Source: a virus | Direction: 5' to 3' (one strand) | Virus record (IMG/VR): IMGVR_UViG_3300028833_000003 | Length of the DNA stretch: 64,000 nt | Shown here: positions 1-64,000 of the stretch, one piece after another | Numbering within the stretch: position 1 is the first letter of the stretch | Layout: each line of letters begins with the position of its first letter | Translations under genes and position numbers: made by a program | The notes under the pieces: generated by a model | The model's input: the letters and a program-made list of their open reading frames with translations, nothing else | Told to the model about the DNA's origin: nothing | Databases searched by the model: none

Positions 1-9
1 TAAAGTCAT
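1..9 (-). CDS. first 3 codons of the next leftward gene (continues beyond the window)
   Basis: rc ATG at 7-9 lies 8 nt after rc AGGAGG (18-23), directly downstream of the TAA (40-42) of the giant tail gene. Confidence 0.3.
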
Positions 10-39
10 ATCCTTTTCCTCCTAAAAGTAGTTATAATA

Positions 40-3000
40 TTAACCTGCTGCTTCTGCTATACCATTAATTGAACCATTACATGTTCCATGTTCTGGGACA
101 GAAACTGAACATGCACCACTAACATGATGCGCATGTGATTTATTTGCTTTGTTACTAATATCGCTTTCAGTTTTAGTAACTCGTGTTTCAAGCGATGTTA
201 CACCTGATTTTATTTCTTGTGCAGTTTGAGCCGCGCTGTCTGCGGTTGATTTACTATCTTGCATCATGCTCCAGATGTCATTTTTAGTATGCTCTCCATC
301 AAATGATAAACCTTTGCCTATAATTTCATTTAATCCCTCTGGACCACCGGCAAGTGCCTAAATGACTTTTGTTAGATTACCCATACTACCATTTATTTTA
401 CTTGCCAATGATGAAATTTGTCCCGCTAAATCAGCCAATTTTTGATTAACATAATTTAATGATGCATAAATGCCATCTGGTCCATAACAACCTAAACCAG
501 CATAAACTTTCTAAGTAGCATTAACCCACTATGCTGCTAAATTCCACTTATATAATAAACCATAAATTTCAGTTGAATAATTAATTAAATTACTAGTTGG
601 TGTTAAAATGATATGCTATTTACGAGTTTCTTCACTATCACTCGCTGTTTCAGCATAAGAAATAACATTACCTTCATTATCGACATATTCTTTCCATCCT
701 GCTACGGCAGAAAAACCTAAATATTGATGGTCATGAGAAAGATTATGCGCTTTCATATATGAATTGTCAGTATTTAAAATAAAACGTAATTCAGAACCAT
801 ATAATACATAATTACCAGAAACAATCTTATCAGCATCAGTTAAAGTTATTTCAACACCTTCCGCGGTCGTACCAAGCCCTTGCTCTGTATCCCATGTTGT
901 TGGTAACTATGTGCGACCTAAAATTGCCATTAATACATCATTCTCAGAATAATCATATGTATGACTATCAAAACCATTACCTACTTGCTAACGAATTAAA
1001 CCAGCTGTAACTTTTGTAGTTCCACTACTATCTGAGGAATATGTCGTACCACTGTAACTACTTGGACCCAACGTTACTGCGCTTTTTTGATTCCATGTAA
1101 TATATTCAAATGGTCCGCTATAGTCCTGACTTGAAATTTTAAATCCGACCAATTCAATTTCACCATTATCATCATATACACCAATAGATACTCTATTTTG
1201 TTTACCATCTAATACCACATTATTATGATAAAGATTAATAGTACCAGATTGACCATTTAATTCAATAGCAGGATAATAATTCGTATCATAAATAGTTTCG
1301 CCCCATTCATCTTTTGCAGGCACCATTACTGGCTAATCATTTTCATCTACCATAGGCTGATTATTATCATCAACAGCCTATACCATATGCACTTCACGTT
1401 TCATACATTCGCCTAAACGAATTGTACCTTTTGTACCGTCAATTGCTATGTTATATCCACCGGTCTATACATAAGTCGGTCCATTAACATGTGGTTCAAT
1501 ATCAACGACATACGACTCTAATAAACCATTATGATAATACTCAAGAGGAATTTGTGTAGCATATACAATGTGTCCAGTTTCAGCATGTATCTCATATGGA
1601 ATATCTGGTAAATCAATACGCCGAAGCATACGATCGGCATAATGAAGAGTTGGATCATAATAAAATCCCATACGCGCAAATGTATTTTCTGCTCCACCAG
1701 CACCACTTTCTAACAAAATAGATTTATTAAGTAAAGCAAAATAAGGGTATTTAACGCCTGCGCTGCCGTTAATCATGCCTACATCTAATTCTGCAACAAA
1801 TGAATTAGATTCTGTACGAATATATTGTCCTAAAGAATTCTTTTTACGACGACCAGTTTCATCATAAACATAATCCTACAATCTTATTGTACTGTATAAT
1901 TTTGTATCTGTAAAACCCCAGCCACCAATAGTACCACTTTCAGCATATAAATCACCGTTATAATCTACACTAAAAGTGCCTCGATTCTATTTAGACATTG
2001 GTTGTCCTGCTGGACCACTCCAAATATAATAATTACCTACATCATCTGCATTATTTAAACTACTACTTGAATTTAAAGAAGCATAAACTAAATCAATTTC
2101 TTTTTCATGTTCTTTTAAATTGATAATTTCTCCATTATTTATATAAATAAACTTATATCTGTATTGCTCAATATAACCATCAGTATATAATATTTTATGT
2201 AAAGGAATCATTGTATTTAAATAATAGAAAATATTTGTTAAATTTTCTGGCTAGACCCATCTGCCTTCTTCTACTTGTACTTGCGCAACATCATCTCTAA
2301 ATAGTAGATAATTAGATTTTATTTCACCCTCAGCCTAGTGTGTTGCAATGGCAGGGAAGAAATGCTCTAATAATGTTGGTATTTCAGGATATTCATTTCG
2401 TAATATAATTAATAAATATTTATGAACATACTATAAAATTGACTCATATGTAATACCAATCTAAATACCACTAGTTAAAACTTGCGTCGTAGATCCATCT
2501 TGTAATGTAATAGAAGAAGTTAATAATTTATTAATTTCTGTTAATAAACTATGATCCTCACAAATCATGCCAAATTTACTTAAATTATCAGGCGCTAAAT
2601 AGATTTCTTTAATAAGATATAAATATAATTCTTCGGCAAATTCTCTATTAGTAGAAGTCTTATTTCCAACTCCTAGATATATTTTACTATTATTTTTTTT
2701 CTTTGTCAAGCCTGCGTCAGTAATCTACCAGCCGCCGATATCACCCCAACCAGCACGAATACCGCCGCTCATAAATACACCACGATGTGGATCAACAGCG
2801 AATACATCTTTAGTTTCTGCTATTGACAATAAATCATTCCAATTTACATTCGCTGCATTTATGTCGCTCTTTTCACTTTCAGTGTATAAAAAATAAGGGC
2901 TATATCCTTTTGATTTAATATCATATAAATTATCAGTAATTATATCAGTCTTTTTAGGATTTAAATTAATATAAGACGTCATGTTAGCGTTGCTAATAAT

Positions 3001-6000
3001 GCCAGCATGCTTATTAATATAAATACGTCCTGCGCCAGCAGCACCAAAAAATGCTTCACCGCTAGTTAATAATCCATATGTTTGTGCGCCAGCCTTAAAA
3101 CCATAAATACCAGGAGTATCAATACTACCATCGTTAATATCACTAGACCAATCACCCATCAACATACCAGTAAAGGCATTATTTGAATCTTTAGAGCCAA
3201 CGACAATACGTTTAGACAAAGATGTATTGTTATTATTATCAATGGTAATTTCTGTACCGCCCCAAGCATTTACTAATGAAGAACAATAAACTTGCCGTTC
3301 AAATACAATTGCTTGAGTAACCCAAGTACCATCACGCAATTTTACACTTAAATAAGCGTGTGCATCTCGTAATTTGTCTTCCCACTAAGTATTTTCACCA
3401 TCTACTAATAATAAAGAATAGGTAGTGCCCAATTCAGAATCATTAGCTTTAATGCGAATCCAATTATCTACATTTAAAGCATTCTCATAACTGCCAGTAT
3501 CTAAATTTATAAAATAATTAGTACCGATATTATTTACGATCATACCAACGCTTGTATTTAAAGCATCTGCAATACTATCTGCATCGCGATATTTGAAAGT
3601 TAAAGACCATACTGGAGCCATATCTAAAGTGACAGGAATATAACCTGTTTTCAATGATGCTTGATATTCATCAACAATTGCTTCTTTTACTTCACACTCA
3701 TGATCAATCAATGCACGTTGTTCAGTTACATAATTAAATCTTTGATCATTTTCTTCTGGTATTAACTCCGCATTTGCATCAATAACAGCATAACGCTAAC
3801 GCCGCCATGTCCAATTTGCATATTCTAAAGATGGATCAAATTCAGTGGCATATTCTGCGTCAGGCAAACGAATTGCTCTACGCAATTCAATTAAATTAGT
3901 AATAAACCCACGTGCATCATAAATAATTTGCTTACCAATAGATGCCGCCATCTCTTCTATATTAATATAAATATATCTATTATTATGATCTACAACTTCA
4001 AATGCACTTTTATCATAAGCTGGATTTGTACCAGATGAATTAAAAGCGATACGATTTGGACAAGAAATACTATAACTATTCACCTATAAATTATCTAATG
4101 CATCTACTGCTTTCCATACCTAAAATGGTACAGAATAATATAAGCTATAATTTTCTAATCCATCAACTCGCAATGTAATAATAGGCGGTACAATTGGCTA
4201 ATCTACTGTAAAGAAGTCCATTGATAATGGCTAAATATATAAAACACCAGAAGCATCAATATTAATCATATAATAATTGTCTTCTGTATTAGCATTTAAA
4301 CCAGAATTTAAATACCAATAAATCTAACACTTTGCACGTTCTTCATCAGATAGCGGTAATCCATTTTTCTTTCTGATATTAGCAATTAAATCATAATAAT
4401 AAGTACCTAACGAATCTTCTGCAGTGCCTTCTAAAGTAATCATATGATATTTATCTAATTTTAAAATTGGCGCATTAGTTAATTCATTACTATGATCTCT
4501 TACCATAATAGAGATATTATAATTACTACCCATCGTACTGGCATTACCAAAATGGAATTCGCGTTCGGCTATATAATTAACATTCCCATAATTGATATTT
4601 AATGCTAATCTATCTATTGGTCGCGCACTACTTAAAGAATACGAATCTTTAATTCTAAACTCTAATACAAATACTGTAGTTTCAGGCGCAAAATGAAATC
4701 CAAAACGTTCATTCACTTGCTCAGTAGTCATACGATGTAAATAATTAAACATCGTTGGTGAATCAGGATTAACTTCATTCGCAGTAATATCCATATTCCA
4801 ACTGATTGCATACGCTGCCGTTAAGTCATCAGCAATTTGCTAACGTACTGATGCAGTTAATTGTGTAATTAATTCTTCTTTCCCCAATGTAGCATAAGCA
4901 TCATCAAATGAAGTAATATTTAAATAAGCAGCTATAACTTTTTTATCCCAATCGTTTAAATAGCCTTGTGCTACTTCATCTGTTATTGTTGGATCATATG
5001 CTTTTAATTTTTCTAAGTAACTTGATTCTGTTGCAATTGCTTCACGAATAGGCTAATTATATTGTACAATACTATAATTAGCTTCTTCTTCAGAATCATC
5101 AGACCGCATCATCAAAAACGCATAATATGTAACGCTGTCATATGGGATTCCATCTGGATTTTCTATTGCGTGCCCGCGTTCATCAAAAACAAAAAATTCA
5201 GATATACTATCATCAGCTATAAATGATCCACCAAATAAATTTTCTGATGGTACTTTTTCATTTAAACTTTCGTATCGTGGTCTTACTAATTGTACTTTAA
5301 ATTTAGAATTTATGTCAGAAAATTGTTCTACTAAGTAATCAGTAGATTGATTTGTAAAAGTAACTTCATTACTAGTAATAAAAGTATTATCATATGAAGC
5401 AATCGCTTTAAATGTTTGTTTTGATTTTTTAGGATTTAAATCGACTTCTGCCAATGTAAATAATTCTTCTGGTTCATCTAATACATATTTAGCTGGTTCA
5501 TTAGTTTGTTCTTCAACAGTATAAATTTCTGATAAATACTAAAATTCTACTGCATTTAATGGTATAGCAGTATTACGATCTGCAGTGAATGGTAATGTAT
5601 CGCTTTCAATTAATACTAATTCATTACTATCGTTTCGTGTTACTAATTGATAATCAACTAAATTAATCCAATAGCCGTAAGGGTTATTGTTATCCAATTT
5701 ATCAGCAAAGTCTTGTATCTCTACTGCATTACCAAAATTTAACGTCCAACCTGCTATTTCATCATTCCAAGGCTATAAAATAGTCGGCGCATTACCAGTT
5801 CCGCCAGAAGTCAATGGTATATAATAATAAGCACCTACTTTTGGTTGTACAGAATGATCAAAACCATACATATTAGTTAATGTATAAATCATTGAATCAA
5901 ACTTCCAATAAGTAGGTAAATAACCAGGAGCTTCCACCGTAGAATCGTCACATTCAAAAATTGTCTGACCTAATTTAAATTGATATAATGGATGCAATAC

Positions 6001-6993
6001 CCAAGCATCAATATCTTTTACTGGATCAACTATATGCTCCTATCGTTCTATATGGCCAATATACTATACAACTGGCGCCCATTTTTCATTATCATTAATT
6101 AAAATTGATTTTAATTGTGCATAAGTCACAACTTTTGTAGCAGTTTTATCAATACTACCATCAGGTCGTATCGTATCATTTAATGGTTCCCATCCTAACC
6201 CAGCCTATTTATCAATAGTGCCGGTATAATCGGTATTTTTTCTGAACCATTTAATTTTATAACGCTAATTTAATAAATCTTTATATTGATTAATTAAATT
6301 ATATAAATCTTCCTACTACTAAATAGTTGTAATATCATCAAATAAATTCTCTGGATCATATAACATCTAATTAAAAATGTCTTTAAAAGCATTGCCATCC
6401 GCCCAATCTTCTTCAGTCATATCATCAAATAAAGTTAAACCATATTGATTATATAGGGCTTCCATACGATTATATAAATAAGTTAAATAATTCTTATTAA
6501 CTAAAATGCGCTCAGTGCGCTAAACTGCTTGAGCTTCTATTAATAATGCTTCTTCCATCATACGAGTTAGCTCTTGCAATTCATATGTTATTGCTTCTAA
6601 GCGAGCGATATAAGCTGCTAATTGTTCATTTGCATCTTCAATTTCTTCTTCTACATCTTGTCGTATTGCAGTAATGAAATCATTAAGCATTTGCGTACAA
6701 TTCTTTTTAAATTCTTCTTCTATATAAGTATATACATCTTTATCCTGTTGTTTAGCTTCTTCTTCTAAAACTTCACGCTCTTTGCCTTTTGTTCTATCAT
6801 AAATAACATATGCAGCATAACGAGCCGCTTGCTCTTTTGCTTCACGTATTGCACGATCGCGCGCCAAAGCCTAAGCAGACAATGACACTGACGAATAAAT
6901 AGTTTTTGCAGTTTTTTCAAAAGCGGTAGTATTAATACTTAAACCACCGCCACCAGCTTCTAACGGTACAGTAACAAAACTCAATAATCTCAC
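40..6993 (-). CDS. giant tail-tip/fibre protein (Tal position), 2317 codons with TAG read as sense
   Basis: 12 ORF-track fragments (40..267 to 6520..6867) share one frame. All interruptions checked are rc-TAG (358, 511, 529, 616, 907, 988, 6871). GTG 6991-6993 overlaps the upstream TGA (GTGA). True stop is TAA 40-42. Last gene after the tape measure. Confidence 0.75.
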
Positions 6994-9900
6994 CCCAATC
7001 TAGAGATGTCCCAAGACAACTTAATTTTTGCAGGTTGCCAAGCACTAAAAGTAAAATGTCGTTCTTCTTTTATTGGTTTTTGCATATACTCTGCTGCTTT
7101 TTGTCGTACTAATTCAGCAGCCAACTATTCTTGCATTTTACCATACTAATAAAAATCACGTGAGGTCGGTTTTTTTACTGTTGTCGTTGTAGTTTCATTC
7201 CCATCTGGATCAGTAGTAGTAACGGTAGTTGTGCTTTGTTGTTGCAATTTTTTTTCTTGTAATGCTATCTAATAATAGCAATATAATATCTATCGAATTA
7301 AAGTATTTACTAAAGAATCGCCTGTTCCAGTAATCATATAACCAGAAGCTACTGATGCGTGCTCTGCATCTTTGATAATTGATTTTCCTGGACATAAAGC
7401 ATATAATCTTAAAAAATGTAAATGCGCCGTACTATCAGGGTTAATTACCATATTAGGAGAAGTTTCATAAGAGCGCATTAAATAAGGATTTGCAATTTTA
7501 TTACAAAAAACATCATCAGTAGCAAACATGTCTTCTGTAAAAATAATTTCGTCTTCAAACTACATTAATTCATTAACAACCGCAGTGGATAAAATATCTA
7601 AATTATATTTTAATAATAAAGGATTATTAGTCTAATCAATCATAATTAACTGTTGTAATTTATCACTTAATTTTGAACGAGCTTCATCAATTTCTCTTTG
7701 TGTATATAATGTGATATTATTTAATACACTTAAATCAGCAATTGAGTCAATAGTTGCTAACTAATTTTCTAAGCTCGCTAATTTAGCATTTAAAGCATCA
7801 ACCGCAACAGTTATATTGTCTTGCTCTTCTGTTAATTCATTTTGTCTTGCGGTAATTTTTTCACGTTCTAACTAAATTGCTCTACGTTCATAAATAAGCC
7901 ATCTATTTACAACGTCAATAATAACTTTTTGTTTATTCGCGCGCGTAGCATCAAATGGAGTATTATATAACTCACGATAGCCTTCAATTAAAGCACTTAA
8001 ATCTTTTTCATCATCACGGCTATAAAATAATGCACGTTCAGTTGGCTATAATTCAATTAATGTTTGCGTTTCAGCATCCATCTCCCAAGAAGGGTAAATA
8101 TAAATACCGTTATTTACATCTGCTTTTACCCAAATAGCTTTTAAGTTACGAGTTTCAACTTGGTCTCTTAATTCTGCCCCACCTAAGCCATATTCAAGAG
8201 GTTCTTCAGTATATAAAATTAATTTTCCTTCTGCTAATTCCTAAACTGCAAAACCTAAACCTAAATATGGATTATGTAATGCTAATGTCTCTGGTACCGC
8301 AGCCTCGCAGCCTTCAATTAAGTCATCATAAGATTCATTACTTCTGACATATAAAATTGTTTCATCTACTCCAGGTAAAGCATATTTATATTCTACTGTC
8401 ATATTGCCTTCGGCAGACCATCCAGGAATTAAATTATTTGCTAAATCATAACTATCAAAATTCTAAAAAACAAATAATGTAATTTTACTAATTGAAATAT
8501 AGTCTTCAATATTTAATAATTTCTATTGAGAGTATGGAATAGTATAAGCATAACTATTACCAATAAATTCCGCATTTGTAAATTCGTCATCAAAAATAAT
8601 ATTATTTTCTTCATTAATAATGCCATATTCATTAGAACCGGTATCAATCAAATGAGCATCTAATTTACGCCATAAATCATCATAATGAATATCTAAACGA
8701 GTTAAAGCTAACTATTTATTATATTCATCATTGGCATATTGTTCTGTAATCGCCGCAACGTCAGCCGCATATTGTGCTTCTAATGCAGCTTTACGTTTAT
8801 TATATTCATCCGCAGTGTAAGTGCTTGTAGAAGATTCTTCATCAGTTGTTTTTTTAACGCCTTCGACCACAATTTTTACACCATAAGTACCTTTTAATCC
8901 AGGATATTGATTTAAGAATGATTCTACATCTATCTATAAACCAGCTTTAGTAAAACCTTCTATTGTTGCCGCGCCATTAGCAGGAACAAAAGAACATAAT
9001 TTAGTAAATAATTTACTGTAATGACCAGTTAAAACATCATAAAATTTTCTATTAGCCCAAAATTTATATGATACTTCTGGTCCGCCGCAAATAGGTGTTA
9101 TACGATATTCATTATAAATCTATTCTAAAGTACGTGTTTTTGCATATTTGGCTTTAAATTGTAGCCAAGCCTAAATGATATTATCACGTACTTCATCACT
9201 TACTCCTTCTGTTGTGACCATAGCAAGCATATCTGGATAAGCTAAGTCTCTCGTTAATTTTTTCCAATCAAACACTTTAGTATTTAATGATTCCCATTTA
9301 GAAGTTAAATTTGTAATAAAATTATTAATGCTAGCATACTAATGTGCAGCATTTTTAATTGTATGTAATGTGCCATTTTCTAAATAGTTATAATCAGCAT
9401 TATCATCTATATTCGTTGTATCAGAAAATTTTGCATATTCTTGTTGATAGTATGCGGATAATCTAGCATTATCTTCCTATAACCAAGCAATACATTGCTC
9501 GCGAGTGTTTTCTGTATAAGCCGGATCGGCTTCAATTGCACGTCCAACTTGCGCGACCAATATTTGTAATTCTGATAACGTATAATATGGTGCATGATTC
9601 TAACTCAAATTATTAACAGCATTAGTTAAAGCAGCATATTCGTGGTGTATGCAATCATAAATCGTATTCACATTATCAAAAGCGATAAAATTATTCATAC
9701 GCTATTGAATAATAGCAATTTTTTCTTCACGCATAGTTTCGATTATACGAGTACATTCATATGGAGTTATACCCCATACATATTCTTTATCTTGATTCTA
9801 CTCATAACGATGCTATTTTTTTAATTCAATATCTTCTTCTGCGTTGCCTAAAGCCGCTAAATCAGCAATATAAACAGGAACACAACCAGTTAATAAGCTA

Positions 9901-10259
9901 TATAAATCTTCAACCTCAAGCGCAGCAACCTAAACGAAATCATCAAAAGGCCATTTAAAATTATACGCCGCACTGCTACCTGTCATTAAACGACTTACAA
10001 TGCGTTTCTAATTGTCCCAATTATTCTATGGAACTAAAACTTGTACCTATTCGCCCGCGAAAAATGACTATTCTGAGTATGCTTCAAAACGAGTATTTTC
10101 ATATTCACAAGTGTAAATATTTTTATCCTCTTCCGAACGCGAAATGATAGTACAAGGCGAATAAGTTTTATCAAATTTTAAATCACTTAATGCTTTTTTA
10201 GTCAATAAATCAACTGCACTTAAAACGCCATTTGCAACACTATCATTAAAATTAGCCAT
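6990..10259 (-). CDS. large tail protein (distal-tail/Dit position), 1089 codons with TAG as sense
   Basis: ATG 10257-10259 lies 9 nt after AAAGGAG. Fragments 10068..10259 and 7290..7529 are in frame. In-frame stops checked are all TAG (7125, 7146, 7269, 7290, 7560, 7632, 7761). Real stop is TGA 6990-6992. Confidence 0.7.
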
Positions 10260-10301
10260 ATCTTCACACTCCTTTTACTCTATAACTCTATAACATAATG
10301 T

Positions 10302-10335
10302 AAAAAGGGCCGGATTCTTTAATAGAATCCGGCCC
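10302..10335 (-). terminator. rho-independent terminator/attenuator after the tape measure gene
   Basis: 11-bp stem GGGCCGGATTC/GAATCCGGCCC (10307-10317 / 10325-10335) followed by a T5 run on the minus strand. Confidence 0.7.
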
Positions 10336-10342
10336 TATATTT

Positions 10343-13300
10343 TTATCTATAATTATTAATATATTGTGACGCACGATTATTAAGTTCATCAAACGCCGCA
10401 ATAATTTCGTTTCTATCAGTTGCATTCGGGAACTCAGCGGAAATATGAACATTCTATTCTAGCCCGCCTAGACCAGAGAAAATGCTAGCACCATTGGCTG
10501 AAACTCCACTACTTGACATAGCGGCAGCCAAACCACCAATAAATCCTAACAAATTTTGAACAGCAGATGTATCAATAGAATGTAACAGATCAATCGTATT
10601 TAGCAAATTAGGCGTGTCTGCCGCATTAAGCATAAGCTCTGGTTTATTTGGTGTGCCATCAACCCAAGCAGGTCCAGTATAATCAACCAAACCGCCAGAA
10701 GCATACCCACTTAATTTTGAATTATATCTCATTGCAGCAGCCTTTGCCGCTTCAATTTTTGATTGCCAATCACTTGAAACCTTTTTACTTTTAGTAGATG
10801 ATACTGTTGTACCGTTAGAACTAGCAACCGTACCATCAGTATAACCAACCATATTATTTTGTACTGGTACTAAACGATATTGAATAAAACCAGTAGCATT
10901 AGGTGTTGCAATGTCTCCTTCGGTACCACCAATCTGCCATAATAATTCTAAATTTTTTGTATTTGCTGCTTCAATAGTAGCAAAAATATCTGAAATAACT
11001 TGTTTTTGTCTATACCAAGCATCAGTCACTGCATCAACTTTAGCCGCTTCATCGCCCAATTCCTCATTTAAAAGACTGACTTGCGATGCAGCTAATGATG
11101 TAGTAGAACCAATGATTTCATCAAAATTGGTCATGTCTGCTAACCCAGTACGATAAAGAGATGTATCTAAAGCATCACTGAATTCTTTTAATTTAGGTAA
11201 TAACCAATCAATCTATTCTGCTAAACTCATTGCCATACTATCTTGTAATTCAATAGCAGCTTGAATAGTAGGATTGATACCTTCTGTTGGGTCTTTAAAA
11301 GCACTATAATAAGCATCGCTATATGCATCCATACAAGCTTCATTATTAGTGGTTAAATTAGCATATGCTTCTTTCATTTGATCGACAAAATATTTATCGT
11401 CTTGTTGAGCCATTTCATGTAATTCACGTAATTTTGCTGCTTTTTCTTCTTCATTCAATAAATCATCAAGAGCAATAGCTTTCGCCTATTCCACATACCA
11501 TTTGCGCTTTTCTAACATTTGTTCTTCTAATTCCCGCACTCTGTCTAATGATAATTCATTAATTTCAATTAATACATCATTATATTCCTGCGTTGCTTCA
11601 TCAACTTTTTCTTGGTCTGCAGTATATTGATACATATAATTACCATTTTCATCTCTTGTTAATCGTACAGTATCTTTTGCGTTCTATGCATCACGTAACG
11701 CTGTCTGTTTTTCTAATAGTTCATACTATTTTTGCATCATATCAACATCATATTGAGTTAATTGACCACTTTTAGCTTTTTGATTAATAACATTCTATAG
11801 CTCTTCATATTGATTCTTTAAAGCCTTATCCATAGTATCTGCCATCGCTTGTTCAATTTGTCTATTTAATTTATTAATATTATATAACTAATGAGCTGTA
11901 TTTAAATATCTATCTTGTACTTCAATGTCACGATCATATTTACCTTGTAAGTAATCTAATGTCGTTTCTCCCATCGCCAATGCTCTATCTAATTCAGTGC
12001 CCATTTCTTCAACATCGGCTTCCCAACGTTGTCTAGCTAAATCCGCCATACTTGTTAAATTTTCATAATAAGTATTTTGTGTATCTTTTAAGCGAGCTAA
12101 TAAACTATAATAATCTGCCTATTGCTGTGCGTCTAAATTTTCTAGACCATCAGCTTCAATAATTTTTTGATCAAATAATTCTTTTTGAGCTAAAACAGTT
12201 TCATATACATCTTTATAAATATTTGCCAATGCCTAAGTTTGATTATATTGTTCTGTCAAATTTGCTCTTGTTGTTGTAAATGTTTTATGAACTCCTATTA
12301 AATCACTAATATCTTTAATAGTCTATAAAGCAGTAATATTCTTATCTAATAAATCAGTATTTCTTGATAATTCGTCATCGTATTTAGACCACATATCTTC
12401 AAATAATTCCTATATTTCTTGACCTTTATCAAAGATGTCTGACATATCATCATTTAAAGCTTCCATAATATCCTATGAATGTTCTGCCATAGTTGCACCA
12501 TCAATTTCGCCTGCTTTAAATGCTTGCTATAATTCATTTAATTTAGTCATTTCTTCATTAAGTTTAATAAAACTCGCACCATCTAAATTTACTCCATCAC
12601 TACCAAATAGTGCCTCTGCTATTAAACTTGCTCTTGTGCTAAGATTAGTTAATATATCTTCGGTACGATCAAGTTGCCCTTCTAATGCATTTAATTCTAA
12701 ATCTGCTAATTCAATTTTCCATTCGTGCGCAGTTTCTACGGTTTCAGCAGTTTTTTCAGAAATTTCATGTTGCTATTCAAGAATTTTTTCTTGATATTCT
12801 TCTATTTGAGCTAATGAATCTTCATAATCTTCAATGACTTTCAACATACGTTGATAGGCATCATCAGGTCCTTCCATCCCGCTTTCTGCTTCATCATCTT
12901 TATGTTCATTATACCAATCTATTAATTTTTCCTAAAGAGCTTCCCAATTTTTAATAGTTCCATCTTCATCAAAATCAAGAGTAATACCAAGCTATGCTGC
13001 TAAGCCTTCAACATTTGATCTATCTTTGCTAGCATATGCCGCAGCTTCATTTAATCGTTCTTGATAATTGTCCATTTGTTTATTTAATTTTTCAATTTCT
13101 TCACGCATCAATTTAACTTTAGTTACACCAAATGCCATTTCTTCTTTTTTAGCGACCTAGCCTAATTTGGAATCATATCGTTTAATTGTTTCATCAACTT
13201 CATGGTAGCGTTTAAGATCGGCTTTGGATTTACCTTTCTTCTTCTTTTTGCCTCCACCGCCGCCGCCTCCGCCGCCACCACCAGGTGCAGAAGGTGCTCC

Positions 13301-16300
13301 GGCGCCAGGTCTTGCTCCAGTAGTACCAAAATCTGGTACGGCAAGACTAGTTGTACCTGAACCTTGTAATTGACCTTCAGCAGTAGCAGTCATAGAGCCG
13401 CCACCTGGCATAGTAACTGTCATTGTTGAAGATGCAGGTACATCAATTTCGTTTTCTCCTGTAACTGTCTTTAAACTAGGAGGAGGAGGAGCTTGTACAG
13501 TATATGTGATTGTGCCATCTTGATTTAATACTGCGGTTATAGCATCTGCATTTTGAATTAAGTATTCTACAGGTATCTATACAGCCTAGCCTGTTTGTTC
13601 GCTTAAAGTTGCACTTAACTAATCTGCTAAACCTTGCATATCAGTTCCCATCATTGCCGCAGCGCCTTGGGCATTTGTTGCTACATACTAAAAACCATCA
13701 CCAACTTGCTAAACTGCAAGTCCCATATCATTTAATACTTCATTTGCTTCATCTAAGTTATCAAACTAACTAACAAATTCTTCAGCAGTTTGTTGAGTTT
13801 TTTCTCCCCACTTTGAAGCTAGACCCATTGTATCCATTAACTATCGCATTTGTTTATTGGTTAAGTTTAAATCTTTTTGCAATTGTCGTAATGCTTTGCT
13901 ATCTTCTTTTCCAAGTTTTTCACCAAATTTTAACCCGTTACCAATTTTGTTAAATTCTGCTAACTGTTCTGTACAATCTTCTATAGATTGACCTGTTTCT
14001 TGGAACATCTCATCTAATTGTTTAGTTAAAATTTTTGCTTCTAACTATTCCATTGCTTCAACAGAACCATTAGCCCATTGTGAAATTAAATCTTTATTGT
14101 CTTTGATAAAATCCATGCCAACTTCTGCATCTTTAAAGAAATTATTAACTATATCTACTAAATCTTGATAAGCTGCCATTTGTTCTTTAATAGATTTTGT
14201 TTGATCATCAATAGTAGCTAAAGACCCATTTTCTTCTCTAGCTTTTTGTAATGCATCTAATGCTTCTGTCGCTTTATTATATTCAACAGCTGCTTCAGAC
14301 ATTAATAACTTGTCATCAGCTTCTAAATCTTGCCATTCAAGCATTACTCCTTCATAAGCTGCAATACTTTCAACATAATTTTCCATTTCTTGTGCTTCAA
14401 TACCAAGCTATTGCGCATAATTAGATAATAAATCTGTTAATGCTTGTACATCACCATGTAATGCCGCAGTCACTTTGTCTCCTGCAAATGCTTCATTAGC
14501 TAAATCTGTACCCAATTCTACTTCATCAGTATTAAATAAAATTGGATGTTCTAATAGATATTGATCTACAGCTTCTTGTTGTGCTTGCTGAATTGCAGCA
14601 GCTCTTTTATTCATATATGCAAGTTCACTTTTTGTAACTGCATTACCATTATCATCTAAAAGTAATAAATCAGGTTTATTCGGGTTACTTATTGGTTTAG
14701 GATTAGTTTTATCAAATTCTGCACCTGCTTGTCTTGCTGCATCTGCTTGTATTCTTGCGATTTGGTCCATCTAGGCCTAATTTACTGCAGTATAACCCTT
14801 TTCCTAAAATTGCTTTAATTCCTCTGCGCTATTAGCGTAATCCTAGTTTTTAACAGTAACTTTTCCAGTCTTTTGATCAATTTCAAAACTACTTGCAGTA
14901 CCATCTTGTAACATTTTCATTGCTGCCATAATCTGTGCCGCTGCAGCAGCCATAGCGGCGGCTAACTGCATGGTTGCACTTTCCAATTGCACTAAACCGA
15001 TAGAAGCAACTGTGGCATCTTCACCAACAATTCCCATGTCCTATAAAGTTTTTAGTACCGCTGCCTAATCTGCTTCTGACATACCTGCGAGAGTGCCTTT
15101 TTCAATCATTTGCTATTGAGCAGTCTATAATAATGTCATTTTTTGCTATTGACTATCTATATATTGCTCACCTTCTTGTCGAGCTTTGTCAGCCATATTA
15201 GTTCGTTTGGTTTCTACTTCTGTAAATGCTGCCGCTAAGATTTCAGCCAATTCAGAATCAGAATGTACATACATTGAGTCTTTTATCAAAGATAATACCG
15301 CCTCGAAATCCTCTTGTTTAAGTGTATAACCTTGCGCAGCTTCACTAACATGATAATTACCAGTCTAATCTGCAAAAACAAGACCATGACGTTCTAATCC
15401 TGCCAAAATTGCTATACTATTTGCGTCTCCGGCTTTAGCTTTATCATTATATTCCCCAATTAATTTAGGATTTAATGATTTTCCAATAACATCACGCAAT
15501 TCACCGGCTAAATATTTATCTACATATTTTCTAACATTTTCATTATATTGATCTTTTGTAGTATCTAAATATTCACCATTTTCACTATTTAAAAATCTTT
15601 GTCGCCCTGATTTATTATAAGTATCAAAATCAAATGGTCTATAATCAACTCTTGCATCAGGATTGTTTATATGTTCTTTAATTTCTTGTAATGTTTTACC
15701 TGCTTCTAATAATGTTTGCACATATGCTGCTAATTCATCAGGACTACCGAACATTGATTCTAAGATACTTTTTCCTTCTGCTAATCCTGCTCTCATATCA
15801 GCAATTGCTTGGAATGTTTGCTCCCATAATTCTAGTACTGCTTGTGCAGTAGCTTGTTCCTAAGCATATATCGCCTGTAAACCACTTGCCCATACATCTT
15901 TAATAGTATTCCATGCTTCTTCAACGGCAAATTCAATTTCCGTTCCGCTATGATTTAAAGCTTGTTGTACGGCAGCTATAAATTCTTCGTTATGATTATT
16001 AATTGCATCTGCTAAATCTGTTGCTCCAACTGTAGCAATTGCAGAATTAACTGCAGCGTCTATATAAGATTTTTGAGCATCAGACAATTTATCACTTTGA
16101 GCATATTCTTTATTACGATAATAATCTTTTTCACGTTCAGCAATTGCTTTTTGCATTTCTTCATTGAAGTTCTCATTCATTTTTACCAAAGCATCAGCCC
16201 GAGCTTGTGCAATATCTTTTGGACGTTTAGAATCTTTTTCTGCCTACGCTTTTAATGCTTTTAAAGCTGATTGATATTCATGTTCAAATTCTGCTGTCCA

Positions 16301-19300
16301 TTCTCTTCCAGGCATTTCTTGTGAAACCAATTGTTTTGCTTTTTGTTGCAATTTTTGTTCTTCATCTTTCCATTTAGCTTCTGCATCATCTTGAACTTTT
16401 TGTTCATAAGCCTTCCAAATTTCCTAATCAGTTAATTTATCTTTATTATCTGGATTGGCAATATAATTATCTCTAAAAGCTGCGTAATCATATAATGTAC
16501 TATACTTTTGATGATCCGCATCAGTACCACCTAACAAGCTATCTAAAACATCTGTAATAGATGTATCTTCAGAAATTTTTCCAATAGCATTTTGAATTTC
16601 ATCTAAAATACTTCGTGCAATTTTATCTCCTAAACCATCAACATTTGGCTCCCAACCAGCAATAGACTATGACAAACCAACTTGTAGACCTTGGATTAAG
16701 AATGGAGCCAAAGCCATAGTTAGTTTTGATGGTGATGCAATACCAAGAGCATGAGCAAATGCTGCAATAATTTCATTACCAATTGGCGCAAAATACGCTG
16801 CCCAATCTACATCTGTATTTTGTAATCCAACAATTAAGCCATCCATTAAATGCATAGCTAATGACGCCGTTGCGGAATCAGAAGATTGAGATGCTTCATC
16901 TAATGCTCTAAAATAATTATTTAAAACATCAGGTGCCAAATCTTTAAAATCATCTGGAGACATGGCTAAAATTTTATTATACATAAGTTGAGCCTTATAT
17001 TTTTGTTCATTTGACCAAGTATTATGGCTACCTTCAGCATTAAATTCGAACATAGCACTTTGTATATCTTGTATACTCTATAAATTATTATGTCGCTATC
17101 TAAAGTTTGTCACATGCTATTTTTCATTATTAGCAATAAATGGTATATCAATTCCACCTAAATAAGAATACATTTTATCAAGATCTTCTGCGCCCTTTTG
17201 CTATAAATTGCTTTTATCCATCAAAGCTTTAACTTTAACAAAATATTCTTGTCCTTGTAACTGTTGTTGAATAGTGTTATTTCCAAGACTCGCATCAGCT
17301 TTAACATGATATTCATTTGGTTTATCTTCTGCTCCATCAATTGCTCCCTATAATTCTGCAGCTAAAGTTACTTCTGTACCATTTGCTAATCTTACTTTAA
17401 TTTCTTTGCCTTTTCCATCTGCTCCTTGTAATATTTGAGAAATTTGCGATTCAATAATACCAACATCTGTTTGAATTTTTAGTTTTCGTGGTTGACCATT
17501 TTCATCTGTTTCCATTTCCCATGCGCTTATTTTAGATGCTAAATTAAATTCTTCGCCTTTATCATCAACGCAATTAATTTTAATATTATGACCAGTTGCA
17601 TCAGTTTCATAACTTTTAATCGTTGCCGCAAAATCTTCGTCATCTTTTCGAATTAAAATAGTTTTAGTGCCTGGAAGCATTAAAGCTGCGACCGTTACCG
17701 TAAAACCTAATGTATTACCTGCATTAATTGCAATTTTCTTTTCCTCTGGAACACTATCTAATAAAGTAGTATAAGTTACTTCAAAAGTGCCATTTTCGCC
17801 ATCAAACATAATAGTTTTATGGTCTGTAGTAATTGCTGTATTATATTTTGCAGTATAAGTACCAAATTCACCTTGGAAAGTAATAGTTTTATCTTCTCCT
17901 GCAATTGCTGTATCATATGTTGCAGTATAGGTACCAAATTCACCTTGGAAAGTAATAGTTTTATTTTCTGTAGCGGTTGCTTCTTTAACTGCAAAAGTAT
18001 AAGTGCCACCATCACCTAAAAACGTAATCGTTTTATTCTCATTCATTATAGCTTCTTTTACTGTATCTGTATAAGTTCCAAATTCGCCCTAAAATATAAT
18101 TGTTTTATTGTCATCTAAAGTTGCAGATGTATAAGCCGCCTAATAAGTTCCATCTTTAGCATAAAAAACAATATTCTTTTCTCCATCAATCTGTACAGCT
18201 TCTAATGAAGAAGTATATTCACTACCTGTTTCACCAACAAATGTAATTATTTTTGAACCAGGATGACTTTCAATAGCAGCAATTGTATCACTGTATTCTT
18301 TATCATCAACAGAAAAAGTTACTTGTCCATCAGGATGTAAATTAAAATTCTCAACTGCCTAAACTACTTCTTTACCATCAACGGTATAATAAACTTGACC
18401 ATCTTGATAAAGCCAAGTCTAAATTTCATCTTCATTTTCCATCTCGGCTTCAACTTCAATTACACTATGGTCAACTGGAGTTGTATCTAATTCTGTTACT
18501 AATCCAACATATTCTTGTTGCCGTTTTTCTAAAGTACTTAATTGCATTAATGCTGCTTCTGTTGCGGCTACCATGCCAGCCTTAATTTGCTCTTTATCTC
18601 CATCAGCATTTTGAATATCTTCAATAATTTCTTTAACTCTTTCAGCTGCAACACCAGCTCTAATTAAAGATTGTTCTAATTCACCAATTGAAGAAAAAGA
18701 TAAATTATCTAATGAAGTTAAATTTGATTGAATGAACTAAATCGCACTTTTAGCCGCGTTAATTTTTTCATCGTCCTAACTAGTTTGACTATCAACTCGA
18801 GACTATATTTGTTCCATACGCTAGTCATTTAATGCACGCTCTTGAGCTTCGATTTTTCTCTACTAAATTTGAACCTGAGTATCATCATATCCTTTTTCAT
18901 CGCGCATGTTCTATAATTCTTCTAGCTTTTGTTTCATTTGTTCCAATCTATATGTTTCTCGTTCTAGATCAGACATTCCTAGCCATTCCTCAAATGAGGG
19001 AGTATCAGCCTTATTTAAGCCCAATAATAATTGATTCATTGCTAATTCAGTATCTTTCCATTTTGTCGGGTCTAATTCTGCACCAGATAACCATTCTAAC
19101 TATTGCGATTTACCAGACGCAGTTTCAATAAATTTAGTTGCAGTTTGTAACGCCGTAGTAATATTAGTATATTCTGCTTCTTCATCACTTAAACTTGTTA
19201 ATAATCCTCTAAAATCACTATTGTTATTTACTGTACCTTTATAAGATATACCCCAATCATTCATATATGTACGTAAAATATCACTTGCAGAACCTGCAGT

Positions 19301-22300
19301 AGCATATTTGTCACCAAACATAGCAAGCATAGTATTACGTGTATCTTCGTTGTTTAATAATTTTCCATTTTCATCTATGTTTTCTGATAAAAAACGCTAA
19401 AAAGTACGCTAATGCTCCCATTGCTATTTAGCCTAATCAACATCTTCTACACCCATTCGTTCTTGCATAAAAGCATTCTATGAATCTGTAATAATAGTAT
19501 TTAAATCTACCATTCCATCTTCATATTGTTGCCACCAATTATCATAACCTGTGCTTATTTGCTCCATTAAAGTCGCCATTTGTGCGGCTTTTTCAGAAGA
19601 AGACATTTTATTCCATTCTTGAGTATTAAAAATTTCTCCTAATCCTAATAAATCACTTACTATTGGTAGCTATGCCGCAAAACTATCTATATCAAATTCA
19701 CCAGAATATCTATTACCCCATTGAGCCAATAAGCCTGTTGCAGTTTGTGCTTTTGCTTGTTGCTATAATAATTGAGGAACTCGTTTGTCCATTAAATCAC
19801 CATTATTATCTAAAAATGGTGCTATATTAGCCATATAAGACCAATCTTTATCAGTAAAACCCCACTGCTCTAATTTTTTCTACGCTTCTTCTTTTGTCAT
19901 TTTTTTATTACGAGTTGTCATTGCAGTTACAGCAGATTCTTTATTAGCAACCGTTGCATCTGCCGCAGCTATATCACTTTCTGATACACCGACTAATCCT
20001 CTGGCATAAGTAGTTACTAATTGACTAGCTTGTTTTTTAGCTGCTCGAGTAATAGCATCATTTTTATTACTATCTATGCCCCAGTCTGCTAATAAACCTT
20101 CAACTAAACTCTCCTATACATCAGAACTCCATCCTTCAACATTTTGTTGTTTTAGCCAATCCTAGCCTTTTAATTCTCTCATACTCTTAATAGCATTAAG
20201 ATATGGAGAAATCATTTCAGTGATCATGTAATCAATATCTTCAAATGATTGATCATGTACTAAAGCTTCTAACTATGATTTCATTCCAGGGTCTTCAATA
20301 GTTTTTGCTGCTTCTTTAATTGCTTGTAGCTAATTATAATAATGTAACAATGAATCTAAATCAGATTCAATAACTAAGTCATCGGCAGTTCGTGCCATCC
20401 CTGTTCCACCCGCGCGCGCACTACCGCCTAAGAATGATTGAATCAAATTATTTTCTTGATCGCCTGTTGCATTACCACTAAGCCAATAATCATATTTTCG
20501 ACTACCAGCATAATCAATATTAATACCATATTGATTAGCTAACATATCTCTTATATTTGCATTCTATAAACTTTTTAATAAACCAGATTGTTTCATATTA
20601 GTATTAAATGAACTTAATATGTCATTATAAACAACTCCGGTTTTATTCCCTTCATTATTATCTCTATATTTGTCTCCCATATTTTCTTTTGCTATTTTAG
20701 TAACCTAATTTTCTAAACCATGTTCTGCGCGTCTAACATCAGATTCTGCAGTTTCAATTTGTTGTTCACGTGCAGCCTCAATAGATTCTTGAATAGCTGC
20801 AGTTAATCCTTGATAATTACCAGTAAGTGCCATAACTGCAGCACCCTAAATGCCTAAACTAGATGCGATATCAGCTAAAGCACTACTATATTCTTGAACA
20901 GATAATGCACCTTCTGCAAACTATTTGTTTAATGAGTCAAAAGCATTACTATTAGTCATTAATTCTTGATTTGATTGTTGATGTTCTTCTAAAATTTTAT
21001 TTGTAGTTTCTGCCATTTTAACCATTTCTTGTTCACGTTTTTCTTGCTAATCTTTCATATACGTAAATACACCAGCAATTGCCATACCAGCCGCTTGAAT
21101 GCCTGCCATCAATGGTCCTTGTGTTGCAAATGTATTAAGTAATGAACCACCTGCACTAACAATAGAAGTTACACCTGCTAATGTATCACCACTTTCAAAT
21201 GACTTCATAATACCTTGCATAGAAGTAAAACCTTGAACTGCAGCCATGGCTCCTTCTGCAACTGTTGCCAAACCCTTAGACAATTTTTGAGCTGCAGCTT
21301 CACGAGCATTCAATGCTTGCTCTTCTTCATCTTCCATATCAAAGCCTGCAGTAATCTCTTCTTGGCCTACCTAACGACCATATTCCTAAGCTCTATGAGC
21401 AGAATCTTCACCAACAATGCTACGCATTTCCTGATAAGCTTCATCTAAGTCATCATCAATTTGATCACGTAAATGCTCTGCAATAACTCTTCCACGATCA
21501 GCTTTAGTAGCTTGATTTTGTTCATTAAAACCAGCACTTTCAAGCCAATCATTCATTTCATTTTCGTCTTGCGGTAAAAAATCACGTACTGCTTGAGCCA
21601 TTGGATTATTCTCATCCATCATAACAGACTCAAAACGCTCTGCAGCCGCTGTACTATCTGTGTCCTCATTAAAAATTTGATCTATCTATTGATTTACTGC
21701 ACCACGTAAAGCATTTCCTCTAGCTTCTTCTTGTACTCTATTACCTAATCCACGTATCGCTGTATTTTGTACATTCTTATCATCTGATTTAAAATCTGCT
21801 ACCATGTCATCAAGATCACTACCACTATAACCCTGATCAGCATAATAATTTAAAGCATTAATATAAGCATCATCACGTAATTTATCAGCAGTACCTGTAC
21901 CTTCTAATTCAACTAAAGAACCAATTGATAATTCTCTACGAGCTTCATCTGTAATATTGGCTAAATTAGTTTCATGACCTGCCATGGTTTGCTAACGCTA
22001 ATTTAAATAATCAATATGCTATTGTAAACGCGCAGCTTCTTGTCCACTCATATGCCCTTGTCGTAATAATAATTCTTGTTTAGCTATCGCACTTTCACTT
22101 CTTGCGTCTGCACTTAATAAACGCATTGTATTTGCAGTATTTGCACTTGTATCTGGTGTTAATTCACTTTCTCGTCTATCTAAAGCGCTATTATATTCCA
22201 TATCTGCCGATCTACGTAAAGTTGTTAGATTATCAAATAAATTTCGCTATTGAGTGCCTTGTGCAAATTTTTGAGCACCATACTAAGAAATTGCTTGCAT

Positions 22301-24001
22301 CCTTCCGCCATAATTATTTGAATTATTTTGCATATAAGCATTAAATTTTCTATAAGTAGGAATACCACCAATTGGATGCCCTTCTGAGCCTTTTGCTGCT
22401 TTCATGTTGCCCCATGCAGTCCGCAACGTACCACCTTTGCCAAAGAAATTTCCAAATGCCATGCTAATACCTGTTAATTTATCTAACATCTATGGTTTAA
22501 ATGCAGTCATCATCATCTAAGAAATTTTTGCTAATATACCAGGGATACCTCCAAGACCATTAACTAAACCTCTAACTGCAGATAACGCTGTTGCCAATGC
22601 ATTATTAAATCCAACAAGGAATTTATCATTAATTAAATCACCGAAAATAGCTTCTTTACTTGCTTGTACTCTTTGTTTAGATGCTTTAACAGAATCTTCA
22701 TAAATTTTCTGCATTTTTTCTAAGCTGCCAGCTGAATTTTGAGCATTTTGCAAATCTTTTTGATACGTATCCCAGTTTTCAAATAATGCCATTAATTGCG
22801 TATATTGACGTTTACCAGCAACAACCTGCGCGATAGCAGTTTTTTGCGCACTGCCCATGGTCTACCATTTATTACCAAGATCAGTAATAACATCGCCCAT
22901 ATCACGCATATTACCAGTAGCATCTAAAACCTATACACCAATAGAATTTAATGAGCTTGAAACTTTACCTAAATTAACACCGTCTTCTAATGTTTCACCT
23001 AATTTTAAGTCACCCATACGTGCTAAAATAGTTTTAAAAGATGTACCAATTGATTCAGCACTTTCACGAGTAACAGAAGATACAGTTGCAACAATAGAAG
23101 ACATTTGTTCCATACCGACACCAACAGTACTAGCAGTCGCGGCAACTTTCTATAAAGCTGTTGCAATTTCTTCCATGCTAGTAGCAGTAGTAGAACCTAA
23201 TTTTGCCATTACATCTACATAACCTTCAAGCTAATCACCGCCTGCTTTATAAGAATTCCAAACGGCGGTTAGCATTTCTGACATTTCCGCAGCATTAGCT
23301 TTGAATGCAGTATTTGCAGCCTTTAAAGTAATTTGTGCTTTCTTTTGTACATCTCTATCATTATCACCCTATTGATAATAAATTAATGCTGCATCAGCAT
23401 ATGCTTTTGTTGATGTACTTAAACTTTTTGCCATTACATTTGCTTCTTTTGCAAAATTGCTCATATCAGAAATAGATTTGCCAGTAACAACACGAATATT
23501 ATTTAATGAAGTATTTAAATTTTCAATATAGCTAACTGCTCCACTCATAGCAGACTATAAGCCATGAACCATTTGACTAGCTGCTTGCCATTTCACAGTA
23601 TTCATTAAAGTTGTGCCAAACTATGCAATAAGACCAGTCGCTTTTTGCGCGGGAATAGTTGCCTAAGTTAGAACAGAAGACAACTATGAAATTGCCTATT
23701 GTCCAGTTGTACCGGCGCGCTAGAAACTGGCAATTAACGTTTGAACATTTGTATTAGCACTCGCCAAGCTATTACTTAATGCACTAAAATTAATTTGCCC
23801 AGTATTAACATTAACTGCCTATTGTAATGCCTACTATAATTTTGCTGCTTGCTACGCGGCATCTGCCATATTTGTATCAATTTTTAAATTTAATCTACTG
23901 TTTTGCTGCAATCTTTGTAATGAAGAACTTAATTGTTCAACCTACCGCTATGCAGCACTGGCATCAGCCTAAATATTAATTTTATACTATACACCAGCCA
24001 C
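10343..24001 (-). CDS. tail tape measure protein, 4552 codons with TAG as sense
   Basis: 19 ORF-track fragments (10454..11134 to 22931..23113) share one frame and each ends in rc-TAG. Hand check of 11461-13156 and 22859-24001 found only TAG in frame. GTG 23999-24001 follows GAAAGGAG. The N-terminal third reads like a TP901-type TMP core. Stop is TAA 10343-10345. Confidence 0.8.
17747..18253 (-). repeat. seven tandem 72-nt (24-25 codon) coding repeats inside the tape measure
   Basis: The unit K-T-I-T-F-Q-G-E-F-G-T-Y-T... repeats seven times. DNA copies such as accaaattcaccttggaaagtaatagtttt recur at 17861 and 17933. Confidence 0.85.
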
Positions 24002-24038
24002 GTTGCAAACTCCTTTCTCTCTTTATATAATAAAAAAA

Positions 24039-24063
24039 TCGTCTAATATTATGTATTAGACGA
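24039..24063 (-). terminator. hairpin terminator/attenuator between the chaperone-position gene and the tape measure
   Basis: 10-bp stem TCGTCTAATA/TATTAGACGA with a 5-nt loop. There is a T7 run on the minus strand and a T-rich tail on the plus strand as well. Confidence 0.6.
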
Positions 24064-24075
24064 TTTCATTTTTTC

Positions 24076-24600
24076 TTAACCTATTTTATCTAAAATTTCT
24101 TTAACCGTAGTTAATTTTTCTGGGTCTTCAATTTTTTCAATTGTTTTATCAATATCATCTTTTGCAATCGCATAATCTGCATTAATCATATTAATCATAC
24201 CAGCTAATGAATTATTATAAGAAACAATATTATTCGCACATTTCTAAGCAGCGTCCCATAATAATTCATGTTCTCTTGTGGGAATTGCTTTAATTACACT
24301 ATCATAAACATGATTAAGTTCTAATGCATCAAATACTTTACTAATATTTTCTAATTGCTTATCAGTAATATTAATATTAGTATAATAACGAATTAATAAA
24401 ACTTTAAACCAAATTTCTAATCGCATTGGGTTATAAGCACCAGTAGAATCAATAGTATATGATAATAATTCACTAATCAACTGTGCTTTATCATCTACTG
24501 ATAAATACTAAATTACATTAATTTCTGTATCTCCTATTTTTATAATCACAGGTTCAACTGATTTAATGGGTGTTACTTTTGAAAAAGCAACTTTCGCCAT
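24076..24600 (-). CDS. tail assembly chaperone-position protein (174 aa)
   Basis: ATG 24598-24600 follows AAAGGAG. In-frame TAGs at 24508 and 24244. Stop is TAA 24076-24078. It lies immediately upstream of the tape measure. Confidence 0.55.
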
Positions 24601-24662
24601 AATAACATCTCCTTTATCTCAATACTTATTTATAATATACCATATTTTTTTTATTTTGTCAA

Positions 24663-25904
24663 TTATGAATCTGCGATAGACGCTAAAGTAGATTTTGAAA
24701 TTTCAGTTATCCAATCTCCTTTTTGTTTATGTATCATTTCATTAACTTGAGTATAGATTTTGCTAATAATTTCTGCTGTACTAATAACATAAATGTTTGC
24801 ACTACCAGGATCATTATATACTAAATAATTAGCACCTAAATCACCAATACCATCTTTCTTTAATTCATTTCTAATAATTTCGTCTACATAAGTTTGACCT
24901 CGACCTGTTAATTCATAAATAACACGTAACTACTATAAAGCTAATCGTACATCTTCACGATGAGTATTACGAGCATAATAAAAAATACTAATTGAAACAC
25001 CATAAGGAAATCGAGTATTAAGCAGATCTAAATAAACACGTTTACTTTTTGTCTAACCAAAATGAACTGAACGTACTCTTGACTAAATGGCATTTGTAAT
25101 ACCTGTCGCGGCGTCTTTAATATATGATAAACTATTATAGTTTTTTGCAGTAAAATAAGCTTTATGCAATAATTTAGCAATATGCATTAATTTAGATCCG
25201 GCGGTTGCAGTAATTGTTAATTCAACTGCATGTCCATTCACATCGACTTTACCATTAACAGTAGTTGTTACAAAATCATCGGCAGATGTTCGTTCATCAA
25301 ACAGGCGTTTAATTTTATCTGCTTCCTCTTGTACTGCAGCATTAGCAAGATCACTTATTGCTCCATCAATCATACTACGCAATGGAGTATGCGCACCTTT
25401 CGTACTTACTGAATGCCCCATAACATTTACTTTTGCGGCACCAAAAATAACATCATTTAAATTGGCATTTTTTGCTCCTCCAAACTACTAAGTCGCCATA
25501 CTGATAGCCGCCAATTCGCCTTCTAAAACATCACCTTGCGTCCAACCTTTAGACTTCAAACCAGTGCGAGTAAAAAAACCTCTGCCACTAGCGCCAATAA
25601 CAGAACCCGCTTCTTGTAAAATCTAACTTAAAGCTTGTTGCTAAATACCACTTTTTAATGATATATTCTCAAAACCCTTATTACCTTTATTAGATAAATT
25701 TTTTAAATCACGAAAAAAATCTTGCAATTCTCTTGCTTCAGCAGCACTACCTGCTCCTTCAACTGCTCCGTGACTATTACCAAGACCATTCATAATATTA
25801 TTATACTCGCTCATTAATTCATCACGCATCGCAGTTAATGCTTGATAAGGATCTAATCCTTCATATGCTTTATATCGTTCACCTAAGTGTAATAATCTTG
25901 GCAT
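24663..25904 (-). CDS. virion/tail-module protein of unknown function (413 aa)
   Basis: ORF fragments 25641..25904 and 25083..25421 are in one frame, joined by TAGs (25641, 25623, 25488, 25485, 25083, 25053, 24933, 24930). Stop is TAA 24663-24665. Confidence 0.6.
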
Positions 25905-25922
25905 TTATGTCACCCGCTTAAT

Positions 25923-25957
25923 AAAAAAAATGGGGACGAGCTTTTTTGCTCGTCCCC
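25923..25957 (-). terminator. rho-independent terminator after the major tail protein gene
   Basis: 10-bp stem GGGGACGAGC/GCTCGTCCCC (25932-25957) followed by a T8 run on the minus strand. Confidence 0.75.
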
Positions 25958-25976
25958 ATTTGTATTATATCAATAA

Positions 25977-27059
25977 TTATTCACCAAAACGCTTTGGAGG
26001 TTCCTTACCAGAATCTTCATAAATGTCGCCTGGGAATTTAGTATCACCCTCAACTGCGCCACGAGTTGAACCATCATAAAGTGCAGTATCTTCAACAATC
26101 TGAAGAGCAGCAATTACTTTCTTGGTCTTATCAAACTTAGTATAGTCTGGGAAAGCATCCATTGTGAAAGTAAAGGTAGAAGGATCACCAGTAGGTGCCA
26201 TTGTGAAGGTAAAGTTAGACTGAACCTTGCAGTTAGGAATGATAAATTCAGCAGGATAGTCTTCACCAGTTGCTTCATCACGGAACAAAGTAGAAGCTTC
26301 AAGATAATAAGAACCACCGAACTTACCAGCTTCAATATCAATCTGCTTTACATACTGAGTGCTCTTTACATAATAGTCAATATAAAGAACAGAACCTGGA
26401 TCATCGCCCATGCCATTAACGTAGTCATATACTTCCTGTGGATTCTTAGCATCCTTATAAGCATCTACGTTTGCTTGGAACTCAGTGCCAATAGGAGCAT
26501 GAGCATCCATGATCTTACCAGCGACCAATAATTCATTATGAGCAGCATTATAAGCAGCAGCCCAATGAGCAAAGATTTCTTCAACGTTCATTTCCTTAGC
26601 AATATCATCACGTTGAATTTCCATAGGAATACGATTGGTATTAATAGAACCATCAGCATTCTTCAACATAATATACATGCTACCACCCTTGGCTGGCTCA
26701 TGAGCAAGAGTAATCTTACCTGCTTTAATCTGAACCTGCTCAGTAGTATGTACATAAATAGGATGATCTTCATCAGCATCCATGAAACCAGCACCAGAAA
26801 GAATTGAGAAGCTTTCTGGACTAATCAAAGCATCTTCCATTGTAAATGTTACAGTACGGTCGCCTTCCCAAGCTACCAAGCGAGGATTACCTTTACCGCC
26901 CTGAGCATAAACAGTTGTGCTCTGGCCTTCCAAAGAAGAAGTCTTCAATGTTTCAAAATATAACACAGGCATATCCTTGTCAAGATACAACTTACCGAAG
27001 AAACCTGCTGCCTTACGACGAAGTACAACATCGCAAATTTCGCGTACGCCAAATCTCAT
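25977..27059 (-). CDS. major tail (tube-like) protein, 360 aa
   Basis: ATG 27057-27059 lies 8 nt after AAGGAGG; the ORF-track start at 27098 would overlap the upstream gene. No TAG. Strong terminator follows. Sits between the neck genes and the chaperone/TMP. The N-terminus resembles tube proteins by recollection only. Confidence 0.55.
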   Translation of the reverse strand: MRFGVREICDVVLRRKAAGFFGKLYLDKDMPVLYFETLKTSSLEGQSTTVYAQGGKGNPRLVAWEGDRTVTFTMEDALISPESFSILSGAGFMDADEDHPIYVHTTEQVQIKAGKITLAHEPAKGGSMYIMLKNADGSINTNRIPMEIQRDDIAKEMNVEEIFAHWAAAYNAAHNELLVAGKIMDAHAPIGTEFQANVDAYKDAKNPQEVYDYVNGMGDDPGSVLYIDYYVKSTQYVKQIDIEAGKFGGSYYLEASTLFRDEATGEDYPAEFIIPNCKVQSNFTFTMAPTGDPSTFTFTMDAFPDYTKFDKTKKVIAALQIVEDTALYDGSTRGAVEGDTKFPGDIYEDSGKEPPKRFGE

Positions 27060-27076
27060 ATGCGTTTCCTCCTTAA

Positions 27077-27835
27077 TTAATGTAAACTTTTCATCCAATC
27101 GTCTGGTTTACTGTCGGGTTTTCCGCCAGCCAAACGTGATCTTATATCTAAATCCCACCCGACATATAAGCCGTATCTCTCAATCAAATCATAGAGCTGA
27201 TAGACCGTAAGATTAAGGCAATCATCCAGACTCATGGATTCCAGAGCAATGGTGAGAATAGAAACATATCTAGATAAAACACCATCATTACCACCCGAGC
27301 CTCTACGCCGAGCAGCTTCACTACGACCCTTCATTAATTTCGCCGCAATTGCAGCAGCTTTATTACCTTTTGGATTATAATTTGAGTTCTAACCACCAGT
27401 CGCATTATTTAATCCACACACTTCTGTTAGAATTGCTTGCACAGTATCAAAATTATTTTCATCAAGAGTAAAAGAATGTTTTGTCGTAGCGTTATTAAAA
27501 AAAACTCCCATAGGTAAAAACTATGCAGTATATCCTGGGAAAAACAACATAAACAGTTGTTCGATGGTATTTTTCCGCTTCCCCGAATCCTAAATATTCG
27601 GGTTAGCTACTAATGTCATAAATATCTAAAAATTATTAAGGGCGGCTAAACTAGAAGCGCCCTATCCTGTCTAAGATGCTAAAAGCACTTTTCGATTAAA
27701 ACACACTAACTATAAGGCTAAAAAATATTCTTCTTCACCAATTAATGCAATTTCCGCGATTTTAGGCTAGTGGATTGTAGTCTATAACTCAACTACTGGG
27801 ATATTAGTCCCAGCCATTAAAGCTAATGAATTCAT
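27077..27835 (-). CDS. neck/tail-module protein (252 aa)
   Basis: ATG 27833-27835 overlaps the upstream TGA (ATGA). At least eight in-frame TAGs (e.g. 27389, 27521, 27590, 27626, 27662, 27671, 27710, 27767, 27782). Stop is TAA 27077-27079. Confidence 0.55.
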
Positions 27836-28365
27836 AATAATGGGTTCCGCTAATCTTCTTCTCCGTGAATAGCTTCATAAGTTAAACATAAACCCATCAA
27901 CTAATCATTAAGTAAAAGATTGCGCCCAGTTAAGAATTGAGTTTCCCCAATTCCAGTTAATTTTTTCTTATTGAAAAGACTATCAATTTCACCAGCAATC
28001 TTATAAGGACGTAACTAAAAATTGCCTAAATTCCAATGATCAGGATGACAAAGAATGTCAAATTCAATAATACAATCTCGATACACTGGATTCTTTTTAT
28101 TTGGCTAAAAATTATCCATTGAAATTAATACGTAATTAGGACACTCAGTAGAAACTTCTAGCTAAGGAACTATACGTATCTACTTATGAATCATAGAATA
28201 TTTTTGTTCTTGTGTTAAATCATTTGCTTTTAAACAATCTTTTTCAGTATAATAAAGTAATTTCATTAAACGTTGATCTTCCATCATTTTTTGAATAATC
28301 AACGCCAAATCTTTATCGACCGCCAAGAAACTTGATTTAGGAAAATAATCTTGCCCAACAATCAT
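27832..28365 (-). CDS. neck/tail-module protein (177 aa)
   Basis: ATG 28363-28365 follows AAAGGAGGAG. In-frame TAGs at 28180, 28162, 28105, 28015, 27901 and 27850. Stop is TGA 27832-27834. Confidence 0.65.
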
Positions 28366-28382
28366 ATTAACTCCTCCTTTAA

Positions 28383-29348
28383 TTAAAACAATGATTCAAC
28401 AACAATAGTTTTATGTAAATCTTCAATTAGCATATCATTATGAAATACAATTTCAAATTCACCACTAACCATTGGCAACCATTTTACAATTAAACCATTA
28501 TCTTGTTCATCTACTCGCCATTCAACTACATCATCAATATCTTTATTCTAAGATGTTGATACTACTGACCAGTCACCGCGAATACGACGATTTACATTAT
28601 ATTTAACTTCCTATCTTGGCTTAATAAATACTTCACCATCAATAGAAACATCAAATATATTCTGCTTAGGAGGATTAGGATCGGTAGGCTCAATTATATA
28701 TTCATCTCCATGACATTCATAATCTTCTTCTGCGACTATTTCTAAAATACCGGGTGTACTAATACTGTCAGGAGCCTGAACTTTCCAATATCTACCTTCA
28801 AATTCAAAGCGTTGATAACGTTCTAGCGCACGTATTGTTTCCTCAGTGCGTTTTACATATATGTCAAGAGTTAAATTAGGTACATCAGCAGCAATACCGT
28901 GCTTTTGAATTGTATTAATTTTAGTTTCAACAGGCCCGCGCACAGCCATCCATAAACCAAATTTTTCTTTAGTTTCTGGATCAGTAACTTCAACCCACTA
29001 GGCTCTGCGGCAATTTCCTCTAAAATATGCCAATTCAGTTAATTCTTGTTTGAGTATTAGCCAATGAATACCAGACTCTTTTGGCCATTCAAAACTATCT
29101 CCTGGCTTAAAATCATATCGCCAATCAACAGAGATAATCTTTTCATCATAGTCAAATTTTACTTTATCAGGATTAATTAATGCTAATACCCATTCACTGT
29201 CTTCTTCATCTTTTTTAATCCAAGCATGTTGATAAGAATAAAGAAGCGCACGATGGAATGAACGTCTTTTATCTCGAACCATGCGGTCATGTTGGCGGTC
29301 ATTAACCGCGGCACGTGCGCGAGCGCGCAAATTATCTAGTGCGTCCAT
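28383..29348 (-). CDS. head-tail module protein (321 aa)
   Basis: Fragments 28998..29348 and 28611..28949 are in one frame, joined by TAGs at 28998, 28611 and 28548. Stop is TAA 28383-28385. Confidence 0.65.
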
Positions 29349-29661
29349 CTAACTAATTCGCTAAATCAGTTAATAGTGAAATTGCACTAAAAACTGTTTT
29401 GCGATATATCATAAAATCGGCTTCGTCAAGCAGACCATACAATTCAGTAACAAATACTAAAAAGTCTAATTCACCGCCAAATATTTTGTCTAACCCACGA
29501 AGTTCAAGTAATACAGTTTTAATCTATCCTTGCCAATCCTCTTGATTTTCACGCATCGGCAATAATTTCCAAATCTGATTGACCAGACGACGCAAATCGG
29601 TCACTACAACACCTGGTTCAAATTTGAACTCAGTTGTTTCTGATTGCTTCCCACTTGCCAT
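29332..29661 (-). CDS. small head-tail module protein (109 aa), tentative
   Basis: ATG 29659-29661 overlaps the end of the upstream gene. The frame stays open through two TAGs to TAA 29332-29334. It is below the ORF-track cutoff because of the TAGs. Confidence 0.35.
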
Positions 29662-30211
29662 AATCAATACCATTATCGCTATCTGCGTCGCCAGATCCTT
29701 CATGAATAATCTTAACAGTACCAGCTAATGCAGCTTCTTCTTGCTTTGGAATAGCACTATCATTAAGCATATGCCAATTAGACATAACATGTCCAGTTTC
29801 TGGTACAATTTTACGCCGCTTATATAAACGTTGTGCGTGAATATTCTCGCGCCACACCTCAGTCTTTAAATTTAAAAGCTTCGCAAGATGATTAGCTTGC
29901 GAAGTAAATTTAAAATCTGAACCGCTATATTTCATGCGTGTATTTTCAATAGAAGAAATCTGTCGGTCCAACCATACGACTTTCATTAAAATAGCGAAAA
30001 TATTAATTTCTTCTCTGGTTAAATCAACATTGTATTGCTCTTGATCTGCGTCATAATCATATAGAGCAAATCTTGGAAATTCAAAGTAGGATATGGCATC
30101 TAATAGAATCTATTTACAATCACGAATAGTATCTTCCTCAGTCAATTCCAAATACTAATCATCTGTAATTTTACCAAGGAAGGCATTATAAATAGTTTCA
30201 AATGATGTCAT
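29630..30211 (-). CDS. head-tail connector-position protein (193 aa)
   Basis: ATG 30209-30211 follows AAGGGGGA. In-frame TAGs at 30155 and 30110. Stop is TGA 29630-29632. Confidence 0.6.
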
Positions 30212-30212
30212 A

Positions 30213-30812
30213 TTACTCCCCCTTTGCCTCTTCTTTCTGCACTACTTTATACTGAGGAGTAGTGCGGCGACCACTAGTTTTAGTTTCGGCCTATACTCTA
30301 CGGGTAGGTGCAGCCTTTACTTCCATACCACTATCAGTAGTATTTGCTTCTTCAGCCTGCGCAGCTTCAACTTCTGCCTTATGCTGCAAAGCAAGCGTTA
30401 TATCAAAACCAGTCTTTGCTTTAAGAGCTTCGCGCTTACGCGCATCATTGCAAGGCAATTCATAAGAATATTTCTTGATTAAATCTATTACACCATCAGG
30501 CGCAAAATCAAGGCAATCAAGGAATGCTTCAACGCTACCATTTTGAATTAAATCAATAACGCCTTTTTCATCCAAATAATATTCAGGTTCAATCCGAATA
30601 GGCATTTCCTTCACTACTTCTGTATCTTCAATAAATAGACTATCACGAAGCATTACAGTACCACCTGGAACAAAACTTAAAGCATCCAACTCTTCACGAG
30701 TAAGATTTTTTACTTCGCCAGGCTACCATTCGCGGCGAATGCCCATATCTGGAATCGTATAAATAAGCATTCTACTACTGCGATTACGCACTTTAATTTT
30801 ATTGTCTGCCAT
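30213..30812 (-). CDS. structural-module protein (199 aa)
   Basis: ATG 30810-30812 follows AAGGAG. In-frame TAGs at 30723 and 30291. Stop is TAA 30213-30215. Confidence 0.65.
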
Positions 30813-30841
30813 ATTTTTTTACTCCTTTTTCTCTTAAATTA

Positions 30842-30865
30842 GGACCGCCGCACTGGCGGCGGCCC
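30842..30865 (-). terminator. GC-rich hairpin after the capsid gene (possible attenuator)
   Basis: 9-bp stem with one mismatch, GGACCGCCG/CGGCGGCCC. No clear T-run follows. Confidence 0.35.
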
Positions 30866-30878
30866 TTATATATGATTA

Positions 30879-31934
30879 TTAATCGCCCGTTTCATTTGCA
30901 GAACGTGTAACATTCAATTGACCTTTAAGAGCATCGTCGATATATACGCAGATGTCTGGAGTCATAACAACACCAACGCCTACTTTCTTATAGACCTGAA
31001 TTTCACGGCTGCGATCCTTATTGACATATTCATCAACAATAGTGCTACCTTCCATAACAACCTTGGCAGGCTTTACAGCACCTGGAAGAATATAGCAATA
31101 ACCTGGGTCAATAACCTTTGTCTGATGAGTTGCATCAGTGAAGCCCTGTGGAAGAATAGTAATAGGATGATTCTTATAAGAAGCAAAACGACCATTATTC
31201 CAAATAGTATCCTTCATATTGTCAGAATACATAGCAGCATTAGCAGGACGAATCTTAGAAGCAAATTCTTCAGTGCAATAAATGGTAGGAGTACCATAAG
31301 CTGCAGCGATAGAAATTAAACGATCAAATGCTGCTTCATCCCAACCAGTAACTTCAGCAGTATTAAGAGCTGGAAGCTGATTCAAACCAGTCTTCAAAGC
31401 CTGACCGATTTCCCAATAAATGAGTTCGTCAAGACCTTCCATAACAATACGAGTTACCTCAGCAAAATCAGCACGACCATCAAGGAACTCTTCCAAACCA
31501 ATCTGAGCGGCACCGCCGATAGCACTGGTCTGTACTTCGATAGGCGTATCTTTACCAAGCTTAAATACTTCGTAAATACCAGCCAAACCGACCTTGGTGA
31601 TGAACTGCTTTGCACGCTGACGATCATGCCAACGCATAAAGATAGCCTTGTCACCCTGAGCCATGGTCTTTACTTCGGCAAACTTGCCATATTCCTGCTC
31701 AACTTTACGAGGAAGAACATCATCCATGGTCTGTTCGATTAATTCAAAGATAGTATTCTTATTTTCACGATAAAGAGCAAAAGTGCCTGCATACTCATTG
31801 AGTTCTTTACGAAGGGTCTCATTGAGTGCATCATAGGTGAGATTCTCACCATTAAATGAATATGCAACAGGAGCAGAGCGATCGGCCTTAGCTGTTGCCT
31901 TCATCAATTGAAGAAGTTCTTTCTTATCCAACAT
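30879..31934 (-). CDS. major capsid protein (HK97-fold type), 351 aa
   Basis: ATG 31932-31934 lies 7 nt after AAAGGAGAG. Uninterrupted ORF with no TAG. Follows the portal, protease/scaffold and 249-aa genes. Size and sequence style fit capsid proteins (recollection, not searched). Confidence 0.7.
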   Translation of the reverse strand: MLDKKELLQLMKATAKADRSAPVAYSFNGENLTYDALNETLRKELNEYAGTFALYRENKNTIFELIEQTMDDVLPRKVEQEYGKFAEVKTMAQGDKAIFMRWHDRQRAKQFITKVGLAGIYEVFKLGKDTPIEVQTSAIGGAAQIGLEEFLDGRADFAEVTRIVMEGLDELIYWEIGQALKTGLNQLPALNTAEVTGWDEAAFDRLISIAAAYGTPTIYCTEEFASKIRPANAAMYSDNMKDTIWNNGRFASYKNHPITILPQGFTDATHQTKVIDPGYCYILPGAVKPAKVVMEGSTIVDEYVNKDRSREIQVYKKVGVGVVMTPDICVYIDDALKGQLNVTRSANETGD

Positions 31935-31954
31935 TGTCAATCTCTCCTTTCCTA

Positions 31955-32704
31955 TTACTGAAGTCTCATAATTTTAACAGCTGGTTGCATATCGCCAAGA
32001 TTATAAACCTTAACTACCTGCCATACCATACCAGCAGGAAGAGCAGGAGCATTTTCACCACTAGGAGCGGTAACCTTAACAAGATAACCATCTTCGCCTG
32101 GGGCCAAAAGATCACCACGAGCTAAAGAACCTGGATCTGCTTTAATGCAGTTAGTAGTAAAAATATCACCCTCATGAGTCTTAAAGAGACGAGGTACCAT
32201 AATACCCTGGGTATCAGTAAAGAGCTGTGGCTGATTTAATACTTCAACTTCATACTTGTTACCAATAGCAAAATGATTACGACCAAAATCTTCACCAGGA
32301 TAGGTTTCGGTATGTCCATCTGGATAAATCTCACTATTAGCACCAATAGTCTTCATCAAAGGATTAAGATCAACATTATTAGCACCGGTTACACCAACTG
32401 GGCTATAAACAGAGCCGGTATAGTCACGACGGATCATTGCGAAGTCCTGATCGGTTTCGCCCTTGGCATAAACCTTTACTTCGTTATAAACTAACATCCA
32501 CTCGCCCTTGCCGGTAAAATTGACTACATTATTAGCATAGTCATACTTTGCAAACTGACCATTCTCAAGAATCTTAATATTCTTAGCTGCTGGCAACTGT
32601 GCATAAATCTCGCCAGTGCGCTGTGCAGACAAATGGTTAGGTTCAACCTGACCGAAGCCATAAGTTACATAAGTGGCTACCGGTGAAAGTCTTTTAAAAG
32701 CCAT
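31955..32704 (-). CDS. head decoration/auxiliary capsid protein by position (249 aa)
   Basis: ATG follows AAAGGAGGA. No TAG. Lies between the scaffold-like and capsid genes. Confidence 0.45.
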   Translation of the reverse strand: MAFKRLSPVATYVTYGFGQVEPNHLSAQRTGEIYAQLPAAKNIKILENGQFAKYDYANNVVNFTGKGEWMLVYNEVKVYAKGETDQDFAMIRRDYTGSVYSPVGVTGANNVDLNPLMKTIGANSEIYPDGHTETYPGEDFGRNHFAIGNKYEVEVLNQPQLFTDTQGIMVPRLFKTHEGDIFTTNCIKADPGSLARGDLLAPGEDGYLVKVTAPSGENAPALPAGMVWQVVKVYNLGDMQPAVKIMRLQ

Positions 32705-32725
32705 TGTAGCTTCCTCCTTTATTTA

Positions 32726-34063
32726 TTACATATTTTTGGCGGTTTCGCGCACGGCCTTAATCCAGGCAGGAGCGTTATCTGACTCGCCCGTTTCATCTAA
32801 ATTGAAAGTGAAGTCTTTTTCAGGCTTCTTTTCAGTATCAAGGTCGAAACTTACCTTGTTACGAACACAAAGAATACATAATTTAGCTTCAATATCGTCC
32901 AAAGAATATTCATCAATCTTTGAAACTACATCAGCCTTATCGGCATCTGTAAGCATATAGAAACTATCAATCATGTCTTGCTTAGCCTTGCGATCGGCAT
33001 CAGCCTTGAACTTGCGCAATGGCTCAAGTTCAGCAGTAAGAGAATTTACCTGCTCTTGAAGAGAAGCGAACTGTGATTGAAGATCCTTGTAAAGTTCAGA
33101 CTCAGTAATCTCTTCATCAGAAAGAGAATGCTTGGTCTTTTTCTTCTTTTTATCTTCGTCTTCATCATCTTCTGGTTCAGACTTGTCATCCTCACCATCG
33201 CCTTTATCAGATGCGGGCTTGTCTTCTTCCTTCTTCTTTTCATCAGAAGGATCTTCGCCTTTATCTTCTGGCTTGTCCTCGTTTTCTTCCTCGTCCTTGG
33301 GCTTCTTCTTAAATTCAGTATCATCGTCCAAGGGGAGGTTCTCTTCAACAGGAGGATTTAATTTTTCATTCTCATTGTCCATGTGAGCATTTCCTCCTTT
33401 TTCCAGCATTGCTTTAATTTCCCCGACCATAGCATACATTGTCTGCTTAAAGTCATCATCTAGGGAGAATGTTGCAGCAATTCCGGCGCCTTCAAAGCAA
33501 GGTTCGCAATCCTCACCGAGAATGCAAAGTTTGGAAATTACTGCCTCATTGATTATAAAAAATTCAGGCCATCCATTATCGTCAAATGACCAATCTCCGT
33601 TAGTAAGACTTTCATCTAACTCCATTGATTGATTATTCCCATTTGTTAAAATACGCTTAGATTCTGGATATGCCCCAGTCCAAATCCACCCTTCGGTCAT
33701 TAGATACTCATGATCTACGCCATCATCAGTGAATGTTTGAAACCATACTTTTGCGTTCATATCTACAAATCCATAAGGACGTGTAGTATCAACAATTCTT
33801 ATGCCATCGCCACGAATTTCTAAGTTCTTATTATGCTGCTCAAAATCATCTTTGTTTTCATTATAAAAACCAACGATTGGGCAGCCCGGCAAAGACTTAG
33901 CCATTTCAGTCGCAACAGCCTTGGTGATAACACTACCATTGCGGTTAGGTTCATCACCCACATAACATACTTTAATTTCACAATGTGAAATTAAAGGATT
34001 AACGGGAGTAAAATTCAATAATGAAATTGTATTTTCCCGCGGTATGCTTATATGACGAGCCAT
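32726..34063 (-). CDS. prohead protease-like domain fused to an acidic linker and scaffold-like coiled coil (445 aa)
   Basis: ATG follows AAGGAGGGAG. The N-terminal ~210 aa resemble XkdF-type phage protease domains (recollection). There is a D/E/K low-complexity tract (33080-33330) and a helical C-terminus. No TAG. Confidence 0.55.
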   Translation of the reverse strand: MARHISIPRENTISLLNFTPVNPLISHCEIKVCYVGDEPNRNGSVITKAVATEMAKSLPGCPIVGFYNENKDDFEQHNKNLEIRGDGIRIVDTTRPYGFVDMNAKVWFQTFTDDGVDHEYLMTEGWIWTGAYPESKRILTNGNNQSMELDESLTNGDWSFDDNGWPEFFIINEAVISKLCILGEDCEPCFEGAGIAATFSLDDDFKQTMYAMVGEIKAMLEKGGNAHMDNENEKLNPPVEENLPLDDDTEFKKKPKDEEENEDKPEDKGEDPSDEKKKEEDKPASDKGDGEDDKSEPEDDEDEDKKKKKTKHSLSDEEITESELYKDLQSQFASLQEQVNSLTAELEPLRKFKADADRKAKQDMIDSFYMLTDADKADVVSKIDEYSLDDIEAKLCILCVRNKVSFDLDTEKKPEKDFTFNLDETGESDNAPAWIKAVRETAKNM

Positions 34064-34075
34064 TTTACTCCCTCC

Positions 34076-35677
34076 TTAACCTTGTGAATTCTTATTAGCG
34101 ATAGTTTTATCTGATTTTTCACTATCAGCTTTTTCTGGTCGCCCACCTGTATTACTATCAGATTTGGCCGTTTTACTCTAACTTACTTCGCCCGCAGTTT
34201 TACCACTAGAACCAACTGCTTTACCAGACATAGTAGAAGACATCATTGGCGGTATCATAATATCAGACAAATGAAGTATCTCATTCTCGAAATGAGCAGT
34301 AGCTAAAATAGAACTCTGCCGTTGTCCCATAGCAACAAGAGGTAACATTTTAGAATAACCAATCTGCACTAATTCTTTATAGAATTTCGCAACTTCTTGG
34401 TAATTATAAATGGTAGTTTCTAACATATAGCTGCGGAAACTATACCGTTTATTTGGGGGACACTTTTTAGTTATCATTTTATTAAGGAAGGCTTCATACT
34501 GTAACAATAAGTTACGCATAGTGGCTTCATCGTTTAAAATAGATGATTGCAAAGCGATGTTTCCATCACTATTGAATAAATTTTGTGAAACACCAAATTC
34601 ATTATAGACTTGTCTCTCAATCTTCTCCAAACCATCCGCCGCGGCAGCAGTGCTATTTGAGTCAGCCATATCTGCAACATCAACGTCCGCAAAGGTAGTT
34701 AATACATCAACACCGACCGCACGTTTTAACATACTAACTGCATTATTATGAATATCACGTGCTTCATCAACGTCGAATATTAAATCACCATTTTTATCAA
34801 GAGGCAATTTCTAAATCAATACTTTTAATAACTATTGCATGGTCTTACGACGGTCTAAATCCTGCGCCTAGTCTAAATCAATTAATGTAGGAATAGAATT
34901 AACCAAAATTGGCATATCCGACCCATTTAAATTAAATTTAAACGCGGCAGCTGTATCCAACAAATACCAACCTTCACTATCACCAATGCCATCGCCCATT
35001 AGCTTATGCCGCTTATATAATAAATATCCTTCTTGGAAATCTTCTGGGAACATTTTCAAAATCTTCATACGATAAACCGCATCAGGAAATTTATCATCAA
35101 AGAAGCGCATATTAAATTCAATAGCCGGCATCCCAGCTTTAAAATAGCGACTGCGGCAATAATCAGTTGGTAGCTCTTGAATTGTCATACAGTCTTTGGT
35201 ATCAACCCAATAACCATAATAACAACCATCTCGAATAACCTTTAATGCAATATCGCCAAATACTTTTTTGAGATTAGAATTATCTAAATAAGTAAGTATT
35301 CGCGCAAATTCTGTCAGCACTTTATCTTCTTTTAATTTATCATCTTCGATAATATATGGCGTAACATAATAATCATAACGATAAAGGAAGGCGAAGTATT
35401 TACATAAACGTTCATAAATACCAGATATATCATAGAAATATTGTGATACTAAACGTTGAGTTGCATAATCTTTTTGCGCGAGTGCTTTTAAAATAAAATT
35501 CTTATCTGCATAAGTACGATTGTTTTTCTTTAATGAGCCAAGGTCCAATATAGCATCTTCCAAATTTTGTAAGCCGACTTTAATTTTACGGAAGTCTATA
35601 CTGTCATAATGAGGTGCGACAACTGGCTCAGACATAGAAAATCCTTTGGCTTTAATTTCATCCTAATTTCTTGGCAA
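34076..35677 (-). CDS. portal protein (about 533 aa)
   Basis: Fragments 34868..35635 and 34178..34807 are in frame, joined by TAGs. TTG 35675-35677 lies 8 nt after AAGGAGG; ATG 35635 is an alternative start. Stop is TAA 34076-34078. Sits between TerL and the protease/scaffold gene. Confidence 0.7.
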
Positions 35678-35690
35678 TCATCTCACCTCC

Positions 35691-36047
35691 TTAGTATCCA
35701 GCTTTTTTCATAATATAATCATAACTTAACAAATGTTCTTCTGTATAAGGAATTTCTATTAATTTATATCCATTCAAAGCACAAAAACGTCGTTTTAAAT
35801 TATCATTATACTACTGTTGGAAAAATCCTTTTTTACCACCATATTTGGCAGAAGGCTAATAATGCTATTTTCCTTGATACTCTATTAAAAAATCTATTTC
35901 TCCATCATCATCAAATACACAAAAATCAAATTTTAATGGTCTTCCACTTGTACTTACTAATCCTGCAAATTGCTGCTCCATAGTAAAATTAGCATCAGCT
36001 GCTTCTAGGATTTCGCGGATAGTAATTTCTCCTCTACTTGCATTCAT
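35691..36047 (-). CDS. small nuclease-like protein (118 aa) between TerL and portal
   Basis: ATG follows GAGGGGAG. In-frame TAGs at 35865, 35856 and 35811. The segment DFCVFDDDGEIDFLIEYQGKQHY resembles a PD-(D/E)xK / Vsr-like core (motif only). Confidence 0.4.
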
Positions 36048-36051
36048 ATCT

Positions 36052-37788
36052 TTAACTCCCCTCAGTAAAAAACATCATATCACTAAGTCGCCCACGCTTA
36101 CGTTTTTTACTATCCTCTTCCTACTTAATGTAGTATAATCCGTATTCAAATGCTGAAAACTTATCCTTGCGGATAGTATTATTTGCACGCTTTAAAATGA
36201 TATTAACACCTTCATTTTCTTCGCGCAAATTCATCATTTCTTCTTTCAATATGGAAGTCAAAGTAAATGGTTTAAGATATTCTGCCCTTTCTTCGGGTTT
36301 CATCTCTTGTCCGCGTTTTGTTCCCATTAATTTATTTTTAGCAGCTCGCTCACTAATTAACATTTTTACACGCCCTGATGATAACTGAGTTTGTGCATTT
36401 GCGTGAGCCTCAGTGTTAATAGGCGCATTTGCTTTAATTAAATAAAGTGCATCATACTCGCAATTATTAGTTTGATACTTTTTATAATAATTATCTTCAT
36501 CATTATAAACACCAAAATCTGGGTATGTATCATTTGTGTCTGGATCTACTTGACCTTTAATCATATAATCGACTAGACCAATACCCAAACCGTTAGCATC
36601 AATTACTATACGCTTAGCTTTAAATTTATAATATAATTTCTTTAAATAAATTGCCTAATCTTCAAAGTGTTCATCTGACATTGTAAAAATATTTACTAAT
36701 GTTTTAATAGATGCGCCAGCACTTTGCGGCGTTACTTTAAATACACAAACAACAGAATCACAACCTTTGCGGCCAACATCAACAGAGAGTACATAATATG
36801 CTGTACTACGAGAACGTCCAGAATACTCATACTCTGGCTAATTTAATTTACGATTACGTTCAAATTGTTCGCTATTGAAGAAAGCATCTTCAACTGTGCC
36901 AGACCATTTAGACTCATACTCTCTATCAAAAGATGACTCATTAAATGTACCATCCATTTTTAAGTCTTTAATAAATGACTTAGAAAGCAAGCCCATGATA
37001 ACTGGGATGCGCCAGGTTCCGCCCATAATAAATGCTTTATCTGGGTCGATAATCTATTGTACCAATAGCGTCATCAACTTATCGTAAGCAAATGTATTCT
37101 TCCATCCTGCTGTTGTAATATATAATTGTGATTTATTTAAAGTTTCCTCTTCGCGCACCTCGCCGCTAGCGCAACGTCGCGCAACGTTCATTGTAGGAAT
37201 TATAACTTCGTTTAAGATTGTACCATCAACACCAACGCACTCTTCAACAACACCGGCATGACGACGCTTACCACGCGAGGTATCTCTTGCCGCAATATTG
37301 TCAAACCAAGAGCCATTGTAAAAAACGTATTTACAGTAGTCTTTGCCTTCCATTGTTTTTCCTCGGCGGAAATCAATTTCGTGCGCGAAAGCTGGTATTA
37401 ATGTACAAATTTCAGAAACTTTTTCTTTCATAATGCCGCTGGCCTGCTCTTTACCGCCAGAGGTAACGAATAAATGCGCACCTGGGTACAAGATACAACG
37501 AATAATAAGTATCATAACGGCTAAGAATGATTTAGAATAAGCACGAGGGAATACTGCATACACGTATTTTTTACGCATCGCCGCACGCATGAACACTCTT
37601 TGGTAATAAAATAACTAAAAATTATTAGGATTACCAAATTGTAGCATAAAATCTACAAATAAATCTGGGTATTCACGCCAAAAAGCAACATATTGGCGCG
37701 CGATGGGTATAATAGCCCTTACGCGCTCCTCAGATAATCCTATTTTATTTAAATCATTGCGCAAATTGAGTAAATCACTTAATGCCAT
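36052..37788 (-). CDS. terL: terminase large subunit (578 aa)
   Basis: Three ORF-track fragments (37054..37596, 36838..37026, 36121..36588) are in one frame, joined by TAGs. ATG 37786-37788 follows AGAGGTGG. ATPase- and nuclease-like halves are present. Stop is TAA 36052-36054. Confidence 0.8.
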
Positions 37789-37799
37789 TAGACCACCTC

Positions 37800-38969
37800 T
37801 TATTCATCTGTAAGAGATTGCATCCACTCTGCATCCTCTTCCTCTTGTTCTTCAAGGAAGTCGAAGTGATTTTCAAAATCTTCGTCCTTTAATTCTTCCA
37901 AATCTTCAATATCAAGTTCTTCATCGTCATCATCATCAGTCGTTAAGTCGGCTTCATTAGCATTAGATTTCTAAATTTCAATAATAGCCTGCTCAATACG
38001 GTCGCCTAAGTGCATCTCTTCGCGCACCAAGGTATCTGTATATTTTTGCATGTCCTTTAATGTTTCATCAACGTGGTCTTTTGGACTATCAACATAATAT
38101 TTTGGAATAAAACCTTCCTGCTCGCAAATACGCACAAGCTCACCGACCGCATTTACATACTCGCCATTTTCATTTTTATTTTGCGCAGCAGTAAATTTAG
38201 CGGATTTCATTAACATGTCGTAGGTGCGCATTAGCTTTTGGAAGCCTTCAACATCGCCTAAGTCCAAAAGCTGATGCCCTTTAAGAGAGGTTTTACAAAT
38301 AAACTTTAATTGGTCGATGTGCGCTGGTGTCTAAATGTCGAACGCTTCCATCATATCAGAGTAGAATTGTTCTAACTACACCCACTCATGTGGTCGATAT
38401 GTTTTACCCCATTTAATAGATAGATATTTCTTATCTTCTTCTGTTAAATCATCCTAAAAATCATCTGGTGTTAATAAATCAATTGGGGCTGGCGCAGCTT
38501 CTTCTTGTTTCGCCTACGGGTTGGCCCACTCAGGCTTCTCAGGCTTAAAATCTTTTTTAAGTTCATCGTCGATTTGTAATCCATCATAGCCCTATTCTTT
38601 CATGGCCGCAATTTTTTGCTATTCCAGTTCGGCCTAAATCCTCTCAGTATCCGCCCAACGATAATCCTTAAATTGTTTGAGTTTCATCTTGGACAAATAA
38701 CGGCCCAAAATTGTAACACCGGTTACTTTATTGCGGTCTTTGCCATATTTTTCTAGTAGTGAGTTCCACTCTTGCGGGATATATGGAACGTCGCATTCTT
38801 CTAATATCCATAAGTAAGTCTATGGATCCCAGTTATCAACATGTCGTGTAATACACTTTTTACACTCAAAAAGCTTACCATCTTTCGGGTATTTATCTAA
38901 ACGGTATGATTGATAAAACTAATTGCCGTCCATGGTGCGGCCGCACGTTTTGCAATAATAATCTGCCAT
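37800..38969 (-). CDS. small-terminase-position protein with an N-terminal CxxC...CxxC zinc ribbon and acidic tail (389 aa)
   Basis: ATG 38967-38969. Ten in-frame TAGs by hand count (38919, 38820, 38634, 38619, 38592, 38514, 38454, 38376, 38331, 37971). Stop is TAA 37800-37802. Directly upstream of terL. Confidence 0.45.
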
Positions 38970-38971
38970 AA

Positions 38972-40042
38972 TTAAGTCGCCTTCTTTCGGTTCTTAGCGT
39001 TGCGGCACTCCTTGCAGATAGAATACCATCCATCTTTTGAAGTGTTATTTACCGAAAAATAACGTTGATGTGCTAACTTAATTTGCCCACAGCGACTACA
39101 CCGCTTCCACTTGCCCTTTTCCACGAACGTATAGTGCCACATCAAAAATTCATCTTGGGCGTATTGCGCGATGAGTTTAGGGATTTTATTGCGCCATAAA
39201 GACGAGATATATTCAACTGAGTGGGTGGTGCCGAATTCTTTTTCTAGTTGCGCCTTAATTTCTTCATTGGAGAAGTAAGACATTTTACATTCAGCGATGC
39301 GGCGATACATAGGAAATTTATCAAGAGCCGCCGCATAATAGCGGTCGAAATCCTAGATGGTCGCCCACAGGTCAGTTTGCATATGATCCCAAACTTTATC
39401 TTTAATTTTGTGATAGTTGCACATAATTGCGGAAATAACTTTGTAGTCACATAAAGAAATACCGCTCCAGCGCACCCCTTTTGTCTAAGGGTCAATCCAC
39501 TCATCAAAGGGCAGCGTAATTGGGAACCGAGTGCCACTATTCACATTCGTAAATTTAATGGGCGTCTTGTATGCGTTTTTGATTAAATACTAATCTTTCC
39601 GCATCTCGATCAATGTGCGCTTAATGATGTAAGCGTCACGCCCAGTTGCGACTTTCTACTTGGCTTCCCAGCGCTTTATTCCTTCTCTAAGTTCGCGCAA
39701 GAACGGTATTGTATCTACGTCTTCCTGAGTTATCATTACTTTTGGTTGAAAAATTACATTTTTATTATTTTCTACTAATAAATTATATACACCATCTTCG
39801 CCGTTCTCAAATTGCCCGACCAACCCCTCAAATGAGGTTTCGCGTTTAGTTATAGTTGCCATGCGGTTCTCGGTGAGGAGGCGGCGCTATTTGCGTTCTT
39901 CTTTTTCCATACAGAGAACTAGGTAATCGGCCAATGCTTCAAGATACTGCGGAGTTGGGTCTTCCACTTCGGAGAGTATCTATTCAACTAATTTTAAACG
40001 CTCTTCTGGAGCTTCAATAGTATAGTCTAATTTTGTTGCCAT
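38972..40042 (-). CDS. first gene of the leftward operon: putative DNA-binding/regulatory protein with a C-terminal zinc ribbon (356 aa)
   Basis: ATG 40040-40042 lies 9 nt after GAAAGGAG. Six in-frame TAGs (39980, 39887, 39656, 39590, 39485, 39353). HTH-like segment NEEIKAQLEKEFGTTHSVEYISSLW, then CSRC...CKEC. Stop is TAA 38972-38974. Confidence 0.4.
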
Positions 40043-40067
40043 CCTATCAAACTCCTTTCATAGCTAC

Positions 40068-40096
40068 ATTATAGCAAAAATTTTTTGTAAAGTCAA
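40068..40096 (-). promoter_or_regulatory. sigma-70/A-type promoter of the leftward structural operon
   Basis: On the minus strand, TTGACT (40091-40096), a 17-nt spacer and TATAAT (40068-40073). Divergent from P1. Confidence 0.7.
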
Positions 40097-40104
40097 GTCC
40101 AGTA

Positions 40105-40133
40105 TTGACAGAACAAAAAAAATATGTTAAAAT
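40105..40133 (+). promoter_or_regulatory. promoter P1
   Basis: TTGACA, 17-nt spacer, TGt+TAAAAT. Confidence 0.7.
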
Positions 40134-40145
40134 AATATAAAGGAG

Positions 40146-40427
40146 ATGATAGCATTGGTTTGGTTATTTGTAATAATTGTCGCGCTGTTACTGCCGATTT
40201 GGTATAATACAATTCCTATACCGGATATGAATGAAGTGAATGTTGTATGGCATCAAAAATATATAGGCTGGACATGGTGCGACAAGGATAAAAATGAACA
40301 CCGCATTGGCCGATTGACTGCGTGGAAAATGTTATTAGATTATCCTGCTCGTTTGGTTGTATATACTTGGAACACAGACGATGATGATGAAGAAGATGAG
40401 GATGATAGGAATACTATTGAATTATAA
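40146..40427 (+). CDS. small membrane-anchored protein with an acidic C-terminal tail
   Basis: 93-codon ORF after P1. AAAGGAG abuts the ATG, so TTG 40155 is an alternative start. Hydrophobic N-terminus, D/E run at the C-terminus, TAA stop. Confidence 0.7.
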   Translation: MIALVWLFVIIVALLLPIWYNTIPIPDMNEVNVVWHQKYIGWTWCDKDKNEHRIGRLTAWKMLLDYPARLVVYTWNTDDDDEEDEDDRNTIEL

Positions 40428-40534
40428 GGAATGCTTTTTCTATTGTTTTCCCAAAAATATGGGGTGGTAAGAGGTTCCAGGCAAAAAAAATTTTTCACTT
40501 TAAAACCAATTAATTCCTGAAACATACGCCCCCC

Positions 40535-40610
40535 ATTTCATTCTCACGCCGGCGCGCCAGCGGCCATGGCGCGCCGAGTTTGCCTGTATTTTTACCCCAC
40601 AAAAAATTAA
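40535..40610. repeat. GC-rich intergenic element, copy E1
   Basis: GGCGCGCC...GGCGCGCC hairpin, then ...TTTGCC...ACCCCACAAAAAATT. Same layout as E2-E6. Confidence 0.5.
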
Positions 40611-40752
40611 TTGTCTATTGTCGCCTTTCTGGTAAATAGCGACGGTGCCCGAAACTTTGACCCCGAGAAAATGTATAAGTAGTGCATACTTATACATTTA
40701 TTTTGTATATAAAAAAAATTATGATACCCCAGAAAAATTTTTAAAAAAAGTA

Positions 40753-40781
40753 TTGACAATAGTAAATTGGTGTGCTATAAT
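40753..40781 (+). promoter_or_regulatory. promoter P2
   Basis: TTGACA, 17 nt, TGc+TATAAT, with an A/T tract upstream. Confidence 0.8.
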
Positions 40782-40811
40782 AAGTACATCAAGAGAAAGG
40801 AGCTAACCGCT

Positions 40812-41141
40812 ATGAAGAACAACGACTGGTGGTCCATCGCGTGCATTATTACATTAGTTATCATCACTGTTATTGTGAGCCTGGGTGTGGGCATGTCAAT
40901 CCAGAAAAGAGACATGGTAAATCGGCTTTACCCCAATGTGGCTTATGTGGTTGAGATAGACCGCGCAACAGATACCCTAACAGTGGAAGACTCAATAGGC
41001 CATCTGTGGAGCGTGCAAGGTGTAGAAGACTACATACTGGGCGACTTGGTAGGCATGGTCATGGACAGTATGGGCACAGACTTAGTGTATGATGATGAAG
41101 TGGTCAAGATGCACTATTGTGGAGGATGGAACGAAGTATAA
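40812..41141 (+). CDS. hypothetical membrane protein (109 aa)
   Basis: ATG lies 9 nt after AAGGAG. The ORF-track start 40767 lies inside P2. N-terminal TM helix. Confidence 0.8.
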   Translation: MKNNDWWSIACIITLVIITVIVSLGVGMSIQKRDMVNRLYPNVAYVVEIDRATDTLTVEDSIGHLWSVQGVEDYILGDLVGMVMDSMGTDLVYDDEVVKMHYCGGWNEV

Positions 41142-41163
41142 TAAAAAAATTTTTAAAAAAGTA

Positions 41164-41192
41164 TTGACATTAATATTCATTTGTGATATACT
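41164..41192 (+). promoter_or_regulatory. promoter P3
   Basis: TTGACA, 17 nt, TGa+TATACT. Confidence 0.75.
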
Positions 41193-41246
41193 TTAATCAA
41201 GGTAAGGGAAGTGCTTACCGGAAACAGTTAAGAGGAGGACATTACA

Positions 41247-41453
41247 ATGACAGTTTATCGCATGTTCGCTACCGAATACAATCATCGCTCCTGTGTCCGC
41301 ATCTTCAAGCCCGAACAGCTTCCAACTGTTAAGCCCTTCCTGCGTCGGTATTGTGCTGAAAGCGCACCAAATACCATTGTTGAACTTGTCAAGTATGTCA
41401 ATGGCAAAGCCGAAAAGTGTGTTTATAAGGTACAGAAACCTGGCAATAAATAA
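41247..41453 (+). CDS. hypothetical early protein (68 aa)
   Basis: AGAGGAGG RBS. The leader contains the hairpin GGTAAG/CTTACC. Confidence 0.8.
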   Translation: MTVYRMFATEYNHRSCVRIFKPEQLPTVKPFLRRYCAESAPNTIVELVKYVNGKAEKCVYKVQKPGNK

Positions 41454-41472
41454 AAAAAATTAAAAAAACCTA

Positions 41473-41501
41473 TTGACAAATCCCGAAACCCGTGTTATAA
41501 T
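41473..41501 (+). promoter_or_regulatory. promoter P4
   Basis: TTGACA, 17 nt, TGt+TATAAT. Confidence 0.8.
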
Positions 41502-41535
41502 GAGCATGTAAAAAGGAAACAGGGAGGACAAACAA

Positions 41536-41721
41536 ATGACTAACATCTTGACAATCATCTTCGTCGCTATCATCGCTTTTGAAGTCTTTGCGGTATCACC
41601 CTTTGGATTATACTTTGCATCAAAAGATTATGACAATGGCAAGCCGATGCGTGTGTTGATTGCGGCGTTTGTCCTTGCCATTCCAGCGATAGTCATTGCA
41701 GAAATTTTAGGAATAGCGTAA
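41536..41721 (+). CDS. small two-helix membrane protein (61 aa)
   Basis: GGGAGGA RBS and two hydrophobic segments. Confidence 0.75.
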   Translation: MTNILTIIFVAIIAFEVFAVSPFGLYFASKDYDNGKPMRVLIAAFVLAIPAIVIAEILGIA

Positions 41722-41729
41722 AAAAAGTA

Positions 41730-41758
41730 TTGACAAAAAGAACGTTGTGTGTTATAAT
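41730..41758 (+). promoter_or_regulatory. promoter P5
   Basis: TTGACA, 17 nt, TGt+TATAAT. Confidence 0.8.
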
Positions 41759-41788
41759 AAGACCATCAAGAGAGAGGAGACTAAGACA

Positions 41789-41989
41789 ATGATGTACGAA
41801 CTGGTTCTCACCTATGACGATGGAGCGATGAAGAAAGAAACTGCCAAACTGCCGAACCTGATGAGCGCATTGGGCATCTACATGGAGGACGACAGCTGGT
41901 GCTACGCACAGATAACGAACTGCCAGACTGGCGAGGTCATCGCCATCTGGGAGAACAACAGCGAGTATGGTGTCACAACTGCGGGCTGA
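41789..41989 (+). CDS. hypothetical early protein (66 aa)
   Basis: ATG follows GAGAGGAG. The ORF-track start 41747 lies inside P5. Confidence 0.75.
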   Translation: MMYELVLTYDDGAMKKETAKLPNLMSALGIYMEDDSWCYAQITNCQTGEVIAIWENNSEYGVTTAG

Positions 41990-41992
41990 CCG

Positions 41993-42095
41993 AAAGGCCA
42001 GCCTTTTTCCTTTCGCCGGCGCGCGCACGAACGTTTGCGCGCCGAATTCGCGCACAACTATACCCAGCACAATTCACGCGCCAAAAAGTGCAGAA
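41993..42095. repeat. GC-rich intergenic element, copy E2
   Basis: ...CGCCGGCGCGCGCACGAACGTTTGCGCGCC...ACCCAGCACAATT... Confidence 0.45.
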
Positions 42096-42125
42096 AAAAA
42101 ATTGCAAAAAATTTTCCTAAAACTA

Positions 42126-42154
42126 TTGACAAGCTCGGCACGGTATGCTATAAT
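42126..42154 (+). promoter_or_regulatory. promoter P6
   Basis: TTGACA, 17 nt, TGc+TATAAT. Confidence 0.8.
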
Positions 42155-42181
42155 AAGTACAACAAAGCAAGGGAGGACACG

Positions 42182-42493
42182 ATGATGATTAACATCCGCA
42201 CTATCCGCAAGCTGAGCAACAACGATGGGCTGACACTCAAAGCAGGTAAGGCTATCACATACAAAACAGGTTATCAGGTAGCAACAGAAGGCATGGAATG
42301 CACCACAGCAGAGCAGGCTATCAAAGCGGTTAAGCAGTACGGCGGAAACTGTGGCGTGTGGTTCTCTGATGGTGTGTATTACATTGACAAGAGCCACAGA
42401 GTAAGCACCAAGCGCGAAGCGCTCACAGTGGGCAAGGCACACAATCAAATCTCTGTGCTTAAATGGTCTAACATGAGTTTGATTTATTGCTAA
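42182..42493 (+). CDS. hypothetical early protein (103 aa)
   Basis: ATG follows AAGGGAGGA. The ORF-track start 42035 precedes the promoter. Confidence 0.75.
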   Translation: MMINIRTIRKLSNNDGLTLKAGKAITYKTGYQVATEGMECTTAEQAIKAVKQYGGNCGVWFSDGVYYIDKSHRVSTKREALTVGKAHNQISVLKWSNMSLIYC

Positions 42494-42511
42494 AAAAGTT
42501 TTAAAAAGTGC

Positions 42512-42540
42512 TTGACAACAACAGCCAAACGTGATATAAT
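42512..42540 (+). promoter_or_regulatory. promoter P7
   Basis: TTGACA, 17 nt, TGa+TATAAT. Confidence 0.8.
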
Positions 42541-42570
42541 TAAGCCATCAAAGAGAGGGAGGACGACACC

Positions 42571-42756
42571 ATGATGAAGCACAGCAGAGAGATGACCGCA
42601 GAACAGCACCTGATGATTCTGGAAGAGCGCTATGAGGTCAAGGTCAAGGGCACAACTATTATCGTTTATACTGATGAAGATGGAGAGACCACGCAGGTAG
42701 TGAAAGATTACATGGTGCATTTTTCGCGCAAGGGTTATAAAATAATTTACAAATAA
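42571..42756 (+). CDS. hypothetical early protein (61 aa)
   Basis: GAGGGAGGA RBS. Confidence 0.75.
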   Translation: MMKHSREMTAEQHLMILEERYEVKVKGTTIIVYTDEDGETTQVVKDYMVHFSRKGYKIIYK

Positions 42757-42759
42757 CCC

Positions 42760-42788
42760 TTGACAAATAGAACCAACGGTGCTATAAT
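42760..42788 (+). promoter_or_regulatory. promoter P8
   Basis: TTGACA, 17 nt, TGc+TATAAT. Confidence 0.8.
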
Positions 42789-42818
42789 AGAGACATCAAA
42801 AGACAGGGAGGCGAAACG

Positions 42819-42983
42819 ATGGCAAAGCGGTACGTAACTCGGCAGTATCTCTGGAATACATTCTACACTTGGGGAGTGTGGGATAAAAAAGAATGTAAAT
42901 GGATTGTTAATGATAGATTGTACAGAAGAAACGTCATAGAAATCGCTGACAAATTAAACAAAGAAGAACAAAAAAAGTATTGA
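42819..42983 (+). CDS. hypothetical early protein (54 aa, below the ORF-track cutoff)
   Basis: ATG follows CAGGGAGG. The TGA stop overlaps the -35 of P9. Confidence 0.65.
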   Translation: MAKRYVTRQYLWNTFYTWGVWDKKECKWIVNDRLYRRNVIEIADKLNKEEQKKY

Positions 42984-43008
42984 CAAATAACCGCGCGTAT
43001 GTTATAAT
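42980..43008 (+). promoter_or_regulatory. promoter P9
   Basis: TTGACA, 17 nt, TGt+TATAAT. Confidence 0.8.
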
Positions 43009-43037
43009 TGAGCCATCAAATGAAGGAGGTCATGCAG

Positions 43038-43247
43038 ATGACTGTTAAGGAACTGATGAAGAAGCTGGCAAAGATGGATCCTGAAATGAAAGTGTGCTTC
43101 CCTGATACTTATGAACAAAACGAAGGTTGGGGCCAATATCCTGAGTATTGCATTGTCGGCGGTGCCGAAGTGGAAGATGGGCGCGTGATGTTGTGGGCAG
43201 GTGAAGACACTGCACGCGAAGAAAAAGATAATGATGAAATCGAATAA
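43038..43247 (+). CDS. hypothetical early protein (69 aa)
   Basis: The second ATG lies 8 nt after GAAGGAGG. The ORF-track start 43008 lies in the -10. Confidence 0.75.
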   Translation: MTVKELMKKLAKMDPEMKVCFPDTYEQNEGWGQYPEYCIVGGAEVEDGRVMLWAGEDTAREEKDNDEIE

Positions 43248-43253
43248 AAAGTA

Positions 43254-43282
43254 TTGACAAATCCTAAAACCCGTGCTATAAT
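43254..43282 (+). promoter_or_regulatory. promoter P10
   Basis: TTGACA, 17 nt, TGc+TATAAT. Confidence 0.8.
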
Positions 43283-43311
43283 AAAAACATCAAATGAAGG
43301 GAGCCACAACA

Positions 43312-43482
43312 ATGAAGAAAGAAATCACTTACACTGAGCAGGAGCTAAAAAAGTGGTTCGAAGAAATGAAAAAGAAATATCCGCACTCGATGGCCGAAGA
43401 ACATTTTAGTTTTGTTGAAATGAACATGTTTGACCATCAATGGCACGAAGAAAATAATTTGAAAATAGTGCTTGACAAATAA
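43312..43482 (+). CDS. hypothetical early protein (56 aa)
   Basis: ATG follows GAAGGGAG. Confidence 0.7.
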   Translation: MKKEITYTEQELKKWFEEMKKKYPHSMAEEHFSFVEMNMFDHQWHEENNLKIVLDK

Positions 43483-43500
43483 TCAAACGTGTGCTATAAT
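43472..43500 (+). promoter_or_regulatory. promoter P11
   Basis: TTGACA, 17 nt, TGc+TATAAT. The -35 overlaps the end of the upstream CDS. Confidence 0.8.
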
Positions 43501-43529
43501 TAAACTATCAAATGAGGGAGGGCAAGGCA

Positions 43530-43754
43530 ATGAAGTTTTGGAAGAAAGAAAACAAAAAGGAAGAGGGATACAAAATTGCTTTTTGTGACACGCCTGATCT
43601 TTCAACTAAGTTTGGTGAATGGAAAGGAACTTTTGATAGTTATTCTTCGGCCGACCATTGCATCAGAATGGGATGGGGAAAAGCTATCAAATCAAAAGCA
43701 ACTGACGCATACGAAATTGATAGTGCATGGCTTGTTATCGAAAAAATTTCTTGA
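43530..43754 (+). CDS. hypothetical early protein (74 aa)
   Basis: ATG follows GAGGGAGGG. Confidence 0.75.
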   Translation: MKFWKKENKKEEGYKIAFCDTPDLSTKFGEWKGTFDSYSSADHCIRMGWGKAIKSKATDAYEIDSAWLVIEKIS

Positions 43755-43773
43755 AAATTTTTTCAAAAAAGGA

Positions 43774-43802
43774 TTGACAAACCCACCAGACCGTGTTATA
43801 AT
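43774..43802 (+). promoter_or_regulatory. promoter P12
   Basis: TTGACA, 17 nt, TGt+TATAAT. Confidence 0.8.
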
Positions 43803-43852
43803 AGAGACACAAAAGGGAAAGGAAAATCCCCAACACCAGAAAGGAAACTACA

Positions 43853-44071
43853 ATGACGAAGATCTACACCGTGGCTGTGATGAACCGCTTTGAGAATGAC
43901 CACACTGAAACCAAGTATTTCACCACCAAAGAAAAAGCCATCAAGTATGCGGAAAAGATCAACGCCAAATACGAAGAAGCAAGAGCTAACAAAAATTATT
44001 TCGAGATGGTCTATCATGTGGCGATGGACTGGGGCATCAAAGAGGTTATGGCCGATGAAGAAGAGGAATAA
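43853..44071 (+). CDS. hypothetical early protein (72 aa)
   Basis: Purine-rich 45-nt leader, GAAAGGAAA RBS. Confidence 0.7.
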   Translation: MTKIYTVAVMNRFENDHTETKYFTTKEKAIKYAEKINAKYEEARANKNYFEMVYHVAMDWGIKEVMADEEEE

Positions 44072-44099
44072 AAATCCTCTTCTTTTTTTCAAAAACCTA

Positions 44100-44128
44100 T
44101 TGACAAATCCCGAAACGTATGTTATAAT
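44100..44128 (+). promoter_or_regulatory. promoter P13
   Basis: TTGACA, 17 nt, TGt+TATAAT. Confidence 0.8.
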
Positions 44129-44157
44129 TAAGCCATCAAATGAAGGAGGACGAAACG

Positions 44158-44310
44158 ATGATGAAGGTTTATCTGGTCTGGTATTTCAACCCTGAGGTGA
44201 GCGAAAATCAGGCGATGCTGTGGGGACTTTACACCACGAAAGAGAAGGCCGAGAAAGCGCTGACTGAGTGCGGATTTCATGGATGGATTAATGAAGAGGT
44301 CGCGGAGTAA
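44158..44310 (+). CDS. hypothetical early protein (50 aa)
   Basis: ATG follows GAAGGAGGA. The TAA sits in the GTAA loop of hairpin 44301-44316. Confidence 0.65.
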   Translation: MMKVYLVWYFNPEVSENQAMLWGLYTTKEKAEKALTECGFHGWINEEVAE

Positions 44311-44378
44311 TCCGCGGCCCTTTGCTTTGGGCCGGTCGCGCGCGGGCGTGCGCGACCGGAGTTGGCCTGCGTAATAGT
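44311..44378. repeat. GC-rich intergenic element, copy E3
   Basis: ...GGCCGGTCGCGCGCGGGCGTGCGCGACCGG..., with a 9-bp stem CCGGTCGCG/CGCGACCGG. Confidence 0.5.
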
Positions 44379-44384
44379 CTTGTA

Positions 44385-44612
44385 ATAATTTTGTAACAAA
44401 TTCGTAACACTTTTGTAACAAAATTGTAATCCCGAAATTGTTACGAAAGTATTAAATTTTTATTACAAAAATTTAATACTTTTTTAATAATATTTAATAA
44501 TTATAAGAAAAGAATAAAAAATCGTGGAAAAATGCGATTTAACATAATCTTAATACTTTTGTAACACTTTTGTAACAAAAAAAGTGATTTTGTAACACTT
44601 TTTTAACAAAAA
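44385..44612. repeat. AT-rich GTAACA/TGTTAC box cluster 1
   Basis: Exact GTAACA at 44393, 44404, 44415, 44561, 44572 and 44592. TGTTAC at 44439. 14-bp perfect inverted repeat AGTATTAAATTTTT/AAAAATTTAATACT at 44448-44480. Confidence 0.8.
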
Positions 44613-44616
44613 ACGC

Positions 44617-44645
44617 TTGACAAGTGCCCGTGTAGGGTGTATAAT
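44617..44645 (+). promoter_or_regulatory. promoter P14
   Basis: TTGACA, 17 nt, TGt+ATAAT. Confidence 0.75.
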
Positions 44646-44694
44646 GAAGTCACAAAAGAGGTCAAGGACAGACCGAAAAACCAGAAGGGGCAAA

Positions 44695-45201
44695 ATGATG
44701 ATGAACCGGAATTACAATCCCGCGTGCGCGATGAACAGCCTGTCTTATATGGTTACCAAATACCACAAGCTCTCCGCGTCTCACATTTACTTCTTCGGTT
44801 TTGAGTTTAACGGCGCTGTTTATGCCTACACCAGCAAGAACCTGCCCCGTAAAGTCCTCCGCACTGAAAAGGCTTCCTCTAAGAACGGCGGTTTCCGGCA
44901 AGTCAAGTTCCGCCCCACTAAGTTCTGGAAGATGGACATGATCCTCTCCGGCAAAGCTATCAAGGTCGCTGATATGGCCGACTTTATGGCTCTTGCTCCT
45001 AAGAACAAGGGTTGCAAGTTTGAAATGTGGGTAACTGAAACCTACACCAGCGAAAAGTGGGTCAAGGATAGCGTCCGGTTTGACAAGGCTGGCGATGTGG
45101 TCATCAACGGCGAAAACGTCCAGGTCAAGTTTGAAGGCGCCGAAGTCATCAACGAACGTTCTCTCCGCAATGCTTACTATGATGCGATGGGGCTGGCCTA
45201 A
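44695..45201 (+). CDS. hypothetical early protein (168 aa)
   Basis: ATG follows GAAGGGG. The ORF-track start 44617 lies in the -35. The TAA lies in the loop of hairpin 45186-45209. Confidence 0.7.
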   Translation: MMMNRNYNPACAMNSLSYMVTKYHKLSASHIYFFGFEFNGAVYAYTSKNLPRKVLRTEKASSKNGGFRQVKFRPTKFWKMDMILSGKAIKVADMADFMALAPKNKGCKFEMWVTETYTSEKWVKDSVRFDKAGDVVINGENVQVKFEGAEVINERSLRNAYYDAMGLA

Positions 45202-45237
45202 GCCCCATCCATCCCGGGCCCTATATGAAAAAAACTA

Positions 45238-45266
45238 TTGACAAAATCCAAATTATATGATATAAT
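45238..45266 (+). promoter_or_regulatory. promoter P15
   Basis: TTGACA, 17 nt, TGa+TATAAT. Confidence 0.8.
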
Positions 45267-45298
45267 CCAAATGTACCAAGAGAAAGGAAGTAATGAGA

Positions 45299-45736
45299 AT
45301 GACAAAGGCAATTTGGTTCGATATGGATGGCACAATCGCTGACCTATATGCGGTGGATGGCTGGCTGGCTGACCTGCAAGCGGAAAATACAAGGCCCTAT
45401 GATGAAGCGAAAGTGATGCACAATATGGCAAGGCTGGCGCGATTGCTGAACACTTTACAGCGCAATGGCTACACCATCGGCATTATCAGCTGGACCAGCA
45501 AATGCGGTTCTGACCTCTACAATGGCGCGGTCGCTCTGTCAAAACTCTGCTGGCTGAACAAACACTTGCACAGTGTCCAGTGGGATGAAATCAAGATTGT
45601 AAAGTATGGCACTAACAAGCGTGAAACCTGCGGAGATGGTATCTTGTTTGATGATGAAGAAGGAAACCGCAAGGCATGGGGCGAAAATGCTTATACACCT
45701 GACAAGATTTGGGAAGTGCTGACTGCTCTGCGGTGA
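45299..45736 (+). CDS. HAD-superfamily phosphatase, 5'(3')-deoxyribonucleotidase-like (145 aa)
   Basis: Motif I FDMDGTIAD (DxDGT) and a late LFDDEE acidic motif. The second ATG lies 8 nt after AAAGGAAG. Confidence 0.6.
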   Translation: MTKAIWFDMDGTIADLYAVDGWLADLQAENTRPYDEAKVMHNMARLARLLNTLQRNGYTIGIISWTSKCGSDLYNGAVALSKLCWLNKHLHSVQWDEIKIVKYGTNKRETCGDGILFDDEEGNRKAWGENAYTPDKIWEVLTALR

Positions 45737-45780
45737 AGCACTCCCAAACCCGGGCGCGAAAAAAAATTTTTAAAAACCTA

Positions 45781-45809
45781 TTGACAAAATCGCAATCATG
45801 CCTTATAAT
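45781..45809 (+). promoter_or_regulatory. promoter P16, with no ORF behind it
   Basis: TTGACA, 17 nt, TATAAT. Only about 55 nt lie between it and the next promoter. The transcript would start AATAACTGTCAAGAGGACGAGGGCGCGTCC (hairpin GGACG/CGTCC). Confidence 0.65.
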
Positions 45810-45868
45810 AATAACTGTCAAGAGGACGAGGGCGCGTCCCTGAGAGAAAAAAATCTCTTCAAACCCTC

Positions 45869-45897
45869 TTGACAAACCCTCAAAAGTATGGTACAAT
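45869..45897 (+). promoter_or_regulatory. promoter P17, with no credible ORF behind it
   Basis: TTGACA, 17 nt, TGg+TACAAT. Downstream there is only ATG-GTC-TAA, then about 100 nt before P18. Confidence 0.6.
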
Positions 45898-46012
45898 GAA
45901 CAAGACGAAAGGGGATGAGCCAAATGGTCTAAGCAAGCGTGGTGTGGGTGTGGGATGAGAAGCCCAACACAACAAGACCGCAAAAGTTCTCAAAAAAAGT
46001 TTCAAAAACCTC

Positions 46013-46041
46013 TTGACAAACCCAACCAACCATGATATAAT
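46013..46041 (+). promoter_or_regulatory. promoter P18
   Basis: TTGACA, 17 nt, TGa+TATAAT. Leader hairpin GTTCCAAGGGAAC at 46048-46060. Confidence 0.8.
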
Positions 46042-46117
46042 AAAGATGTTCCAAGGGAACAACAAAAACAAAAGGCAAGCGGATAAGCCCCACAAACCGC
46101 AGAAAGGAATTGATACT

Positions 46118-46492
46118 ATGACTACCACCATCACCAACATCTCTGCTCTGAACACTGCTATCGAAACTCTGACCGCTGTCGAAGGTATGGAAGAGGTTGT
46201 AACCAAGCTGACCAACATCAAGGCTTCTTATGAGAAGCGTGCGTCTGCGGAGCGCAAGCCCACCAAGGCGCAGATTGCCAAGAAGGAAGAGAACGCCGCT
46301 TTTGCGGAGGAAGTCTTTGAAGCAATCAAGGAAACTCCTGCGACTGCCAAGGCTCTGGCTGAGCGGTTCGCTGTCACTCCGCAGAAGATGACTTCTGCTC
46401 TGGTCGCTCTGCGCAAGGCTGGGCGCATCAATGACAAGGAACAGGAAAAGAAGTCCTGGCCTCACATCTGGCAGGTGGCTGTGGGCGCGTAA
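46118..46492 (+). CDS. winged-helix-like early protein, paralog 1 of 4 (124 aa)
   Basis: Shares ...EKR(A/S)..ERKPTKAQ..K.EEN... and the C-terminal S/TPxK(M/L)T(S/A)xL segment with 47412, 51857 and 53469. ATG follows GAAAGGAA. Confidence 0.7.
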   Translation: MTTTITNISALNTAIETLTAVEGMEEVVTKLTNIKASYEKRASAERKPTKAQIAKKEENAAFAEEVFEAIKETPATAKALAERFAVTPQKMTSALVALRKAGRINDKEQEKKSWPHIWQVAVGA

Positions 46493-46526
46493 GCGCCCCA
46501 GCCCTGGGCCCGGGCGAAAAAACTTC

Positions 46527-46555
46527 TTGACAAATCAATAGCAACATGATATAAT
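46527..46555 (+). promoter_or_regulatory. promoter P19
   Basis: TTGACA, 17 nt, TGa+TATAAT. Confidence 0.8.
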
Positions 46556-46581
46556 AATCATGTTGAAAGGAGCTGAACCAA

Positions 46582-47055
46582 ATGAACGCTATTCCCTCTC
46601 TTGACATTGTAAAAGAACTTGAACCGCTGACCGCTGTAGTGCGCGAGTTCGTAAAGAGCTTTGATGAAGAGTATGATGCTGTGCTTGGCCCTGGCTTCAT
46701 GGCTAACATGGACGAAGATGTAGTTGTCTATTCAATCGCAATGTCTGATGCTGGCGGGCAATCCTTCCGCGACAACTTTGTAAAGCGCTTTCCTAAGTGC
46801 GATTGTCTTTCAACCTTTGCGCTGTCTCTGTTCCATGAGGTTGGACACCTTGAAACAGAATGGGACATGGACGATGATGTGGAATTGCGCAACAGCGACA
46901 AGATGGACGATGAAACATACTATAATTTGCACAATGAGTGGATAGCTACACAATTCGCTGGTGAATGGGCCACTTCTCATTTGGAAAAAGCAAAACAATT
47001 TGATTTGAAATTCAATGAGGTTGCCCGCGCGATTATTGGCCGACTTTTGGATTGA
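46582..47055 (+). CDS. HExxH-motif protein, putative zinc metallopeptidase-like (157 aa)
   Basis: Contains LFHEVGHLE. GAAAGGAG RBS. Confidence 0.4.
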   Translation: MNAIPSLDIVKELEPLTAVVREFVKSFDEEYDAVLGPGFMANMDEDVVVYSIAMSDAGGQSFRDNFVKRFPKCDCLSTFALSLFHEVGHLETEWDMDDDVELRNSDKMDDETYYNLHNEWIATQFAGEWATSHLEKAKQFDLKFNEVARAIIGRLLD

Positions 47056-47065
47056 AAATTGAAAC

Positions 47066-47087
47066 CGCCCTTTTGTAGGGCGTTTTT
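47066..47087 (+). terminator. rho-independent terminator
   Basis: Stem CGCCC/GGCG(G) with a 7-nt loop, followed by a T5 run. Confidence 0.65.
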
Positions 47088-47089
47088 CA

Positions 47090-47190
47090 TTTTCATTTTC
47101 CCATTGCCCTCGGCCGGGCCGCGCGCGGTCGCCCAGGCTGCGTGCGGGCCGCATTTGCGCACCAACAGGCCCAACACAAAACCAAAACCA
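47090..47190. repeat. GC-rich intergenic element, copy E4
   Basis: ...CGGCCGGGCCGCGCGCGGTCGCC...GCGGGCCGCATTTGCGCACC...CCCAACACAAAACC... Confidence 0.5.
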
Positions 47191-47234
47191 AAATCAGCGA
47201 GCGAAAAAAATTTTAAAAAAATCCTAAAAACCTA

Positions 47235-47263
47235 TTGACAGGCACCCCATTTGGTGATATACT
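47235..47263 (+). promoter_or_regulatory. promoter P20, with no ORF behind it
   Basis: TTGACA, 17 nt, TGa+TATACT. The transcript would start with hairpin TGTTCCTGAGGGGAACA (47269-47285). About 70 nt before P21. Confidence 0.6.
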
Positions 47264-47331
47264 TATATTGTTCCTGAGGGGAACAGAAACGAAAAACCAA
47301 AAATGAAATTAAAAAAAATTTCAAAATGGTC

Positions 47332-47360
47332 TTGACAAACTGCTCACCCTCTGGTATAAT
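47332..47360 (+). promoter_or_regulatory. promoter P21
   Basis: TTGACA, 17 nt, TGg+TATAAT. Confidence 0.8.
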
Positions 47361-47411
47361 AAAAGAGAAGAAAGGGAAGGACACCCTACAAACCAGAAAG
47401 GAATTGATACC

Positions 47412-47777
47412 ATGACTAACAAAATGACTTACTCTGATGCCCTCCGCAACGCTATCGCCACTGTCACTGATGAAGCTACCAAGTCCCGCCTTGAAGATTT
47501 GCTGGTTTCCATTGAAAAGCGTTCCAACTCTGAGCGCAAGCCCACCAAGGCCCAGCTGGAAAAGCAGGAAGAAAACAAGGCCCTGGCTGAGGTTGTGTTC
47601 AAGGTGCTGTCTGCTCACAGGGTTGAAGCTTCTGTCGCTGAGCTGAAAAAGCTGGACGATCAGCTTGTCGATCTGTCCTCCCCTAAGCTGACCGCTGTGC
47701 TGAAAATCCTGATCGACCAGAACAAGGTTTCTAAGGATGACAGTGGAAGGGTTGCCAAGTACATCGCCCTTGACTAA
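47412..47777 (+). CDS. winged-helix-like early protein, paralog 2 of 4 (121 aa)
   Basis: Closest to the 53469 copy (…KKLDD.(L/F)VDLSSPK(L/I)TA(V/L)LKIL(I/M)D(Q/E)N…DDSGRVA(K/R)Y). Followed by a 10-bp hairpin with a GAAA loop (47784-47807). Confidence 0.75.
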   Translation: MTNKMTYSDALRNAIATVTDEATKSRLEDLLVSIEKRSNSERKPTKAQLEKQEENKALAEVVFKVLSAHRVEASVAELKKLDDQLVDLSSPKLTAVLKILIDQNKVSKDDSGRVAKYIALD

Positions 47778-47841
47778 CAAACAGAGGGCAGGGGAAACCC
47801 TGCCCTCCTCCCGCCCCGGGCCGAGAACCTTAAAAAAACTA

Positions 47842-47870
47842 TTGACAAGCTGACAATCCTGTGCTATAAT
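47842..47870 (+). promoter_or_regulatory. promoter P22
   Basis: TTGACA, 17 nt, TGc+TATAAT. Confidence 0.8.
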
Positions 47871-47905
47871 CTTATTGAAATCAATACGAAAGAGATGATG
47901 ACAAA

Positions 47906-48481
47906 ATGACAAGAGCAGAAATTATCGCCAATAATAATTTTGAAATCGCCAAAGAAAAATTTGAAAATGCAAGTCTGAGATGGTCTAATTATTGGTGGGA
48001 AGCTTGCGAAAAAATTTATAATGCAAGTAAAGAATGGGCAGAAAAATATATTCTTGATCCAGTAAAGCGTATTATCAAAAGAATTAAAAGAGTTTTAGGT
48101 GGCATTGATTGGAATGGTTTTGAACCCTTCCCGCATGGAGTACAGCAATTTTATTTGATTAGATTATTAAATGCCGAAGGTGAAAATGTTTGGAATAAAA
48201 TCGGCACTACATCTCGAGCAACATACATTCGCATGAAAGACCATCTAAAAAACGCTGACTATCGTAAGCATGGAGTAAAAACTATTCAAATCATCGGCCT
48301 GTGGGATTGTAAAAATGTAGACGCTGAAATTATTGAAAATCGCGTGCGCAAATATTTACGCAAAGATTACGAACAGCAATTCGTCCCAAATGATCGTTTT
48401 GAAATAGAATTTGATATTCCCTCCCTGTCTAAAATGATAGAAGAGACAATTGCATTTGAAAATAGTTTTATGTATAATTAA
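47906..48481 (+). CDS. T5orf172/GIY-YIG-like domain protein (191 aa) in an AT-rich insert
   Basis: The C-terminal half reads FYLIRLL..GE.VWNKIGTTSR...RMKDHL...AE.IE..VRKYL...NDRFE, which fits the KIGxT...R...E...F pattern of T5orf172 (recollection). Markedly more AT-rich than its neighbours. Confidence 0.45.
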   Translation: MTRAEIIANNNFEIAKEKFENASLRWSNYWWEACEKIYNASKEWAEKYILDPVKRIIKRIKRVLGGIDWNGFEPFPHGVQQFYLIRLLNAEGENVWNKIGTTSRATYIRMKDHLKNADYRKHGVKTIQIIGLWDCKNVDAEIIENRVRKYLRKDYEQQFVPNDRFEIEFDIPSLSKMIEETIAFENSFMYN

Positions 48482-48489
48482 AAAAGGGA

Positions 48490-48518
48490 TTGACAAATCC
48501 CTTCCCATGTAGTATAAT
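48490..48518 (+). promoter_or_regulatory. promoter P23
   Basis: TTGACA, 17 nt, TATAAT. Confidence 0.75.
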
Positions 48519-48544
48519 AATGGTGTTGAAAGGAGCTGATAAAC

Positions 48545-48694
48545 ATGGCGAACAAGAGCAAAAGCAAAGTCAAGAATAGCTATGAAATCAACAAAGGCAT
48601 TCGGCGCGATTGGGGCAACATCAACCCTGTTACAAAAATCATACCAGACAAGCGCAACAAGAAACCTAAGCACAAAAAAAATTGGGAAGAGTGA
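48545..48694 (+). CDS. small basic protein (49 aa, below the ORF-track cutoff)
   Basis: ATG follows GAAAGGAG. K/R-rich. TGA stop. Confidence 0.6.
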   Translation: MANKSKSKVKNSYEINKGIRRDWGNINPVTKIIPDKRNKKPKHKKNWEE

Positions 48695-48704
48695 TACACA
48701 CCTA

Positions 48705-48733
48705 TTGACAAATTTAAAAAAATGTGATATAAT
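48705..48733 (+). promoter_or_regulatory. promoter P24
   Basis: TTGACA, 17 nt, TGa+TATAAT. Confidence 0.8.
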
Positions 48734-48765
48734 AATTATAGAAAATCAGAAAGGAAGTGTGCGTA

Positions 48766-49215
48766 ATGGCAAAGCAACAGCGGCAACCCACTCCACCTAC
48801 CAGAGAATGGATTGATGAATGGATTGACAAGTATTTGGAAGAGCATCCAAATGAAATCATTGAAGATTTCCAAGGGCTGGAAGATCAAGCTGACTATGAG
48901 TGGTGGTGCAAAGAGATTGACGCAGGACGCCCCACACCTTACGACTTGACCAAAGAGCAAGAAAAGGAAAGCCACAAAGCAAGAGTAACGCCTGGCGGAA
49001 GTGGCAAGCCCAAGGCAAACACTGAGCGCAAGCGCAAGCCCAATGACACAAAGAGAACCATTATCGGCTGGGTTCAAACCTTGTTTGAAGGTTTCGCTCT
49101 TAATGACAAAGTGGCTAATGTGATTGTCTCCAATGTTGAAAGGTCAATAGATTTTGAAATGGATGGCAAGCATTATACATTGAGCCTGACAGAGCATCGC
49201 CCACCTAAAAAGTGA
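48766..49215 (+). CDS. early protein, family B paralog 1 of 2 (149 aa)
   Basis: Shares EQAD(Y/C)EW..K..DAG....YDLTKEQEKE..KA...RKRKP and the C-terminal ...HRPPK with 53968..54396. Confidence 0.7.
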   Translation: MAKQQRQPTPPTREWIDEWIDKYLEEHPNEIIEDFQGLEDQADYEWWCKEIDAGRPTPYDLTKEQEKESHKARVTPGGSGKPKANTERKRKPNDTKRTIIGWVQTLFEGFALNDKVANVIVSNVERSIDFEMDGKHYTLSLTEHRPPKK

Positions 49216-49262
49216 GCGGTGCTTTTTTTCGGCCCGGGCCAAAAATTTTTTTCGCAAACCTA

Positions 49263-49291
49263 TTGACAAACCTCTTTCAGAGTGCTATAAT
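49263..49291 (+). promoter_or_regulatory. promoter P25 (sole promoter for the five genes 49328-50495)
   Basis: TTGACA, 17 nt, TGc+TATAAT. Leader hairpin GTTCCAAGGGAAC at 49298-49310. Confidence 0.8.
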
Positions 49292-49327
49292 AACATTGTT
49301 CCAAGGGAACAGAAAGGAAGTAAAATT

Positions 49328-49564
49328 ATGAAACCTATCAAAATTGCTGGCACTGTCTTTGATGCTGATGCACTTTCTATTGAAGCAATTGATGCGTTAA
49401 TTGAAAAACTTGAAGAAGCAAAATGCACACAACGCCGCAAAAAGGCAGAAGAATACGCAGAGAAAATTCATAACTTAATTATCGAAGCAAAACAGCAAGA
49501 TTTAAATGTGATGATTGACAATGAATGGATCCCTGATGATTTCAGAGTTGATGTTTATATCTGA
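49328..49564 (+). CDS. hypothetical early protein (78 aa)
   Basis: GAAAGGAAG RBS. Confidence 0.7.
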   Translation: MKPIKIAGTVFDADALSIEAIDALIEKLEEAKCTQRRKKAEEYAEKIHNLIIEAKQQDLNVMIDNEWIPDDFRVDVYI

Positions 49565-49599
49565 TAATACAAATAAGCAATAGAAAGGAAATAAAAGCA

Positions 49600-49815
49600 A
49601 TGTATAAAACAACTTGGATGATCACTGATGAAAGTGATGAAGGCACATTCCAGACAGAGCTGACCTTGTATCATTTTGGCAAGCGTCCCAAGTTCCCTCG
49701 CTGGTACATGGGAGAAAATCATTCTTATCAGATTGAAATGATTTGGAATTTCCATCTGATTGTTCGCCCTTCTATTTTCTTTAAATGCCTGACCCATCAA
49801 TACATTATCAGATGA
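49600..49815 (+). CDS. hypothetical early protein (71 aa)
   Basis: GAAAGGAAA RBS. Confidence 0.6.
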   Translation: MYKTTWMITDESDEGTFQTELTLYHFGKRPKFPRWYMGENHSYQIEMIWNFHLIVRPSIFFKCLTHQYIIR

Positions 49816-49830
49816 AAGGAAGTATCCACA

Positions 49831-50115
49831 ATGAGAGACGCGAAAAAAGGAACTTATAATGATAGTTATACTTATTGCCCTGTTAATGCGTATGGAGATT
49901 GTCCTTACTGTGACCAAAGTGATGTATGCCACATCGATGATCCTCTCAAAGATTGCGATGACTGGGGCGCGTTTTGGGAGAGCTGGGAAGACTGGCTAAA
50001 CGCTGATGATGCAAACCCTGATGCACCAGAGGATTTTGCGGAAGATGAAATCCGCTGGGCTGGTGATGTGTATGGCTATGAAGATACAATGGAGGACAAC
50101 AATGAATACTTATGA
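49831..50115 (+). CDS. very acidic, Trp-rich small protein with an N-terminal Cys cluster (94 aa)
   Basis: GAAAGGAAG RBS. CPxxxxxxCPYC...C...C, followed by a D/E/W-rich tail. Confidence 0.7.
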   Translation: MRDAKKGTYNDSYTYCPVNAYGDCPYCDQSDVCHIDDPLKDCDDWGAFWESWEDWLNADDANPDAPEDFAEDEIRWAGDVYGYEDTMEDNNEYL

Positions 50116-50275
50116 AATCATGATTAATTATCTTAACTATGTATTTCCAAACAGAAAATTTAGTAAAGAATATTTAGACATCCTTTACGCTATCTTTATA
50201 AAGGGATATGGCGAAGGCGAACTCGCGGGAGAAATTGAAGCAAATAAATATTGGAGCGAAAGGAAAGAAAAATAA
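50102..50275 (+). CDS. hypothetical early protein (57 aa)
   Basis: ATG lies 5 nt after GGAGGA and overlaps the upstream gene by 14 nt. Confidence 0.5.
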   Translation: MNTYEIMINYLNYVFPNRKFSKEYLDILYAIFIKGYGEGELAGEIEANKYWSERKEK

Positions 50276-50279
50276 ATAA

Positions 50280-50495
50280 ATGTATAATTATAATAATGAC
50301 CCATTTGCGAAGGGCACACAAAAATATCAACAAGAGATAGTCGCAAAAGCATTAAATGACCATTTGCTCAAATGTGTTAAAAATAGTTATTGGTGCGCTC
50401 ATTGCTCTCTAAATCATAGTGGCATCTGCTTTTTTGCAAAAGAATGTTTTGAGAATGATCGAAAATATTATAGAGAAGATGATGAGGAGGAATAA
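50280..50495 (+). CDS. Cys-rich small protein (71 aa)
   Basis: ORF with a weak AAGGAAAG RBS and an acidic C-terminus. Confidence 0.55.
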   Translation: MYNYNNDPFAKGTQKYQQEIVAKALNDHLLKCVKNSYWCAHCSLNHSGICFFAKECFENDRKYYREDDEEE

Positions 50496-50535
50496 ACTTC
50501 TCATTTTGCCCGGGCCAAAAAATTTCAAAAAAGTA

Positions 50536-50564
50536 TTGACAAGCTGAAACAAATGCTGTATAAT
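50536..50564 (+). promoter_or_regulatory. promoter P26
   Basis: TTGACA, 17 nt, TGt+ATAAT. The leader GTAATCAAGAGGAGGTAATCAA is nearly identical to that of P27. Confidence 0.8.
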
Positions 50565-50593
50565 AGCTATGTAATCAAGAGGAGGTAATCAAG

Positions 50594-50746
50594 ATGAAGA
50601 CTTTGAAGGTGCTGGCTGTGATTGGTTGCTTACTGACTATCTGGGGTCTGGTGTGGGGTATCTTCATCAAAGATTTCATTTGGGGTGCGTTTGTTGGTCT
50701 GGCGCTAATAATGCCTTATCTGGTTTGGGGAGATGAGGAAGAATGA
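50594..50746 (+). CDS. small membrane protein (50 aa)
   Basis: AGAGGAGG RBS. Two hydrophobic segments. TGA overlaps the next ATG (ATGA). Confidence 0.65.
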   Translation: MKTLKVLAVIGCLLTIWGLVWGIFIKDFIWGAFVGLALIMPYLVWGDEEE

Positions 50747-50901
50747 AAAGAAGTCTTTACAAGCGTTATGATGATTTAGCCTGCTGGGATTTGGACAAAG
50801 GATGTAGGCGCATCATTGACCAGTCTCGACCTGGTAGGCGTCGCCTGAAAAAGGTTCTTCGGCGTCAAGCGCGCAAGCGGTTAAATCAGCGGGAAGAATA
50901 A
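50743..50901 (+). CDS. small Arg/Lys-rich protein (52 aa)
   Basis: ATGA-coupled to the upstream gene. Confidence 0.5.
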   Translation: MKRSLYKRYDDLACWDLDKGCRRIIDQSRPGRRRLKKVLRRQARKRLNQREE

Positions 50902-50933
50902 CCGCCCGGGCGAAAAAAATTTCTAAAAAGCTA

Positions 50934-50962
50934 TTGACAACCTATCAAGATGGTGCTATAAT
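50934..50962 (+). promoter_or_regulatory. promoter P27
   Basis: TTGACA, 17 nt, TGc+TATAAT. Confidence 0.8.
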
Positions 50963-50991
50963 AAGCATGTAATCAAGAGGAGGTAATCAAA

Positions 50992-51507
50992 ATGACTAAG
51001 AACACTTACGAAGCTCGCGCCTATAAGTTCGCCACTTTCCTTGCTCGTCTGTTTGCTGGTTGCTCTTCTCTGGAAGATTTCATGTGGGCGCTGGACTATT
51101 ACAACGCTACGCACTCTCGCAAACTGCGCTGGGCGCATGGTGTTTCTCGCATTGCGATTATCCGCTCTGACTATGTTATCAAGTTTAACATGGTGCCTGA
51201 TGAAGAATGGGAAGATGGTCGCGCTGGCAACTGCGAAAGCGAAGAAGCGGTCTATGAGCGCGCCTGCGAAGATGGCTTTGAGTATCTGCTGGCTAAAACC
51301 ACTGTTTGCACCATCGAAGAACACACTTTCTCTATCATGCCTCGCATTAACCATGTGAATGATTGGACACGCGACTGGACAGAGTATTGCACTGATGAAG
51401 AATATAACTGGCTGGTGCAAAATGTGAATGACTTGCATGAAGGTAATGTGGGATACAGAAATCGAAAAGTGTGCGTAATCGACTACGCCTGGGACGCGGA
51501 AATGTAA
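50992..51507 (+). CDS. atypical protein-kinase-like early protein (171 aa)
   Basis: Contains DLHEGNVG....VCVIDYA, which looks like a DxHxGN catalytic loop plus a DFG-like IDY, and an upstream VIKF Lys. The TAA lies in a hairpin loop (51496-51512). Confidence 0.4.
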   Translation: MTKNTYEARAYKFATFLARLFAGCSSLEDFMWALDYYNATHSRKLRWAHGVSRIAIIRSDYVIKFNMVPDEEWEDGRAGNCESEEAVYERACEDGFEYLLAKTTVCTIEEHTFSIMPRINHVNDWTRDWTEYCTDEEYNWLVQNVNDLHEGNVGYRNRKVCVIDYAWDAEM

Positions 51508-51595
51508 TCCGCGCCCTTTTGCGTTCGACCGCGCGCTGCCGGATGTGGCGCGCGGCATTTGCCCCACAGCATACCCCACACAATTTTCGGCGCGA
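51508..51595. repeat. GC-rich intergenic element, copy E5
   Basis: ...CGACCGCGCGCTGCCGGATGTGGCGCGCGGCATTTGCCCCACAGCATACCCCACACAATTTT... Confidence 0.5.
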
Positions 51596-51637
51596 AAAAA
51601 AGTTCAAAAAAAACTTCAAAAAAATTCCTAAAACCTA

Positions 51638-51666
51638 TTGACAAGACCAGCGAAAGCGAGTATAAT
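51638..51666 (+). promoter_or_regulatory. promoter P28, with no credible ORF behind it
   Basis: TTGACA, 17 nt, TATAAT. The transcript would start AATAACTGTCAGGAGGG, the same 5' end as P16. About 100 nt before P29. Confidence 0.6.
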
Positions 51667-51768
51667 AATAACTGTCAGGAGGGCAAGAGAACATCCTCTC
51701 CCCTGATGGCACTGGCAAGGACGCTCTGACAAGATGCGGAAACTTCAAAAAAAAGTTTGAAAAACCCC

Positions 51769-51797
51769 TTGACAAAGCGCTGAAAGTGTGATACAAT
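51769..51797 (+). promoter_or_regulatory. promoter P29
   Basis: TTGACA, 17 nt, TGa+TACAAT. Confidence 0.75.
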
Positions 51798-51856
51798 AAG
51801 GATGTCAAATGAAGGGGAGCTGATAAACCCCACAAACAGAGAAAGAGGTAGATACC

Positions 51857-52240
51857 ATGATGAACACCAAGATGACTAACAAGAGCGCTCTGTCCTTTGT
51901 CCTGACCAACTGCGAAGTGCCTGCGGATGTCAAGGAGCGTCTGGAAGCGATGCTGGCTTCCCTTGAAAAGCGTTCTGAGAACGCCAAGGGCAAGGAGCGC
52001 AAGCTGTCTCCCAAGCAGGAGCAGGAGCGCAAGGAGCGTGAGGAGTTCCGCTCCAAGGTGTATGAGACTATGTGTGAGAACCTGAACTTCGAATACACCT
52101 GCAAGGGTCTGGCTGACCTGTTCGCTGTCTCTTCTCCCAAGATGGCGAACGCTCTGACCAAGCTGGTTGAAGCTGGCAAGGTTGAGCGTCTGGTTTCCAC
52201 CACCAACAAGTCCAAGGTGTGGTTCAAGGTGGTAGCGTAA
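51857..52240 (+). CDS. winged-helix-like early protein, paralog 3 of 4 (127 aa)
   Basis: Divergent copy (…LEKRSENAKGKERKLSPKQEQE…SSPKMANALTKL…). The TAA lies in the GTAA loop of the 9-bp hairpin 52228-52249. Confidence 0.7.
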   Translation: MMNTKMTNKSALSFVLTNCEVPADVKERLEAMLASLEKRSENAKGKERKLSPKQEQERKEREEFRSKVYETMCENLNFEYTCKGLADLFAVSSPKMANALTKLVEAGKVERLVSTTNKSKVWFKVVA

Positions 52241-52297
52241 GCTACCACCGCCCCACCTGGGGCGCGCCGGGGCCGAAAAAAAATTTTTAAAAACCTA

Positions 52298-52326
52298 TTG
52301 ACAAAGCTTTAAAACCGCTGTATAAT
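52298..52326 (+). promoter_or_regulatory. promoter P30
   Basis: TTGACA, 17 nt, TGt+ATAAT. Confidence 0.8.
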
Positions 52327-52372
52327 AAACATGTTCCAAGTGAGAACAAAAGAAAGAAAGGATTTGATAACA

Positions 52373-53029
52373 ATGGCTTCTAAGTATAATGACATTTTTG
52401 GTGATACTGAGACGCTGGGTCCGCTGGATAGCCCCATCATTTACAATGGTTACATGCATTGCAGGGAAACAGATGAAGAAGTAAATGCACTGATTAATGA
52501 ATATTTCTTCAACCTTGAAAAATTCGCCACAGCGTATTATGCAAACAAGCGTCCGCAATATTTGGACGATTTGTGGGACAGCAAAATCTTTGCTGAAAAT
52601 TTTTGGGACTTCCGCAAAAAAGTGCTTGCCATGCTCAACCCCAATAAAAAGAACAGATTTTTCGCTCACAATGCGAGATTTGATGTTATGGCATTGAATA
52701 ACACTTGCAGAGCGTTAAGCGATGGAAAAGTGAAATATTTCTTCCCCTATGAAGTTGAAGTTTGTGATACTCTCAAAATGGCGCGTCAAGTTGTCGCAAA
52801 AATGCCCACCTACATCAAATACTGTCAAGAGAATGGATACATGACCAAGCACAAGACGCCCAGGGTTCGCCTGACCGCTGAAATTCTTTACAGATTTATT
52901 ACAAAAGATGAAGAATTTAATGAAGAGCACAGAGGGAAAGAAGATGTTCTGATCGAAGAAAAAATTTATGACTACATCAAGAGACAGCATAAAAAGTGCA
53001 ATCCTGCGCTCTACGCCCGCAAGGCATGA
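52373..53029 (+). CDS. DnaQ-like DEDDh 3'-5' exonuclease (218 aa)
   Basis: ExoI GDTETLG, ExoII FFAHNARFDV and ExoIII EHRGKEDV (H-x4-D). ATG follows GAAAGGA. Confidence 0.55.
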   Translation: MASKYNDIFGDTETLGPLDSPIIYNGYMHCRETDEEVNALINEYFFNLEKFATAYYANKRPQYLDDLWDSKIFAENFWDFRKKVLAMLNPNKKNRFFAHNARFDVMALNNTCRALSDGKVKYFFPYEVEVCDTLKMARQVVAKMPTYIKYCQENGYMTKHKTPRVRLTAEILYRFITKDEEFNEEHRGKEDVLIEEKIYDYIKRQHKKCNPALYARKA

Positions 53030-53081
53030 GCGCAGGCGGCCCGGGCCGAAAATTGTATACAAAAAAAATTTCAAAAACCTA

Positions 53082-53110
53082 TTGACAAGAACCTGAATCA
53101 GCAGTATAAT
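53082..53110 (+). promoter_or_regulatory. promoter P31, with no credible ORF behind it
   Basis: TTGACA, 17 nt, TATAAT. The transcript would start with hairpin GTCCC/GGGAC. About 130 nt before P32. Confidence 0.6.
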
Positions 53111-53239
53111 ATAAGTGTCCCAAGGGGCAAGGGACAGTCAAGGCCAGGTTGCCGAAAGTCAACAGAGACAATACGCATGGACTACAGAAACATTTGGCCA
53201 TTAGCAAACACAATGTGCGAAAAAAGTTTGCGAAACCCC

Positions 53240-53268
53240 TTGACAAAGCCCACAACCTGTGGTATAAT
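53240..53268 (+). promoter_or_regulatory. promoter P32, with no credible ORF behind it
   Basis: TTGACA, 17 nt, TGg+TATAAT. About 120 nt before P33, with no ATG after the AAAGGAAAGGGG. Confidence 0.6.
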
Positions 53269-53391
53269 GCAAATGTAAGATAAAGGAAAGGGGAAAAATA
53301 AAAAGCCACCCCAATCCCAATGCGCAAAAATGCAAGGCTTTGCTTCCATGTGCTTCTTACAAAGTCAAGAAATAAAAAATAAAAAAAGTTC

Positions 53392-53420
53392 TTGACAAAC
53401 ACCACAAAGCATGATATAAT
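53392..53420 (+). promoter_or_regulatory. promoter P33
   Basis: TTGACA, 17 nt, TGa+TATAAT. Leader hairpin TGTTCCAAGAGAACA at 53426-53440. Confidence 0.8.
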
Positions 53421-53468
53421 AAAGATGTTCCAAGAGAACAAAAGGAAAAAAAGAAAGAGGTAATGAAA

Positions 53469-53858
53469 ATGACTAACATCACCAAGAACATGAAGTACGC
53501 TGACATCCTCTCCATCCTGCATGGCGAAAATCCTGCCTATGGTTGCTCCATCGAAACTCTGACCGCTTTCATCGAACATGAAATGGAACTGACCGCGAAA
53601 AAGAACGCGGCTCCCAAGAAGCCTTCCAAGGCTCAGGTGGAGAAGCAGGAGGAGAACAAGGTTCTCGCTCAGACGCTGTTTGAAGTCCTCGCGGCTCATG
53701 GTAAGGATGTAAGCGTCGCGGAAATCAAGAAACTGGATGATCGCTTTGTGGATCTGTCCTCTCCCAAAATCACTGCGCTGTTGAAAATCCTGATGGATGA
53801 AAACCGCATGGTCAAAGATGATAGCGGAAGGGTGGCAAGGTATCAGGTTCTCGCCTGA
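53469..53858 (+). CDS. winged-helix-like early protein, paralog 4 of 4 (129 aa)
   Basis: The second ATG lies 8 nt after AGAGG. Close paralog of 47412..47777. Confidence 0.75.
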   Translation: MTNITKNMKYADILSILHGENPAYGCSIETLTAFIEHEMELTAKKNAAPKKPSKAQVEKQEENKVLAQTLFEVLAAHGKDVSVAEIKKLDDRFVDLSSPKITALLKILMDENRMVKDDSGRVARYQVLA

Positions 53859-53910
53859 TACCTCCGCCCCTCGCGGGCCCGGGCGCGAAAAAAACATTTT
53901 CAAAAAGGTA

Positions 53911-53939
53911 TTGACAAGCTGATTGCAAGGTGCTATAAT
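53911..53939 (+). promoter_or_regulatory. promoter P34
   Basis: TTGACA, 17 nt, TGc+TATAAT. Confidence 0.8.
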
Positions 53940-53967
53940 AGAACCATCGAAAGGAGCTGATGACAGT

Positions 53968-54396
53968 ATGACGAAGGAACAGTACATTGAACAGTATCTC
54001 GATGAGTATGAGCGCAAGCACCCTGATGAACGAATTGATTATGAAAAGTTGCGTGAGCAGGCTGACTGTGAATGGTATGACAAGCAGGTAGATGCAGGCA
54101 AGAAGACTGAATACGATTTGACCAAGGAGCAAGAGAAGGAAGCCAAGAAGGCTCGACAGTATGCCAAGTCTGACAAGGAGCGCAAGAAGGTTGTGCGGGA
54201 GCGCAAGCCTGATGAGGACAAGCGCGAAATCATCGAAGTCATTGCACAGAATTTGAAGCGCGTTTGTACTGAGGATGACCAAATGGCAAAGGAAATCACT
54301 GTTGTAAATCCTGAGCGTGAAGTCACCTTTATTTTGCGGGGCGTTGAATACAGCGTCCAGGTTATCAAGCATAGACCGCCCAAGGCCCCTCAGTGA
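53968..54396 (+). CDS. early protein, family B paralog 2 of 2 (142 aa)
   Basis: ATG follows GAAAGGAG. The TGA lies within hairpin 54384-54402. Confidence 0.7.
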   Translation: MTKEQYIEQYLDEYERKHPDERIDYEKLREQADCEWYDKQVDAGKKTEYDLTKEQEKEAKKARQYAKSDKERKKVVRERKPDEDKREIIEVIAQNLKRVCTEDDQMAKEITVVNPEREVTFILRGVEYSVQVIKHRPPKAPQ

Positions 54397-54432
54397 GGGG
54401 CCGCCCGGGCGAAAAAAAATTTTTAAAAAGTA

Positions 54433-54461
54433 TTGACAAGTGCGCGAATGGATGCTATAAT
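54433..54461 (+). promoter_or_regulatory. promoter P35
   Basis: TTGACA, 17 nt, TGc+TATAAT. Leader hairpin at 54467-54484. Confidence 0.8.
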
Positions 54462-54500
54462 AATGGTGTTCCAAGAGAGAACAGAAAGGGCTGATAAAGA

Positions 54501-54731
54501 ATGTGTGATTGTGTAGCAAGTGCAATGTTAAATGATTACGAGCGACAAGCATGGACCTTTATCGAAAAGGGAACCCGCATCATTAAACTTTGCACAGAAT
54601 TAAGACAATTAAATTGTAACAAAGAAACTGTTGATTTTGCTTTGGTGTGGTTAGAACGCTCAAAGAAAACTCCTGAGGAAATTATTCAAATGGTCAAGCT
54701 CTATCACAAAGATTTGGAGGATGAAAAATGA
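54501..54731 (+). CDS. hypothetical early protein (76 aa)
   Basis: GAAAGGG RBS. ATGA overlap with the next gene. Confidence 0.7.
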   Translation: MCDCVASAMLNDYERQAWTFIEKGTRIIKLCTELRQLNCNKETVDFALVWLERSKKTPEEIIQMVKLYHKDLEDEK

Positions 54732-54937
54732 ATATTGTGGCGCGTGGGTATAGCATTTCACTGAACAAAGAGGAAGAAAATTTTACAAACAAGATAGTCG
54801 ATTTTGTTGATAAGCTGGAAAAGGAAATCTTTGAAGCTGGTGCATTACCTCCTGATGATTTGCAAACAGTTTTTGATGCTTTAAGAGATAACGCCTGCAA
54901 GCTCAGAGACAATGAATTTTATGATGAAGGAGAATAA
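54728..54937 (+). CDS. hypothetical early protein (69 aa)
   Basis: Translationally coupled (ATGA). A GGAGGA lies inside the upstream gene. Confidence 0.65.
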   Translation: MNIVARGYSISLNKEEENFTNKIVDFVDKLEKEIFEAGALPPDDLQTVFDALRDNACKLRDNEFYDEGE

Positions 54938-54945
54938 AAAAAGTA

Positions 54946-54974
54946 TTGACAATCCTTCCCACCTGTGTTATAAT
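54946..54974 (+). promoter_or_regulatory. promoter P36
   Basis: TTGACA, 17 nt, TGt+TATAAT. Leader hairpin at 54980-54996. Confidence 0.8.
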
Positions 54975-55016
54975 GAACATGTTCCAAGAGAGAACAAAAG
55001 AAAGGAAAGATAAACT

Positions 55017-55217
55017 ATGAATGAAGAGCGTTGCCCATATTGCCAATCTGAAAACTTCATCACTGATGATTATGAAGAAGATTATGCCGAACAGGATAAA
55101 ATCACCTTGTACTGGAAATGCAAATGCAACAACTGCGGTAAAGAATTTCACATCCAAGAATGGTACAAGTTACAGCGCAAAACCATCTCGACCGCGGAAC
55201 AGTGGGAGGAAGAATAA
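55017..55217 (+). CDS. zinc-ribbon small protein (66 aa)
   Basis: CPYC...CNNC. GAAAGGAAAG RBS. Confidence 0.7.
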   Translation: MNEERCPYCQSENFITDDYEEDYAEQDKITLYWKCKCNNCGKEFHIQEWYKLQRKTISTAEQWEEE

Positions 55218-55418
55218 ATGACTATCCAGCGTCGCATTGTATTAGATGATGAAGAACAGAACCTGATTACTCAGGTGGATGATTTGATTACTCAGGTTTA
55301 TAATGAATTAGATTCCTCTGATAAGGAGGGCCTCAAAAAGATAATGGCTTTAACAAATGCGTTAGCCGATTTCGCCTATGATTATGGGTCTGATGACTAT
55401 CGAAGTGGGTGCCTGTGA
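55218..55418 (+). CDS. hypothetical acidic early protein (66 aa)
   Basis: ATG directly follows the upstream TAA. A GGGAGGA lies in the upstream gene. Confidence 0.65.
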   Translation: MTIQRRIVLDDEEQNLITQVDDLITQVYNELDSSDKEGLKKIMALTNALADFAYDYGSDDYRSGCL

Positions 55419-55419
55419 C

Positions 55420-55510
55420 CGCAGGCGCCCGCTTGTTTTTCGCCCGGCCGAGCACCATACGTGCGCAGGCCGCAATTTTGTCAAGACTAACCCCACACAA
55501 TTTTTACGCA
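55420..55510. repeat. GC-rich intergenic element, copy E6
   Basis: ...CGCCCGGCCGAGCACCATACGTGCGCAGGCCGCAATTTTG...AACCCCACACAATTTTT. Confidence 0.5.
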
Positions 55511-55745
55511 AATTTTACGATTTTGTTACAATTCTGTTAATTTTCCCGAAACTTTTGTTACAAAAGTATTAAATTTTTGTTACAAATTATTAAATTTTTA
55601 TTAAATTTTTGTAATAATTGTAATAATTTTGTAATATTTTAAATTGTTACGAAAGTATTGCGAAATTGTTACAGATTTATTACGAAATTGTTACAAAACT
55701 TAACAAAATCGTAACATTTTTGTAACATTTGACCCACTTTTGTAA
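55505..55745. repeat. AT-rich TGTTAC/GTAACA box cluster 2 (homologous to cluster 1)
   Basis: TGTTAC at 55524, 55556, 55578, 55645, 55667 and 55689. GTAACA at 55711 and 55722. Shares TCCCGAAA.TTGTTAC.AAAGTATTAAATTTTT and AAATTGTTACGAAAGTATT with 44430-44462. Confidence 0.8.
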
Positions 55746-55756
55746 AAATTTGGCCC

Positions 55757-56113
55757 CATATGCACCTGGGCGGCGCGTTCACGCGCCATATGCGCCGCGC
55801 CCACGAATTAATGCTAATGCTACACTCATATGCGCCGAAAATGCGGCATCCGCGGGCACGCAGATAATTTCCCTTAATCCATATGAAATCGCCGCGTTTT
55901 TTCTTGCGCACGATTACAGAATCGCAAGAAGCACCAATGACCCTCATATGCTCTCATTTCCTGACCACGGGCGTAGCAAAATCTTCCCCTCTCTGAGCCC
56001 ATTTTAAGACAAAGGGAGCGACCCGACCGGGTTTTCCACTTATCTATTAATAACCCGACCGGTGCGCATACTTTTTTCCACACTACCGACCGGGTTTTCC
56101 ATAGTCCCATATG
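55757..56113. repeat. dispersed (C/T)CATATGC motif, six copies in non-coding DNA
   Basis: Copies near 55757, 55786, 55826, 55879, 55945 and 56107. Confidence 0.5.
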
Positions 56114-56296
56114 CCTAACCCGACCGCATTCTATATATTTATTCACTTTGCTCACAATTCTTTAATAAATATACACCTACCCGACCGGGTTATACACAAA
56201 AAAGCGGGCTATCTACAATACTGTAAATAACCCGTTCCACTTTATATATGTAATTTTACTCAGATAACTCAAAGTATTGTGAATAACCCGACCGGT
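56018..56296 (+). repeat. direct-repeat array of ACCCGACCGG
   Basis: Exact copies at 56021, 56053, 56179 and 56286. Variants at 56085 (ACCGACCGG), 56118 (ACCCGACCGC) and 56229 (AACCCGTTCC). All share one orientation and are often preceded by AATA/CTA. Confidence 0.8.
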
Positions 56297-56307
56297 CTGC
56301 ACATTAT

Positions 56308-56335
56308 TAAAAGGAGCCACATATGTGTGGCTCCT
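56308..56335 (-). terminator. terminator of the leftward 175-aa gene (hairpin usable on both strands)
   Basis: 10-bp stem AGGAGCCACA/TGTGGCTCCT with a 4-nt loop and T-runs on both sides. Confidence 0.7.
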
Positions 56336-56338
56336 CTT

Positions 56339-56866
56339 TTATATGCCCTTCTCTTTTAACTTCTCAGTCAGTGTCTTCTCTTTTACGTCCGTATCAGTCT
56401 TGGCCTTATTCGCCTCAATCACCTTTAACGCATCCAACATCTTCTGCCGCATCTCTGGTGTGAGCGTTCGATCTTTCTTTGTACCAGACCATGCTGGCAT
56501 TGGCATCGCTTGCCAAGATTGCATATGTGTAGGCGAGAATGTAGTCGCAGGTGCAGTTGTATCTTGTGCTTTTAATGACCGAATAGCAGTATCAATCCGC
56601 GCATCATTGTACATATCTTTCCAATTCCGGTGCTCAGCTAGTGCTAGCCAGTAAGCCAGAAAGGATCTAAGCGTGGTTTCTTCCCCACCCCGACCATTTT
56701 TAATAAGCTCTATAATTACATCTGCATAGTCCTTCATCTGCTAATCAGCTTGTAGTTTCTGTGCCGCATTACGCAGAGAAGTATTCATCATATTAAGGAA
56801 GTCATCTTCCTTAGGATACTGCTTCATTAGTTCATATAGTGTTTGCTAAAACATTGTATTATCCAT
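56339..56866 (-). CDS. hypothetical protein (175 aa)
   Basis: ATG 56864-56866 lies 10 nt after AAGGAG. In-frame TAGs at 56846 and 56741. Stop is TAA 56339-56341. Confidence 0.6.
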
Positions 56867-56945
56867 ATTGTCATATCTCCTTATTACGAATTACGGTAAC
56901 GATTAAATTCAAGGGGTCGCATATAGCAGTGTGCAGCGATCGCAC

Positions 56946-57029
56946 GACACATCCACAATTTTTAAGGACACATCCACAATTTTTAGATATGTATCCACAA
57001 TTCTTAAAGATACATCCATAACATGTTCA
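56946..57029 (+). repeat. four direct repeats with an exact 21-bp period and a DnaA-box-like core
   Basis: ATCCACAA at 56951, 56972 and 56993, and ATCCATAA at 57014. Copy 3 (GTATCCACA) matches TTATCCACA at 8 of 9 positions. Confidence 0.75.
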
Positions 57030-57041
57030 ATAGCTAACTGC

Positions 57042-57488
57042 TTAAATATGTATATCTGTATCTACTTCTTTAACAATCTTCGGCTTCCCCGTCGGTATCC
57101 AATGTGGATCAAAATGCCAAAAGTCCTCATTCCTCAACCTAGCATATTCCAATAGCACATCATCCCACTCTTTGGACCCAACCCACTGCCCAAGATAATT
57201 CAACTCATCCAAATAACTATGAACCAATATCCAATTCTTACTATACTTTATATGATCCAGCCCACACATTTGCACACGAGCCAACTGTTCAATAACACTT
57301 TGATCCCAACCAATATAATATCCAAAACCACTGAAATCACTATCAGGAACTTCATGATTACCAAGCACATTCCATATATAGTCTCTTTCAGTAATATACT
57401 CCTCTTTCTACGTGCCGTGCAATAGCGCCGCAATCAAAATTCCCAGAAATGTAAAAACAAAAGCCAACAGTACATAACTATACCACAT
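57042..57488 (-). CDS. membrane-anchored hypothetical protein (148 aa)
   Basis: ATG 57486-57488 follows GGGAGG. In-frame TAG at 57408. N-terminal TM helix. Stop is TAA 57042-57044. Confidence 0.55.
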
Positions 57489-57505
57489 CGCGCAATTAGC
57501 CTCCC

Positions 57506-57880
57506 TTAGTCTAAATTAACATATACACCATCATAAGTGCCGATTTTGTTAAATCTTCCATCATACATGCTATTATCATTCAATACAAAATATTGCTGCG
57601 CTCGTTCATCACTCGCATCAACTATTTTGCGCAAAGTCTCACTAATCTCAATTGTATCTTGCGCTTTCATCCAAGGTATCAAATATATAGGCAGCTTTTT
57701 ATAAGTCCCAATGTAAAATATCGACCCACTATAACGAAACTCAGTTGGTACTTCCTTATTACTCTCATAGTACAAATTCGGTGTGTCTTCGACAGTCTCA
57801 AACTCAATCTTTTCCTTCAATATATATAAATACTTACGCTTATTTTCAGTTGTAACAGCGTAAGTTAATTCCATCATCAT
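57506..57880 (-). CDS. hypothetical protein (124 aa)
   Basis: Uninterrupted ORF downstream of the minus-strand promoter at 57917-57945. Confidence 0.65.
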   Translation of the reverse strand: MMMELTYAVTTENKRKYLYILKEKIEFETVEDTPNLYYESNKEVPTEFRYSGSIFYIGTYKKLPIYLIPWMKAQDTIEISETLRKIVDASDERAQQYFVLNDNSMYDGRFNKIGTYDGVYVNLD

Positions 57881-57916
57881 ACTTAAATCACTAGCCTTTT
57901 TCTATCTTTCATATAT

Positions 57917-57945
57917 ATTATACCAAAAATTTTTAAAAAAATCAA
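57917..57945 (-). promoter_or_regulatory. minus-strand promoter (TTGATT-17-TGgTATAAT)
   Basis: rc -35 at 57940-57945 and rc -10 at 57917-57922. The block AAAATTTTTGGTATAATATAT is shared with 59234-59262. Confidence 0.65.
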
Positions 57946-58053
57946 TTTTTTGAAATCATTTTTTGAAATGCTCCTTGGGCTTACGTGCCAATTTTTGAAA
58001 TGAAATTTTGAAACCCCTACTCGGCCCCATTTTGAAATCATTTTTTGAAATGT
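57944..58053 (+). repeat. seven TTTGAAA(T/C) boxes
   Basis: TTTTTTGAAATCATTTTTTGAAATG occurs twice (about 57945 and 58029), with further copies near 57992 and 58005. Confidence 0.7.
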
Positions 58054-58063
58054 ATCCACCCCA

Positions 58064-58098
58064 GGGTATAATTCATCACAAAGTGATGAATTATACCC
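58064..58098. repeat. perfect 16-bp inverted repeat with a 3-nt loop
   Basis: GGGTATAATTCATCAC-AAA-GTGATGAATTATACCC, preceded by GTATCCACC. Confidence 0.85.
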
Positions 58099-58132
58099 CT
58101 TATTTAGATTTTTTATTTCGCTATTATTTAGA

Positions 58133-58199
58133 TATTGGTAGATGTTTTACCCAAGTATGGTAGATTTTTTACCCATAAGTATGGTAGATTTTTTACCCA
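58133..58199 (+). repeat. three tandem ~22-bp iterons (GTATGGTAGATTTTTTACCCA)
   Basis: Units at 58133-58153, 58154-58175 and 58176-58199, immediately downstream of the Rep-like gene. Confidence 0.8.
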
Positions 58200-58246
58200 A
58201 TCGGCATTTTAGTCTACATATAATGCTCAGACCAATTTAACAAACG

Positions 58247-58798
58247 ATAACGCGGTGCTTTTCCATCGAAAAAATTTTCAAATGAAATCAAACCATTATT
58301 CTATAACACATCAAGAGCATTATGAATGGCCTATCTAGCCCGCGGATTACCCCCTAATTTTACACCCAAATGTTCTGCTATTTCTTCCTATGTAAATACA
58401 TAACCAGGTTTATATTTCCAACGTTGCCCTAAATAAATATATGTTTTAATAACTGCTTCTTTAACTGTATCAGTTAAAAACTAAACAGTAGCCAAAGGTA
58501 ATAATAAATAAATTTCTTCTACATTCGGCATAATATATCTATTATCTTCTTCAATTAAATAACCAATTTCCAACAAATAATTTAAATGAACACGCAACGT
58601 CTTTGCACTTTTTATTCCAATTTTTTTACATATTGCAGCCTATGTCGGTAAATCACTCTTCAAAACAATAGTGACCCCATCTTCTGGATACGACATAGAC
58701 TATAAATAAGCATATAATTCAGCATCAATGCGTGGGTCTTTCAAGAACGTAATCTCCTTTGTTAAATTAGTGTCAGCTGGAAAGCGTTTTTGAACCAT
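58247..58798 (-). CDS. winged-helix DNA-binding protein, candidate replication initiator/organizer (183 aa)
   Basis: ATG 58796-58798 lies 8 nt after GAAGGAGGTGA. Six in-frame TAGs. Stop is TAA 58247-58249. Two HTH-like segments. Iterons lie on both sides. Confidence 0.45.
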
Positions 58799-58852
58799 AC
58801 TTGTTTTCACCTCCTTCATAATCTACTGAAAGAGAAATAAGTAAAAATAACT

Positions 58853-58905
58853 TTTTTTACCCAAGTATGGTAGATATTTTTCCCAAAAATTTTACCCATA
58901 TATAA
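58853..58905 (+). repeat. iteron copies upstream of the Rep-like gene
   Basis: TTTTTTACCCAAGTATGGTAGATATTTTTCCCAAAAATTTTACCCA, the same unit as 58133-58199. Confidence 0.7.
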
Positions 58906-58925
58906 TATAAAAACGGAGTGAATAA

Positions 58926-59156
58926 TCACTCCGCATCAGTATCGTTTGCAATAGTTACATATTTAGGCGCGCGAGGTGGTCTCTCAGCCAAAATTGTATT
59001 CAAATCCTTTTCAAACTTAGGATTGTTGGCAAACACCCAGCAAAGAAACTCCGGCTTACTAGGATTTGGCGTAGTAGCAACCGGTAAATTACCCATTTCA
59101 ATCAACTTAGTCGCGATGCGGCGTGTGTAAATAATCTTATTAACATTCTCAGCCAT
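58926..59156 (-). CDS. small hypothetical protein (76 aa)
   Basis: ATG 59154-59156 lies 7 nt after GGAGGA. TGA stop. Faint resemblance to DUF5659-type small phage proteins (recollection only). Confidence 0.55.
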   Translation of the reverse strand: MAENVNKIIYTRRIATKLIEMGNLPVATTPNPSKPEFLCWVFANNPKFEKDLNTILAERPPRAPKYVTIANDTDAE

Positions 59157-59233
59157 TTTAAATTCCTCCATTATGCGTCTGGGCGCACTTCGTTAATGTA
59201 TTTGAAAGTTTTTTTGTCTCACTTTCTACATAT

Positions 59234-59262
59234 ATTATACCAAAAATTTTTCCGTCCGTCAA
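59234..59262 (-). promoter_or_regulatory. minus-strand promoter (TTGACG-17-TGgTATAAT)
   Basis: rc -35 at 59257-59262 and rc -10 at 59234-59239. Back-to-back with the plus-strand promoter at 59264. Confidence 0.65.
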
Positions 59263-59263
59263 G

Positions 59264-59292
59264 TTGATTTTTTCAAAAAAATTTGTTATAAT
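59264..59292 (+). promoter_or_regulatory. plus-strand promoter (TTGATT-17-TGtTATAAT)
   Basis: -35 at 59264-59269 and -10 at 59287-59292. Confidence 0.6.
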
Positions 59293-59325
59293 ATACATAT
59301 ACGATGAAAGAAGGAGGAATACCCC

Positions 59326-59499
59326 GTGATTAAAACAGAACGCATTGATAATTTAATTCACACATATAGTGATTAGGGCTTTATGATTAAGGCGCCAGAT
59401 GGCTCAATAGTAAGTGAAGCCTTTGACCTGCGGCCGCAGACATATACCGAGACAAACGTCAAAGCGCCCGCACACGAAGAAATTGACGAAGAAGCATAA
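59326..59499 (+). CDS. tentative 57-codon ORF that needs read-through of TAG 59374-59376
   Basis: GTG lies 7 nt after GAAGGAGGA. It would be 16 codons if TAG stops and 57 if TAG is sense (TAA at 59497). Confidence 0.3.
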
Positions 59500-59502
59500 A
59501 AC

Positions 59503-59531
59503 TTGATTTTTTAATAAAAATATTATATAAT
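59503..59531 (+). promoter_or_regulatory. class-2 promoter with conserved leader, copy A
   Basis: TTGATT, 17 nt, TATAAT. The block AAAATATTATATAATATATATATAAGATAAAGAAAGG is conserved with 62104-62141. Confidence 0.65.
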
Positions 59532-59565
59532 ATATATATAAGATAAAGAAAGGGTTGGTGGCAAA

Positions 59566-60321
59566 ATGGTAGCAAAGTCTTATCAGAACAAAGAAATCGT
59601 CGGTGAGCCCTACACTGTGATGCTTGACAAACGTGGCGCCGTCCAGTATGTAAAGATTAAGACGGGCCGCACCAATCCGGATGGCTCTCCCGTTATCAAA
59701 GAAGTGCGCTGGTATTCCGAAGAGGAATACTATAAAATGTATCCCCAGGAGATGCCGCAAATCGTCTTTGATGCTAAGAAGGGCTTTGGCTTCGATAAAG
59801 GTTATATTTGGATTTTCGGTGGCGATACTTATAGCGAACTGGAATGGTTCCGCGCATGCCCTGTAACTCGTTACGCTCGCCATTTCGGTTGGTATGTTGT
59901 AAGTACCGATGAGCTGCCCAACGATATTCCCGAAGGCGTTGAACCCATTAAGCTGATGTGGGAACAGGTGTCGGATGGCAACGACAACATCCTCGATGAA
60001 GATAAAATCAAGTCGATTGTGCGTGACATCCTTCATCCTATTGATACGCGCAGCACCTATCAGGGCGAAATTGGCGGTAAGATTACTGTAACGGCCAAAT
60101 GCACGATGTGCCGTGAGGTTTATGGACCGTATGGTATTTCTGTGCTGCACAATTTCGTCGATGCTAATGGTAATGTCTATGTCTGGTTCACTCAAAAGAG
60201 CCTTGAATCTGGCAAGACCTACACTTTCAGCGCGAAAGTAAAAGACCATAAGGAATATCGTAACCAGCAGCAGACTATTATCTACTATCTGCGTAATATT
60301 AAGGAGGTAGAAAATGCCTAA
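59566..60321 (+). CDS. 251-aa protein with an OB-fold-like C-terminal third (possible DNA-binding)
   Basis: RBS-like GGTGG precedes the ATG. The plus-strand product has ordinary composition. The C-terminal pattern G.KITVTAK....V....G..VYVWFT....GKTYTFSAKVKDH resembles OB folds (weak). Confidence 0.6.
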   Translation: MVAKSYQNKEIVGEPYTVMLDKRGAVQYVKIKTGRTNPDGSPVIKEVRWYSEEEYYKMYPQEMPQIVFDAKKGFGFDKGYIWIFGGDTYSELEWFRACPVTRYARHFGWYVVSTDELPNDIPEGVEPIKLMWEQVSDGNDNILDEDKIKSIVRDILHPIDTRSTYQGEIGGKITVTAKCTMCREVYGPYGISVLHNFVDANGNVYVWFTQKSLESGKTYTFSAKVKDHKEYRNQQQTIIYYLRNIKEVENA

Positions 60322-60664
60322 TTATAACATTACGTCTGAATGTATGAGTGCAAAAGATGCAGTTGCTCTTTCTAATAAGGAATACCAGCGCCTGCGGGAC
60401 CTGGTATTCCAGCTTTTGCGTAAAACTTTTAACGATGAAGTGCGCAAGGCCGCAACCACTGGCCTGCATTGGTTTAGATGGCGCGTCGTAGATAATAATT
60501 TGCATGTATCAACAGCCGTCACAGAAGAACTAAGTGATTTTGTGCGGCACCTGCGTGCGCTAGGATATGCGGCGGATGTAACTACTGGCCATTCTGGTGT
60601 AACGAATGGTTATATTTGCGCATGGGGCGAAGATGCTGCTAAATTGATTGAGGAGAATATGTAA
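60314..60664 (+). CDS. hypothetical protein (116 aa)
   Basis: AAGGAGG RBS inside the upstream gene. Confidence 0.7.
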   Translation: MPNYNITSECMSAKDAVALSNKEYQRLRDLVFQLLRKTFNDEVRKAATTGLHWFRWRVVDNNLHVSTAVTEELSDFVRHLRALGYAADVTTGHSGVTNGYICAWGEDAAKLIEENM

Positions 60665-60867
60665 TGGATGTATTAAAAATGACGGTCGGGCATCTTTCAG
60701 AAACTGAAAGTGAAGCTCTTAAAACTGCGGTTGATGTATTAGAAGAAGTCATGGCAACTGCGCAAGAATATAATTCTATTTATCATGATGCAGAGACAGC
60801 CAAAGATGCTATTGAGATGTTCATAATTAAATATGTTCGCAATAGAACGGACGTGTGGTTCAAATAA
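60664..60867 (+). CDS. hypothetical protein (67 aa)
   Basis: TAATG overlap with the upstream stop. Confidence 0.6.
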   Translation: MDVLKMTVGHLSETESEALKTAVDVLEEVMATAQEYNSIYHDAETAKDAIEMFIIKYVRNRTDVWFK

Positions 60868-61340
60868 TGAAATTTTATACATCATATTTCTATCAAGTTA
60901 GGTTTTTTCCACCTAATTTAATTCCTCTATCAACAGCATGTTCAGACCCAAAATGGTTTCACGACAATAAAGGTTTAAAATGGCAATTCAAAGATAAGCG
61001 CGGCGTGCTAAATGGACTGCGTGCCGAACCGTTTGTGCCCGGCTAGCAGTTATATGGATTGTGTCGCGGACCTGAATATTGTGAAACAATTAATCCTCAA
61101 ACGTGTGATTTTTTACGTGCTTATAAAGCACAATTAGATGCGTTATACTATGATAGTATAATGTATCGTTTCCAACAGTTGCATGATAAAATATGTCATG
61201 CAGAGAACCTTGACAATGTAGATTTTGCTCTTTTGGTCCATGAGGCACCGACAAACCAATGTAGTGAAAGAAAAACTCTACAAAATTGGTTTCTTTCACA
61301 TAACGTGCCAATTAGCGAATGGTCAAAAGATCAAATATAA
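60867..61340 (+). CDS. hypothetical protein (157 aa) containing one sense TAG
   Basis: ORF-track pieces 60855..61046 and 61059..61340 are in the same frame, separated only by TAG 61044-61046. TAATG start coupling at 60867. Confidence 0.6.
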
Positions 61341-61365
61341 ATAATTTATTTAAAGGAGAAAGTGT

Positions 61366-62034
61366 ATGAAGAAGTTTGTAGTTTTCATTATGTCTATTCT
61401 CGTCGCGCTGTCAGTAGTAATGTCAGCATCTGCGCTGACGCTATCTGGTGAAGCATTGTGGGCCATTAGCACCGAACAGCATGTTATGGGCATTATTGAC
61501 CCGGCTAAGGTAGAGCACTACTTTGGTCCGCAGGAACCTCCTAAGCCCTATGTGCGCGGGTTCCTTGAAAATGGCCTGGTGCGCGAGAAAGGTTTGCAGG
61601 CTTACACTATCAGCGCAAGCGGTCAGCTGGGTGGATTTACTACTCTGAAAACGACTGTTACAATTTTCCCTCAGTTTGAGGAAGTCGTTTATGGCCTAGT
61701 AACTGATAAGTGCGGATATGAACCCAATAGTGTAACAGATTATATCCTTGCTACTATGTATTTTACTGATGAGTATGTCGGTCACGTATTTATTAAGACT
61801 AACGTGCCGAAGTTCCATGTTGGTACAATTACTATTACCGATAAAAAGGATACTATTGAACTTTATATGGGCGACTTTGATCTTGATGGAAATATGGAAC
61901 TTGGATTTGCGCCTGGCTGGACTCCTTGTCAGCCCGCACCTAAGAAGTGCTGCGGCAAATGGACAGTTAAGTGCATTACTGTAACTCAGATTTGTTATAT
62001 TAAGCAGTGCTTCCAGAAGACTAAGTGTAAGTAA
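61366..62034 (+). CDS. secreted protein with a Cys/Lys-rich C-terminal tail (222 aa)
   Basis: AAAGGAGAA RBS. Signal-peptide-like N-terminus (..VVMSASA/LT). The last 39 aa contain 8 Cys and 8 Lys. Confidence 0.7.
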   Translation: MKKFVVFIMSILVALSVVMSASALTLSGEALWAISTEQHVMGIIDPAKVEHYFGPQEPPKPYVRGFLENGLVREKGLQAYTISASGQLGGFTTLKTTVTIFPQFEEVVYGLVTDKCGYEPNSVTDYILATMYFTDEYVGHVFIKTNVPKFHVGTITITDKKDTIELYMGDFDLDGNMELGFAPGWTPCQPAPKKCCGKWTVKCITVTQICYIKQCFQKTKCK

Positions 62035-62041
62035 TTTATTT

Positions 62042-62069
62042 GGCCGGTGAAAATCCGGCCTATTTTTTT
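62042..62069 (+). terminator. rho-independent terminator
   Basis: Stem GGCCGG/CCGGCC with a 7-nt loop, followed by a T7 run. Confidence 0.8.
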
Positions 62070-62090
62070 ATGCAAAAATGAATCATCTAT

Positions 62091-62119
62091 TTGAAAATTT
62101 TAAAAAAATATTATATAAT
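62091..62119 (+). promoter_or_regulatory. class-2 promoter with conserved leader, copy B
   Basis: TTGAAA, 17 nt, TATAAT. Conserved block as in copy A. Both leaders end in TGGCAAATG. Confidence 0.65.
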
Positions 62120-62152
62120 ATATATGTAAGATAAATAAAGGAGATGTGGCAA

Positions 62153-63955
62153 ATGAGCGTTTATGAAATCTTTAATGCTTATCGTATGCGTTACGCGACT
62201 GGTTCTGAAAATTGTGAGTGTTCTCCTGACGAAGTGTCTGAGGAAGTATTGCTGCAACCCTGGCGCAAAGCTAAGGGCGAATATCTGATGCAGTTGTTCG
62301 GGGATCAGCTTATCCTGGAACGTCCTTTCACCTATCGTCGTGGTGAGGACGAACTGCGCAATGATATGTCTAATTTCCTTGATCGCAACATTGCCATGTC
62401 TTTCCGCAAGATGATGTGGTCTAAGGTTTGTGACCTGCTTGGTATTGAAAGCCGGCAGTGGTATTGGAATGATGGAGTTCTCTTTGGTGATGTAGAGGAC
62501 CTTCCCAAAGAGTCTCAGGAGCGCGCTAAGCGTTATAAGGTGGCGCTGGCGCTTGAAAATGCGTTCAGCTTTGATTCTCTGATGGAGAACCATATCGGTG
62601 TGGATAAGGCAGTCTCTTGCAAACTGGATGATGGTCGGCGTATTTCCATTGGTTTGAATGAAAAGCCTATGCGCGTTATCGGTAAGTTTGTTAAGCTGTT
62701 CCCTGACGATACTGACATGAAGGAACAATTTGATAAGTATTGTGTTATGCACTCTCAGGTGCTGAACCAGAAGACGCTGAAAGGCACCATCTGTCTGTCT
62801 ATTCATCCTCTGGACTATGCTACCGCTTCTGACAATGCGAATGGCTGGTCTAGCTGTATGTCTTGGCAGGAGCAGGGATGCTATCGTATTGGTACTGTCG
62901 AAATGATGAATAGTCCTATGGTTATTTGCTGCTATGTCAAGAGCGATAATAACATGCTGGATTGGAATTACGCGAATAAGCATTATGTTTGGAATAGCAA
63001 AAAGTGGCGCGCTTGGGCTATTCTGGATATTCATCAGTGCCTGATTAATAAGCAGTATCCTTATGACAATGATGATTTGGCCACTTTCTGCCTGAACTGG
63101 ATTCGTGAGCTGGCGGCTGAAAAGCTGGGCTGGACTTTTGATGCTCCTAAGCTTATCTATGGTGAAAATCCTTCTCATCATGGCGGTCGTGAGATTGATG
63201 GCGGTTATACTCTTGTGTATGACATGAATAAAATGTATAACGACATCAACATCAATGGTGAAGGTAATCTTTGCTGTCTGCGGCATAATTATGCTAAGCT
63301 GTGGAAAATGCCTCAGCGCGTTCATATTAACGTGAGTGGCGTAGATCAGTGCATGTGTTGCGGCAAGGTGTCTAACTGGGACGACCAGACCGAAGGTTCT
63401 CTGTTTGGCACTTGCTGCGATGCTGAAAATGGTTGCCATTGCGCTCGGTGCGGTGATTACGTCAATGAAGATGACATCTATTATGGTCCTGATGATGTCG
63501 CTTATTGCCAGGATTGCTATAATGATATATTCGGTCATTGCGAAATTTGCGACAGTGATGTTGAGCGCGAATATATGAATGATGTAACTGTTCATATCCC
63601 CGAGGATATGATTAAGGAAGGTCTTGAAAAGATTAACGCCATGCCGGAAGTTGATGGATATTTCGACCTGAGCGATTGGCAGATTACCGATTATAGCCTG
63701 CGCAGCTTCTCTGTGTGCGACCAGTGCTGTAAGGATTATCATTGGAGAATTGTGCATGACCCTCGTCTCAATGGTCATCAGTTCTTTGGCGATTTTATTG
63801 ATACTACGAACAAGCAGATGGATGAAATTGATATTAGCATGTTACTGAGACATTGCGACCTGCCTGGCACTCATTATAACTTCCGTTTCAACCACTCCAC
63901 TCGCGAAAAGATGCAGGCTGTGTGGATGGACCTGTGGGATAAATACATGAAGTAA
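62153..63955 (+). CDS. 600-aa protein with a Cys-rich C-terminal third, function unknown
   Basis: ATG lies 9 nt after AAAGGAG; the ORF-track ATG 62144 abuts the RBS. Promoter upstream and terminator downstream. Multiple CxxC/CC pairs between about 63250 and 63740. Confidence 0.75.
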   Translation: MSVYEIFNAYRMRYATGSENCECSPDEVSEEVLLQPWRKAKGEYLMQLFGDQLILERPFTYRRGEDELRNDMSNFLDRNIAMSFRKMMWSKVCDLLGIESRQWYWNDGVLFGDVEDLPKESQERAKRYKVALALENAFSFDSLMENHIGVDKAVSCKLDDGRRISIGLNEKPMRVIGKFVKLFPDDTDMKEQFDKYCVMHSQVLNQKTLKGTICLSIHPLDYATASDNANGWSSCMSWQEQGCYRIGTVEMMNSPMVICCYVKSDNNMLDWNYANKHYVWNSKKWRAWAILDIHQCLINKQYPYDNDDLATFCLNWIRELAAEKLGWTFDAPKLIYGENPSHHGGREIDGGYTLVYDMNKMYNDININGEGNLCCLRHNYAKLWKMPQRVHINVSGVDQCMCCGKVSNWDDQTEGSLFGTCCDAENGCHCARCGDYVNEDDIYYGPDDVAYCQDCYNDIFGHCEICDSDVEREYMNDVTVHIPEDMIKEGLEKINAMPEVDGYFDLSDWQITDYSLRSFSVCDQCCKDYHWRIVHDPRLNGHQFFGDFIDTTNKQMDEIDISMLLRHCDLPGTHYNFRFNHSTREKMQAVWMDLWDKYMK

Positions 63956-63962
63956 TATAACT

Positions 63963-63995
63963 ATCCTCACTCTACAACAAGAGTGAGGATTTTTT
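63963..63995 (+). terminator. rho-independent terminator
   Basis: 10-bp stem ATCCTCACTC/GAGTGAGGAT with an 8-nt loop, followed by a T-run. Confidence 0.8.
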
Positions 63996-64000
63996 ATTTG

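Follow-up and report, generated by a model that had tools for sequence, protein, structure and literature searches.

Probable decoding of TAG as glutamine in the virion genes of a large siphovirus related to phAss-1 and SPbeta

We analysed a window of 64,000 nucleotides from the viral record IMGVR_UViG_3300028833_000003 (IMG/VR). TAG is very probably a sense codon for glutamine in this phage, which we place among code-15 members of the phAss-1/SPbeta-like group; UAG would be decoded as glutamine, and only UAA and UGA would terminate translation (genetic code 15). The ENA contig k141_292341 (168,974 bp) contains the window at 100% identity, and contigs from ENA, JGI and Logan match the window sequence at 100% identity over 21.3, 8.7 and 4.7 kb, so that the sequence is not an assembly artefact. 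The phage is a large siphovirus of ~169 kb with a virion module like those of SPbeta, Enterococcus phage EF1 and phAss-1, and MAG binning of relatives together with the type of ribosome-binding site suggests a Bacillota host. Among 80 relatives in IMG/VR, 29 are TAG-recoded, 20 are TGA-recoded and 31 are standard; the relatives come from other JGI samples, probably of the rumen.

Reading frames and genes of the leftward operon

On the minus strand between positions 1 and 40057, the share of sequence lying in ORFs of 100 codons or more is 46.6% when read with the standard code and 99.3% once TAG is treated as sense. Coverage rises in this way only on freeing TAG, with almost no gain when TGA (48.9%) or TAA (52.8%) is freed. 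The result is 20 contiguous minus-strand genes from 40042 down to 40, most preceded by AGGAG-type ribosome-binding sites; read-through ORFs on this strand include some of 4559, 2326 and 1094 codons. Across 13,165 codons, these genes hold 229 in-frame TAG, 0 TAA and 0 TGA, against 1144 TAA, 1087 TGA and 557 TAG in the other frames of this strand. Read with the standard code, the fragments of 60 codons or more fall into fixed frames: 31 of 33 between 10343 and 24022 share one frame and 32 end at TAG, 15 of 16 between 40 and 7020 share one frame and 15 end at TAG, and the five fragments of TerL and the two of the portal each lie in a single frame. The 67 tabulated genes of the window stop at TAA (47) or TGA (20) and never at TAG, and one further gene ends in TAA. 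Given that TAG terminates 10.7% of long ORFs in standard-code relatives, the probability of finding no TAG stop in 67 genes is 5e-4.

An earlier note, made from the letters of the window, had proposed that the leftward morphogenesis operon exists only with TAG as sense. ORF statistics, homology, glutamine alignment and the lack of TAG stops all bear this out. Its observations of few fixed frames, fragment boundaries at TAG, long ORFs free of TAA and TGA, good ribosome-binding sites and no gene ending in TAG stand, the comparison of coding density that it had suggested comes out in its favour, and recounting returned its TAG figures: 19 within the first 381 codons of the tape measure, 14 across the codons covering 11461-13156, and 10 in the gene of 389 codons that precedes terL.

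Table 1. Features of the window, listed from the first late gene leftward and then across the rightward block.
Feature	Product or content	Coordinates	Strand	Length and in-frame TAG	Evidence
g20	First late gene, sigma-factor-like	38972..40042	-	356 aa	PHROG 5767 'sigma factor', E=1.2e-46
g19		37800..38969	-	389 aa, 10 TAG	Pfam YonG_N (precomputed), PHROG 3314
g18	Large terminase	36052..37788	-	578 aa, 5 TAG	tblastn to TerL homologues
g17	Homing endonuclease	35691..36047	-	118 aa, 3 TAG	PHROG 9084, E=4e-24
g16	Portal protein	34076..35677	-	4-5 TAG	PHROG 2739 'portal', E=9e-88, residues 58-532
g15, g14, g13	g13, major capsid protein	30879..34063	-	445, 249 and 351 aa, TAG-free	
g12-g07	Six genes	27077..30812	-	2, 2, 2, 3, 6 and 9 TAG	
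g06	Tail tube	25977..27059	-	360 aa, TAG-free	Pfam YomU_Tube; PHROG 2729 virion structural protein, E=5e-58
g05, g04	g04, chaperone position	24076..25904	-	413 aa, 8 TAG; 174 aa, 2 TAG	
g03	Tape measure	10343..24001	-	103 TAG, no in-frame TAA/TGA	Pfam PhageMin_Tail (4508-aa public call)
g02	Distal-tail position (putative)	6990..10259	-	1089 aa, 27 TAG	Same length in public calls
g01	Large tail or baseplate protein	40..6993	-	2216-2317 aa, 37 TAG	
Divergent intergenic region	Boundary of TAG-rich late and TAG-free early genes	40043..40145			
Rightward genes	~43 genes, mostly small, presumed early	40146..63955	+	1 in-frame TAG in 4925 codons	
Leftward island	Five genes within the rightward block	56339..59156	-	10 TAG in 724 codons	Public gene calls

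The genes of the operon are given in Table 1, where the labels that the earlier note had used (TerS, protease/scaffold, Dit and Tal) hold by position only. The first gene (g20) has a C-terminal Zn-finger, an AGGAG ribosome-binding site and six in-frame TAG, the first at codon 21. The next (g19), whose homologues in Geobacillus E3 and phAss-1 precede TerL, would by position alone be the small terminase. TerL is 46-48% identical over 95-97% of its length to the TerL of Enterococcus, Geobacillus and Alicyclobacillus phages (tblastn), and its alignment is a single HSP (residues 4-574) spanning all five TAG. Lying between TerL and portal, the homing endonuclease shares 50% identity with its positional counterpart in Enterococcus phage VRE9_4, which has Q opposite two of the three TAG. 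The portal starts at an ATG (35635; 519 aa) or a TTG (35677; 533 aa), its HMM match is one stretch (residues 58-532), and tblastn finds it in VRE9_4, KKP_3916 and phAss-1. Pfam YonB and YonD_N matches lie within the g15-g13 block, where g15 is acidic and carries YonD_N, and g13 is 50% identical to a phAss-1 ORF (38085-39119) annotated as major capsid protein with no recoding flag. The six genes g12-g07, placed by position at head completion, neck and tail terminator, have homologues in identical order in VRE9_4, E3 and phAss-1 (Pfam YomW, YomV_2nd). A terminator scan found a strong terminator-like hairpin 3' of the tube gene (25928-25961); beyond it, the g05/g04 region has a weak Pfam YomO match, and g04 has its VRE9_4 homologue upstream of the tape measure of that phage.

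The tape measure starts at a GTG (24001; 4552 codons) or an ATG (23869; 4508), and its tblastn alignments to VRE9_4 (residues 16-493 and 3586-4548) cross 34 TAG positions. The other virion proteins also align to standard-code homologues without a break at TAG, and the alignments that the earlier note had proposed, of TerL, portal and tape measure, thus continue through TAG positions. Public gene calls on k141_292341 already read through TAG (products of 4508, 2216 and 1089 aa); the 2216-aa product of g01 is recorded exactly for this contig, and the JGI copy consists of fragments of 46-204 aa. The operon runs past the left edge of the window by 10 kb or more on the same contig, and by 20 kb or more in a sister strain, the genes downstream of g01 including products of 936 aa (15 TAG) and 794 aa (16 TAG).

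The gene order (TerL, homing endonuclease, portal, capsid, tube, long tape measure and giant tail proteins), which the earlier note had called textbook, is that of standard-code relatives, namely Enterococcus phages VRE9_4, H1 and EF1, Geobacillus virus E3, Alicyclobacillus phage KKP_3916 and Bacillus SPbeta-type phages. In these phages, however, TAG is an ordinary stop in 4-5 of ~30 long ORFs per locus, and none is found in frame.

TAG in early and late genes

In the late genes 17.4 of every 1000 codons are TAG, as against 0.2 in the early genes read rightward, 'early' and 'late' being assigned from gene content and orientation. The rightward genes all stop at TAA or TGA and are therefore read alike under either code. 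Near-consensus matches to sigma-70-type promoters lie in the divergent region on both strands (TTGACT-17-TATAAT, minus, 40096-40068; TTGACA-17-TAAAAT, plus, 40105-40133). Within the rightward block, the leftward island encodes a 201-aa double-HTH-like protein (weak HTH matches) with seven TAG. Four late genes, for the capsid protein, g14, g15 and the tube, have no TAG at all; these are the proteins of highest copy number, and their glutamine is coded by CAG instead, with CAG preferred to CAA in g13, g14 and g15. The same holds among the TAG-recoded relatives, where recoded stops are lacking from g13 and g14 in 28 of 29 and from g06 in 21 of 23; in TAG- and TGA-recoded relatives alike, stops are all but absent from capsid, g14, g12 and tube.

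We lean towards the view that the virion genes are gated through a phage-encoded suppressor tRNA. On infection, the TAG-free rightward genes would be translated under the standard code of the host, and the phage tRNA array would supply a glutamine-accepting amber suppressor tRNA(CUA). Only once this is present would full-length translation of the late operon be possible, including that of its first gene, the sigma-like factor with six TAG behind a host-type promoter match. Because the late operon would need the suppressor, recoding would act as a translational gate or timer on the virion genes, as proposed by Borges et al. (bioRxiv 10.1101/2021.08.26.457843; Nat Microbiol 2022). Competition between suppression and host release factor 1 would explain the avoidance of TAG in the highest-copy proteins.

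UAG could instead be decoded throughout, by the host code or a constant suppressor, with no temporal switch; we think this improbable, and give the same low standing to its corollary that codon bias and expression level alone produce the uneven distribution of TAG. TAG stops neither early nor late genes, so the whole genome fits one code, TAG is present in a few genes of the rightward block and of the tRNA array, and the TAG-free late genes prefer CAG as the early genes do, such that codon optimisation alone could suffice. Nucleotide composition also differs between the gene classes, GC3 being 0.37 in early genes and ~0.17 in tail genes, which coincides with the difference in TAG. Yet the CAG that early genes prefer ends in G, as does TAG, and composition alone should therefore not deplete TAG; its use against CAA plus CAG is 1 to 146 in early and 229 to 481 in late genes (Fisher p=5e-21). 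No member of the Bacillota is known to decode UAG as glutamine. Restriction to late genes has moreover been reported in many independent clades of recoded phages with standard-code hosts (Borges et al.).

The residue at TAG and its tRNA

In alignments to three cultured standard-code phages, Q stands opposite TAG at 20 of 107 positions (18.7%), over a background of 4.5% (p=7e-8); the window's own CAA and CAG codons align with Q at a matching 23.7%. By empirical log-likelihood, Q opposite TAG is ~16 nats better than K. The 31 standard-code IMG/VR relatives have Q at 390 of 1433 positions (27%), and the TAG of TAG-recoded relatives aligns with Q (28%) or TAG (20%) of this phage.

Positions 1-89,454 (53%) of the 168,974 bp contig contain 22 complete tRNAs and a truncated one, and no CUA anticodon was found among them; searching the portion examined for the anticodon arm of the suppressor under relaxed settings gave no match, and the parts scanned showed no gene for a release factor or an aminoacyl-tRNA synthetase. 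The tRNA array comprises at least 23 genes and starts 6.4 kb to the right of the window. Two IMG/VR contigs whose major capsid protein is 82% identical to g13 (3300028833_000076 and 3300021255_000108) carry a tRNA(CUA), in the former 309 nt after a Gly(GCC)-ORF-Met arrangement. The same synteny is present in L013, a near-identical strain contig that ends 5 nt before the point where the suppressor starts in L030. From these two close relatives and the synteny, we infer that this phage would carry the suppressor as well. The tRNA of the relatives has an extra helix in the variable region, G73 and a weak or mismatched 1:72 pair; G73 and a weak 1:72 pair are glutamine identity features for E. coli GlnRS.

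Read-through of TAG as Glu, Lys, Ser or pyrrolysine is accordingly hard to credit. ARAGORN labels the CUA tRNAs 'tRNA-Pyl', a label at odds with TAG use at 17 per 1000 codons and at variable surface positions, which is unlike pyrrolysine usage. The long variable arm recalls Ser, Leu and Tyr tRNAs, but Ser opposite TAG is at background level and ~46 nats below Q in log-likelihood. E and K are the commonest residues after Q, which itself lies ~4- to 6-fold above background, and plain similarity to the phage's own tRNAs fails to single out Gln, whereas the tRNAscan-SE isotype call of the phAss-1 authors is Gln. Decay or artefact with TAG as a true stop (a dead prophage, mis-assembly or mis-sequencing), which would account for the dozens of broken ORFs called as such by the standard-code pipeline of JGI, is effectively refuted by the lack of in-frame TAA and TGA, each of which occurs more than 1000 times in the other frames, by three independent and identical assemblies, and by 29 related contigs with 1144 TAG against 21 other stops within homologous alignments.

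Relation to described recoded phages

TAG recoding is known from a described phage group, and the present phage is a clear new example of a phenomenon that is not new, since phAss-1, the named phage closest to it, has been published as using code 15, and the read-through genes were already among the calls of a public pipeline. Code-15 crAss-like phages and Lak megaphages likewise use TAG for glutamine in late genes in standard-code hosts; the work of Ivanova in 2014 is reportedly associated with them. They differ in their unrelated virion lineages (podovirus-like Crassvirales; megaphages of ~540 kb) and Bacteroidota hosts. For the crAss-like phages, there is peptide-level proof from metaproteomics (Peters et al. 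2022, PMC9523058).

Similar, too, are the recoded gut phage clades described by Borges et al. from cattle, pig and human guts, especially 'Agate', with Firmicutes hosts, large genomes and suppressor tRNAs; the list of mean clade sizes in the preprint, which has one value missing, ends with 154 +/- 27 kb, apparently for Agate. As among the 80 relatives here, close relatives within these clades are standard, TGA-recoded or TAG-recoded, and the recoded stops cluster in genes for structure and lysis. An RF2 gene is present in two TAG-recoded Agate phages; none was seen in the parts of the present genome that were read.

PhAss-1, of the proposed Phassvirus group (Babkin et al. 2023, PMC10607447; GenBank OQ749652), has Enterococcus phage EF1 among its relatives and is filed by NCBI under 'Caudoviricetes code 15 clade'. 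It is also a large siphovirus (136 kb) with TAG as glutamine in TerL, portal, tape measure and tail genes, a capsid gene without recoding, the same virion gene order and 41-50% amino-acid identity in portal, TerL and major capsid protein. A large tRNA set (36 in phAss-1) is common to both, and its very long tape measure (3149 aa) is exceeded by that of the present, larger genome (~4500 aa; ~169 kb). No nucleotide-level match was found between the two phages, which therefore belong to different genera or higher groups. PhAss-1 carries tRNA-Sup-CTA genes, a long and a short suppressor lying side by side and next to nrdD, whereas the present lineage, as seen in relatives, has a single long-arm suppressor within the tRNA array. 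In one of these relatives (L012), the suppressor shares a 20-nt stretch of the anticodon arm, CCGGTCTCTAAAACCGTTAT, with phAss-1 SupA, and its extra variable-region arm is near-identical to that of SupA.

TAG as a sense codon in the late operon

TAG is a sense codon in the leftward late operon, which we modelled as 20 genes (g01 to g20), and the reading proposed in the earlier note is confirmed. Read with TAG as a sense codon, the minus strand carries an unbroken series of genes from 40057 to 40, with AGGAG-type ribosome-binding sites ahead of the start codon in nearly all of them. The comparison of codes that the note had suggested was run, and ORFs of at least 100 codons cover 46.6% of positions 1-40057 under the standard code and 99.3% with TAG as sense. 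Over the minus strand of the whole window (37% G+C), such ORFs amount to 33.8 kb and 65.1 kb, respectively, the longest having 4559 codons. All 229 in-frame stop triplets of the late genes are TAG, with no TAA or TGA, and the out-of-frame triplets of the late-gene strand include 557 TAG, 1144 TAA and 1087 TGA; TAG thus acts as an ordinary sense triplet, and TAA and TGA as stops. None of the 67 genes tabulated ends in TAG (P=5e-4, given how often standard-code relatives stop at TAG). Homology was likewise followed across the TAG positions, and the alignments of TerL, the portal, the tape measure and the neck genes continue through them uninterrupted.

The details claimed earlier stand as well. 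The standard-code fragments do fall into fixed frames and almost all of them terminate at TAG, the long ORFs are free of TAA and TGA, no gene closes with TAG, and the TAG counts were exact: 19 for the initial 381 codons of the tape measure, 14 for 11461-13156 and 10 for the gene of 389 codons that precedes terL. Readings with TGA or TAA as sense were rejected, as they add hardly any ORF coverage (48.9% and 52.8% of positions 1-40057). Pseudogenisation is rejected by the complete lack of in-frame TAA and TGA across the late genes, and an assembly artefact by the 100% identity of ENA, JGI and Logan contigs to the window.

We located the source through the TAG-free gene g15 in ENA contig ERZ27257202:k141_292341 (168,974 bp), in which the window occupies record positions 15,494-79,493 in reverse orientation, with 100% identity over the 21.3 kb compared; a JGI contig (8.7 kb) and a Logan contig (4.7 kb) are also 100% identical to it. 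The ENA gene calls read through TAG, and their products (356, 389, 578, 118, 519, 445 ... 4508, 1089, 2216 aa) match the g01-g20 models; a public gene caller already treats the source contig correctly. In the JGI copy, called by the standard code, the 2216-aa tail protein is split into fragments of 46-204 aa, which illustrates how standard-code pipelines shatter such genes.

Features of the window, its flanks and related contigs
Feature	Location	Strand	Remarks
20 late genes	40-40042	minus	229 TAG in 13,165 codons (17.4 per 1000); CAA 400, CAG 81
About 43 rightward genes	40146-63955	plus	1 TAG in 4,925 codons (0.2 per 1000); CAA 51, CAG 95
Leftward island	56339-59156	minus	10 TAG in 724 codons (13.8 per 1000); CAA 11, CAG 7
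201-aa protein of the island	58193-58798		7 TAG
TAG-free late genes	25977-27059; 30879-34063	minus	tube g06, capsid g13, g14, g15
Tape measure	10343-24001	minus	4508-4552 codons
72-nt tandem repeat	17809-18037		small, inside the tape measure gene
Homing endonuclease	35691-36047	minus	3 TAG
Divergent promoter matches	40043-40145		toward g20 and toward the early genes
Cysteine-rich early protein	62153-63955	plus	600 aa; no Pfam match
tRNA array	L011 (source-contig flank) 8931-18005		source record 1-9075
Lineage tRNA(CUA)	L012 2111-2203	minus	outside window
Lineage tRNA(CUA)	L030 1810-1901	plus	outside window
Lineage tRNA(CUA)	L126 3304-3398	plus	outside window
Lineage tRNA(CUA), phAss-1	L002 44442-44532	minus	outside window
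581-aa protein	L012 343-2100	minus	YcaO-like motif, by eye only
Neighbours of the L030 suppressor	L030 5125-5565	plus	GIY-YIG endonuclease-like gene and 344-aa glycosyltransferase-like ORF, both by eye; PTH2-family peptidyl-tRNA hydrolase, named by a source record

The amino acid at TAG and the genes that use the codon

We aligned the read-through proteins, with X at each TAG, by tblastn to the virion regions of Enterococcus VRE9_4, Geobacillus E3 and Alicyclobacillus KKP_3916, all of which use the standard code. Q lies opposite TAG at 20 of 107 residues, or 18.7% against a background of 4.5% (binomial p=7e-8), which is close to the 23.7% at which the window's own CAA and CAG align with Q. An empirical substitution model on the same alignments places Q first, about 16 nats over K and about 46 over S. 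Conserved columns include TerL position 378, which is Q in all three phages, and portal position 289 (Q), and two of the homing-endonuclease TAG codons align with Q. Among the 31 standard-code relatives from IMG/VR, Q stands opposite window TAG at 27% of 1433 positions, and TAG-recoded relatives have their TAG opposite window Q (28%) or window TAG (20%). The enrichment of Q in both alignment sets argues for code 15, and TAG is, as judged from these alignments, a Gln codon in this phage. Pyrrolysine, which would call for pyl genes and for rare TAG at particular sites of a few genes, was considered and rejected: TAG occurs 17 times per 1000 codons, is present in 16 of the 20 late genes and lies opposite Gln in the alignments, and the name 'tRNA-Pyl' is simply the label that ARAGORN gives to a CUA anticodon.

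The use of TAG is sharply divided between late and early genes, as assigned by gene content only (Fisher p=5e-21 for TAG vs CAA+CAG), and the early genes can be read by the standard code. TAG accounts for 32% of the Gln-type codons of the late genes. In this respect, the window shows cleanly how a recoded stop codon is partitioned between early and late genes. Four late genes contain no TAG, namely those of the tube (g06) and the capsid (g13) and the capsid neighbours g14 and g15. The ratio of CAG to CAA is 9:2 in the tube, 12:2 in the capsid and 10:1 in g14; early genes likewise favour CAG, and the remaining late genes encode Gln by CAA and TAG. GC3 is about 0.17 in the tail genes, about 0.30-0.35 in the capsid genes and 0.37 in the early genes. 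This avoidance recurs in the recoded IMG/VR relatives, where the capsid, g14, g12 and tube genes almost always lack recoded stops, which are abundant in g07, g10, g11, the portal, the endonuclease and the tape measure. The highest-copy virion proteins avoid the recoded codon in TAG- and TGA-recoded relatives alike, a recurrence of which we found no description in the open-access literature searched.

Following Borges et al., who surveyed recoded gut phages, early genes would be translated first by the standard code of the host, the tRNA array of the phage would then supply tRNA-Gln(CUA), and full-length late proteins would appear only afterwards, so that recoding would time virion production. 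Avoidance of TAG in capsid and tube would be expected if suppression has to compete with host RF1 and works below full efficiency. The first late gene, the sigma-like g20, contains 6 TAG, the first at codon 21. Between g20 and the early genes lie divergent near-consensus sigma-70-type matches, TTGACT-17-TATAAT toward g20 and TTGACA-17-TAAAAT toward the early genes, both identified as consensus matches only. Because a host-type promoter match precedes this TAG-laden gene, host RNA polymerase may transcribe g20, whose expression would then be gated at the level of translation.

Five leftward genes form an island within the rightward block. They include a 201-aa protein that has the densest TAG usage in the window and weak double-HTH matches.

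The amber suppressor tRNA and the tRNA array

No tRNA was detected in the window, and none of those found in record positions 1-89,454 (53%) of the 168,974 bp contig has the anticodon CUA. To the right, an array that begins 6.4 kb beyond the window holds at least 23 tRNA genes, 22 of them complete and none CUA, and the last, tRNA-Gly(GCC), is cut after 52 nt by the contig end. Small ORFs are interspersed in this array, two of which (179 and 140 aa) have one TAG each. To the left, the late operon continues for 10 kb of contig with genes of 936 aa (15 TAG) and 794 aa (16 TAG), and the 20 kb leftward flank of a sister strain includes a 2673-aa gene with 14 TAG; both leftward stretches consist of TAG-rich tail genes without a tRNA. 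A relaxed search for the anticodon arm of the suppressor, run over the window and its left and right flanks, gave no match.

The ENA assembly (168,974 bp) and a JGI assembly (168,960 bp) appear to end at one place, and we followed the truncated tRNA into other records. An exact scan for it returned three JGI contigs and nothing in IMG/VR or GTDB genomes; the tRNA arrays around the 179-aa array gene in other records had no suppressor. In one JGI contig (L012), the 5' part of tRNA-Gly(GCC) is identical, and about 1.7 kb downstream, after a tRNA-Met, lies a 93-nt tRNA(CUA) that has in common with SupA of phAss-1 a 20-nt anticodon-arm stretch and a near-identical extra arm. Two IMG/VR relatives with capsids 82% identical to g13 also encode a tRNA(CUA): 3300028833_000076 (149 kb), where it lies 309 nt after the order Gly(GCC)-ORF-Met, and 3300021255_000108 (166 kb). 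Across the relatives, the suppressor is found 1.1-1.7 kb past the 3' end of tRNA-Gly(GCC).

A second JGI contig (L013) matches the source contig with 100% identity over 2.7 kb; its sample also yielded a contig 100% identical to the window. L013 has the order Gly(GCC)-ORF-Met and stops 5 nt short of the point at which the suppressor starts in the 149 kb relative. Given this synteny and stop point, both assemblies of about 169 kb probably break in or near a conserved tRNA block, and the suppressor is most likely located shortly beyond the end of the contig. A phage without a suppressor of its own, relying on another source, is less likely. In the near-identical strain represented by L013, the tRNA array is rearranged.

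The tRNA(CUA) of this lineage is 88-95 nt long, with a class-I-type D arm, G73 and a weak or mismatched 1:72 pair. Its variable region contains an extra hairpin of 4-5 bp (…CCTCTGAAGGAGG…) with an SD-like GGAGG inside. A cloverleaf with this additional helix is the fold of 28 distinct IMG/VR sequences, a set that is biased because it was chosen by an exact 16-nt anticodon arm, and two helix pairs are changed on both sides. Similarity to the phage's own tRNAs gave no clear isotype. If the suppressor is a distinct kind of tRNA, which we think rather unlikely, its extra arm may serve in competition with RF1, in evasion of host tRNA surveillance, or in recognition by a phage factor.

The genes adjoining the suppressor differ between relatives. 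L012 encodes a 581-aa protein beside it, and the neighbourhood in the 149 kb relative includes, with the other genes in the table, a PTH2-family peptidyl-tRNA hydrolase, as named by the source record.

Gene content, relatives and code states

The portal (g16) matches its PHROG profile in a single stretch (residues 58-532, E=9e-88), and further profiles match the homing endonuclease, the sigma-factor-like protein and a virion structural protein. In PHROG, TerL is covered only by two distinct families, each of half length, and fragmented annotations may be the origin of these families. A tblastn search with TerL against GenBank phages returned 147 records; the best cultured matches are Enterococcus VRE9_4 and H1 (47.8%), Geobacillus E3 (47.6%) and Alicyclobacillus KKP_3916 (45.7%), and SPbeta-type Bacillus phages are also among the matches. 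'Phage Phass-1' matches at 43%, and its TerL region is annotated as three separate 'hypothetical protein' CDS. The order of genes is that of VRE9_4: TerL, homing endonuclease, portal, capsid genes, tube, tape measure and tail proteins, followed in VRE9_4 by a 2572-aa protein. The homing endonuclease lies between TerL and portal in both, and its TAG codons show that this mobile gene shares the code of the phage.

For the ENA gene calls, the precomputed Pfam matches are to families with SPbeta names (YonG_N, YonD_N, YonB, YomW, YomV, YomU_Tube, YomO, PhageMin_Tail); in our local Pfam search, ten virion proteins had no match, including to these Yon/Yom families. The capsid gene g13 is 50% identical to a phAss-1 ORF that its authors annotated as major capsid protein and did not flag as recoded. 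The labels TerS, scaffold/protease, Dit and Tal are positional guesses. A PDB sequence search with capsid and tube found no match, and in a homologue search with the 2317-aa tail protein none of 8000 scored short-word candidates passed. Among the early-region and array-flanking proteins scanned with Pfam, we obtained weak HTH and peptidase matches only, and no release factor or aminoacyl-tRNA synthetase.

The tape measure far exceeds that of VRE9_4 (2673 aa) and of phAss-1 (3149 aa), and aligns to the former only at its two ends (residues 16-493 and 3586-4548). Tail length usually follows tape-measure length. By this rule, the gene implies an exceptionally long tail; we found no description of a tape measure of about 4500 codons in the open-access literature searched.

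Amber-to-Gln recoding in gut phages has reportedly been known since 2014. Metaproteomic proof exists for crAss-like phages, the only such peptide proof for code 15 (PMC9523058), and recoded phages of standard-code hosts have been broadly surveyed (Borges et al.). The closest described system is phAss-1, a siphovirus of 136 kb and a relative of Enterococcus phage EF1, in which TerL, portal, tape measure and tail genes read TAG as Gln and the capsid gene is not recoded; it has 36 tRNAs and three Sup-CTA tRNAs (PMC10607447, 2023). NCBI classifies it as 'Caudoviricetes code 15 clade'. Like the phAss-1 / EF1 / SPbeta-like siphoviruses, the window has homologues of TerL, portal, MCP and tube in conserved order and a tape measure of more than 2500 aa. 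Members of the proposed genus Phassvirus are about 80-86% identical in nucleotide sequence; megablast of the window against the phage collection gave no match, and the protein identities to phAss-1 amount to 41-50% for portal, TerL and MCP, which places the window in the same broad group, outside the genus. Its genome size, likely Bacillota host and relatives of mixed code are compatible with the 'Agate' clade of Borges et al.

The window is thus a clear further example of a known recoding, described for the phAss-1 group in 2023, and leaves existing knowledge unchanged. The newly noted parts are minor, namely the suppressor helix, the tape-measure length and the capsid/tube avoidance; the extra variable-region helix, searched as 'variable arm', was not found in the open-access recoding literature searched.

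Relatives found in IMG/VR by the capsid protein (49-85% identical to g13) show the virion module in three code states: TAG is recoded in 29 of these loci and TGA in 20, and 31 use the standard code. The stops within homologous alignments number 1144 TAG vs 21 others in the TAG class and 370 TGA vs 2 others in the TGA class, in which TGA lies opposite window Trp at 70% of positions. This spread makes the lineage useful for the study of genetic-code change. We think it rather unlikely that the lineage's suppressor is a distinct, Gln-like kind of tRNA with a conserved GGAGG helix and, in addition, that one conserved virion module was switched among the standard code, TAG=Gln and TGA=Trp within 50-85% capsid identity; were the latter true, the lineage would offer a natural system for code-switch evolution.

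The host is probably a Bacillota bacterium, given the AGGAGG ribosome-binding sites, the homology to Enterococcus, Bacillus and Geobacillus phages, and the MAG binning of relatives, which as weak evidence for host places them in Lachnospiraceae, Bacilli, Erysipelotrichaceae and Clostridia.

At the far right of the window, the 600-aa cysteine-rich early protein contains many CxxC motifs, and a shadow ORF of 576 codons lies on the strand opposite its gene.

Follow-up and report, generated by a model that had tools for sequence, protein, structure and literature searches.

The major capsid protein of the phage described here is 50% identical to that of the phAss-1 group ('Caudoviricetes code 15 clade'; OQ749652, BK046881, BK025033), human-gut phages of ~135 kb that read TAG as Gln in many structural and other genes (PMC10607447). 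phAss-1 has suppressor tRNAs, and recoded phages without them have also been described (PMC10607447). Its tape measure protein (TMP) has 3155 aa (3149–3209 aa in the group), and a single 2175-aa ORF follows. The cultured Enterococcus phages VRE9_1-4, EF1, EF5 and H1 (PP680568 and others) have ~140-kb genomes in which tape measure and tail genes are annotated, and use the standard code; in VRE9_2, the TMP has 2673 aa, and the genes after it encode a 661-aa tail protein and then a 2533-aa protein. Large siphoviruses of Bacillota, such as Psychrobacillus phage Perkons and the SPbeta-like and 949-like phages, have genomes of 115–165 kb and the standard code, and build the distal tail from several small genes; the tail of Perkons measures 380.6 ± 16 nm (PMC13245101). 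The precedent for a ~5000-aa TMP and an extreme tail comes from the Thermus phages P74-26 and P23-45 (Oshimavirus), which have 83-kb genomes, the standard code, a thermophilic Gram-negative host and a TMP annotated with a metallopeptidase domain. The TMP of P74-26 has 5006 aa and its tail is nearly 1 µm long (PMC10034513), and therefore tail length keeps pace with TMP length up to this range. Both TAG recoding and tape measures of such size already have precedents.

Here we analyzed a 64-kb stretch of viral DNA (IMGVR_UViG_3300028833_000003, part of a ~140-kb genome; hereafter, the window). When its minus strand is read with TAA and TGA as the only stops, the first 24 kb hold three ORFs of 4552, 1089 and 2317 aa (gA, gB and gC), exactly the sizes given in the initial annotation. 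The features are as follows.

40–6993, minus strand: gC, predicted tail-tip or central-fibre protein, 2317 aa, 37 TAG codons.
6990–10259, minus strand: gB, predicted tail-tip protein (by position and homology), 1089 aa, 27 TAG codons.
10306–10336, minus strand: strong terminator-like hairpin in the gA/gB gap (ΔG −24.8 kcal/mol, z −6.4).
10343–24001, minus strand: gA, TMP, 4552 aa, 103 in-frame TAG codons, ~500 kDa.
10346–13246, minus strand: conserved C-terminal TMP module, aa 3586–4552, defined by sequence collinearity with other TMPs.
13235–13282, minus strand: Gly11-Lys5 hinge, aa 3574–3589, where the variable middle meets the conserved C-terminal module.
13283–22375, minus strand: expanded lineage-specific middle, aa ~543–3573, mostly rich in helix-forming residues.
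17282–18446, minus strand: beta-hairpin repeat cassette, aa ~1852–2240, replaced in the relative L008.
22376–24001, minus strand: conserved N-terminal TMP core, aa 1–542, with PF10145 at 22820–23446.
24035–24067, minus strand: terminator-like hairpin with U-tract between the 174-aa gene and gA (ΔG −14.7 kcal/mol, z −6.6).
24076–24600, minus strand: 174-aa gene upstream of gA, phrog_30570, no assigned function.
25977–27098, minus strand: probable tail tube protein, phrog_2729 (virion structural protein), no TAG codons.

We consider it likely that the window comes from a gut siphovirus of Bacillota with a ~140-kb genome and TAG read as Gln (code 15), in which gA is one long TMP, gB and gC belong to the tail tip, and the tail extends to ~0.65–0.85 µm. 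Positions 40–24001 would be the distal half of its late operon. The description of the three ORFs as consecutive tail genes agrees with synteny in cultured phages: the order of tube gene (phrog_2729), 413-aa gene, phrog_30570 gene, gA, gB and gC has its like in VRE9_2 and Perkons, the portal-to-TMP PHROG order of VRE9_2 is largely that of the window, with a homing endonuclease beside the portal in both, and the tail layout of VRE9_2 resembles that of the window. The major capsid proteins of the VRE9 group are 35–36% identical to ours. Head, tube and TMP genes are contiguous in the window, whereas the phAss-1 record places the TMP module apart from the capsid module. Because the capsid protein is 50% identical, the TMP 23–31% identical at its ends only, and the tip genes and module order differ, the phage does not belong to the genus 'Phassvirus' (phAss-1, ctckW2, ct6IQ4) and is related to it only above the genus level.

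The same trio of giant genes is found in L008, a contig from another sample with 96% nucleotide identity (4566/1089/2216 aa), and in the more distant L006 (4647/1089/2445 aa); in a further IMG/VR relative, the TMP ORF spans at least 3912 aa and is still open at the sequence end. Mis-assembly or a chimeric repeat, which the initial annotation had raised as a concern, is therefore ruled out by independent assemblies, and these are real genes.

Both terminator hairpins proposed around gA (at 24039–24063 and 10302–10335) are real and carry U-tracts. The one at 10306–10336 has a 13-bp stem with 8 G-C pairs and is almost identical in L006; so strong a terminator between gA and gB is unusual within a tail operon. 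The gene upstream of gA had been called the chaperone of the tape measure. Its position fits, as the 174-aa gene sits between the tube gene and the TMP like its homologue in VRE9_2, but its sequence matches only phrog_30570, so that it is a candidate tail-assembly chaperone by position only. PDB sequence and profile searches with the tube protein were empty or at chance level, and Pfam and PHROG scans of the ORFs in 40–64 kb were essentially empty.

On sequence grounds, gA is a genuine tape measure protein, as first proposed. It starts with GTG preceded by the RBS AAAGGAG and stops at TAA. PF10145 (PhageMin_Tail) matches aa 186–394 (94.5 bits, cutoff 33.2, E=1e-26), six TMP PHROGs (34405, 4211, 28, 1272, 4704 and 167; best E=9.5e-46) match within aa 7–542, and the alignments to the phAss-1 and VRE9_2 TMPs are collinear at both ends. 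The N-terminal core is 31% identical to that of phAss-1, 31% identical over 425 aa to that of Perkons and 23–25% identical to those of the Lactococcus 949 group. A tblastn search with gA hit 136 phage records, with every match confined to this N-terminal block, while megablast against GenBank phages gave no match and PDB sequence and profile searches were empty or at chance level. The recognizable core amounts to ~12% of the protein, and its earlier equation with the N-terminal third was overstated.

The remainder of gA had been described as long, helical and Gln/Ala/Lys-rich. The middle is indeed mostly rich in helix-forming residues, but the C-terminal ~960 aa are conserved as well, and the composition (A 11.5, L 8.5, E 8.1, Q 7.7, D 7.4 and K 6.0%) is Ala/Glu/Gln-rich; the enrichment in Ala and Gln stands, whereas the protein is not strikingly Lys-rich. 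The middle is 14–49% identical to that of the 4647-aa L006 TMP, has no BLAST match to the phAss-1 or VRE9 TMPs, and includes hydrophobic segments at aa 962–982, 1041–1059, 2090–2117, 2404–2436 and 3010–3031. It ends at the Gly-Lys tract, noted earlier as Gly11-Lys and present as G11K5, which has equivalents in L006 (G7K3), L008 (G11K5) and phAss-1 (SGGGGKGGGGSAPK, at the same boundary). Beyond the hinge, gA aa 3586–4547 align to aa 2088–3149 of the phAss-1 TMP (23% identity over the C-terminal ~960 aa) and aa 3595–4274 to aa 1659–2318 of the VRE9 TMP, and identity to L006 reaches 72%. This module contains a hydrophobic segment at aa 4484–4502 and the terminal motif GG.(x)YTG...PELxLN..DT.N(I/L)L ... 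FPNA.D..EI, common to VRE9_2, phAss-1 and other TMPs, and it was found in at least 400 IMG/VR loci; a protein search with the C-terminal 960 aa returned 1 match, from a word index that overlooks the L006 and L008 homologues.

Within the middle lies a seven-unit beta-like repeat block, as the initial annotation had it (aa 1917–2085; 17747–18253, minus strand). Six 24-aa units are in exact register at aa 1942–2085, a degenerate seventh begins at aa 1917, and a 72-nt tandem repeat at 17809–18037 is their counterpart in the DNA. The block is embedded in a larger all-beta region (~aa 1865–2255). In L008, otherwise 96% identical, the whole cassette is exchanged for an unalignable block of similar repeats. 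A DGR-type origin was rejected, as the two versions are unalignable and do not differ at adenines only, and no reverse transcriptase gene was noticed. The AlphaFold2 (AF2) model of the TAG-free cassette is all-beta (pLDDT 55.8), and Foldseek of this model against the PDB gave nothing below E=0.6. Only 4 matches to the cassette were found among 1.84 billion representative proteins; Pfam, including the MBG_2 model, had no match at aa 1850–2250, and phmmer gave a weak link to one surface protein rich in MBG_2 (16 short stretches, summed E=1e-14). The ~390 aa of all-beta repeats and a ~100-aa Gly/Pro-rich tract of gA lie outside the helical rule of 0.15 nm per residue.

The initial annotation favored a multi-domain fusion of a measure with ejection or cell-wall functions. 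Such a composite gA, in which one part measures and the rest serves ejection, the cell wall or adhesion, possibly after being cut at the Gly-Lys hinge, would predict a tail far shorter than 680 nm. Near-identical strains differ by a swap of the ~390-aa non-helical beta cassette, a pattern that fits a module in contact with the host better than a passive ruler. In addition, the boundary to the C-terminal module is marked by a conserved Gly-Lys hinge, and some TMPs are annotated with enzymatic domains (the note on the P74-26 TMP reads 'contains metalopeptidase domain'). However, the domain search that had been suggested, for lysozyme, peptidase and transglycosylase, found none of these in gA by Pfam, PHROGs or PDB sequence searches, the cassette is just ~8% of gA, and nothing lies outside the frame of ordinary TMPs, with whose termini those of gA are collinear. 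Because both termini are collinear with those of 2.7–3.2-kaa TMPs, the extra length lies inside one TMP and is not appended to it. With the absence of an enzyme domain by these searches, this leaves the enzyme-fusion reading unsupported, and length scaling holds over the whole TMP in the homologue Perkons, so that we rate a composite gA as quite unlikely. Recent tandem duplication as the source of the expansion was ruled out by self-BLAST of gA, gB and gC, which showed no large internal duplication. We thus prefer to see gA as one TMP, which would consist of a conserved N-terminal core, a lineage-specific middle of ~3000 aa and a conserved C-terminal part of ~960 aa.

This single TMP is 1900 aa longer than those of the VRE9 group and about twice as long as those of the Perkons, SPbeta-like and 949-like phages; the likeness to the Thermus TMPs is one of size. 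The 2439-aa TMP of Perkons corresponds to 0.156 nm per residue over the whole protein (tail length from PMC13245101), and scaling from relatives predicts a tail of ~0.65–0.85 µm for our phage. A tail of ~680 nm had been rated less likely than a fusion; with Perkons and P74-26 considered, the ranking is reversed and the long tail is the better supported. We infer both the tail length and the translation of gA as a single chain. By analogy with TMPs in general, the C-terminal module may dock into the tail-tip complex, the extended and mostly helical chain would fill the tube lumen, and its length would halt tube polymerization; upon infection, gA would be ejected and its hydrophobic segments could help form a channel through the envelope. 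At an assumed ~4 nm for each hexameric ring, such a tail would take ~1000 copies of the tube protein.

From their position and their homology to uncharacterised proteins, gB and gC are predicted to be tail-tip proteins, which may initiate assembly at the C-terminus of the TMP and bear the fibre. gB, with long helical inserts, has an ATG start preceded by AAAGGAG and a TGA stop, which overlaps the GTG start of gC as GTGA. gC is 38% identical to its 2445-aa L006 orthologue and has GGW-type fibre motifs, a C-terminal coiled-coil-like tail and a central motif (aa ~1210–1346) common to the proteins P0004 and P0006 and the 2175-aa ORF of phAss-1, which has no gB equivalent. Pfam and PHROGs revealed no known domain in gB or gC, and PDB sequence and profile searches were empty or at chance level; none of these detected a Dit domain in gB or an N-terminal hub domain (Tal/gp27-like, e.g. 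Pfam Prophage_tail) in gC, and a protein search with gC gave one weak match, again from the word index that overlooks the L006 and L008 homologues. By hhalign, neither protein showed significant similarity to the 661-aa and 2533-aa proteins of VRE9_2; gB aa 37–90 aligned to aa 31–84 of the 661-aa protein with E=0.07 and a probability of 0.8%. An AF2 model of P0001, 98% identical to gB, built from a 5-sequence alignment, was unusable (pLDDT 39.6), with five strands at aa 31–90 at a local pLDDT of ~60.

gB and gC together are collinear with single proteins of 1.5 kaa, P0004 and P0006, the former encoded directly after a 2855-aa TMP, and they would represent this tip protein of relatives, split in two genes and greatly expanded. 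The collinearity could also be taken to mean that some of the product is made as one fusion protein through −1 slippage at the GGGG-TGA overlap (G GTG AGA in place of TTG GGG TGA), which would recreate the single-chain tip protein; a run of four Gs followed by the stop codon lies at the junction, and gC is in the −1 frame relative to gB. We regard this as very unlikely, as plain translational coupling explains the overlap and the L006 genes are parted by TAA, a strong GGAGGTG RBS and ATG. Since L006 gC has its own RBS and ATG, fusion is not a conserved requirement, and a conserved gB-gC frameshift fusion was rejected.

The two-gene tail tip, like the single long gA, requires TAG to be read as sense. 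Under table 11, the largest ORF in 1–24000 has 232 aa. Over the 7958 codons of gA, gB and gC, there are 167 in-frame TAG codons and, contrary to what would split the ORFs, no in-frame TAA or TGA. ORFs of ≥300 aa cover 14% of the window with the standard code, 67% with TAG as sense and only 24–26% with TGA or TAA as sense, and the TAG-sense reading restores intact portal, TerL-like and TMP genes. Comparison of the window with L008 shows 19 TAG substitutions, 17 of them to or from CAG or CAA; TAG therefore encodes Gln. Synonymous codon differences from L008 far exceed non-synonymous ones in gA (285:65), gB (113:17) and gC (241:28), which argues for selection on the full-length ORFs. With 12 TAG codons within the first 113 codons of gA, amber suppression would be required to make gA, gB and gC; the tube, capsid and scaffold-like genes have no TAG codons. 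ARAGORN found no tRNA, suppressor tRNA(CUA) included, in the 64-kb window of the ~140-kb genome, whereas phAss-1 has suppressor tRNAs. A reading in which TAG does terminate translation and the region is a tract of decayed or fragmented small genes or pseudogenes, or in which the giant ORFs are a repeat-assembly chimera, might be argued from this lack of a suppressor tRNA in the window, from the GenBank annotation of phAss-1, which shows just small fragments across its TMP, and from a cassette that is unlike between two otherwise near-identical assemblies, but it is extremely improbable, as chance cannot give 7958 codons without TAA or TGA, the TAG exchanges are with Gln codons, purifying selection acts along the whole ORF length, the trio recurs in independent samples at 96% nucleotide and ~37% amino-acid identity, internal DNA repeats come to only ~2.5 copies of the 72-nt unit, and protein self-BLAST shows no large duplication.

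The standard code cuts this 24-kb module into pieces of ≤232 aa, and therefore annotation pipelines miss three proteins of 120–500 kDa. With 167 amber codons in the trio and none in the capsid, scaffold-like and tube genes, the phage offers a clean system for relating suppression efficiency to TAG use in virion proteins. The swapped cassette in an otherwise conserved TMP and the two giant tip proteins without known domains are targets for structural work. If the length rule holds, tails of ~0.7 µm would be a property of the clade, with TMPs of 4552–4647 aa and, in a third lineage, of at least 3912 aa. We know of longer tails only in the Thermus phages P74-26 and P23-45. This raises the question of how such reach benefits a mesophilic gut phage, for example through a thick capsule, a mucus layer or a sheath. 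Speculatively, the cassette could be an exchangeable specificity module, exposed after ejection to the envelope of the host or to its proteins for superinfection exclusion or defence, where these recognize the TMP, and swapped wholesale like receptor-binding domains; separately, the ~0.7-µm tails of the clade could be the longest known outside thermophiles. We think this reading rather unlikely. If the cassette has such a role, the tape measure would be a second, internal determinant of host range or counter-defence.

Under the standard bacterial code, the longest ORF in positions 1-24000 is 232 aa. Reading TAG as sense, with TAA and TGA as the only stops, brought 67% of the window into ORFs of at least 300 aa, against 14% under the standard code, and only 24-26% was covered when TGA or TAA was taken as the sense codon instead. 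This reading gives three consecutive ORFs of 4552, 1089 and 2317 codons (gA, gB and gC), exactly the sizes that the initial annotation had claimed with read-through, and a search of their 7958 codons for splitting stops found 167 in-frame TAG and no in-frame TAA or TGA. The two hairpins proposed to flank gA are also present, each with a U-tract.

10343-24001, minus strand: gA, 4552 aa, GTG start after AAAGGAG, 103 in-frame TAG, TAA stop
6990-10259, minus strand: gB, 1089 aa, ATG start after AAAGGAG, 27 in-frame TAG, TGA stop
40-6993, minus strand: gC, 2317 aa, GTG start overlapping the gB stop as GTGA, 37 in-frame TAG, TAA stop
24035-24067: hairpin and U-tract, dG -14.7 kcal/mol, z -6.6
10306-10336: hairpin and U-tract, dG -24.8 kcal/mol, z -6.4

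Twelve TAG codons cluster at the start of gA (23663-24001, the first 113 codons), at codons 5, 11, 18, 20, 50, 56, 57, 61, 94, 102, 106 and 113. Without suppression, translation of gA would stop almost immediately.

We compared the trio with a near-identical contig assembled from another sample (L008; ERZ12289770 NODE_494, 69.8 kb) and with a distant relative (L006; ERZ12202683 NODE_42, 140.5 kb). L008 shares ~96% nucleotide identity with the window over gC, gB and most of gA, and in L006 all three ORFs are uninterrupted, with 36-39% amino-acid identity to gA, gB and gC. At 19 positions an in-frame TAG occurs in only one of the window and L008, and at 17 of them the other sequence has CAG or CAA; TAG codes for glutamine. 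With TAG scored this way, most codon differences are synonymous.

Window versus L008, codon differences by gene
gA: 285 synonymous, 65 non-synonymous
gB: 113 synonymous, 17 non-synonymous
gC: 241 synonymous, 28 non-synonymous

The comparison shows that gA, gB and gC are genuine full-length recoded genes under selection. An assembly artefact, about which the initial annotation had been cautious, is ruled out by the recurrence of the trio in these two contigs from other samples, and pseudogenes are ruled out by the synonymous excess against L008 together with the open ORFs in L006. ARAGORN found no tRNA gene, suppressor tRNA(CUA) included, in the 64-kb window despite its heavy use of TAG as sense, so any suppressor must come from the rest of the genome or from the host.

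The assignment of gA as a tape measure protein (TMP) was borne out by a PF10145 match at aa 186-394 (94.5 bits, cutoff 33.2) and by matches to six PHROG families, each of which bears the annotation 'tail length tape measure protein'. A tblastn search of gA against GenBank phages gave 136 records, including Perkons, the Enterococcus group and the long-tailed Lactococcus 949 group, all confined to aa ~64-552. By local BLAST, gA aa 1-503 and 3586-4547 align with the TMP of phage phAss-1 (3155 aa, stop-to-stop) at 31% and 23% identity, the latter with residues 2088-3149, and gA aa 36-493 and 3595-4274 align with the TMP of the Enterococcus phage VRE9_2, the latter with residues 1659-2318. All three TMPs share the extreme C-terminal motif GG..YTG...PELxLN..DT.N(I/L)L ... 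FPNA.D..EI, which occurs at at least 400 IMG/VR loci. Because both ends are collinear with those of the relatives, the extra length of gA sits between them, in a stretch of ~3080 aa compared with ~1590 aa in phAss-1 and ~1150 aa in VRE9_2. The canonical core, initially placed in the N-terminal third, should be given as the N-terminal ~12% plus the C-terminal ~21%. Two features lie outside the N-terminal part:

13235-13282, gA aa 3574-3589: G11K5 tract
17282-18446, gA aa ~1852-2240: swapped beta-hairpin block (the cassette) with sharp borders, replaced wholesale in L008

The former is the Gly11-Lys tract noticed at first reading, and in all four recoded TMPs checked a Gly-Lys hinge marks where the conserved C-terminal module begins (G11K5 in gA and L008, G7K3 in L006 and SGGGGKGGGGSAPK in phAss-1). 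Hydrophobic 19-mers occur in gA at aa 962-982, 1041-1059, 2090-2117, 2404-2436, 3010-3031 and 4484-4502. Self-BLAST found no large internal duplication. A fusion of the tape measure with ejection or cell-wall enzymes, initially preferred, gained no support, as Pfam, PHROGs and PDB sequence searches found no lysozyme, transglycosylase or peptidase domain in gA. The alignments argue instead for a single tape measure protein with an expanded middle.

The cassette is the sole break in the 96% identity between the two near-identical genomes (window 17282-18446, L008 1637-2978); the protein identity falls abruptly from ~100% to ~15% over gA aa ~1905-2225 and then recovers. The seven-unit beta-like repeat described initially is present here as six 24-aa units in perfect register (aa 1942-2085) and a degenerate seventh from aa 1917, corresponding to a 72-nt tandem repeat at 17809-18037. 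Both versions carry beta-hairpin repeats, of different sequence (KTITFQGEFGTYT... in the window and DGT(V/I)xYTT..G..I...IE.YK.LS in L008). For the TAG-free part, AF2 gives an all-beta model of 17 strands at low confidence (pLDDT 55.8), which has no significant match in the PDB. A search of 1.84 billion representative proteins gave four matches to the cassette: its own fragment, a 73-aa fragment and two ~2370-aa proteins, one of which is rich in MBG_2 repeats and has a secretion sorting signal. To our knowledge, no cassette-like replacement within a tape measure has been described. It may serve in specificity or counter-exclusion, or it may simply be a spacer that tolerates recombination.

No match to gB or gC was found in Pfam, PHROGs or the PDB, and gB has four relatives among 5.8 billion clustered proteins. 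Two of these, P0004 (1524 aa) and P0006 (1557 aa), are single proteins that carry gB-like and then gC-like segments, in the same order in one chain. The N-terminal domain of gB (aa 9-113) has a counterpart in both, a second gB-like segment (aa 562-726) is found in P0004, and the central motif of gC (aa ~1210-1346) is found in both with an hhalign probability of 97-98%. P0004 is directly preceded by a 2855-aa TMP and has C-terminal Peptidase_S74 chaperone and tail-fibre PHROG matches. The gC motif is also present (probability 95%) in the 2175-aa ORF after the phAss-1 TMP, and in IMG/VR the gB-type N-terminal domain opens ORFs of 1616-1986 aa directly behind TMPs of 3133-3261 aa, in both standard-code and TAG-recoded phages. 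The overlap of the gB stop and the gC start (6984-6996) reads TTG GGG TGA / GTG. With a run of four G before the gB stop codon, a -1 slip at GGGG would allow gB to be fused to gC; however, L006 has TAA, then GGAGGTG, then ATG at this junction, so such a fusion is not conserved. We conclude that gB and gC probably constitute a split and expanded tail-tip protein, which would dock on the TMP C-terminus and carry the fibre. The AF2 model of gB (pLDDT 39.6) is too low in confidence to judge a Dit-like or hub-like fold.

The TMP-gB intergenic segment (10260-10342), with its hairpin (GGCCGGATTCTATTAAAGAATCCGGCC then a T-run), is nearly identical in L006 (9920-10000), where the proteins on either side are only 36-39% identical to those of the window. 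We suggest that this hairpin may be a selected RNA element (terminator, attenuator or processing site), or may reflect a recent exchange.

PHROG matches outline an uninterrupted minus-strand late operon, listed here in four blocks:

First block, minus strand: sigma-factor-like gene, TerL-like gene, homing endonuclease, portal
Second block, minus strand: scaffold-like gene, major capsid protein (phrog_4088), connector genes
Third block, minus strand: tube-like virion protein (phrog_2729), 413-aa gene, phrog_30570 gene
Last block, minus strand: gA, gB, gC
35691-36047: homing/HNH endonuclease, 118 aa (phrog_9084), between the TerL-like and portal genes, 3 TAG

VRE9_2, a cultured 140-kb Enterococcus faecium phage, has largely the same PHROG order, with a homing endonuclease gene at the same place. 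The closest relative of the capsid protein is on an unannotated human faecal contig (54% identity), followed by phAss-1 of the 'Caudoviricetes code 15 clade' (50%), the Enterococcus EF1/EF5/H1/VRE9 phages (35-36%) and SPbeta-like Staphylococcus and Bacillus phages (~25%). A Bacillota host is suggested by capsid homologues (51-59% identity) in MAGs labelled Lachnospiraceae, Bacilli, Erysipelotrichaceae and Clostridia, by the AAAGGAG ribosome-binding sites and by a G+C of 31-35%. Only four late genes lack TAG entirely, namely the probable tube, the major capsid and the scaffold-like gene and a neighbour at 31955-32704 (25977-27098, the probable tube; 30879-31940; 31955-32704; 32726-34063); in all other late genes, TAG makes up 23-75% of the putative Gln codons. 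The pattern is compatible with a bias against amber codons in the virion proteins made in the largest amounts. At 40100-64000, G+C rises to 0.38-0.47, the GC skew changes sign, and short ORFs with few TAG codons lie on both strands, with almost no matches in Pfam and PHROGs. At 62111-63955, each strand has an ORF of more than 570 aa, the two overlapping; a weak PHROG match (phrog_18912) was obtained for the plus-strand ORF only.

The Perkons TMP (2439 aa), whose N-terminal core is 31% identical to that of gA, accompanies a measured tail of 380.6 +/- 16 nm (PMC13245101), or 0.156 nm per residue across the entire TMP. In the Thermus phage P74-26, a 5006-aa TMP goes with a tail almost 1 µm long (PMC10034513). 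By scaling, the tail set by gA is predicted to measure 680-710 nm, or up to ~850 nm on the P74-26 ratio, with an uncertainty of roughly 10% from the beta block and the Gly/Pro-rich tract. Such a tube would need ~1000 subunits, assuming ~4 nm per hexameric ring, and the TAG-free tube, capsid, scaffold-like and 31955-32704 genes are consistent with this demand.

Gut phages with stop-codon recoding are already known, as is the combination of TMP and tail in P74-26. TAG-to-Gln recoding with TMPs of 3149-3209 aa has been described for phAss-1 (PMC10607447). The three-gene layout already exists in cultured Enterococcus phages (in VRE9_2, a 2673-aa TMP, then a 661-aa tail protein and a 2533-aa protein). 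The gA-gB-gC module is an extreme case of this known kind of system, and what is new is the degree and the details: tape measures as long as 4552-4647 aa, a pair of orphan giant tip proteins and a swapped TMP cassette. At least two lineages have TMPs of that size, and in another (L029) the TMP ORF runs for at least 3912 aa and has not yet closed. The TMP C-terminal module recurs, 38-48% identical, in seven TAG-recoded IMG/VR contigs (L029-L034 and L041; 55-159 kb), whose TMP ORFs run past 3450 aa without a stop until the examined sequence ends, implying that very long recoded tape measures may be a trait of the clade.

Follow-up and report, generated by a model that had tools for sequence, protein, structure and literature searches.

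The stretch of DNA analysed (the window; 64,000 nucleotides, IMG/VR record IMGVR_UViG_3300028833_000003) belongs to the contig ENA ERZ27257202 k141_292341 (ca. 169 kb; 168,974 bp), where it takes up positions 15494-79493 in reverse orientation; by its gene content, it is 64 kb of the 169-kb genome of an SPbeta-like siphovirus, a large phage of gut type, and comprises the late-gene block of this phage. The late structural and packaging module (40..40042, minus strand) consists of 19 genes that are readable only with TAG as a sense codon: a sigma-factor-like gene, a YonG-like gene, TerL (YonF type), portal, YonD/YonB head genes, YomW/V/U tail genes, the tape measure and the genes of two giant distal tail proteins; the Pfam families YonG_N, YonD_N, YonB, YomW, YomV_2nd, YomU_Tube and YomO matched genes neighbouring TerL. 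Two further TAG-bearing genes were located at 56339-56866 and 58193-58819 (minus strand). In total, the 21 minus-strand genes of this set contain 231 in-frame TAG and are terminated by TAA (18 genes) or TGA (3 genes).

Under the standard code, the region gives short open reading frames only; with TAG as sense, minus-strand frames of 4560, 2327 and 1095 codons were obtained. The short frames would be expected if TAG were an ordinary stop and the late genes were pseudogenes, split genes or the result of an assembly fault, and the PHROG reference families, which match TerL as two separate half-length families, fit the same picture. However, the 231 in-frame TAG stand against zero in-frame TAA or TGA over 13.4 thousand late codons of a DNA with 33–35% GC; tblastn alignments to relatives continued uninterrupted through the TAGs, and conservation extends over every one of them; the same pattern was found in 110 independent related contigs, and independent assemblies hold the same genes. 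The probability left for an ordinary stop is negligible, and for the split TerL PHROGs the simpler explanation is that recoded phages were miscalled under the standard code; the reference families apparently already contain such fragments. None of the 57 genes of the window ends in TAG; within the window, as its reading frames show, TAG is read through and is never a stop. The standard code fragments the whole 40-kb late module, and translation table 15 is required for loci of this lineage.

Genes of the small early block (40146..55572, plus strand) lie on the opposite strand, are GC-richer and have neither in-frame TAG nor TAG stops. For all 36 plus-strand frames (this block and 59566-63955), the stops were TAA (22), TGA (14) and TAG (0), in-frame TAG was 0 and GC3 was 0.48; being free of TAG, the early genes are readable under the standard code of the host. 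Amber-free genes were found in the late module as well: three adjacent head genes (YonB-like, that of a 249-aa protein, and YonD_N-like; 30879..34063, minus strand), in which CAG is preferred over CAA, and the tail-tube gene (YomU_Tube; 25977..27059, minus strand). In recoded relatives as well, the YonB-like gene and that of the 249-aa protein make hardly any use of TAG (share of glutamine-type codons 0.007–0.017), as does the tail-tube gene (TAG fraction 0.006 in 82 recoded relatives). The most abundant virion proteins (major capsid, tube) stay amber-free throughout the lineage.

Tape-measure gene: 10343..23869, minus strand; 4508 codons from the first ATG (full frame 4560 codons), 99 in-frame TAG, no in-frame TAA or TGA, TAA stop. 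The identity of this gene, assumed in the original prediction, was confirmed by the PhageMin_Tail domain (PF10145; residues 193–401, E = 6e-25; 22820..23446, minus strand); PF10145 is also recorded for the product, 4508 aa in length, of a public gene call on this contig. The order of genes is YomU tube, 413-aa protein, YomO-like, tape measure, 1089-aa and 2317-aa tail proteins, and tblastn of the tape measure matched the 'putative tape measure protein' of Geobacillus E3 and the 'tail protein' of Enterococcus H1. Conserved in relatives are the N-terminal ca. 600 aa and residues ca. 3500–4200, but not the middle; roughly 2900 residues had no homologue in the loci of relatives examined. Within the PF10145 domain, a TAG (23369-23371, minus strand) falls in a conserved Y-Q-Q-G motif and is CAA in Enterococcus phage H1 and in Phass-1.

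Inside the tape-measure gene (17741..18253, minus strand), seven tandem repeats of 24 or 25 codons are arranged head-to-tail. The array, as originally described, is real: it was recovered by translation, by a profile scan and by Tandem Repeats Finder, which detected a period-72 core in it. Unit starts, descending along the minus strand, are 18253, 18178, 18106, 18034, 17962, 17890 and 17818 (ORF residues 1924, 1949, 1973, 1997, 2021, 2045 and 2069); one unit has 25 codons, five have 24, and the last has ca. 26. The skeleton of the repeat is K-x-I-x-F-x-G-x-x-G-T-Y-T..., and the outer units scored 30–46 with a profile of units 3–6, the rest of the 4559-residue frame scoring 13 or less. The repeat segment has no relatives in IMG/VR and none in the tape-measure loci of related phages; compared with 5.8 billion proteins, its sole match was a fragment from this very phage, called under the standard code. 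A single-sequence AlphaFold model of the TAG-free stretch 17351-18088 was all-beta with ca. two strands per unit, at low confidence (pLDDT 56). The array is best explained as a seven-unit insertion specific to the lineage, in a tape measure of unusual length, its fold being probably all-beta (beta-hairpin).

Two in-frame TAGs occur in the array. The first (18089..18091) stands in column 6 of unit 3, and the CAA codons of units 5 (17945..17947) and 6 (17873..17875) stand in the same column, all on the minus strand and at the places originally named. The motif K-T-I-(T/I)-F-X-G-E-F-G-T-Y-T, in which X is column 6, was attributed to three adjacent units; it is present in exactly three, but these are units 3, 5 and 6, and unit 4, with TTA (Leu; 18017..18019, minus strand) in column 6, intervenes between the TAG unit and both CAA units. 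Nor are the units near-identical at the DNA level: unit 3 matches 48/72 nt of unit 4, 46/72 of unit 6 and 43/72 of unit 5. TAG and CAA, said to be one transition apart, differ at two positions, both by transitions; the codon of column 6 nearest to TAG is TAT (Tyr) of unit 2, one base away. Column 6 reads GTT, TAT, TAG, TTA, CAA, CAA, GAT in units 1–7 (V, Y, TAG, L, Q, Q, D). The second TAG (18140..18142, minus strand), which the original prediction did not mention, stands in column 13 of unit 2; this column reads ACT, TAG, ACA, ACT, ACT, ACT, GAA (Thr in five units, Glu in one). Tryptic peptides spanning the two codons: TIIF-X-GEFGTYTDTVK (unit 3) and DGTY-X-AAYTSATLDDNK (unit 2).

The repeat columns were evaluated with BLOSUM62 conditional probabilities. 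In column 6, Gln was ahead by just 1.5 lnL; units 5 and 6 match at 63/72 nt, i.e., they are recent duplicates, so that their two CAAs amount to one evolutionary observation, and with these units counted once the lead is zero. In column 13, Thr was ahead by 6.7 lnL, and for both columns jointly Thr was ahead of Gln by 7.5 lnL. The claim that the internal repeats alone prove Gln, with no database needed, therefore fails on a variable column (V, Y, L, Q, Q, D), and the same logic applied to the TAG of unit 2 would yield Thr. A reading as Thr was rejected, being contradicted by 85–96 homologue columns. At its own two TAG sites, the repeat segment has no homologues, and its paralogous columns either carry no information or speak for Thr. 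Codon assignment by paralogous repeats alone is too weak and too readily cherry-picked.

Homologue columns: The comparison set comprised the codons of 161 related viral loci, among them 42 with zero in-frame TAG and 110 bearing TAG, and of four GenBank phages. At 85–96 TAG columns of the late proteins of the window, the best fit was Gln, with a lead of 37–46 lnL units over the runner-up. For 51 TAG columns compared with 80 relatives, the mean homologue profile was Q 0.34, K 0.13, E 0.11, and lnL was Q −122.7, E −160.0, L −233.5, Y −243.2; for 85 columns compared with the 42 relatives without in-frame TAG, the maximum likelihood was again that of Q (−215.5; K −254.9). In the reverse direction, at the TAGs of relatives the window mostly has Q (442 cells in 58 columns).

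In TerL and portal, and likewise in the sigma-like and YomV-like genes, there are columns holding CAA, CAG and TAG only. TerL: TAG at 36655..36657 (minus strand) in an invariant Gln column (EHF..Q); 80 relatives have 32 TAG, 26 CAA, 22 CAG and no other codon; CAA in Enterococcus H1, Geobacillus E3, Alicyclobacillus KKP_3916 and Phass-1. Portal: TAG at 34811..34813 (minus strand) in an invariant Gln column; 69 relatives have 40 CAA, 25 CAG and 4 TAG; Gln in H1, KKP_3916 and Phass-1. Sigma-factor-like gene: TAG at 39590..39592 (minus strand) in an invariant Gln column; relatives have 54 CAA, 13 TAG and 5 CAG; CAA in Enterococcus H1. Where the TAG columns of TerL, portal, tape measure and the sigma-like protein are invariant, cultured standard-code phages use CAA or CAG. 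These alignments show TAG evolving like CAA and CAG.

Other residues have been weighed for a sense TAG, namely Tyr, Leu, Lys, Glu, Ser and Trp (the classical amber-suppressor residues), Thr and pyrrolysine. Tyr (TAT) and Leu do occur in column 6 of the repeat and Thr in five units of column 13, and Lys and Glu are the next commonest residues at the TAG columns of homologues; however, 51–96 columns put Gln 37–46 lnL ahead of Lys or Glu, depending on the set, and in the 51-column set Gln leads Thr by 45 lnL and each of Leu, Tyr and Trp by more than 100. The scatter of K, E and N around Q is the normal substitution pattern of genuine Gln columns: at ordinary Gln columns of the same alignments, P(b|Q) was Q 0.46, E 0.13, K 0.10. 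In up to 80 relatives, several invariant columns hold no codon but CAA, CAG and TAG, cultured standard-code phages having Gln there, and no pyl genes were seen within the window. The alignment likelihood picks the best-fitting standard amino acid and is blind to a non-standard residue resembling Gln or Lys. Taken together, a residue other than Gln is very improbable, and TAG is almost certainly a sense codon for Gln in this phage, as the codon columns indicate. The original conclusion was right, then, by way of the homologue columns and not of the repeats; the two TAGs of the array are merely two of the 99 Gln-coding ambers of the tape-measure gene.

Decoding: With 99 ambers in one frame, decoding of each codon would have to be very efficient (0.95^99 is ca. 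0.6%, 0.99^99 is ca. 37%), and such an efficiency would mean that release factor 1 is effectively out-competed late in infection; a gene of 4508 codons with 99 ambers sets a high floor for decoding efficiency. From related phages and the literature, UAG would be decoded by a phage-encoded CUA suppressor tRNA, charged by the glutaminyl-tRNA synthetase of the host; its gene would lie in the part of the genome that uses the standard code and be expressed ahead of late translation.

The search for tRNAs covered positions 5539-79493 of the contig (74 kb: the window and 9.96 kb beyond its right end). Neither the window (ARAGORN, Rfam) nor the 9.96 kb beyond its right end yielded a tRNA with anticodon CUA; a tRNA region just outside the window, starting ca. 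6.4 kb past the right end, contains 12 tRNAs, none with CUA. Relaxed ARAGORN with introns gave nothing in the 74 kb, nor did a scan for stem-loops that could serve as a CUA anticodon arm, and ARAGORN gave Asn and Arg tRNAs only in the 161 related loci. Within the window, neither a release-factor gene nor one for glutaminyl-tRNA synthetase was recognised; Pfam searches with nine early or right-end proteins were uninformative. The 445-aa and 603-aa early proteins and the 3' segment of tRNA-Gln(CUG) had no matches in IMG/VR, metagenome scans with window-derived patterns gave no matches, and the sole further match of the 135-aa protein P0002 was a contig of 1.2 kb.

The lack of a CUA anticodon in 74 kb, despite the region of 12 tRNAs, would fit reading of TAG as Gln without a canonical phage tRNA(CUA), i.e., by near-cognate tRNA-Gln(CUG), an unusual tRNA-like RNA or a host suppressor. 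The tRNA region beside the window includes a gene for tRNA-Gln(CUG). In the spacers of this region there are T-arm and acceptor ends that resemble those of tRNAs but are not recognised as such; one of them, an element of 154 nt, has acceptor, D, variable and T arms and no normal anticodon arm. On the other side, the search covered 44% of the genome, and a tRNA-Asp is cut at the end of the locus read, i.e., the tRNA region continues beyond it; tRNA(CUA) is present in the equivalent, long dispersed tRNA regions of the code-15 relative Phass-1 and of two Phass-like contigs from IMG/VR (the suppressor anticodon arm of Phass-1, used as a query, matched only these two contigs); and near-cognate readthrough would be far too inefficient for 99 ambers per frame. 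Non-canonical decoding is therefore unlikely. Slightly less likely still, with 74 of the 169 kb read, is a phage that has no canonical CUA tRNA at all and reads its 231 or more ambers as Gln by its own tRNA-Gln(CUG) or a tRNA-like RNA; if true, this would be a new way to switch the genetic code. By analogy with the relatives, a dedicated phage tRNA(CUA) is likely to exist in the genome outside the 74 kb read, probably in the tRNA region starting ca. 6.4 kb past the right end of the window.

The whole is very probably best explained by an SPbeta-like phage with UAG as Gln in its late genes, TAG-free early genes and the repeats as an insertion. Recoding of TAG to Gln is itself a known phage trick, and the window is from a further code-15 phage: TerL alignments gave TAG as Gln in many phage clades (bioRxiv 10.1101/2021.08.26.457843), and code 15 in phages has been confirmed by proteomics, for crAss-like phages only (PMC9523058). 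With the present data, the amber-recoded phages gain an SPbeta-like, 169-kb siphovirus lineage that probably infects Bacillota. Related stretches found in IMG/VR number more than 200, and among the related loci read some are recoded and some are not; since recoded and standard-code close relatives coexist, the transition from CAG/CAA to TAG is traceable.

Compared with other phage tape measures (PF10145), the present one has the same N-terminal domain and the same position between the tube/chaperone genes and the distal tail, and is likewise very long and mostly helical-looking; it differs in its 4508 aa, in the seven-unit repeat insertion (probably beta-hairpin, according to the model) and in a large unique middle. 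With the code-15 phages (crAss-like, Lak and the clades of Borges et al.; bioRxiv 10.1101/2021.08.26.457843, PMC7886860), the lineage shares the concentration of TAG in late genes, TAG–Gln columns, early genes compatible with the standard code, and the mixing of recoded and standard-code members in one lineage. It differs in being SPbeta-like, with relatives that infect Bacillota, rather than a lineage of Crassvirales or Lak, and in keeping the major capsid and tube genes TAG-free throughout; no suppressor tRNA was located in the 74 kb of its genome.

Phass-1 (OQ749652; PMC10607447; proposed genus Phassvirus; NCBI 'Caudoviricetes code 15 clade') agrees with the present phage in the type of TerL, and its portal, head, tail and tape-measure genes are homologous to those of the window; both phages bear TAG in TerL, portal and tape measure, and both have a long tRNA region with interspersed small ORFs. 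The genome is 169 kb here and 136 kb there, the large unique tape-measure middle is found here, and three annotated tRNA-Sup-CTA are present there as against none in the 74 kb searched here. Members of Phassvirus share 82–86% nucleotide identity with phAss-1; blastn of the portal–TerL region of the window gave no Phass-1 match, and TerL identity is 42–43%. Membership in Phassvirus was thus rejected, the identity being too low.

TerL (YonF type; tblastn matches annotated 'protein YonF' or terminase) is somewhat closer to those of Enterococcus H1 and Geobacillus E3 (47% identity). The standard-code SPbeta-like and allied siphoviruses (Enterococcus phage H1, Geobacillus virus E3, Alicyclobacillus phage KKP_3916, Lactococcus 949 group) have the same YonF-type terminase (46–47% identity) and the same Yon/Yom order of head and tail genes, and H1 and KKP_3916 also have very long tape measures (2609–2673 aa), that of the window being ca. 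1.7 times longer; these phages have no in-frame TAG, and Gln codons stand at the conserved TAG columns of the window.

The minus-strand frame of the codon at 18091-18089 was translated and found to be long and interrupted by TAG only: from 24022 to 10343 it holds 4560 codons with 103 TAG, 0 TAA and 0 TGA, and from the first ATG (23869 to 10343) 4508 codons with 99 TAG. That this gene encodes a tape measure, as predicted, was borne out by a Pfam match (PF10145, PhageMin_Tail, residues 193-401, E = 6e-25), by gene order (a tube gene of YomU type and a YomO-like gene come before it, and genes for two giant tail proteins, 1089 aa and 2317 aa long, after it) and by tblastn, with hits to the gene annotated as tape measure in Geobacillus virus E3 and to a 'tail protein' of 2673 aa in Enterococcus phage H1. 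At 4508 aa the protein is ~1.7x as long as those of cultured relatives (2609-2673 aa); residues ~600-3500 found almost no match in the tape-measure loci of 74 relatives, and a low-complexity G11-K5 run lies at 13235-13282. Even without TAG, several relatives exceed 2600 codons in the tape-measure ORF.

Seven tandem repeat units were confirmed in exact register on the minus strand (x = TAG): unit 1, start 18253, KIITFVGETGSEYTSSLEAVQIDGE; unit 2, start 18178, KNIVFYAKDGTYxAAYTSATLDDN; unit 3, start 18106, KTIIFxGEFGTYTDTVKEAIMNEN; unit 4, start 18034, KTITFLGDGGTYTFAVKEATATEN; unit 5, start 17962, KTITFQGEFGTYTATYDTAIAGED; unit 6, start 17890, KTITFQGEFGTYTAKYNTAITTDH; unit 7, start 17818, KTIMFDGENGTFEVTYTTLLDSVPEE. 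A profile made from units 3-6 was scanned along the whole protein; units 2, 7 and 1 scored 45.5, 39.7 and 30.5, so far above the rest of the protein (maximum 13.2; mean -18.6, sd 9.0) that all seven are taken as real. TRF picks up the central period-72 copies, and an AlphaFold single-sequence model of 17351-18088, of low confidence (pLDDT 56), is all-beta with ~two strands per unit. Searches of IMG/VR, of the relatives' tape-measure loci and of protein databases gave no homologue of the repeat segment, so its two TAG sites lie beyond outside comparison.

The original prediction held that these repeats by themselves show TAG to be Gln. The TAG (unit 3, 18089-18091) and the two CAA codons lie where predicted; the three units sharing K-T-I-x-F-X-G-E-F-G-T-Y-T are not adjacent, being units 3, 5 and 6, and the intervening unit 4 has TTA (Leu) at X (column 6). 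Two positions, rather than one transition, separate TAG from CAA, and the sole one-step neighbour of TAG in column 6 is TAT (Tyr), in unit 2. Nor are the units near-identical in DNA: of the 72 nt of unit 3, unit 4 matches 48, unit 6 matches 46 and unit 5 matches 43. Units 5 and 6 are recent duplicates (63/72 nt shared), and their two CAA codons therefore amount to one observation. The second in-array TAG (unit 2, column 13; 18140-18142, minus) falls in a column where five units have a Thr codon (ACT/ACA) and one has GAA. Under BLOSUM62 conditional probabilities, Gln leads in column 6 by 1.5 lnL, a margin that vanishes with units 5 and 6 counted once; in column 13 Thr leads by 6.7 lnL, and over both columns it is 7.5 lnL ahead of Gln. 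The array is compatible with Gln at TAG and does not demonstrate it.

The residues carried by homologues at TAG columns, named beforehand as a possible refutation, were examined in 161 related IMG/VR loci (80 around the large terminase gene, TerL, 80 around the tube gene, 1 around the tape-measure N-terminus). For tblastn alignment each TAG in the window's late proteins was written as X, and subject codons were taken from the DNA, avoiding circularity through database translations. The outcome supports Gln, which was the maximum-likelihood residue in each set: 80 TerL-anchored relatives, 51 TAG columns, lnL Q -122.7, runner-up E -160.0 (further K -163.6, T -167.7, L -233.5, Y -243.2); 42 relatives without in-frame TAG (>1500 aligned codons), 85 columns, Q -215.5, runner-up K -254.9; 110 recoded relatives, i.e., using TAG as sense, 96 columns, Q -251.2, runner-up E -297.3. 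The mean homologue profile at the 51 columns (Q 0.34, K 0.13, E 0.11) is close to that at true Gln columns of the same alignments (Q 0.46, E 0.13, K 0.10); conversely, at the relatives' TAG the window residue is most often Gln (442 cells, 58 columns).

TerL column 36655-36657 holds 32 TAG, 26 CAA, 22 CAG and no other codon; columns 34811-34813 (portal), 39590-39592 (sigma-like gene), and 27767-27769 and 27710-27712 (YomV-like gene) likewise hold CAA, CAG and TAG only. In cultured phages of standard-code hosts the TerL column is CAA or CAG (Enterococcus H1, Geobacillus E3, Alicyclobacillus KKP_3916), as is the portal column (H1, KKP_3916); two further columns, that of the tape-measure Y-Q-Q-G motif (23369-23371) and the sigma-like one, are CAA in H1. 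TAG is translated in the late genes and has behaved in evolution as a synonym of CAA and CAG. The predicted meaning of TAG thus stands, as does part of the underlying observation; the argument from the repeats does not.

There are 231 TAG across 21 late genes (module 40-40042 and two small minus-strand genes at 56.3-58.8 kb), all ending in TAA or TGA. Plus-strand early genes (40.1-55.6 kb, 59.5-64 kb) have 0 in-frame TAG (stops TAA 22, TGA 14, TAG 0); TAG is absent from early genes and from every stop position. The late block opens with a gene (38972-40042, minus; 6 TAG) that matches phrog_5767, a family of phage sigma factors, and whose product carries a zinc-ribbon/HNH-like tail at its C-terminus; should late transcription be driven by this gene, the code would have to be switched before it. 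Among opposite-strand, TAG-free early genes sits a 208-codon minus-strand gene (58193-58819; weak LexA-type winged-helix match) with 7 TAG, so that this putative DNA-binding protein would be producible only after the code switch; its 175-codon neighbour (56339-56866) has 2 TAG. Long ORFs overlap on both strands at 59404-60321 and 62111-63955 (e.g., 62111-63778 minus vs 62144-63955 plus); the plus-strand ORFs agree with public gene calls, and the minus-strand partners look like mirror-frame artefacts.

Four late genes at 25977-27059 and 30879-34063 (minus), namely YomU tube, YonB-like head, 249-aa and YonD_N-like, have 0 TAG among 45 Gln codons (CAG:CAA 35:10, AAG:AAA 80:27); in the remaining late genes TAG makes up 35% of Gln-type codons (CAA:CAG 391:47). 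Recoded relatives also avoid TAG in the tube, YonB-like and 249-aa genes and in gene 30213-30818 (0.6-2% vs 16-50%), not in the YonD_N-like gene (16%). Ambers appear to be kept out of the most abundant virion proteins. GC3 separates three codon-usage classes (TAG-bearing late 0.21, TAG-free late 0.32, early 0.48; 1-40042 vs 40146-55572 and 59566-63955), across which CAG loss goes along with TAG gain, the pattern that C-to-T conversion of CAG into ambers under AT pressure would be expected to leave.

The code would be switched ahead of late translation by a tRNA(CUA) that the phage encodes and the host enzyme charges with Gln. The window holds no tRNA of any kind. In the 9.96 kb past its right end lies a region of 12 tRNA genes with gene-free spacers (18267-21803 of L174, a locus of the same contig; ~6.4-9.9 kb beyond 64000): Thr-GGT, Lys-CTT, Thr-CGT, Val-TAC, Gln-CTG, Ile-TAT, Glu-CTC, Met-CAT, Glu-TTC, Pro-TGG, Trp-CCA and, partial at the locus end, Asp-GTC. 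None of these tRNAs has the anticodon CUA; window and flank together cover 74 kb of the 168,974-bp contig, and the tRNA region continues past that stretch. Since Phass-1, a known code-15 (TAG as Gln) phage, and two Phass-like IMG/VR contigs carry tRNA(CUA) within comparable dispersed tRNA regions, the suppressor probably lies in a further part of the genome. The tRNA-Gln(CUG) and tRNA-Lys(CUU) read codons preferred by the TAG-free late genes. Spacers end in tRNA-like T-arm hairpins without ARAGORN or Rfam call (19326-19480 of the overlapping locus L172; L174 ~20095-20125, ~20455-20480). The first, a 154-nt element (= L174 ~18539-18693), has a 7-bp acceptor stem, D arm, long variable-type arm, T arm, ACCA end and a branched ~75-nt insert at the anticodon-arm position (fold z = -2.0). 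Full-length tape-measure yield is p^99, and 99 ambers in one ORF imply per-codon decoding of about 0.97-0.99 or better; at such efficiency release factor 1 would be effectively out-competed late in infection.

The window corresponds to 15494-79493, reverse strand, of ENA ERZ27257202 k141_292341, whose public gene calls already treat TAG as sense. TerL (36052-37788) is of SPbeta YonF type, with 47% identity to Enterococcus phage H1 and Geobacillus E3, 43% to Phass-1 and ~32% to SPbeta-like Bacillus phages and the Lactococcus 949 group; neighbouring genes match YonG_N, YonD_N, YonB, YomW, YomV_2nd, YomU_Tube and YomO. TerL also matches two half-length PHROG families (phrog_15503, residues 9-235; phrog_24618, residues 355-570), which look like standard-code fragments of recoded terminases within the reference library. 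The uncultured lineage is populous (217 related TerL and 197 related tube stretches confirmed in IMG/VR scans), and code state varies between close relatives: 110 of 152 classified loci have at least 5 in-frame TAG, 42 none (>1500 aligned codons). Membership in Phassvirus, the genus proposed for Phass-1, was rejected (no nucleotide match; TerL identity 42-43%).

The sequence-level features of code 15 are present, with no suppressor tRNA in the window and the 9.96 kb beyond, and functionally this is an ordinary code-15 phage. Its late/early TAG layout agrees with that of published recoded phages, where late and lysis genes alone use the alternative code (bioRxiv 10.1101/2021.08.26.457843). Amber-to-Gln decoding has been proven by proteomics in crAss-like phages (PMC9523058), and the same TerL reasoning led to the use of table 15 in re-annotating Phass-1, the closest of the recoded phages described so far (PMC10607447). 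The present phage joins these known code-15 phages, with modest extra interest in its side details.

Follow-up and report, generated by a model that had tools for sequence, protein, structure and literature searches.

The sequence analysed here, referred to as the window, is a 64,000-nt stretch of the IMG/VR virus record IMGVR_UViG_3300028833_000003. By its gene content and by a 141-nt overlap between the two ends of its source contig, the window is ∼38% of a circular, ∼169-kb Firmicutes gut siphovirus that falls in the SPbeta / Enterococcus EF1 / phAss-1 group described by Babkin et al. (PMC10607447). The source contig (L086) matches the window at full identity across 12,635 nt and carries precomputed Pfam matches to YonB, YonD, YonG, YomU and YomW, families whose conserved order, along with homology of the terminase large subunit, identifies an SPbeta-like virion module. 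The terminase is 43–48% identical to those of phAss-1 (43%), Geobacillus E3 and Enterococcus phages, and a megablast search of INPHARED with 15 kb of the window returned no match. The portion of the genome examined amounts to 91 kb; a release-factor gene, an RF1 antagonist or a YonO-type RNA polymerase may be encoded in the other ∼77 kb (positions 79,494–156,779 of contig ena:ERZ27257202:k141_292341). Timing, the order of the promoter classes and promoter activity are read from sequence throughout. Features are listed in Table 1.

Table 1. Features of the window (positions are those of the 64,000-nt stretch; TAG counts are in-frame codons)
Feature	Position	Strand	Remarks
Two large tail proteins	40..10259	-	1,089 aa (27 TAG), 2,216 aa (36 TAG)
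Tape-measure protein	10343..23869	-	4,508 aa, 99 TAG
Internal host-type promoter	24634..24662	-	TTGACA-17-TGgTATATT, within late block
YomU tail-tube protein	25977..27059	-	TAG-free
Three TAG-free head genes	30879..34063	-	YonD_N (445 aa), 249-aa protein, YonB major capsid protein
Portal protein	34076..35635	-	4 TAG
Terminase large subunit (YonF-like)	36052..37788	-	5 TAG
YonG_N-family protein	37800..38969	-	389 aa, 10 TAG
Leading leftward gene	38972..40042	-	356 aa; TAG at codons 21, 52, 129, 151, 186, 230
Leftward promoter	40068..40096	-	TTGACT-17-TGcTATAAT; common to relatives of both genetic codes
Promoter of first early gene	40105..40133	+	TTGACA-17-TAAAAT with TGn; back-to-back with leftward promoter
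Immediate-early-type block	40155..55418	+	37 small genes; only TAA/TGA stops; GC3 0.50; strong SDs
Perfect promoters (n = 31, plus 5 at 11/12)	40753..54974	+	TTGACA-17-TATAAT
Terminator	55403..55434	+	14-bp stem, closes early block
208-aa protein	58193..58819	-	7 TAG, weak wHTH matches; leftward unit, class-II-like promoter at 59262
First rightward class II promoter	62091..62130	+	TTGAAA-17-TATAAT then ATATATGTAAG

The rightward genes were called with an SD-based gene caller across region 40100–55450, which returned 37 genes on the plus strand ending in TAA (21) or TGA (16). For the first of these, TTG 40155 is a more probable start than ATG 40146, since the SD abuts that ATG. As the original prediction had it, the block contains no in-frame TAG (0 of 3,583 codons) and no TAG stop. 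The gene calls are the same with TAG as stop or as sense, and the block is readable under either code. The lack of TAG stops is by itself the weaker evidence, because the early stops of standard-code relatives are TAG in 14 of 179 cases (∼8%), a rate at which 0 of 37 would occur with P ∼0.05. At the density of the late genes 61 in-frame TAG codons would be expected in the block (Poisson P ∼2e-27 for none), and its glutamine codons are 100 CAA/CAG versus 0 TAG.

The early block is dense with promoters, spaced at about one per 460 bp and mostly accompanied by TGn, an upstream A-tract and TTGACAA. Base composition predicts ∼0.02 perfect sites compared with the 31 found, and ∼0.6 sites at 11/12 per strand per 64 kb. 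Several ATGs lie 11 nt past a -10 hexamer, and we considered leaderless mRNAs, but the true starts lie a few codons further on, after an SD. Each early gene has its own consensus host-type promoter, a strong SD and often a terminator, an organization that resembles a host-takeover module. Many strong promoters also mark the early modules by which other phages take over the host, such as the terminal-redundancy genes of SPO1 and the early promoters of T4 and T5. The likeness, which is one of description, lies in dense small genes, each driven by a very strong host-type promoter and SD; the present block has 31 exact 12/12 sites with UP-like tracts in 14 kb.

The leftward promoter is located where originally predicted, 25 nt upstream of the ATG at 40042, with a GGAG SD at the gene, and carries a TGn element as well. 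Its hexamers, 17-nt spacer, TGn, placement and conservation are those of a host sigma-A/sigma-70-type promoter. Calling it equally good as the early promoters was slightly generous: at 11/12 it is near-consensus, but it is without their A-tract UP-like consensus. A 10–12/12 promoter precedes the leading leftward gene in 33 of 37 relatives, recoded and standard-code alike, and in Enterococcus phage H1, which is cultured and uses the standard code, the match is a perfect 12/12. Because of this conservation in standard-code relatives, including a cultured one, the promoter is probably ancestral and predates recoding, and the arrangement that had been highlighted, a consensus promoter followed by TAG-laden genes, is not tied to recoding.

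The first two leftward genes contain six and ten TAG codons, exactly as counted before, a density in the leading gene that is ordinary for a late gene rather than elevated. Across homologues its TAG codons are spread over 34 alignment columns, none of them universal. The leading protein, which has 6,528 homologues, is conserved and helical, with a zinc ribbon at its C-terminus. It had been described as regulator-like, a label behind which stands one match, to the PHROG 5767 ‘sigma factor’ (E 2e-47). Pfam gave no family at E < 0.01, a profile search of PDB sequences gave nothing relevant, and the AlphaFold model (pLDDT 77) found no fold match in the PDB (best E 0.5) and only homologues and a zinc ribbon in BFVD; no sigma-70 region 2 or region 4 domain was seen by Pfam, PDB sequence or fold, and these searches did not confirm a sigma-70 identity. 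Nor does its codon usage lend support to a checkpoint role, since the early-like GC3 of 0.46 seen here is not shared by its homologues, which are late-like (0.16–0.32).

Downstream, the leftward operon encodes packaging, head and tail proteins, and no terminator was seen between the leftward promoter and the capsid gene. A search of PDB sequences found no RNA-polymerase domain of the P23-45 type in the tape-measure protein. ‘TAG-saturated’ describes this operon in bulk, with 219 TAG among 12,789 codons (1.71%), but 4 of its 19 genes (25977–27059, 30879–31934, 31955–32704 and 32726–34063) are free of TAG. These encode the major capsid, a scaffold-like, a 249-aa and the tail-tube protein, which are probably the abundant, high-copy virion products; in the three head genes the preferred glutamine codon is CAG rather than CAA, and the capsid, scaffold-like and tube genes have their own SDs.

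Several observations indicate that TAG is reassigned to glutamine in this genome. Long open reading frames appear only if TAG is read through; this doubles the ORF total and brings out a contiguous run of 19 late genes, matching the gene calls of the source itself. At 209 TAG positions aligned to standard-code homologues, glutamine is found 82 times (39%, over a background of 4%), with no signal for tyrosine or tryptophan. TAG serves as the stop in 0 of the 98 genes in the 91 kb examined. Its frequency is 0/3,583 codons in the early, 25/7,467 in the middle and the above value in the late genes, or 0%, 10% and 32% of glutamine-type codons, so TAG use would rise with the presumed order of expression, from none in the immediate-early genes through ∼10% in the tRNA module to 32% in the virion operon. 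The avoidance of TAG early and its enrichment late, as in other recoded phages, extends to the relatives, where TAG per ∼10 kb is 0–6 in early and 25–51 in late regions. The early/late split in codon usage is present in standard-code relatives too.

The window itself holds no suppressor tRNA, and no release-factor family was found among the larger ORFs scanned, in agreement with the original prediction. Elsewhere in the genome, where it had proposed to look, a suppressor tRNA(CUA) is encoded on the same contig ∼17.5 kb past the right end of the window (L106 2196–2288); its distance downstream from the early block is ∼26 kb. It lies directly 3′ of a TAG-free 112-aa gene (1857–2195), and upstream of this gene–tRNA unit, at L106 1791, is the host-type class II promoter TTGATT-17-TGaTATAAT followed by ATATATGTAAG. 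The arrangement of gene, promoter and tRNA is the same in a 96%-identical relative (L104), from whose corresponding tRNA the anticodon loop CTCTAAA was read. Class II promoters also precede the tRNA arrays outside the window, and the middle module as a whole has 33 tRNA genes behind host-type promoters of this class; of the class II genes that lie upstream of the suppressor tRNA, some carry TAG already. A 155-nt tRNA-like element beside a tRNA-Thr (L086 19326–19480) was rejected as a suppressor, as it lacks a CTA anticodon loop and matches nothing in Rfam. Nothing was found by searching for the tRNA regions of relatives through single-protein anchors in IMG/VR, nor by scanning JGI metagenomes and IMG/VR with exact patterns.

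The phage tRNA(CUA) would supply TAG decoding, and its presence makes it very unlikely that the host natively decodes TAG as glutamine, which would deprive the partition of any temporal aspect. Complete avoidance of TAG in the early genes, close relatives that use the standard code and the standard-code hosts of published recoded phages all speak against that idea as well, and the early-gene avoidance and the phage-borne tRNA point to a standard-code host. As proposed, the leftward genes need amber suppression for completion, the first TAG codons of the leading gene being its codons 21 and 52. The TAG-bearing virion and packaging proteins cannot reach full length before tRNA(CUA) is available, and late protein synthesis therefore depends on suppression.

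Whether this dependence times late expression is a separate matter. The original prediction saw in it a translational gate, in its strongest form an operon transcribed constitutively from a host-type promoter, with the amber codons of the leading genes as the primary late timer. The near-consensus, conserved leftward promoter, the terminator-free path to the capsid gene, the early position of the first TAG codons, the host-type look of every promoter class and a suppressor tRNA encoded separately and independently of TAG all speak for such an operon. Nonetheless we consider it unlikely: standard-code relatives, which have no such gate, show the same promoter and gene order, no TAG position is conserved and the leading gene is not enriched in TAG. 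Moreover, with no TAG in the genes for the capsid, scaffold-like, 249-aa and tail-tube proteins, the products made in the largest amounts would escape a gate that acted by translation alone. What stands of the gate is the dependence of late synthesis on suppression; a primary role is unlikely, given the ancestral promoter and the TAG-free capsid and tube genes.

Alternatively, transcription could account for all of the timing, whether by repression, competition between promoters, a phage factor or a polymerase of the YonO type, with TAG a passive by-product that drifted into genes translated only once the suppressor is present. The phage polymerase YonO transcribes the SPbeta late operon (PMC5467207), and the virion module here is SPbeta-like; the scattered TAG positions, an architecture common to recoded and standard-code relatives and the codon-usage split that standard-code relatives also have would fit this explanation too. 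However, the 91 kb examined yielded neither a YonO homologue nor a late-promoter motif, and the absence of TAG from 3,583 early codons indicates strong selection tied to the decoding state. Such selection against early TAG means that mistimed late mRNAs would inevitably be untranslatable. We regard this explanation as improbable, though it deserves slightly more weight than the constitutive operon.

We therefore favour, with a probability of roughly 0.55, a reading in which the partition is mainly a footprint of selection and TAG acts as a backstop against premature synthesis of late proteins, not as the primary timer. TAG would be tolerated solely in genes whose translation follows expression of the suppressor, and purged where maximal output is needed. 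Suppression dependence would then overlie an older transcription programme without replacing it, as suggested by a promoter that predates recoding, TAG at unconserved glutamine positions and highest-copy proteins that avoid TAG. Two observations weigh against this reading. TAG is already present in some class II genes upstream of the suppressor tRNA, and the three promoter types all have a host-type look; if they are indeed host-type, early and late may not be set apart by transcription alone, and the role of translational dependence may exceed the one assigned here.

A more speculative possibility, which we think doubtful, is that late transcription relies on a factor encoded at the head of the late operon, namely the conserved zinc-ribbon protein. 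With amber codons in its gene from codon 21 on, late transcription would then be conditional on the code switch. If true, expression of the suppressor tRNA could be relayed to the transcription programme by a mechanism built atop an ancestral regulator gene driven by a host-type promoter.

Earlier publications cover the code partition and the idea of translational timing (Borges et al., bioRxiv 10.1101/2021.08.26.457843; Mgcod, bioRxiv 10.1101/2022.06.29.495998; Babkin et al.), and block-wise code use is known in crAss-like, Lak, Agate and other phages (Borges et al.; Mgcod; Peters et al., PMC9523058). This phage adds to the known layout and leaves the concept unchanged. It shares with those phages TAG as glutamine, early genes readable in the host code, recoded structural genes, a suppressor tRNA in a standard-code context, close standard-code relatives and a proposed role in the timing of late translation. 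Unlike them, it belongs to a lineage of large SPbeta-like Firmicutes siphoviruses, and its promoters are directly readable. Promoters, TAG gradient and the transcription unit of the suppressor tRNA can all be read from the DNA of one genome, and a family with standard-code relatives of like architecture, some of them cultured, offers reasonable ground for testing recoding-timed late translation.

With the SPbeta late operon, which is transcribed by YonO from a dedicated start site (Forrest et al. 2017), the virus shares a homologous virion module (YonG, YonF, YonD, YonB, YomU and others) in one long operon. SPbeta, however, uses the standard code and its own polymerase, whereas here the operon is headed by a host-type promoter. 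The proposed Phassvirus group (phAss-1, OQ749652), described by Babkin et al. in 2023 without promoter or timing analysis, falls in the same broad group, also reads TAG as glutamine and has large tRNA arrays; phAss-1 further shares an 88–93-nt tRNA(CUA) in which the variable arm is long and the anticodon arm near-identical. In contrast, its genus and synteny are different, and it has three suppressor genes compared to one in the 91 kb examined here. Finally, the tail-tube and capsid genes avoid TAG in this phage, whereas a tail-tube family is preferentially recoded in the crAss lineage that Borges et al. analysed.

The window (37% G+C) belongs to a larger genome. The capsid protein has a verbatim match on the 168,974-bp contig ena:ERZ27257202:k141_292341, which carries an SPbeta-type virion module (YonG_N, YonD_N, YonB, YomW, YomV, YomU_Tube, YomO and tape measure, as precomputed Pfam families), and a second locus of this contig is identical to the window across 12,635 nt. 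The contig's termini share a 141-nt overlap that matches the k-mer size of the assembler, which marks the genome as circular or circularly permuted. The terminase shares 43–48% identity with its counterparts in phAss-1, Geobacillus E3 and the Enterococcus phages EF1, H1 and VRE9, a group in which TAG-recoded members were described by Babkin et al. (PMC10607447). Related loci in IMG/VR number at least 133, and those long enough for judging include both standard-code and recoded ones.

Read under the standard code, the minus strand at 40-40042 is broken up; once only TAA and TGA are stops it resolves into 19 contiguous genes, the late virion operon. These carry 219 TAG in 12,789 codons (99 in a protein of 4,508 aa, 36 in 2,216 aa, 27 in 1,089 aa), and standard-code homologues have Gln opposite TAG at 39% of 209 aligned positions against a background of 4%. 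Contrary to the original description, the operon is not saturated throughout: the capsid, 249-aa, YonD-like and tube genes within it are TAG-free, favour CAG over CAA for Gln, and have likewise TAG-poor counterparts in relatives. As anticipated, the 37 rightward genes of the early block (40155-55418) contain no TAG in 3,583 codons, where 61 would be expected at late density (P ~2e-27), and end on 21 TAA and 16 TGA; these genes come from a simple SD-based caller and give the same result under either code. The lack of TAG stops is, however, no specific trait of the early block, since TAG ends none of the 98 genes examined. In the class II module to the right of the early block, named after its promoters (see below), 42 plus-strand genes have 25 TAG in 7,467 codons, spread over 12 genes, and never as a stop, so that TAG makes up 0%, 10% and 32% of Gln-type codons in early block, class II module and virion operon. 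Because TAG is never a stop and its use is graded, we consider it reassigned everywhere; the contrast between early and late genes stands, but the code is less ‘partitioned by block’ than proposed. TAG avoidance scales with the presumed earliness of a gene's translation. GC3 also differs (early 0.50, late 0.22), as it does by a smaller margin in standard-code relatives.

A consensus scan found 31 exact (12/12) TTGACA-17-TATAAT promoters and five at 11/12, all of them on the plus strand between 40105 and 54974, with ~0.02 exact sites expected from base composition. The exact sites, at 40753-54974, recur about once per 460 bp, so that nearly every small gene comes with a strong SD and a maximal host-type promoter of its own. 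Aligned, these early (class I) promoters have in common an upstream, UP-like A-tract, TTGACAA, mostly TGn, and one of two conserved 5′ leaders. Enterococcus phage H1 has a comparable array, as do standard-code and recoded relatives. In function the early block resembles the host-takeover early modules of SPO1, T4 and T5, and the array, which stands out well beyond the lone leftward promoter, could sequester host RNA polymerase. At least seven early units carry a conserved hairpin, GTTCC-AAG(R)G-(A)GAAC, in the leader immediately past the -10, and CATCAA(A/G)nGAnGGAGG is common to others; both leaders may be regulatory or processing sites. Four promoter units, two of which start with AATAACTGTCArGAGG, have no ORF of at least 35 aa behind them and are candidate phage small RNAs.

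Coordinates of promoter, terminator and tRNA features (window positions unless a locus is named)
Feature	Position	Strand	Remark
Hairpin-leader promoters	46013, 47235, 49263, 52298, 53392, 54433, 54946	+	
Promoter units without ORF	45781-46012, 47235-47331, 51638-51768, 53082-53391	+	
Terminator	55403-55434		14-bp stem; closes early block
Class II promoter	62114	+	
Class II promoters	57922, 59262	-	
Suppressor tRNA, anticodon CTA	L106 (source contig) 2196-2288	as early block	93 nt

The promoter originally described for the leftward operon is present: on the minus strand from 40096 to 40068, TTGACT and TATAAT flank a 17-nt spacer whose last bases are TGc, and a GGAG SD and an ATG at 40042 follow. 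The arrangement originally singled out is not tied to recoding, since 33 of the 37 relatives examined, recoded and standard-code alike, have a 10-12/12 promoter 20–60 nt ahead of the homologous gene, and the cultured standard-code phage H1 has a perfect TG-extended 12/12 at this position. A head-of-operon promoter common to both codes makes the arrangement ancestral and no adaptation to recoding. At 40068-40133 the leftward and rightward promoters stand back-to-back, their -35 hexamers 8 bp apart, and a near-palindrome in the leftward spacer, CAAAAATTTTTTG, could be an operator.

The leading gene (38972-40042) was called regulator-like, and it does match PHROG 5767 ‘sigma factor’ (E 2e-47). 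However, a Pfam search gave no family, its profile met nothing relevant among PDB sequences, an AlphaFold model (pLDDT 77) resembled no fold in PDB (best E 0.5), and BFVD returned homologues and zinc-ribbon proteins only; among the 120 homologues listed, of 6,528, none bears a function-bearing name and just one a precomputed Pfam family. As ‘sigma factor’ failed these tests, we name the product a conserved helical protein with a C-terminal zinc ribbon, which may have a regulatory role. The predicted TAG counts, six here (codons 21, 52, 129, 151, 186 and 230) and ten in the following gene (37800-38969), are correct. The leading gene's TAG density is the usual late-gene level, and in an alignment of 30 homologues TAG occupies 34 different columns, mostly ones of conserved Gln, none of them universally.

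ARAGORN confirmed that the window has no tRNA, and a walk along the source contig located the suppressor elsewhere in the genome, where it had been suggested to look. A tRNA array begins 6.4 kb past the window's right end and runs on across the contig junction, totalling 33 tRNA genes, with tRNA-Tyr absent among them. One of them, the tRNA(CTA), lies ~17.5 kb past that end and begins on the first base after the stop codon of a TAG-free 112-aa gene, upstream of which lies TTGATT-17-TGaTATAAT, then ATATATGTAAGATAAA. This is a class II promoter, defined by a weak -35 (TTGAAA or TTGATT), 17 nt, TGnTATAAT and the conserved initial transcribed ATATATGTAAG(G/A)T. The 32 kb that follow the early block on its right contain 11 copies of the signature, counting the one at 62114; it is seen on loci L098 and L106 and is shared by relatives, among them some from human gut (L094). 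Conservation of the transcribed part points to a dedicated regulator.

A 96%-identical relative (L104) repeats this set of gene, tRNA(CTA) and promoter; its tRNA has the anticodon loop CTCTAAA and closely matches one phAss-1 suppressor in anticodon arm and long variable arm. The 1-72 pair of this tRNA is mismatched and followed by G73, features that fit glutamine charging under E. coli identity rules. The source tRNA likewise has a long variable arm, as in bacterial Tyr, Leu and Ser tRNAs. Its directly flanking genes are TAG-free, and the ‘code change’ cassette of Borges et al. also lies in TAG-free surroundings. The relative carries a PTH2 peptidyl-tRNA hydrolase gene (L104 10287-10721) between tRNA-Gln(TTG) and tRNA-Thr, beside the suppressor; it is missing from the corresponding position of the source genome. 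A 155-nt element (source locus L086, 19326-19480), ~6.7 kb past the window's right end, combines a tRNA-like acceptor stem and T arm with a CCA end and a long variable hairpin, but its anticodon region is longer by ~60 nt; Rfam gave no match, and ARAGORN recognises it solely with a forced intron.

Late proteins require the phage tRNA(CUA), whereas early proteins and the tRNA's own transcription unit do not. Expression would run from class I through class II to the late operon, an order that amber codons may set or merely reflect. That they are the primary gate on late expression, as originally proposed, may be so, since all promoters seen look host-type and the 91 kb read revealed neither a phage polymerase nor a late-promoter motif; against this, the promoter/gene arrangement is ancestral, the leading-gene TAG positions are unconserved, and the operon's abundant virion proteins include TAG-free ones. 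SPbeta has a homologous virion module and times its late operon with a polymerase of its own, YonO (PMC5467207); an equivalent could lie in the remaining 77 kb. The literature already covers code use by block, early genes in the standard code, the placing of suppressor tRNAs within standard-code surroundings, the hypothesis of translational timing, and recoding within this phage group; our analysis adds the explicit anatomy of three promoter types, the TAG gradient, where the suppressor tRNA lies and in which transcription unit, and a head-of-operon promoter older than recoding.

Within the virion operon, the 4,508-aa tape-measure protein (10343-23869, minus strand) has a Gly and Lys run and repeated ~40-aa TITFQGEFGTYT units, and had no match among PDB sequences; its length would imply a very long tail. 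A 118-aa endonuclease-like ORF with TAG codons (35692-36048, minus strand) lies between the terminase and portal genes; EF1 has an HNH homing endonuclease within its terminase region.
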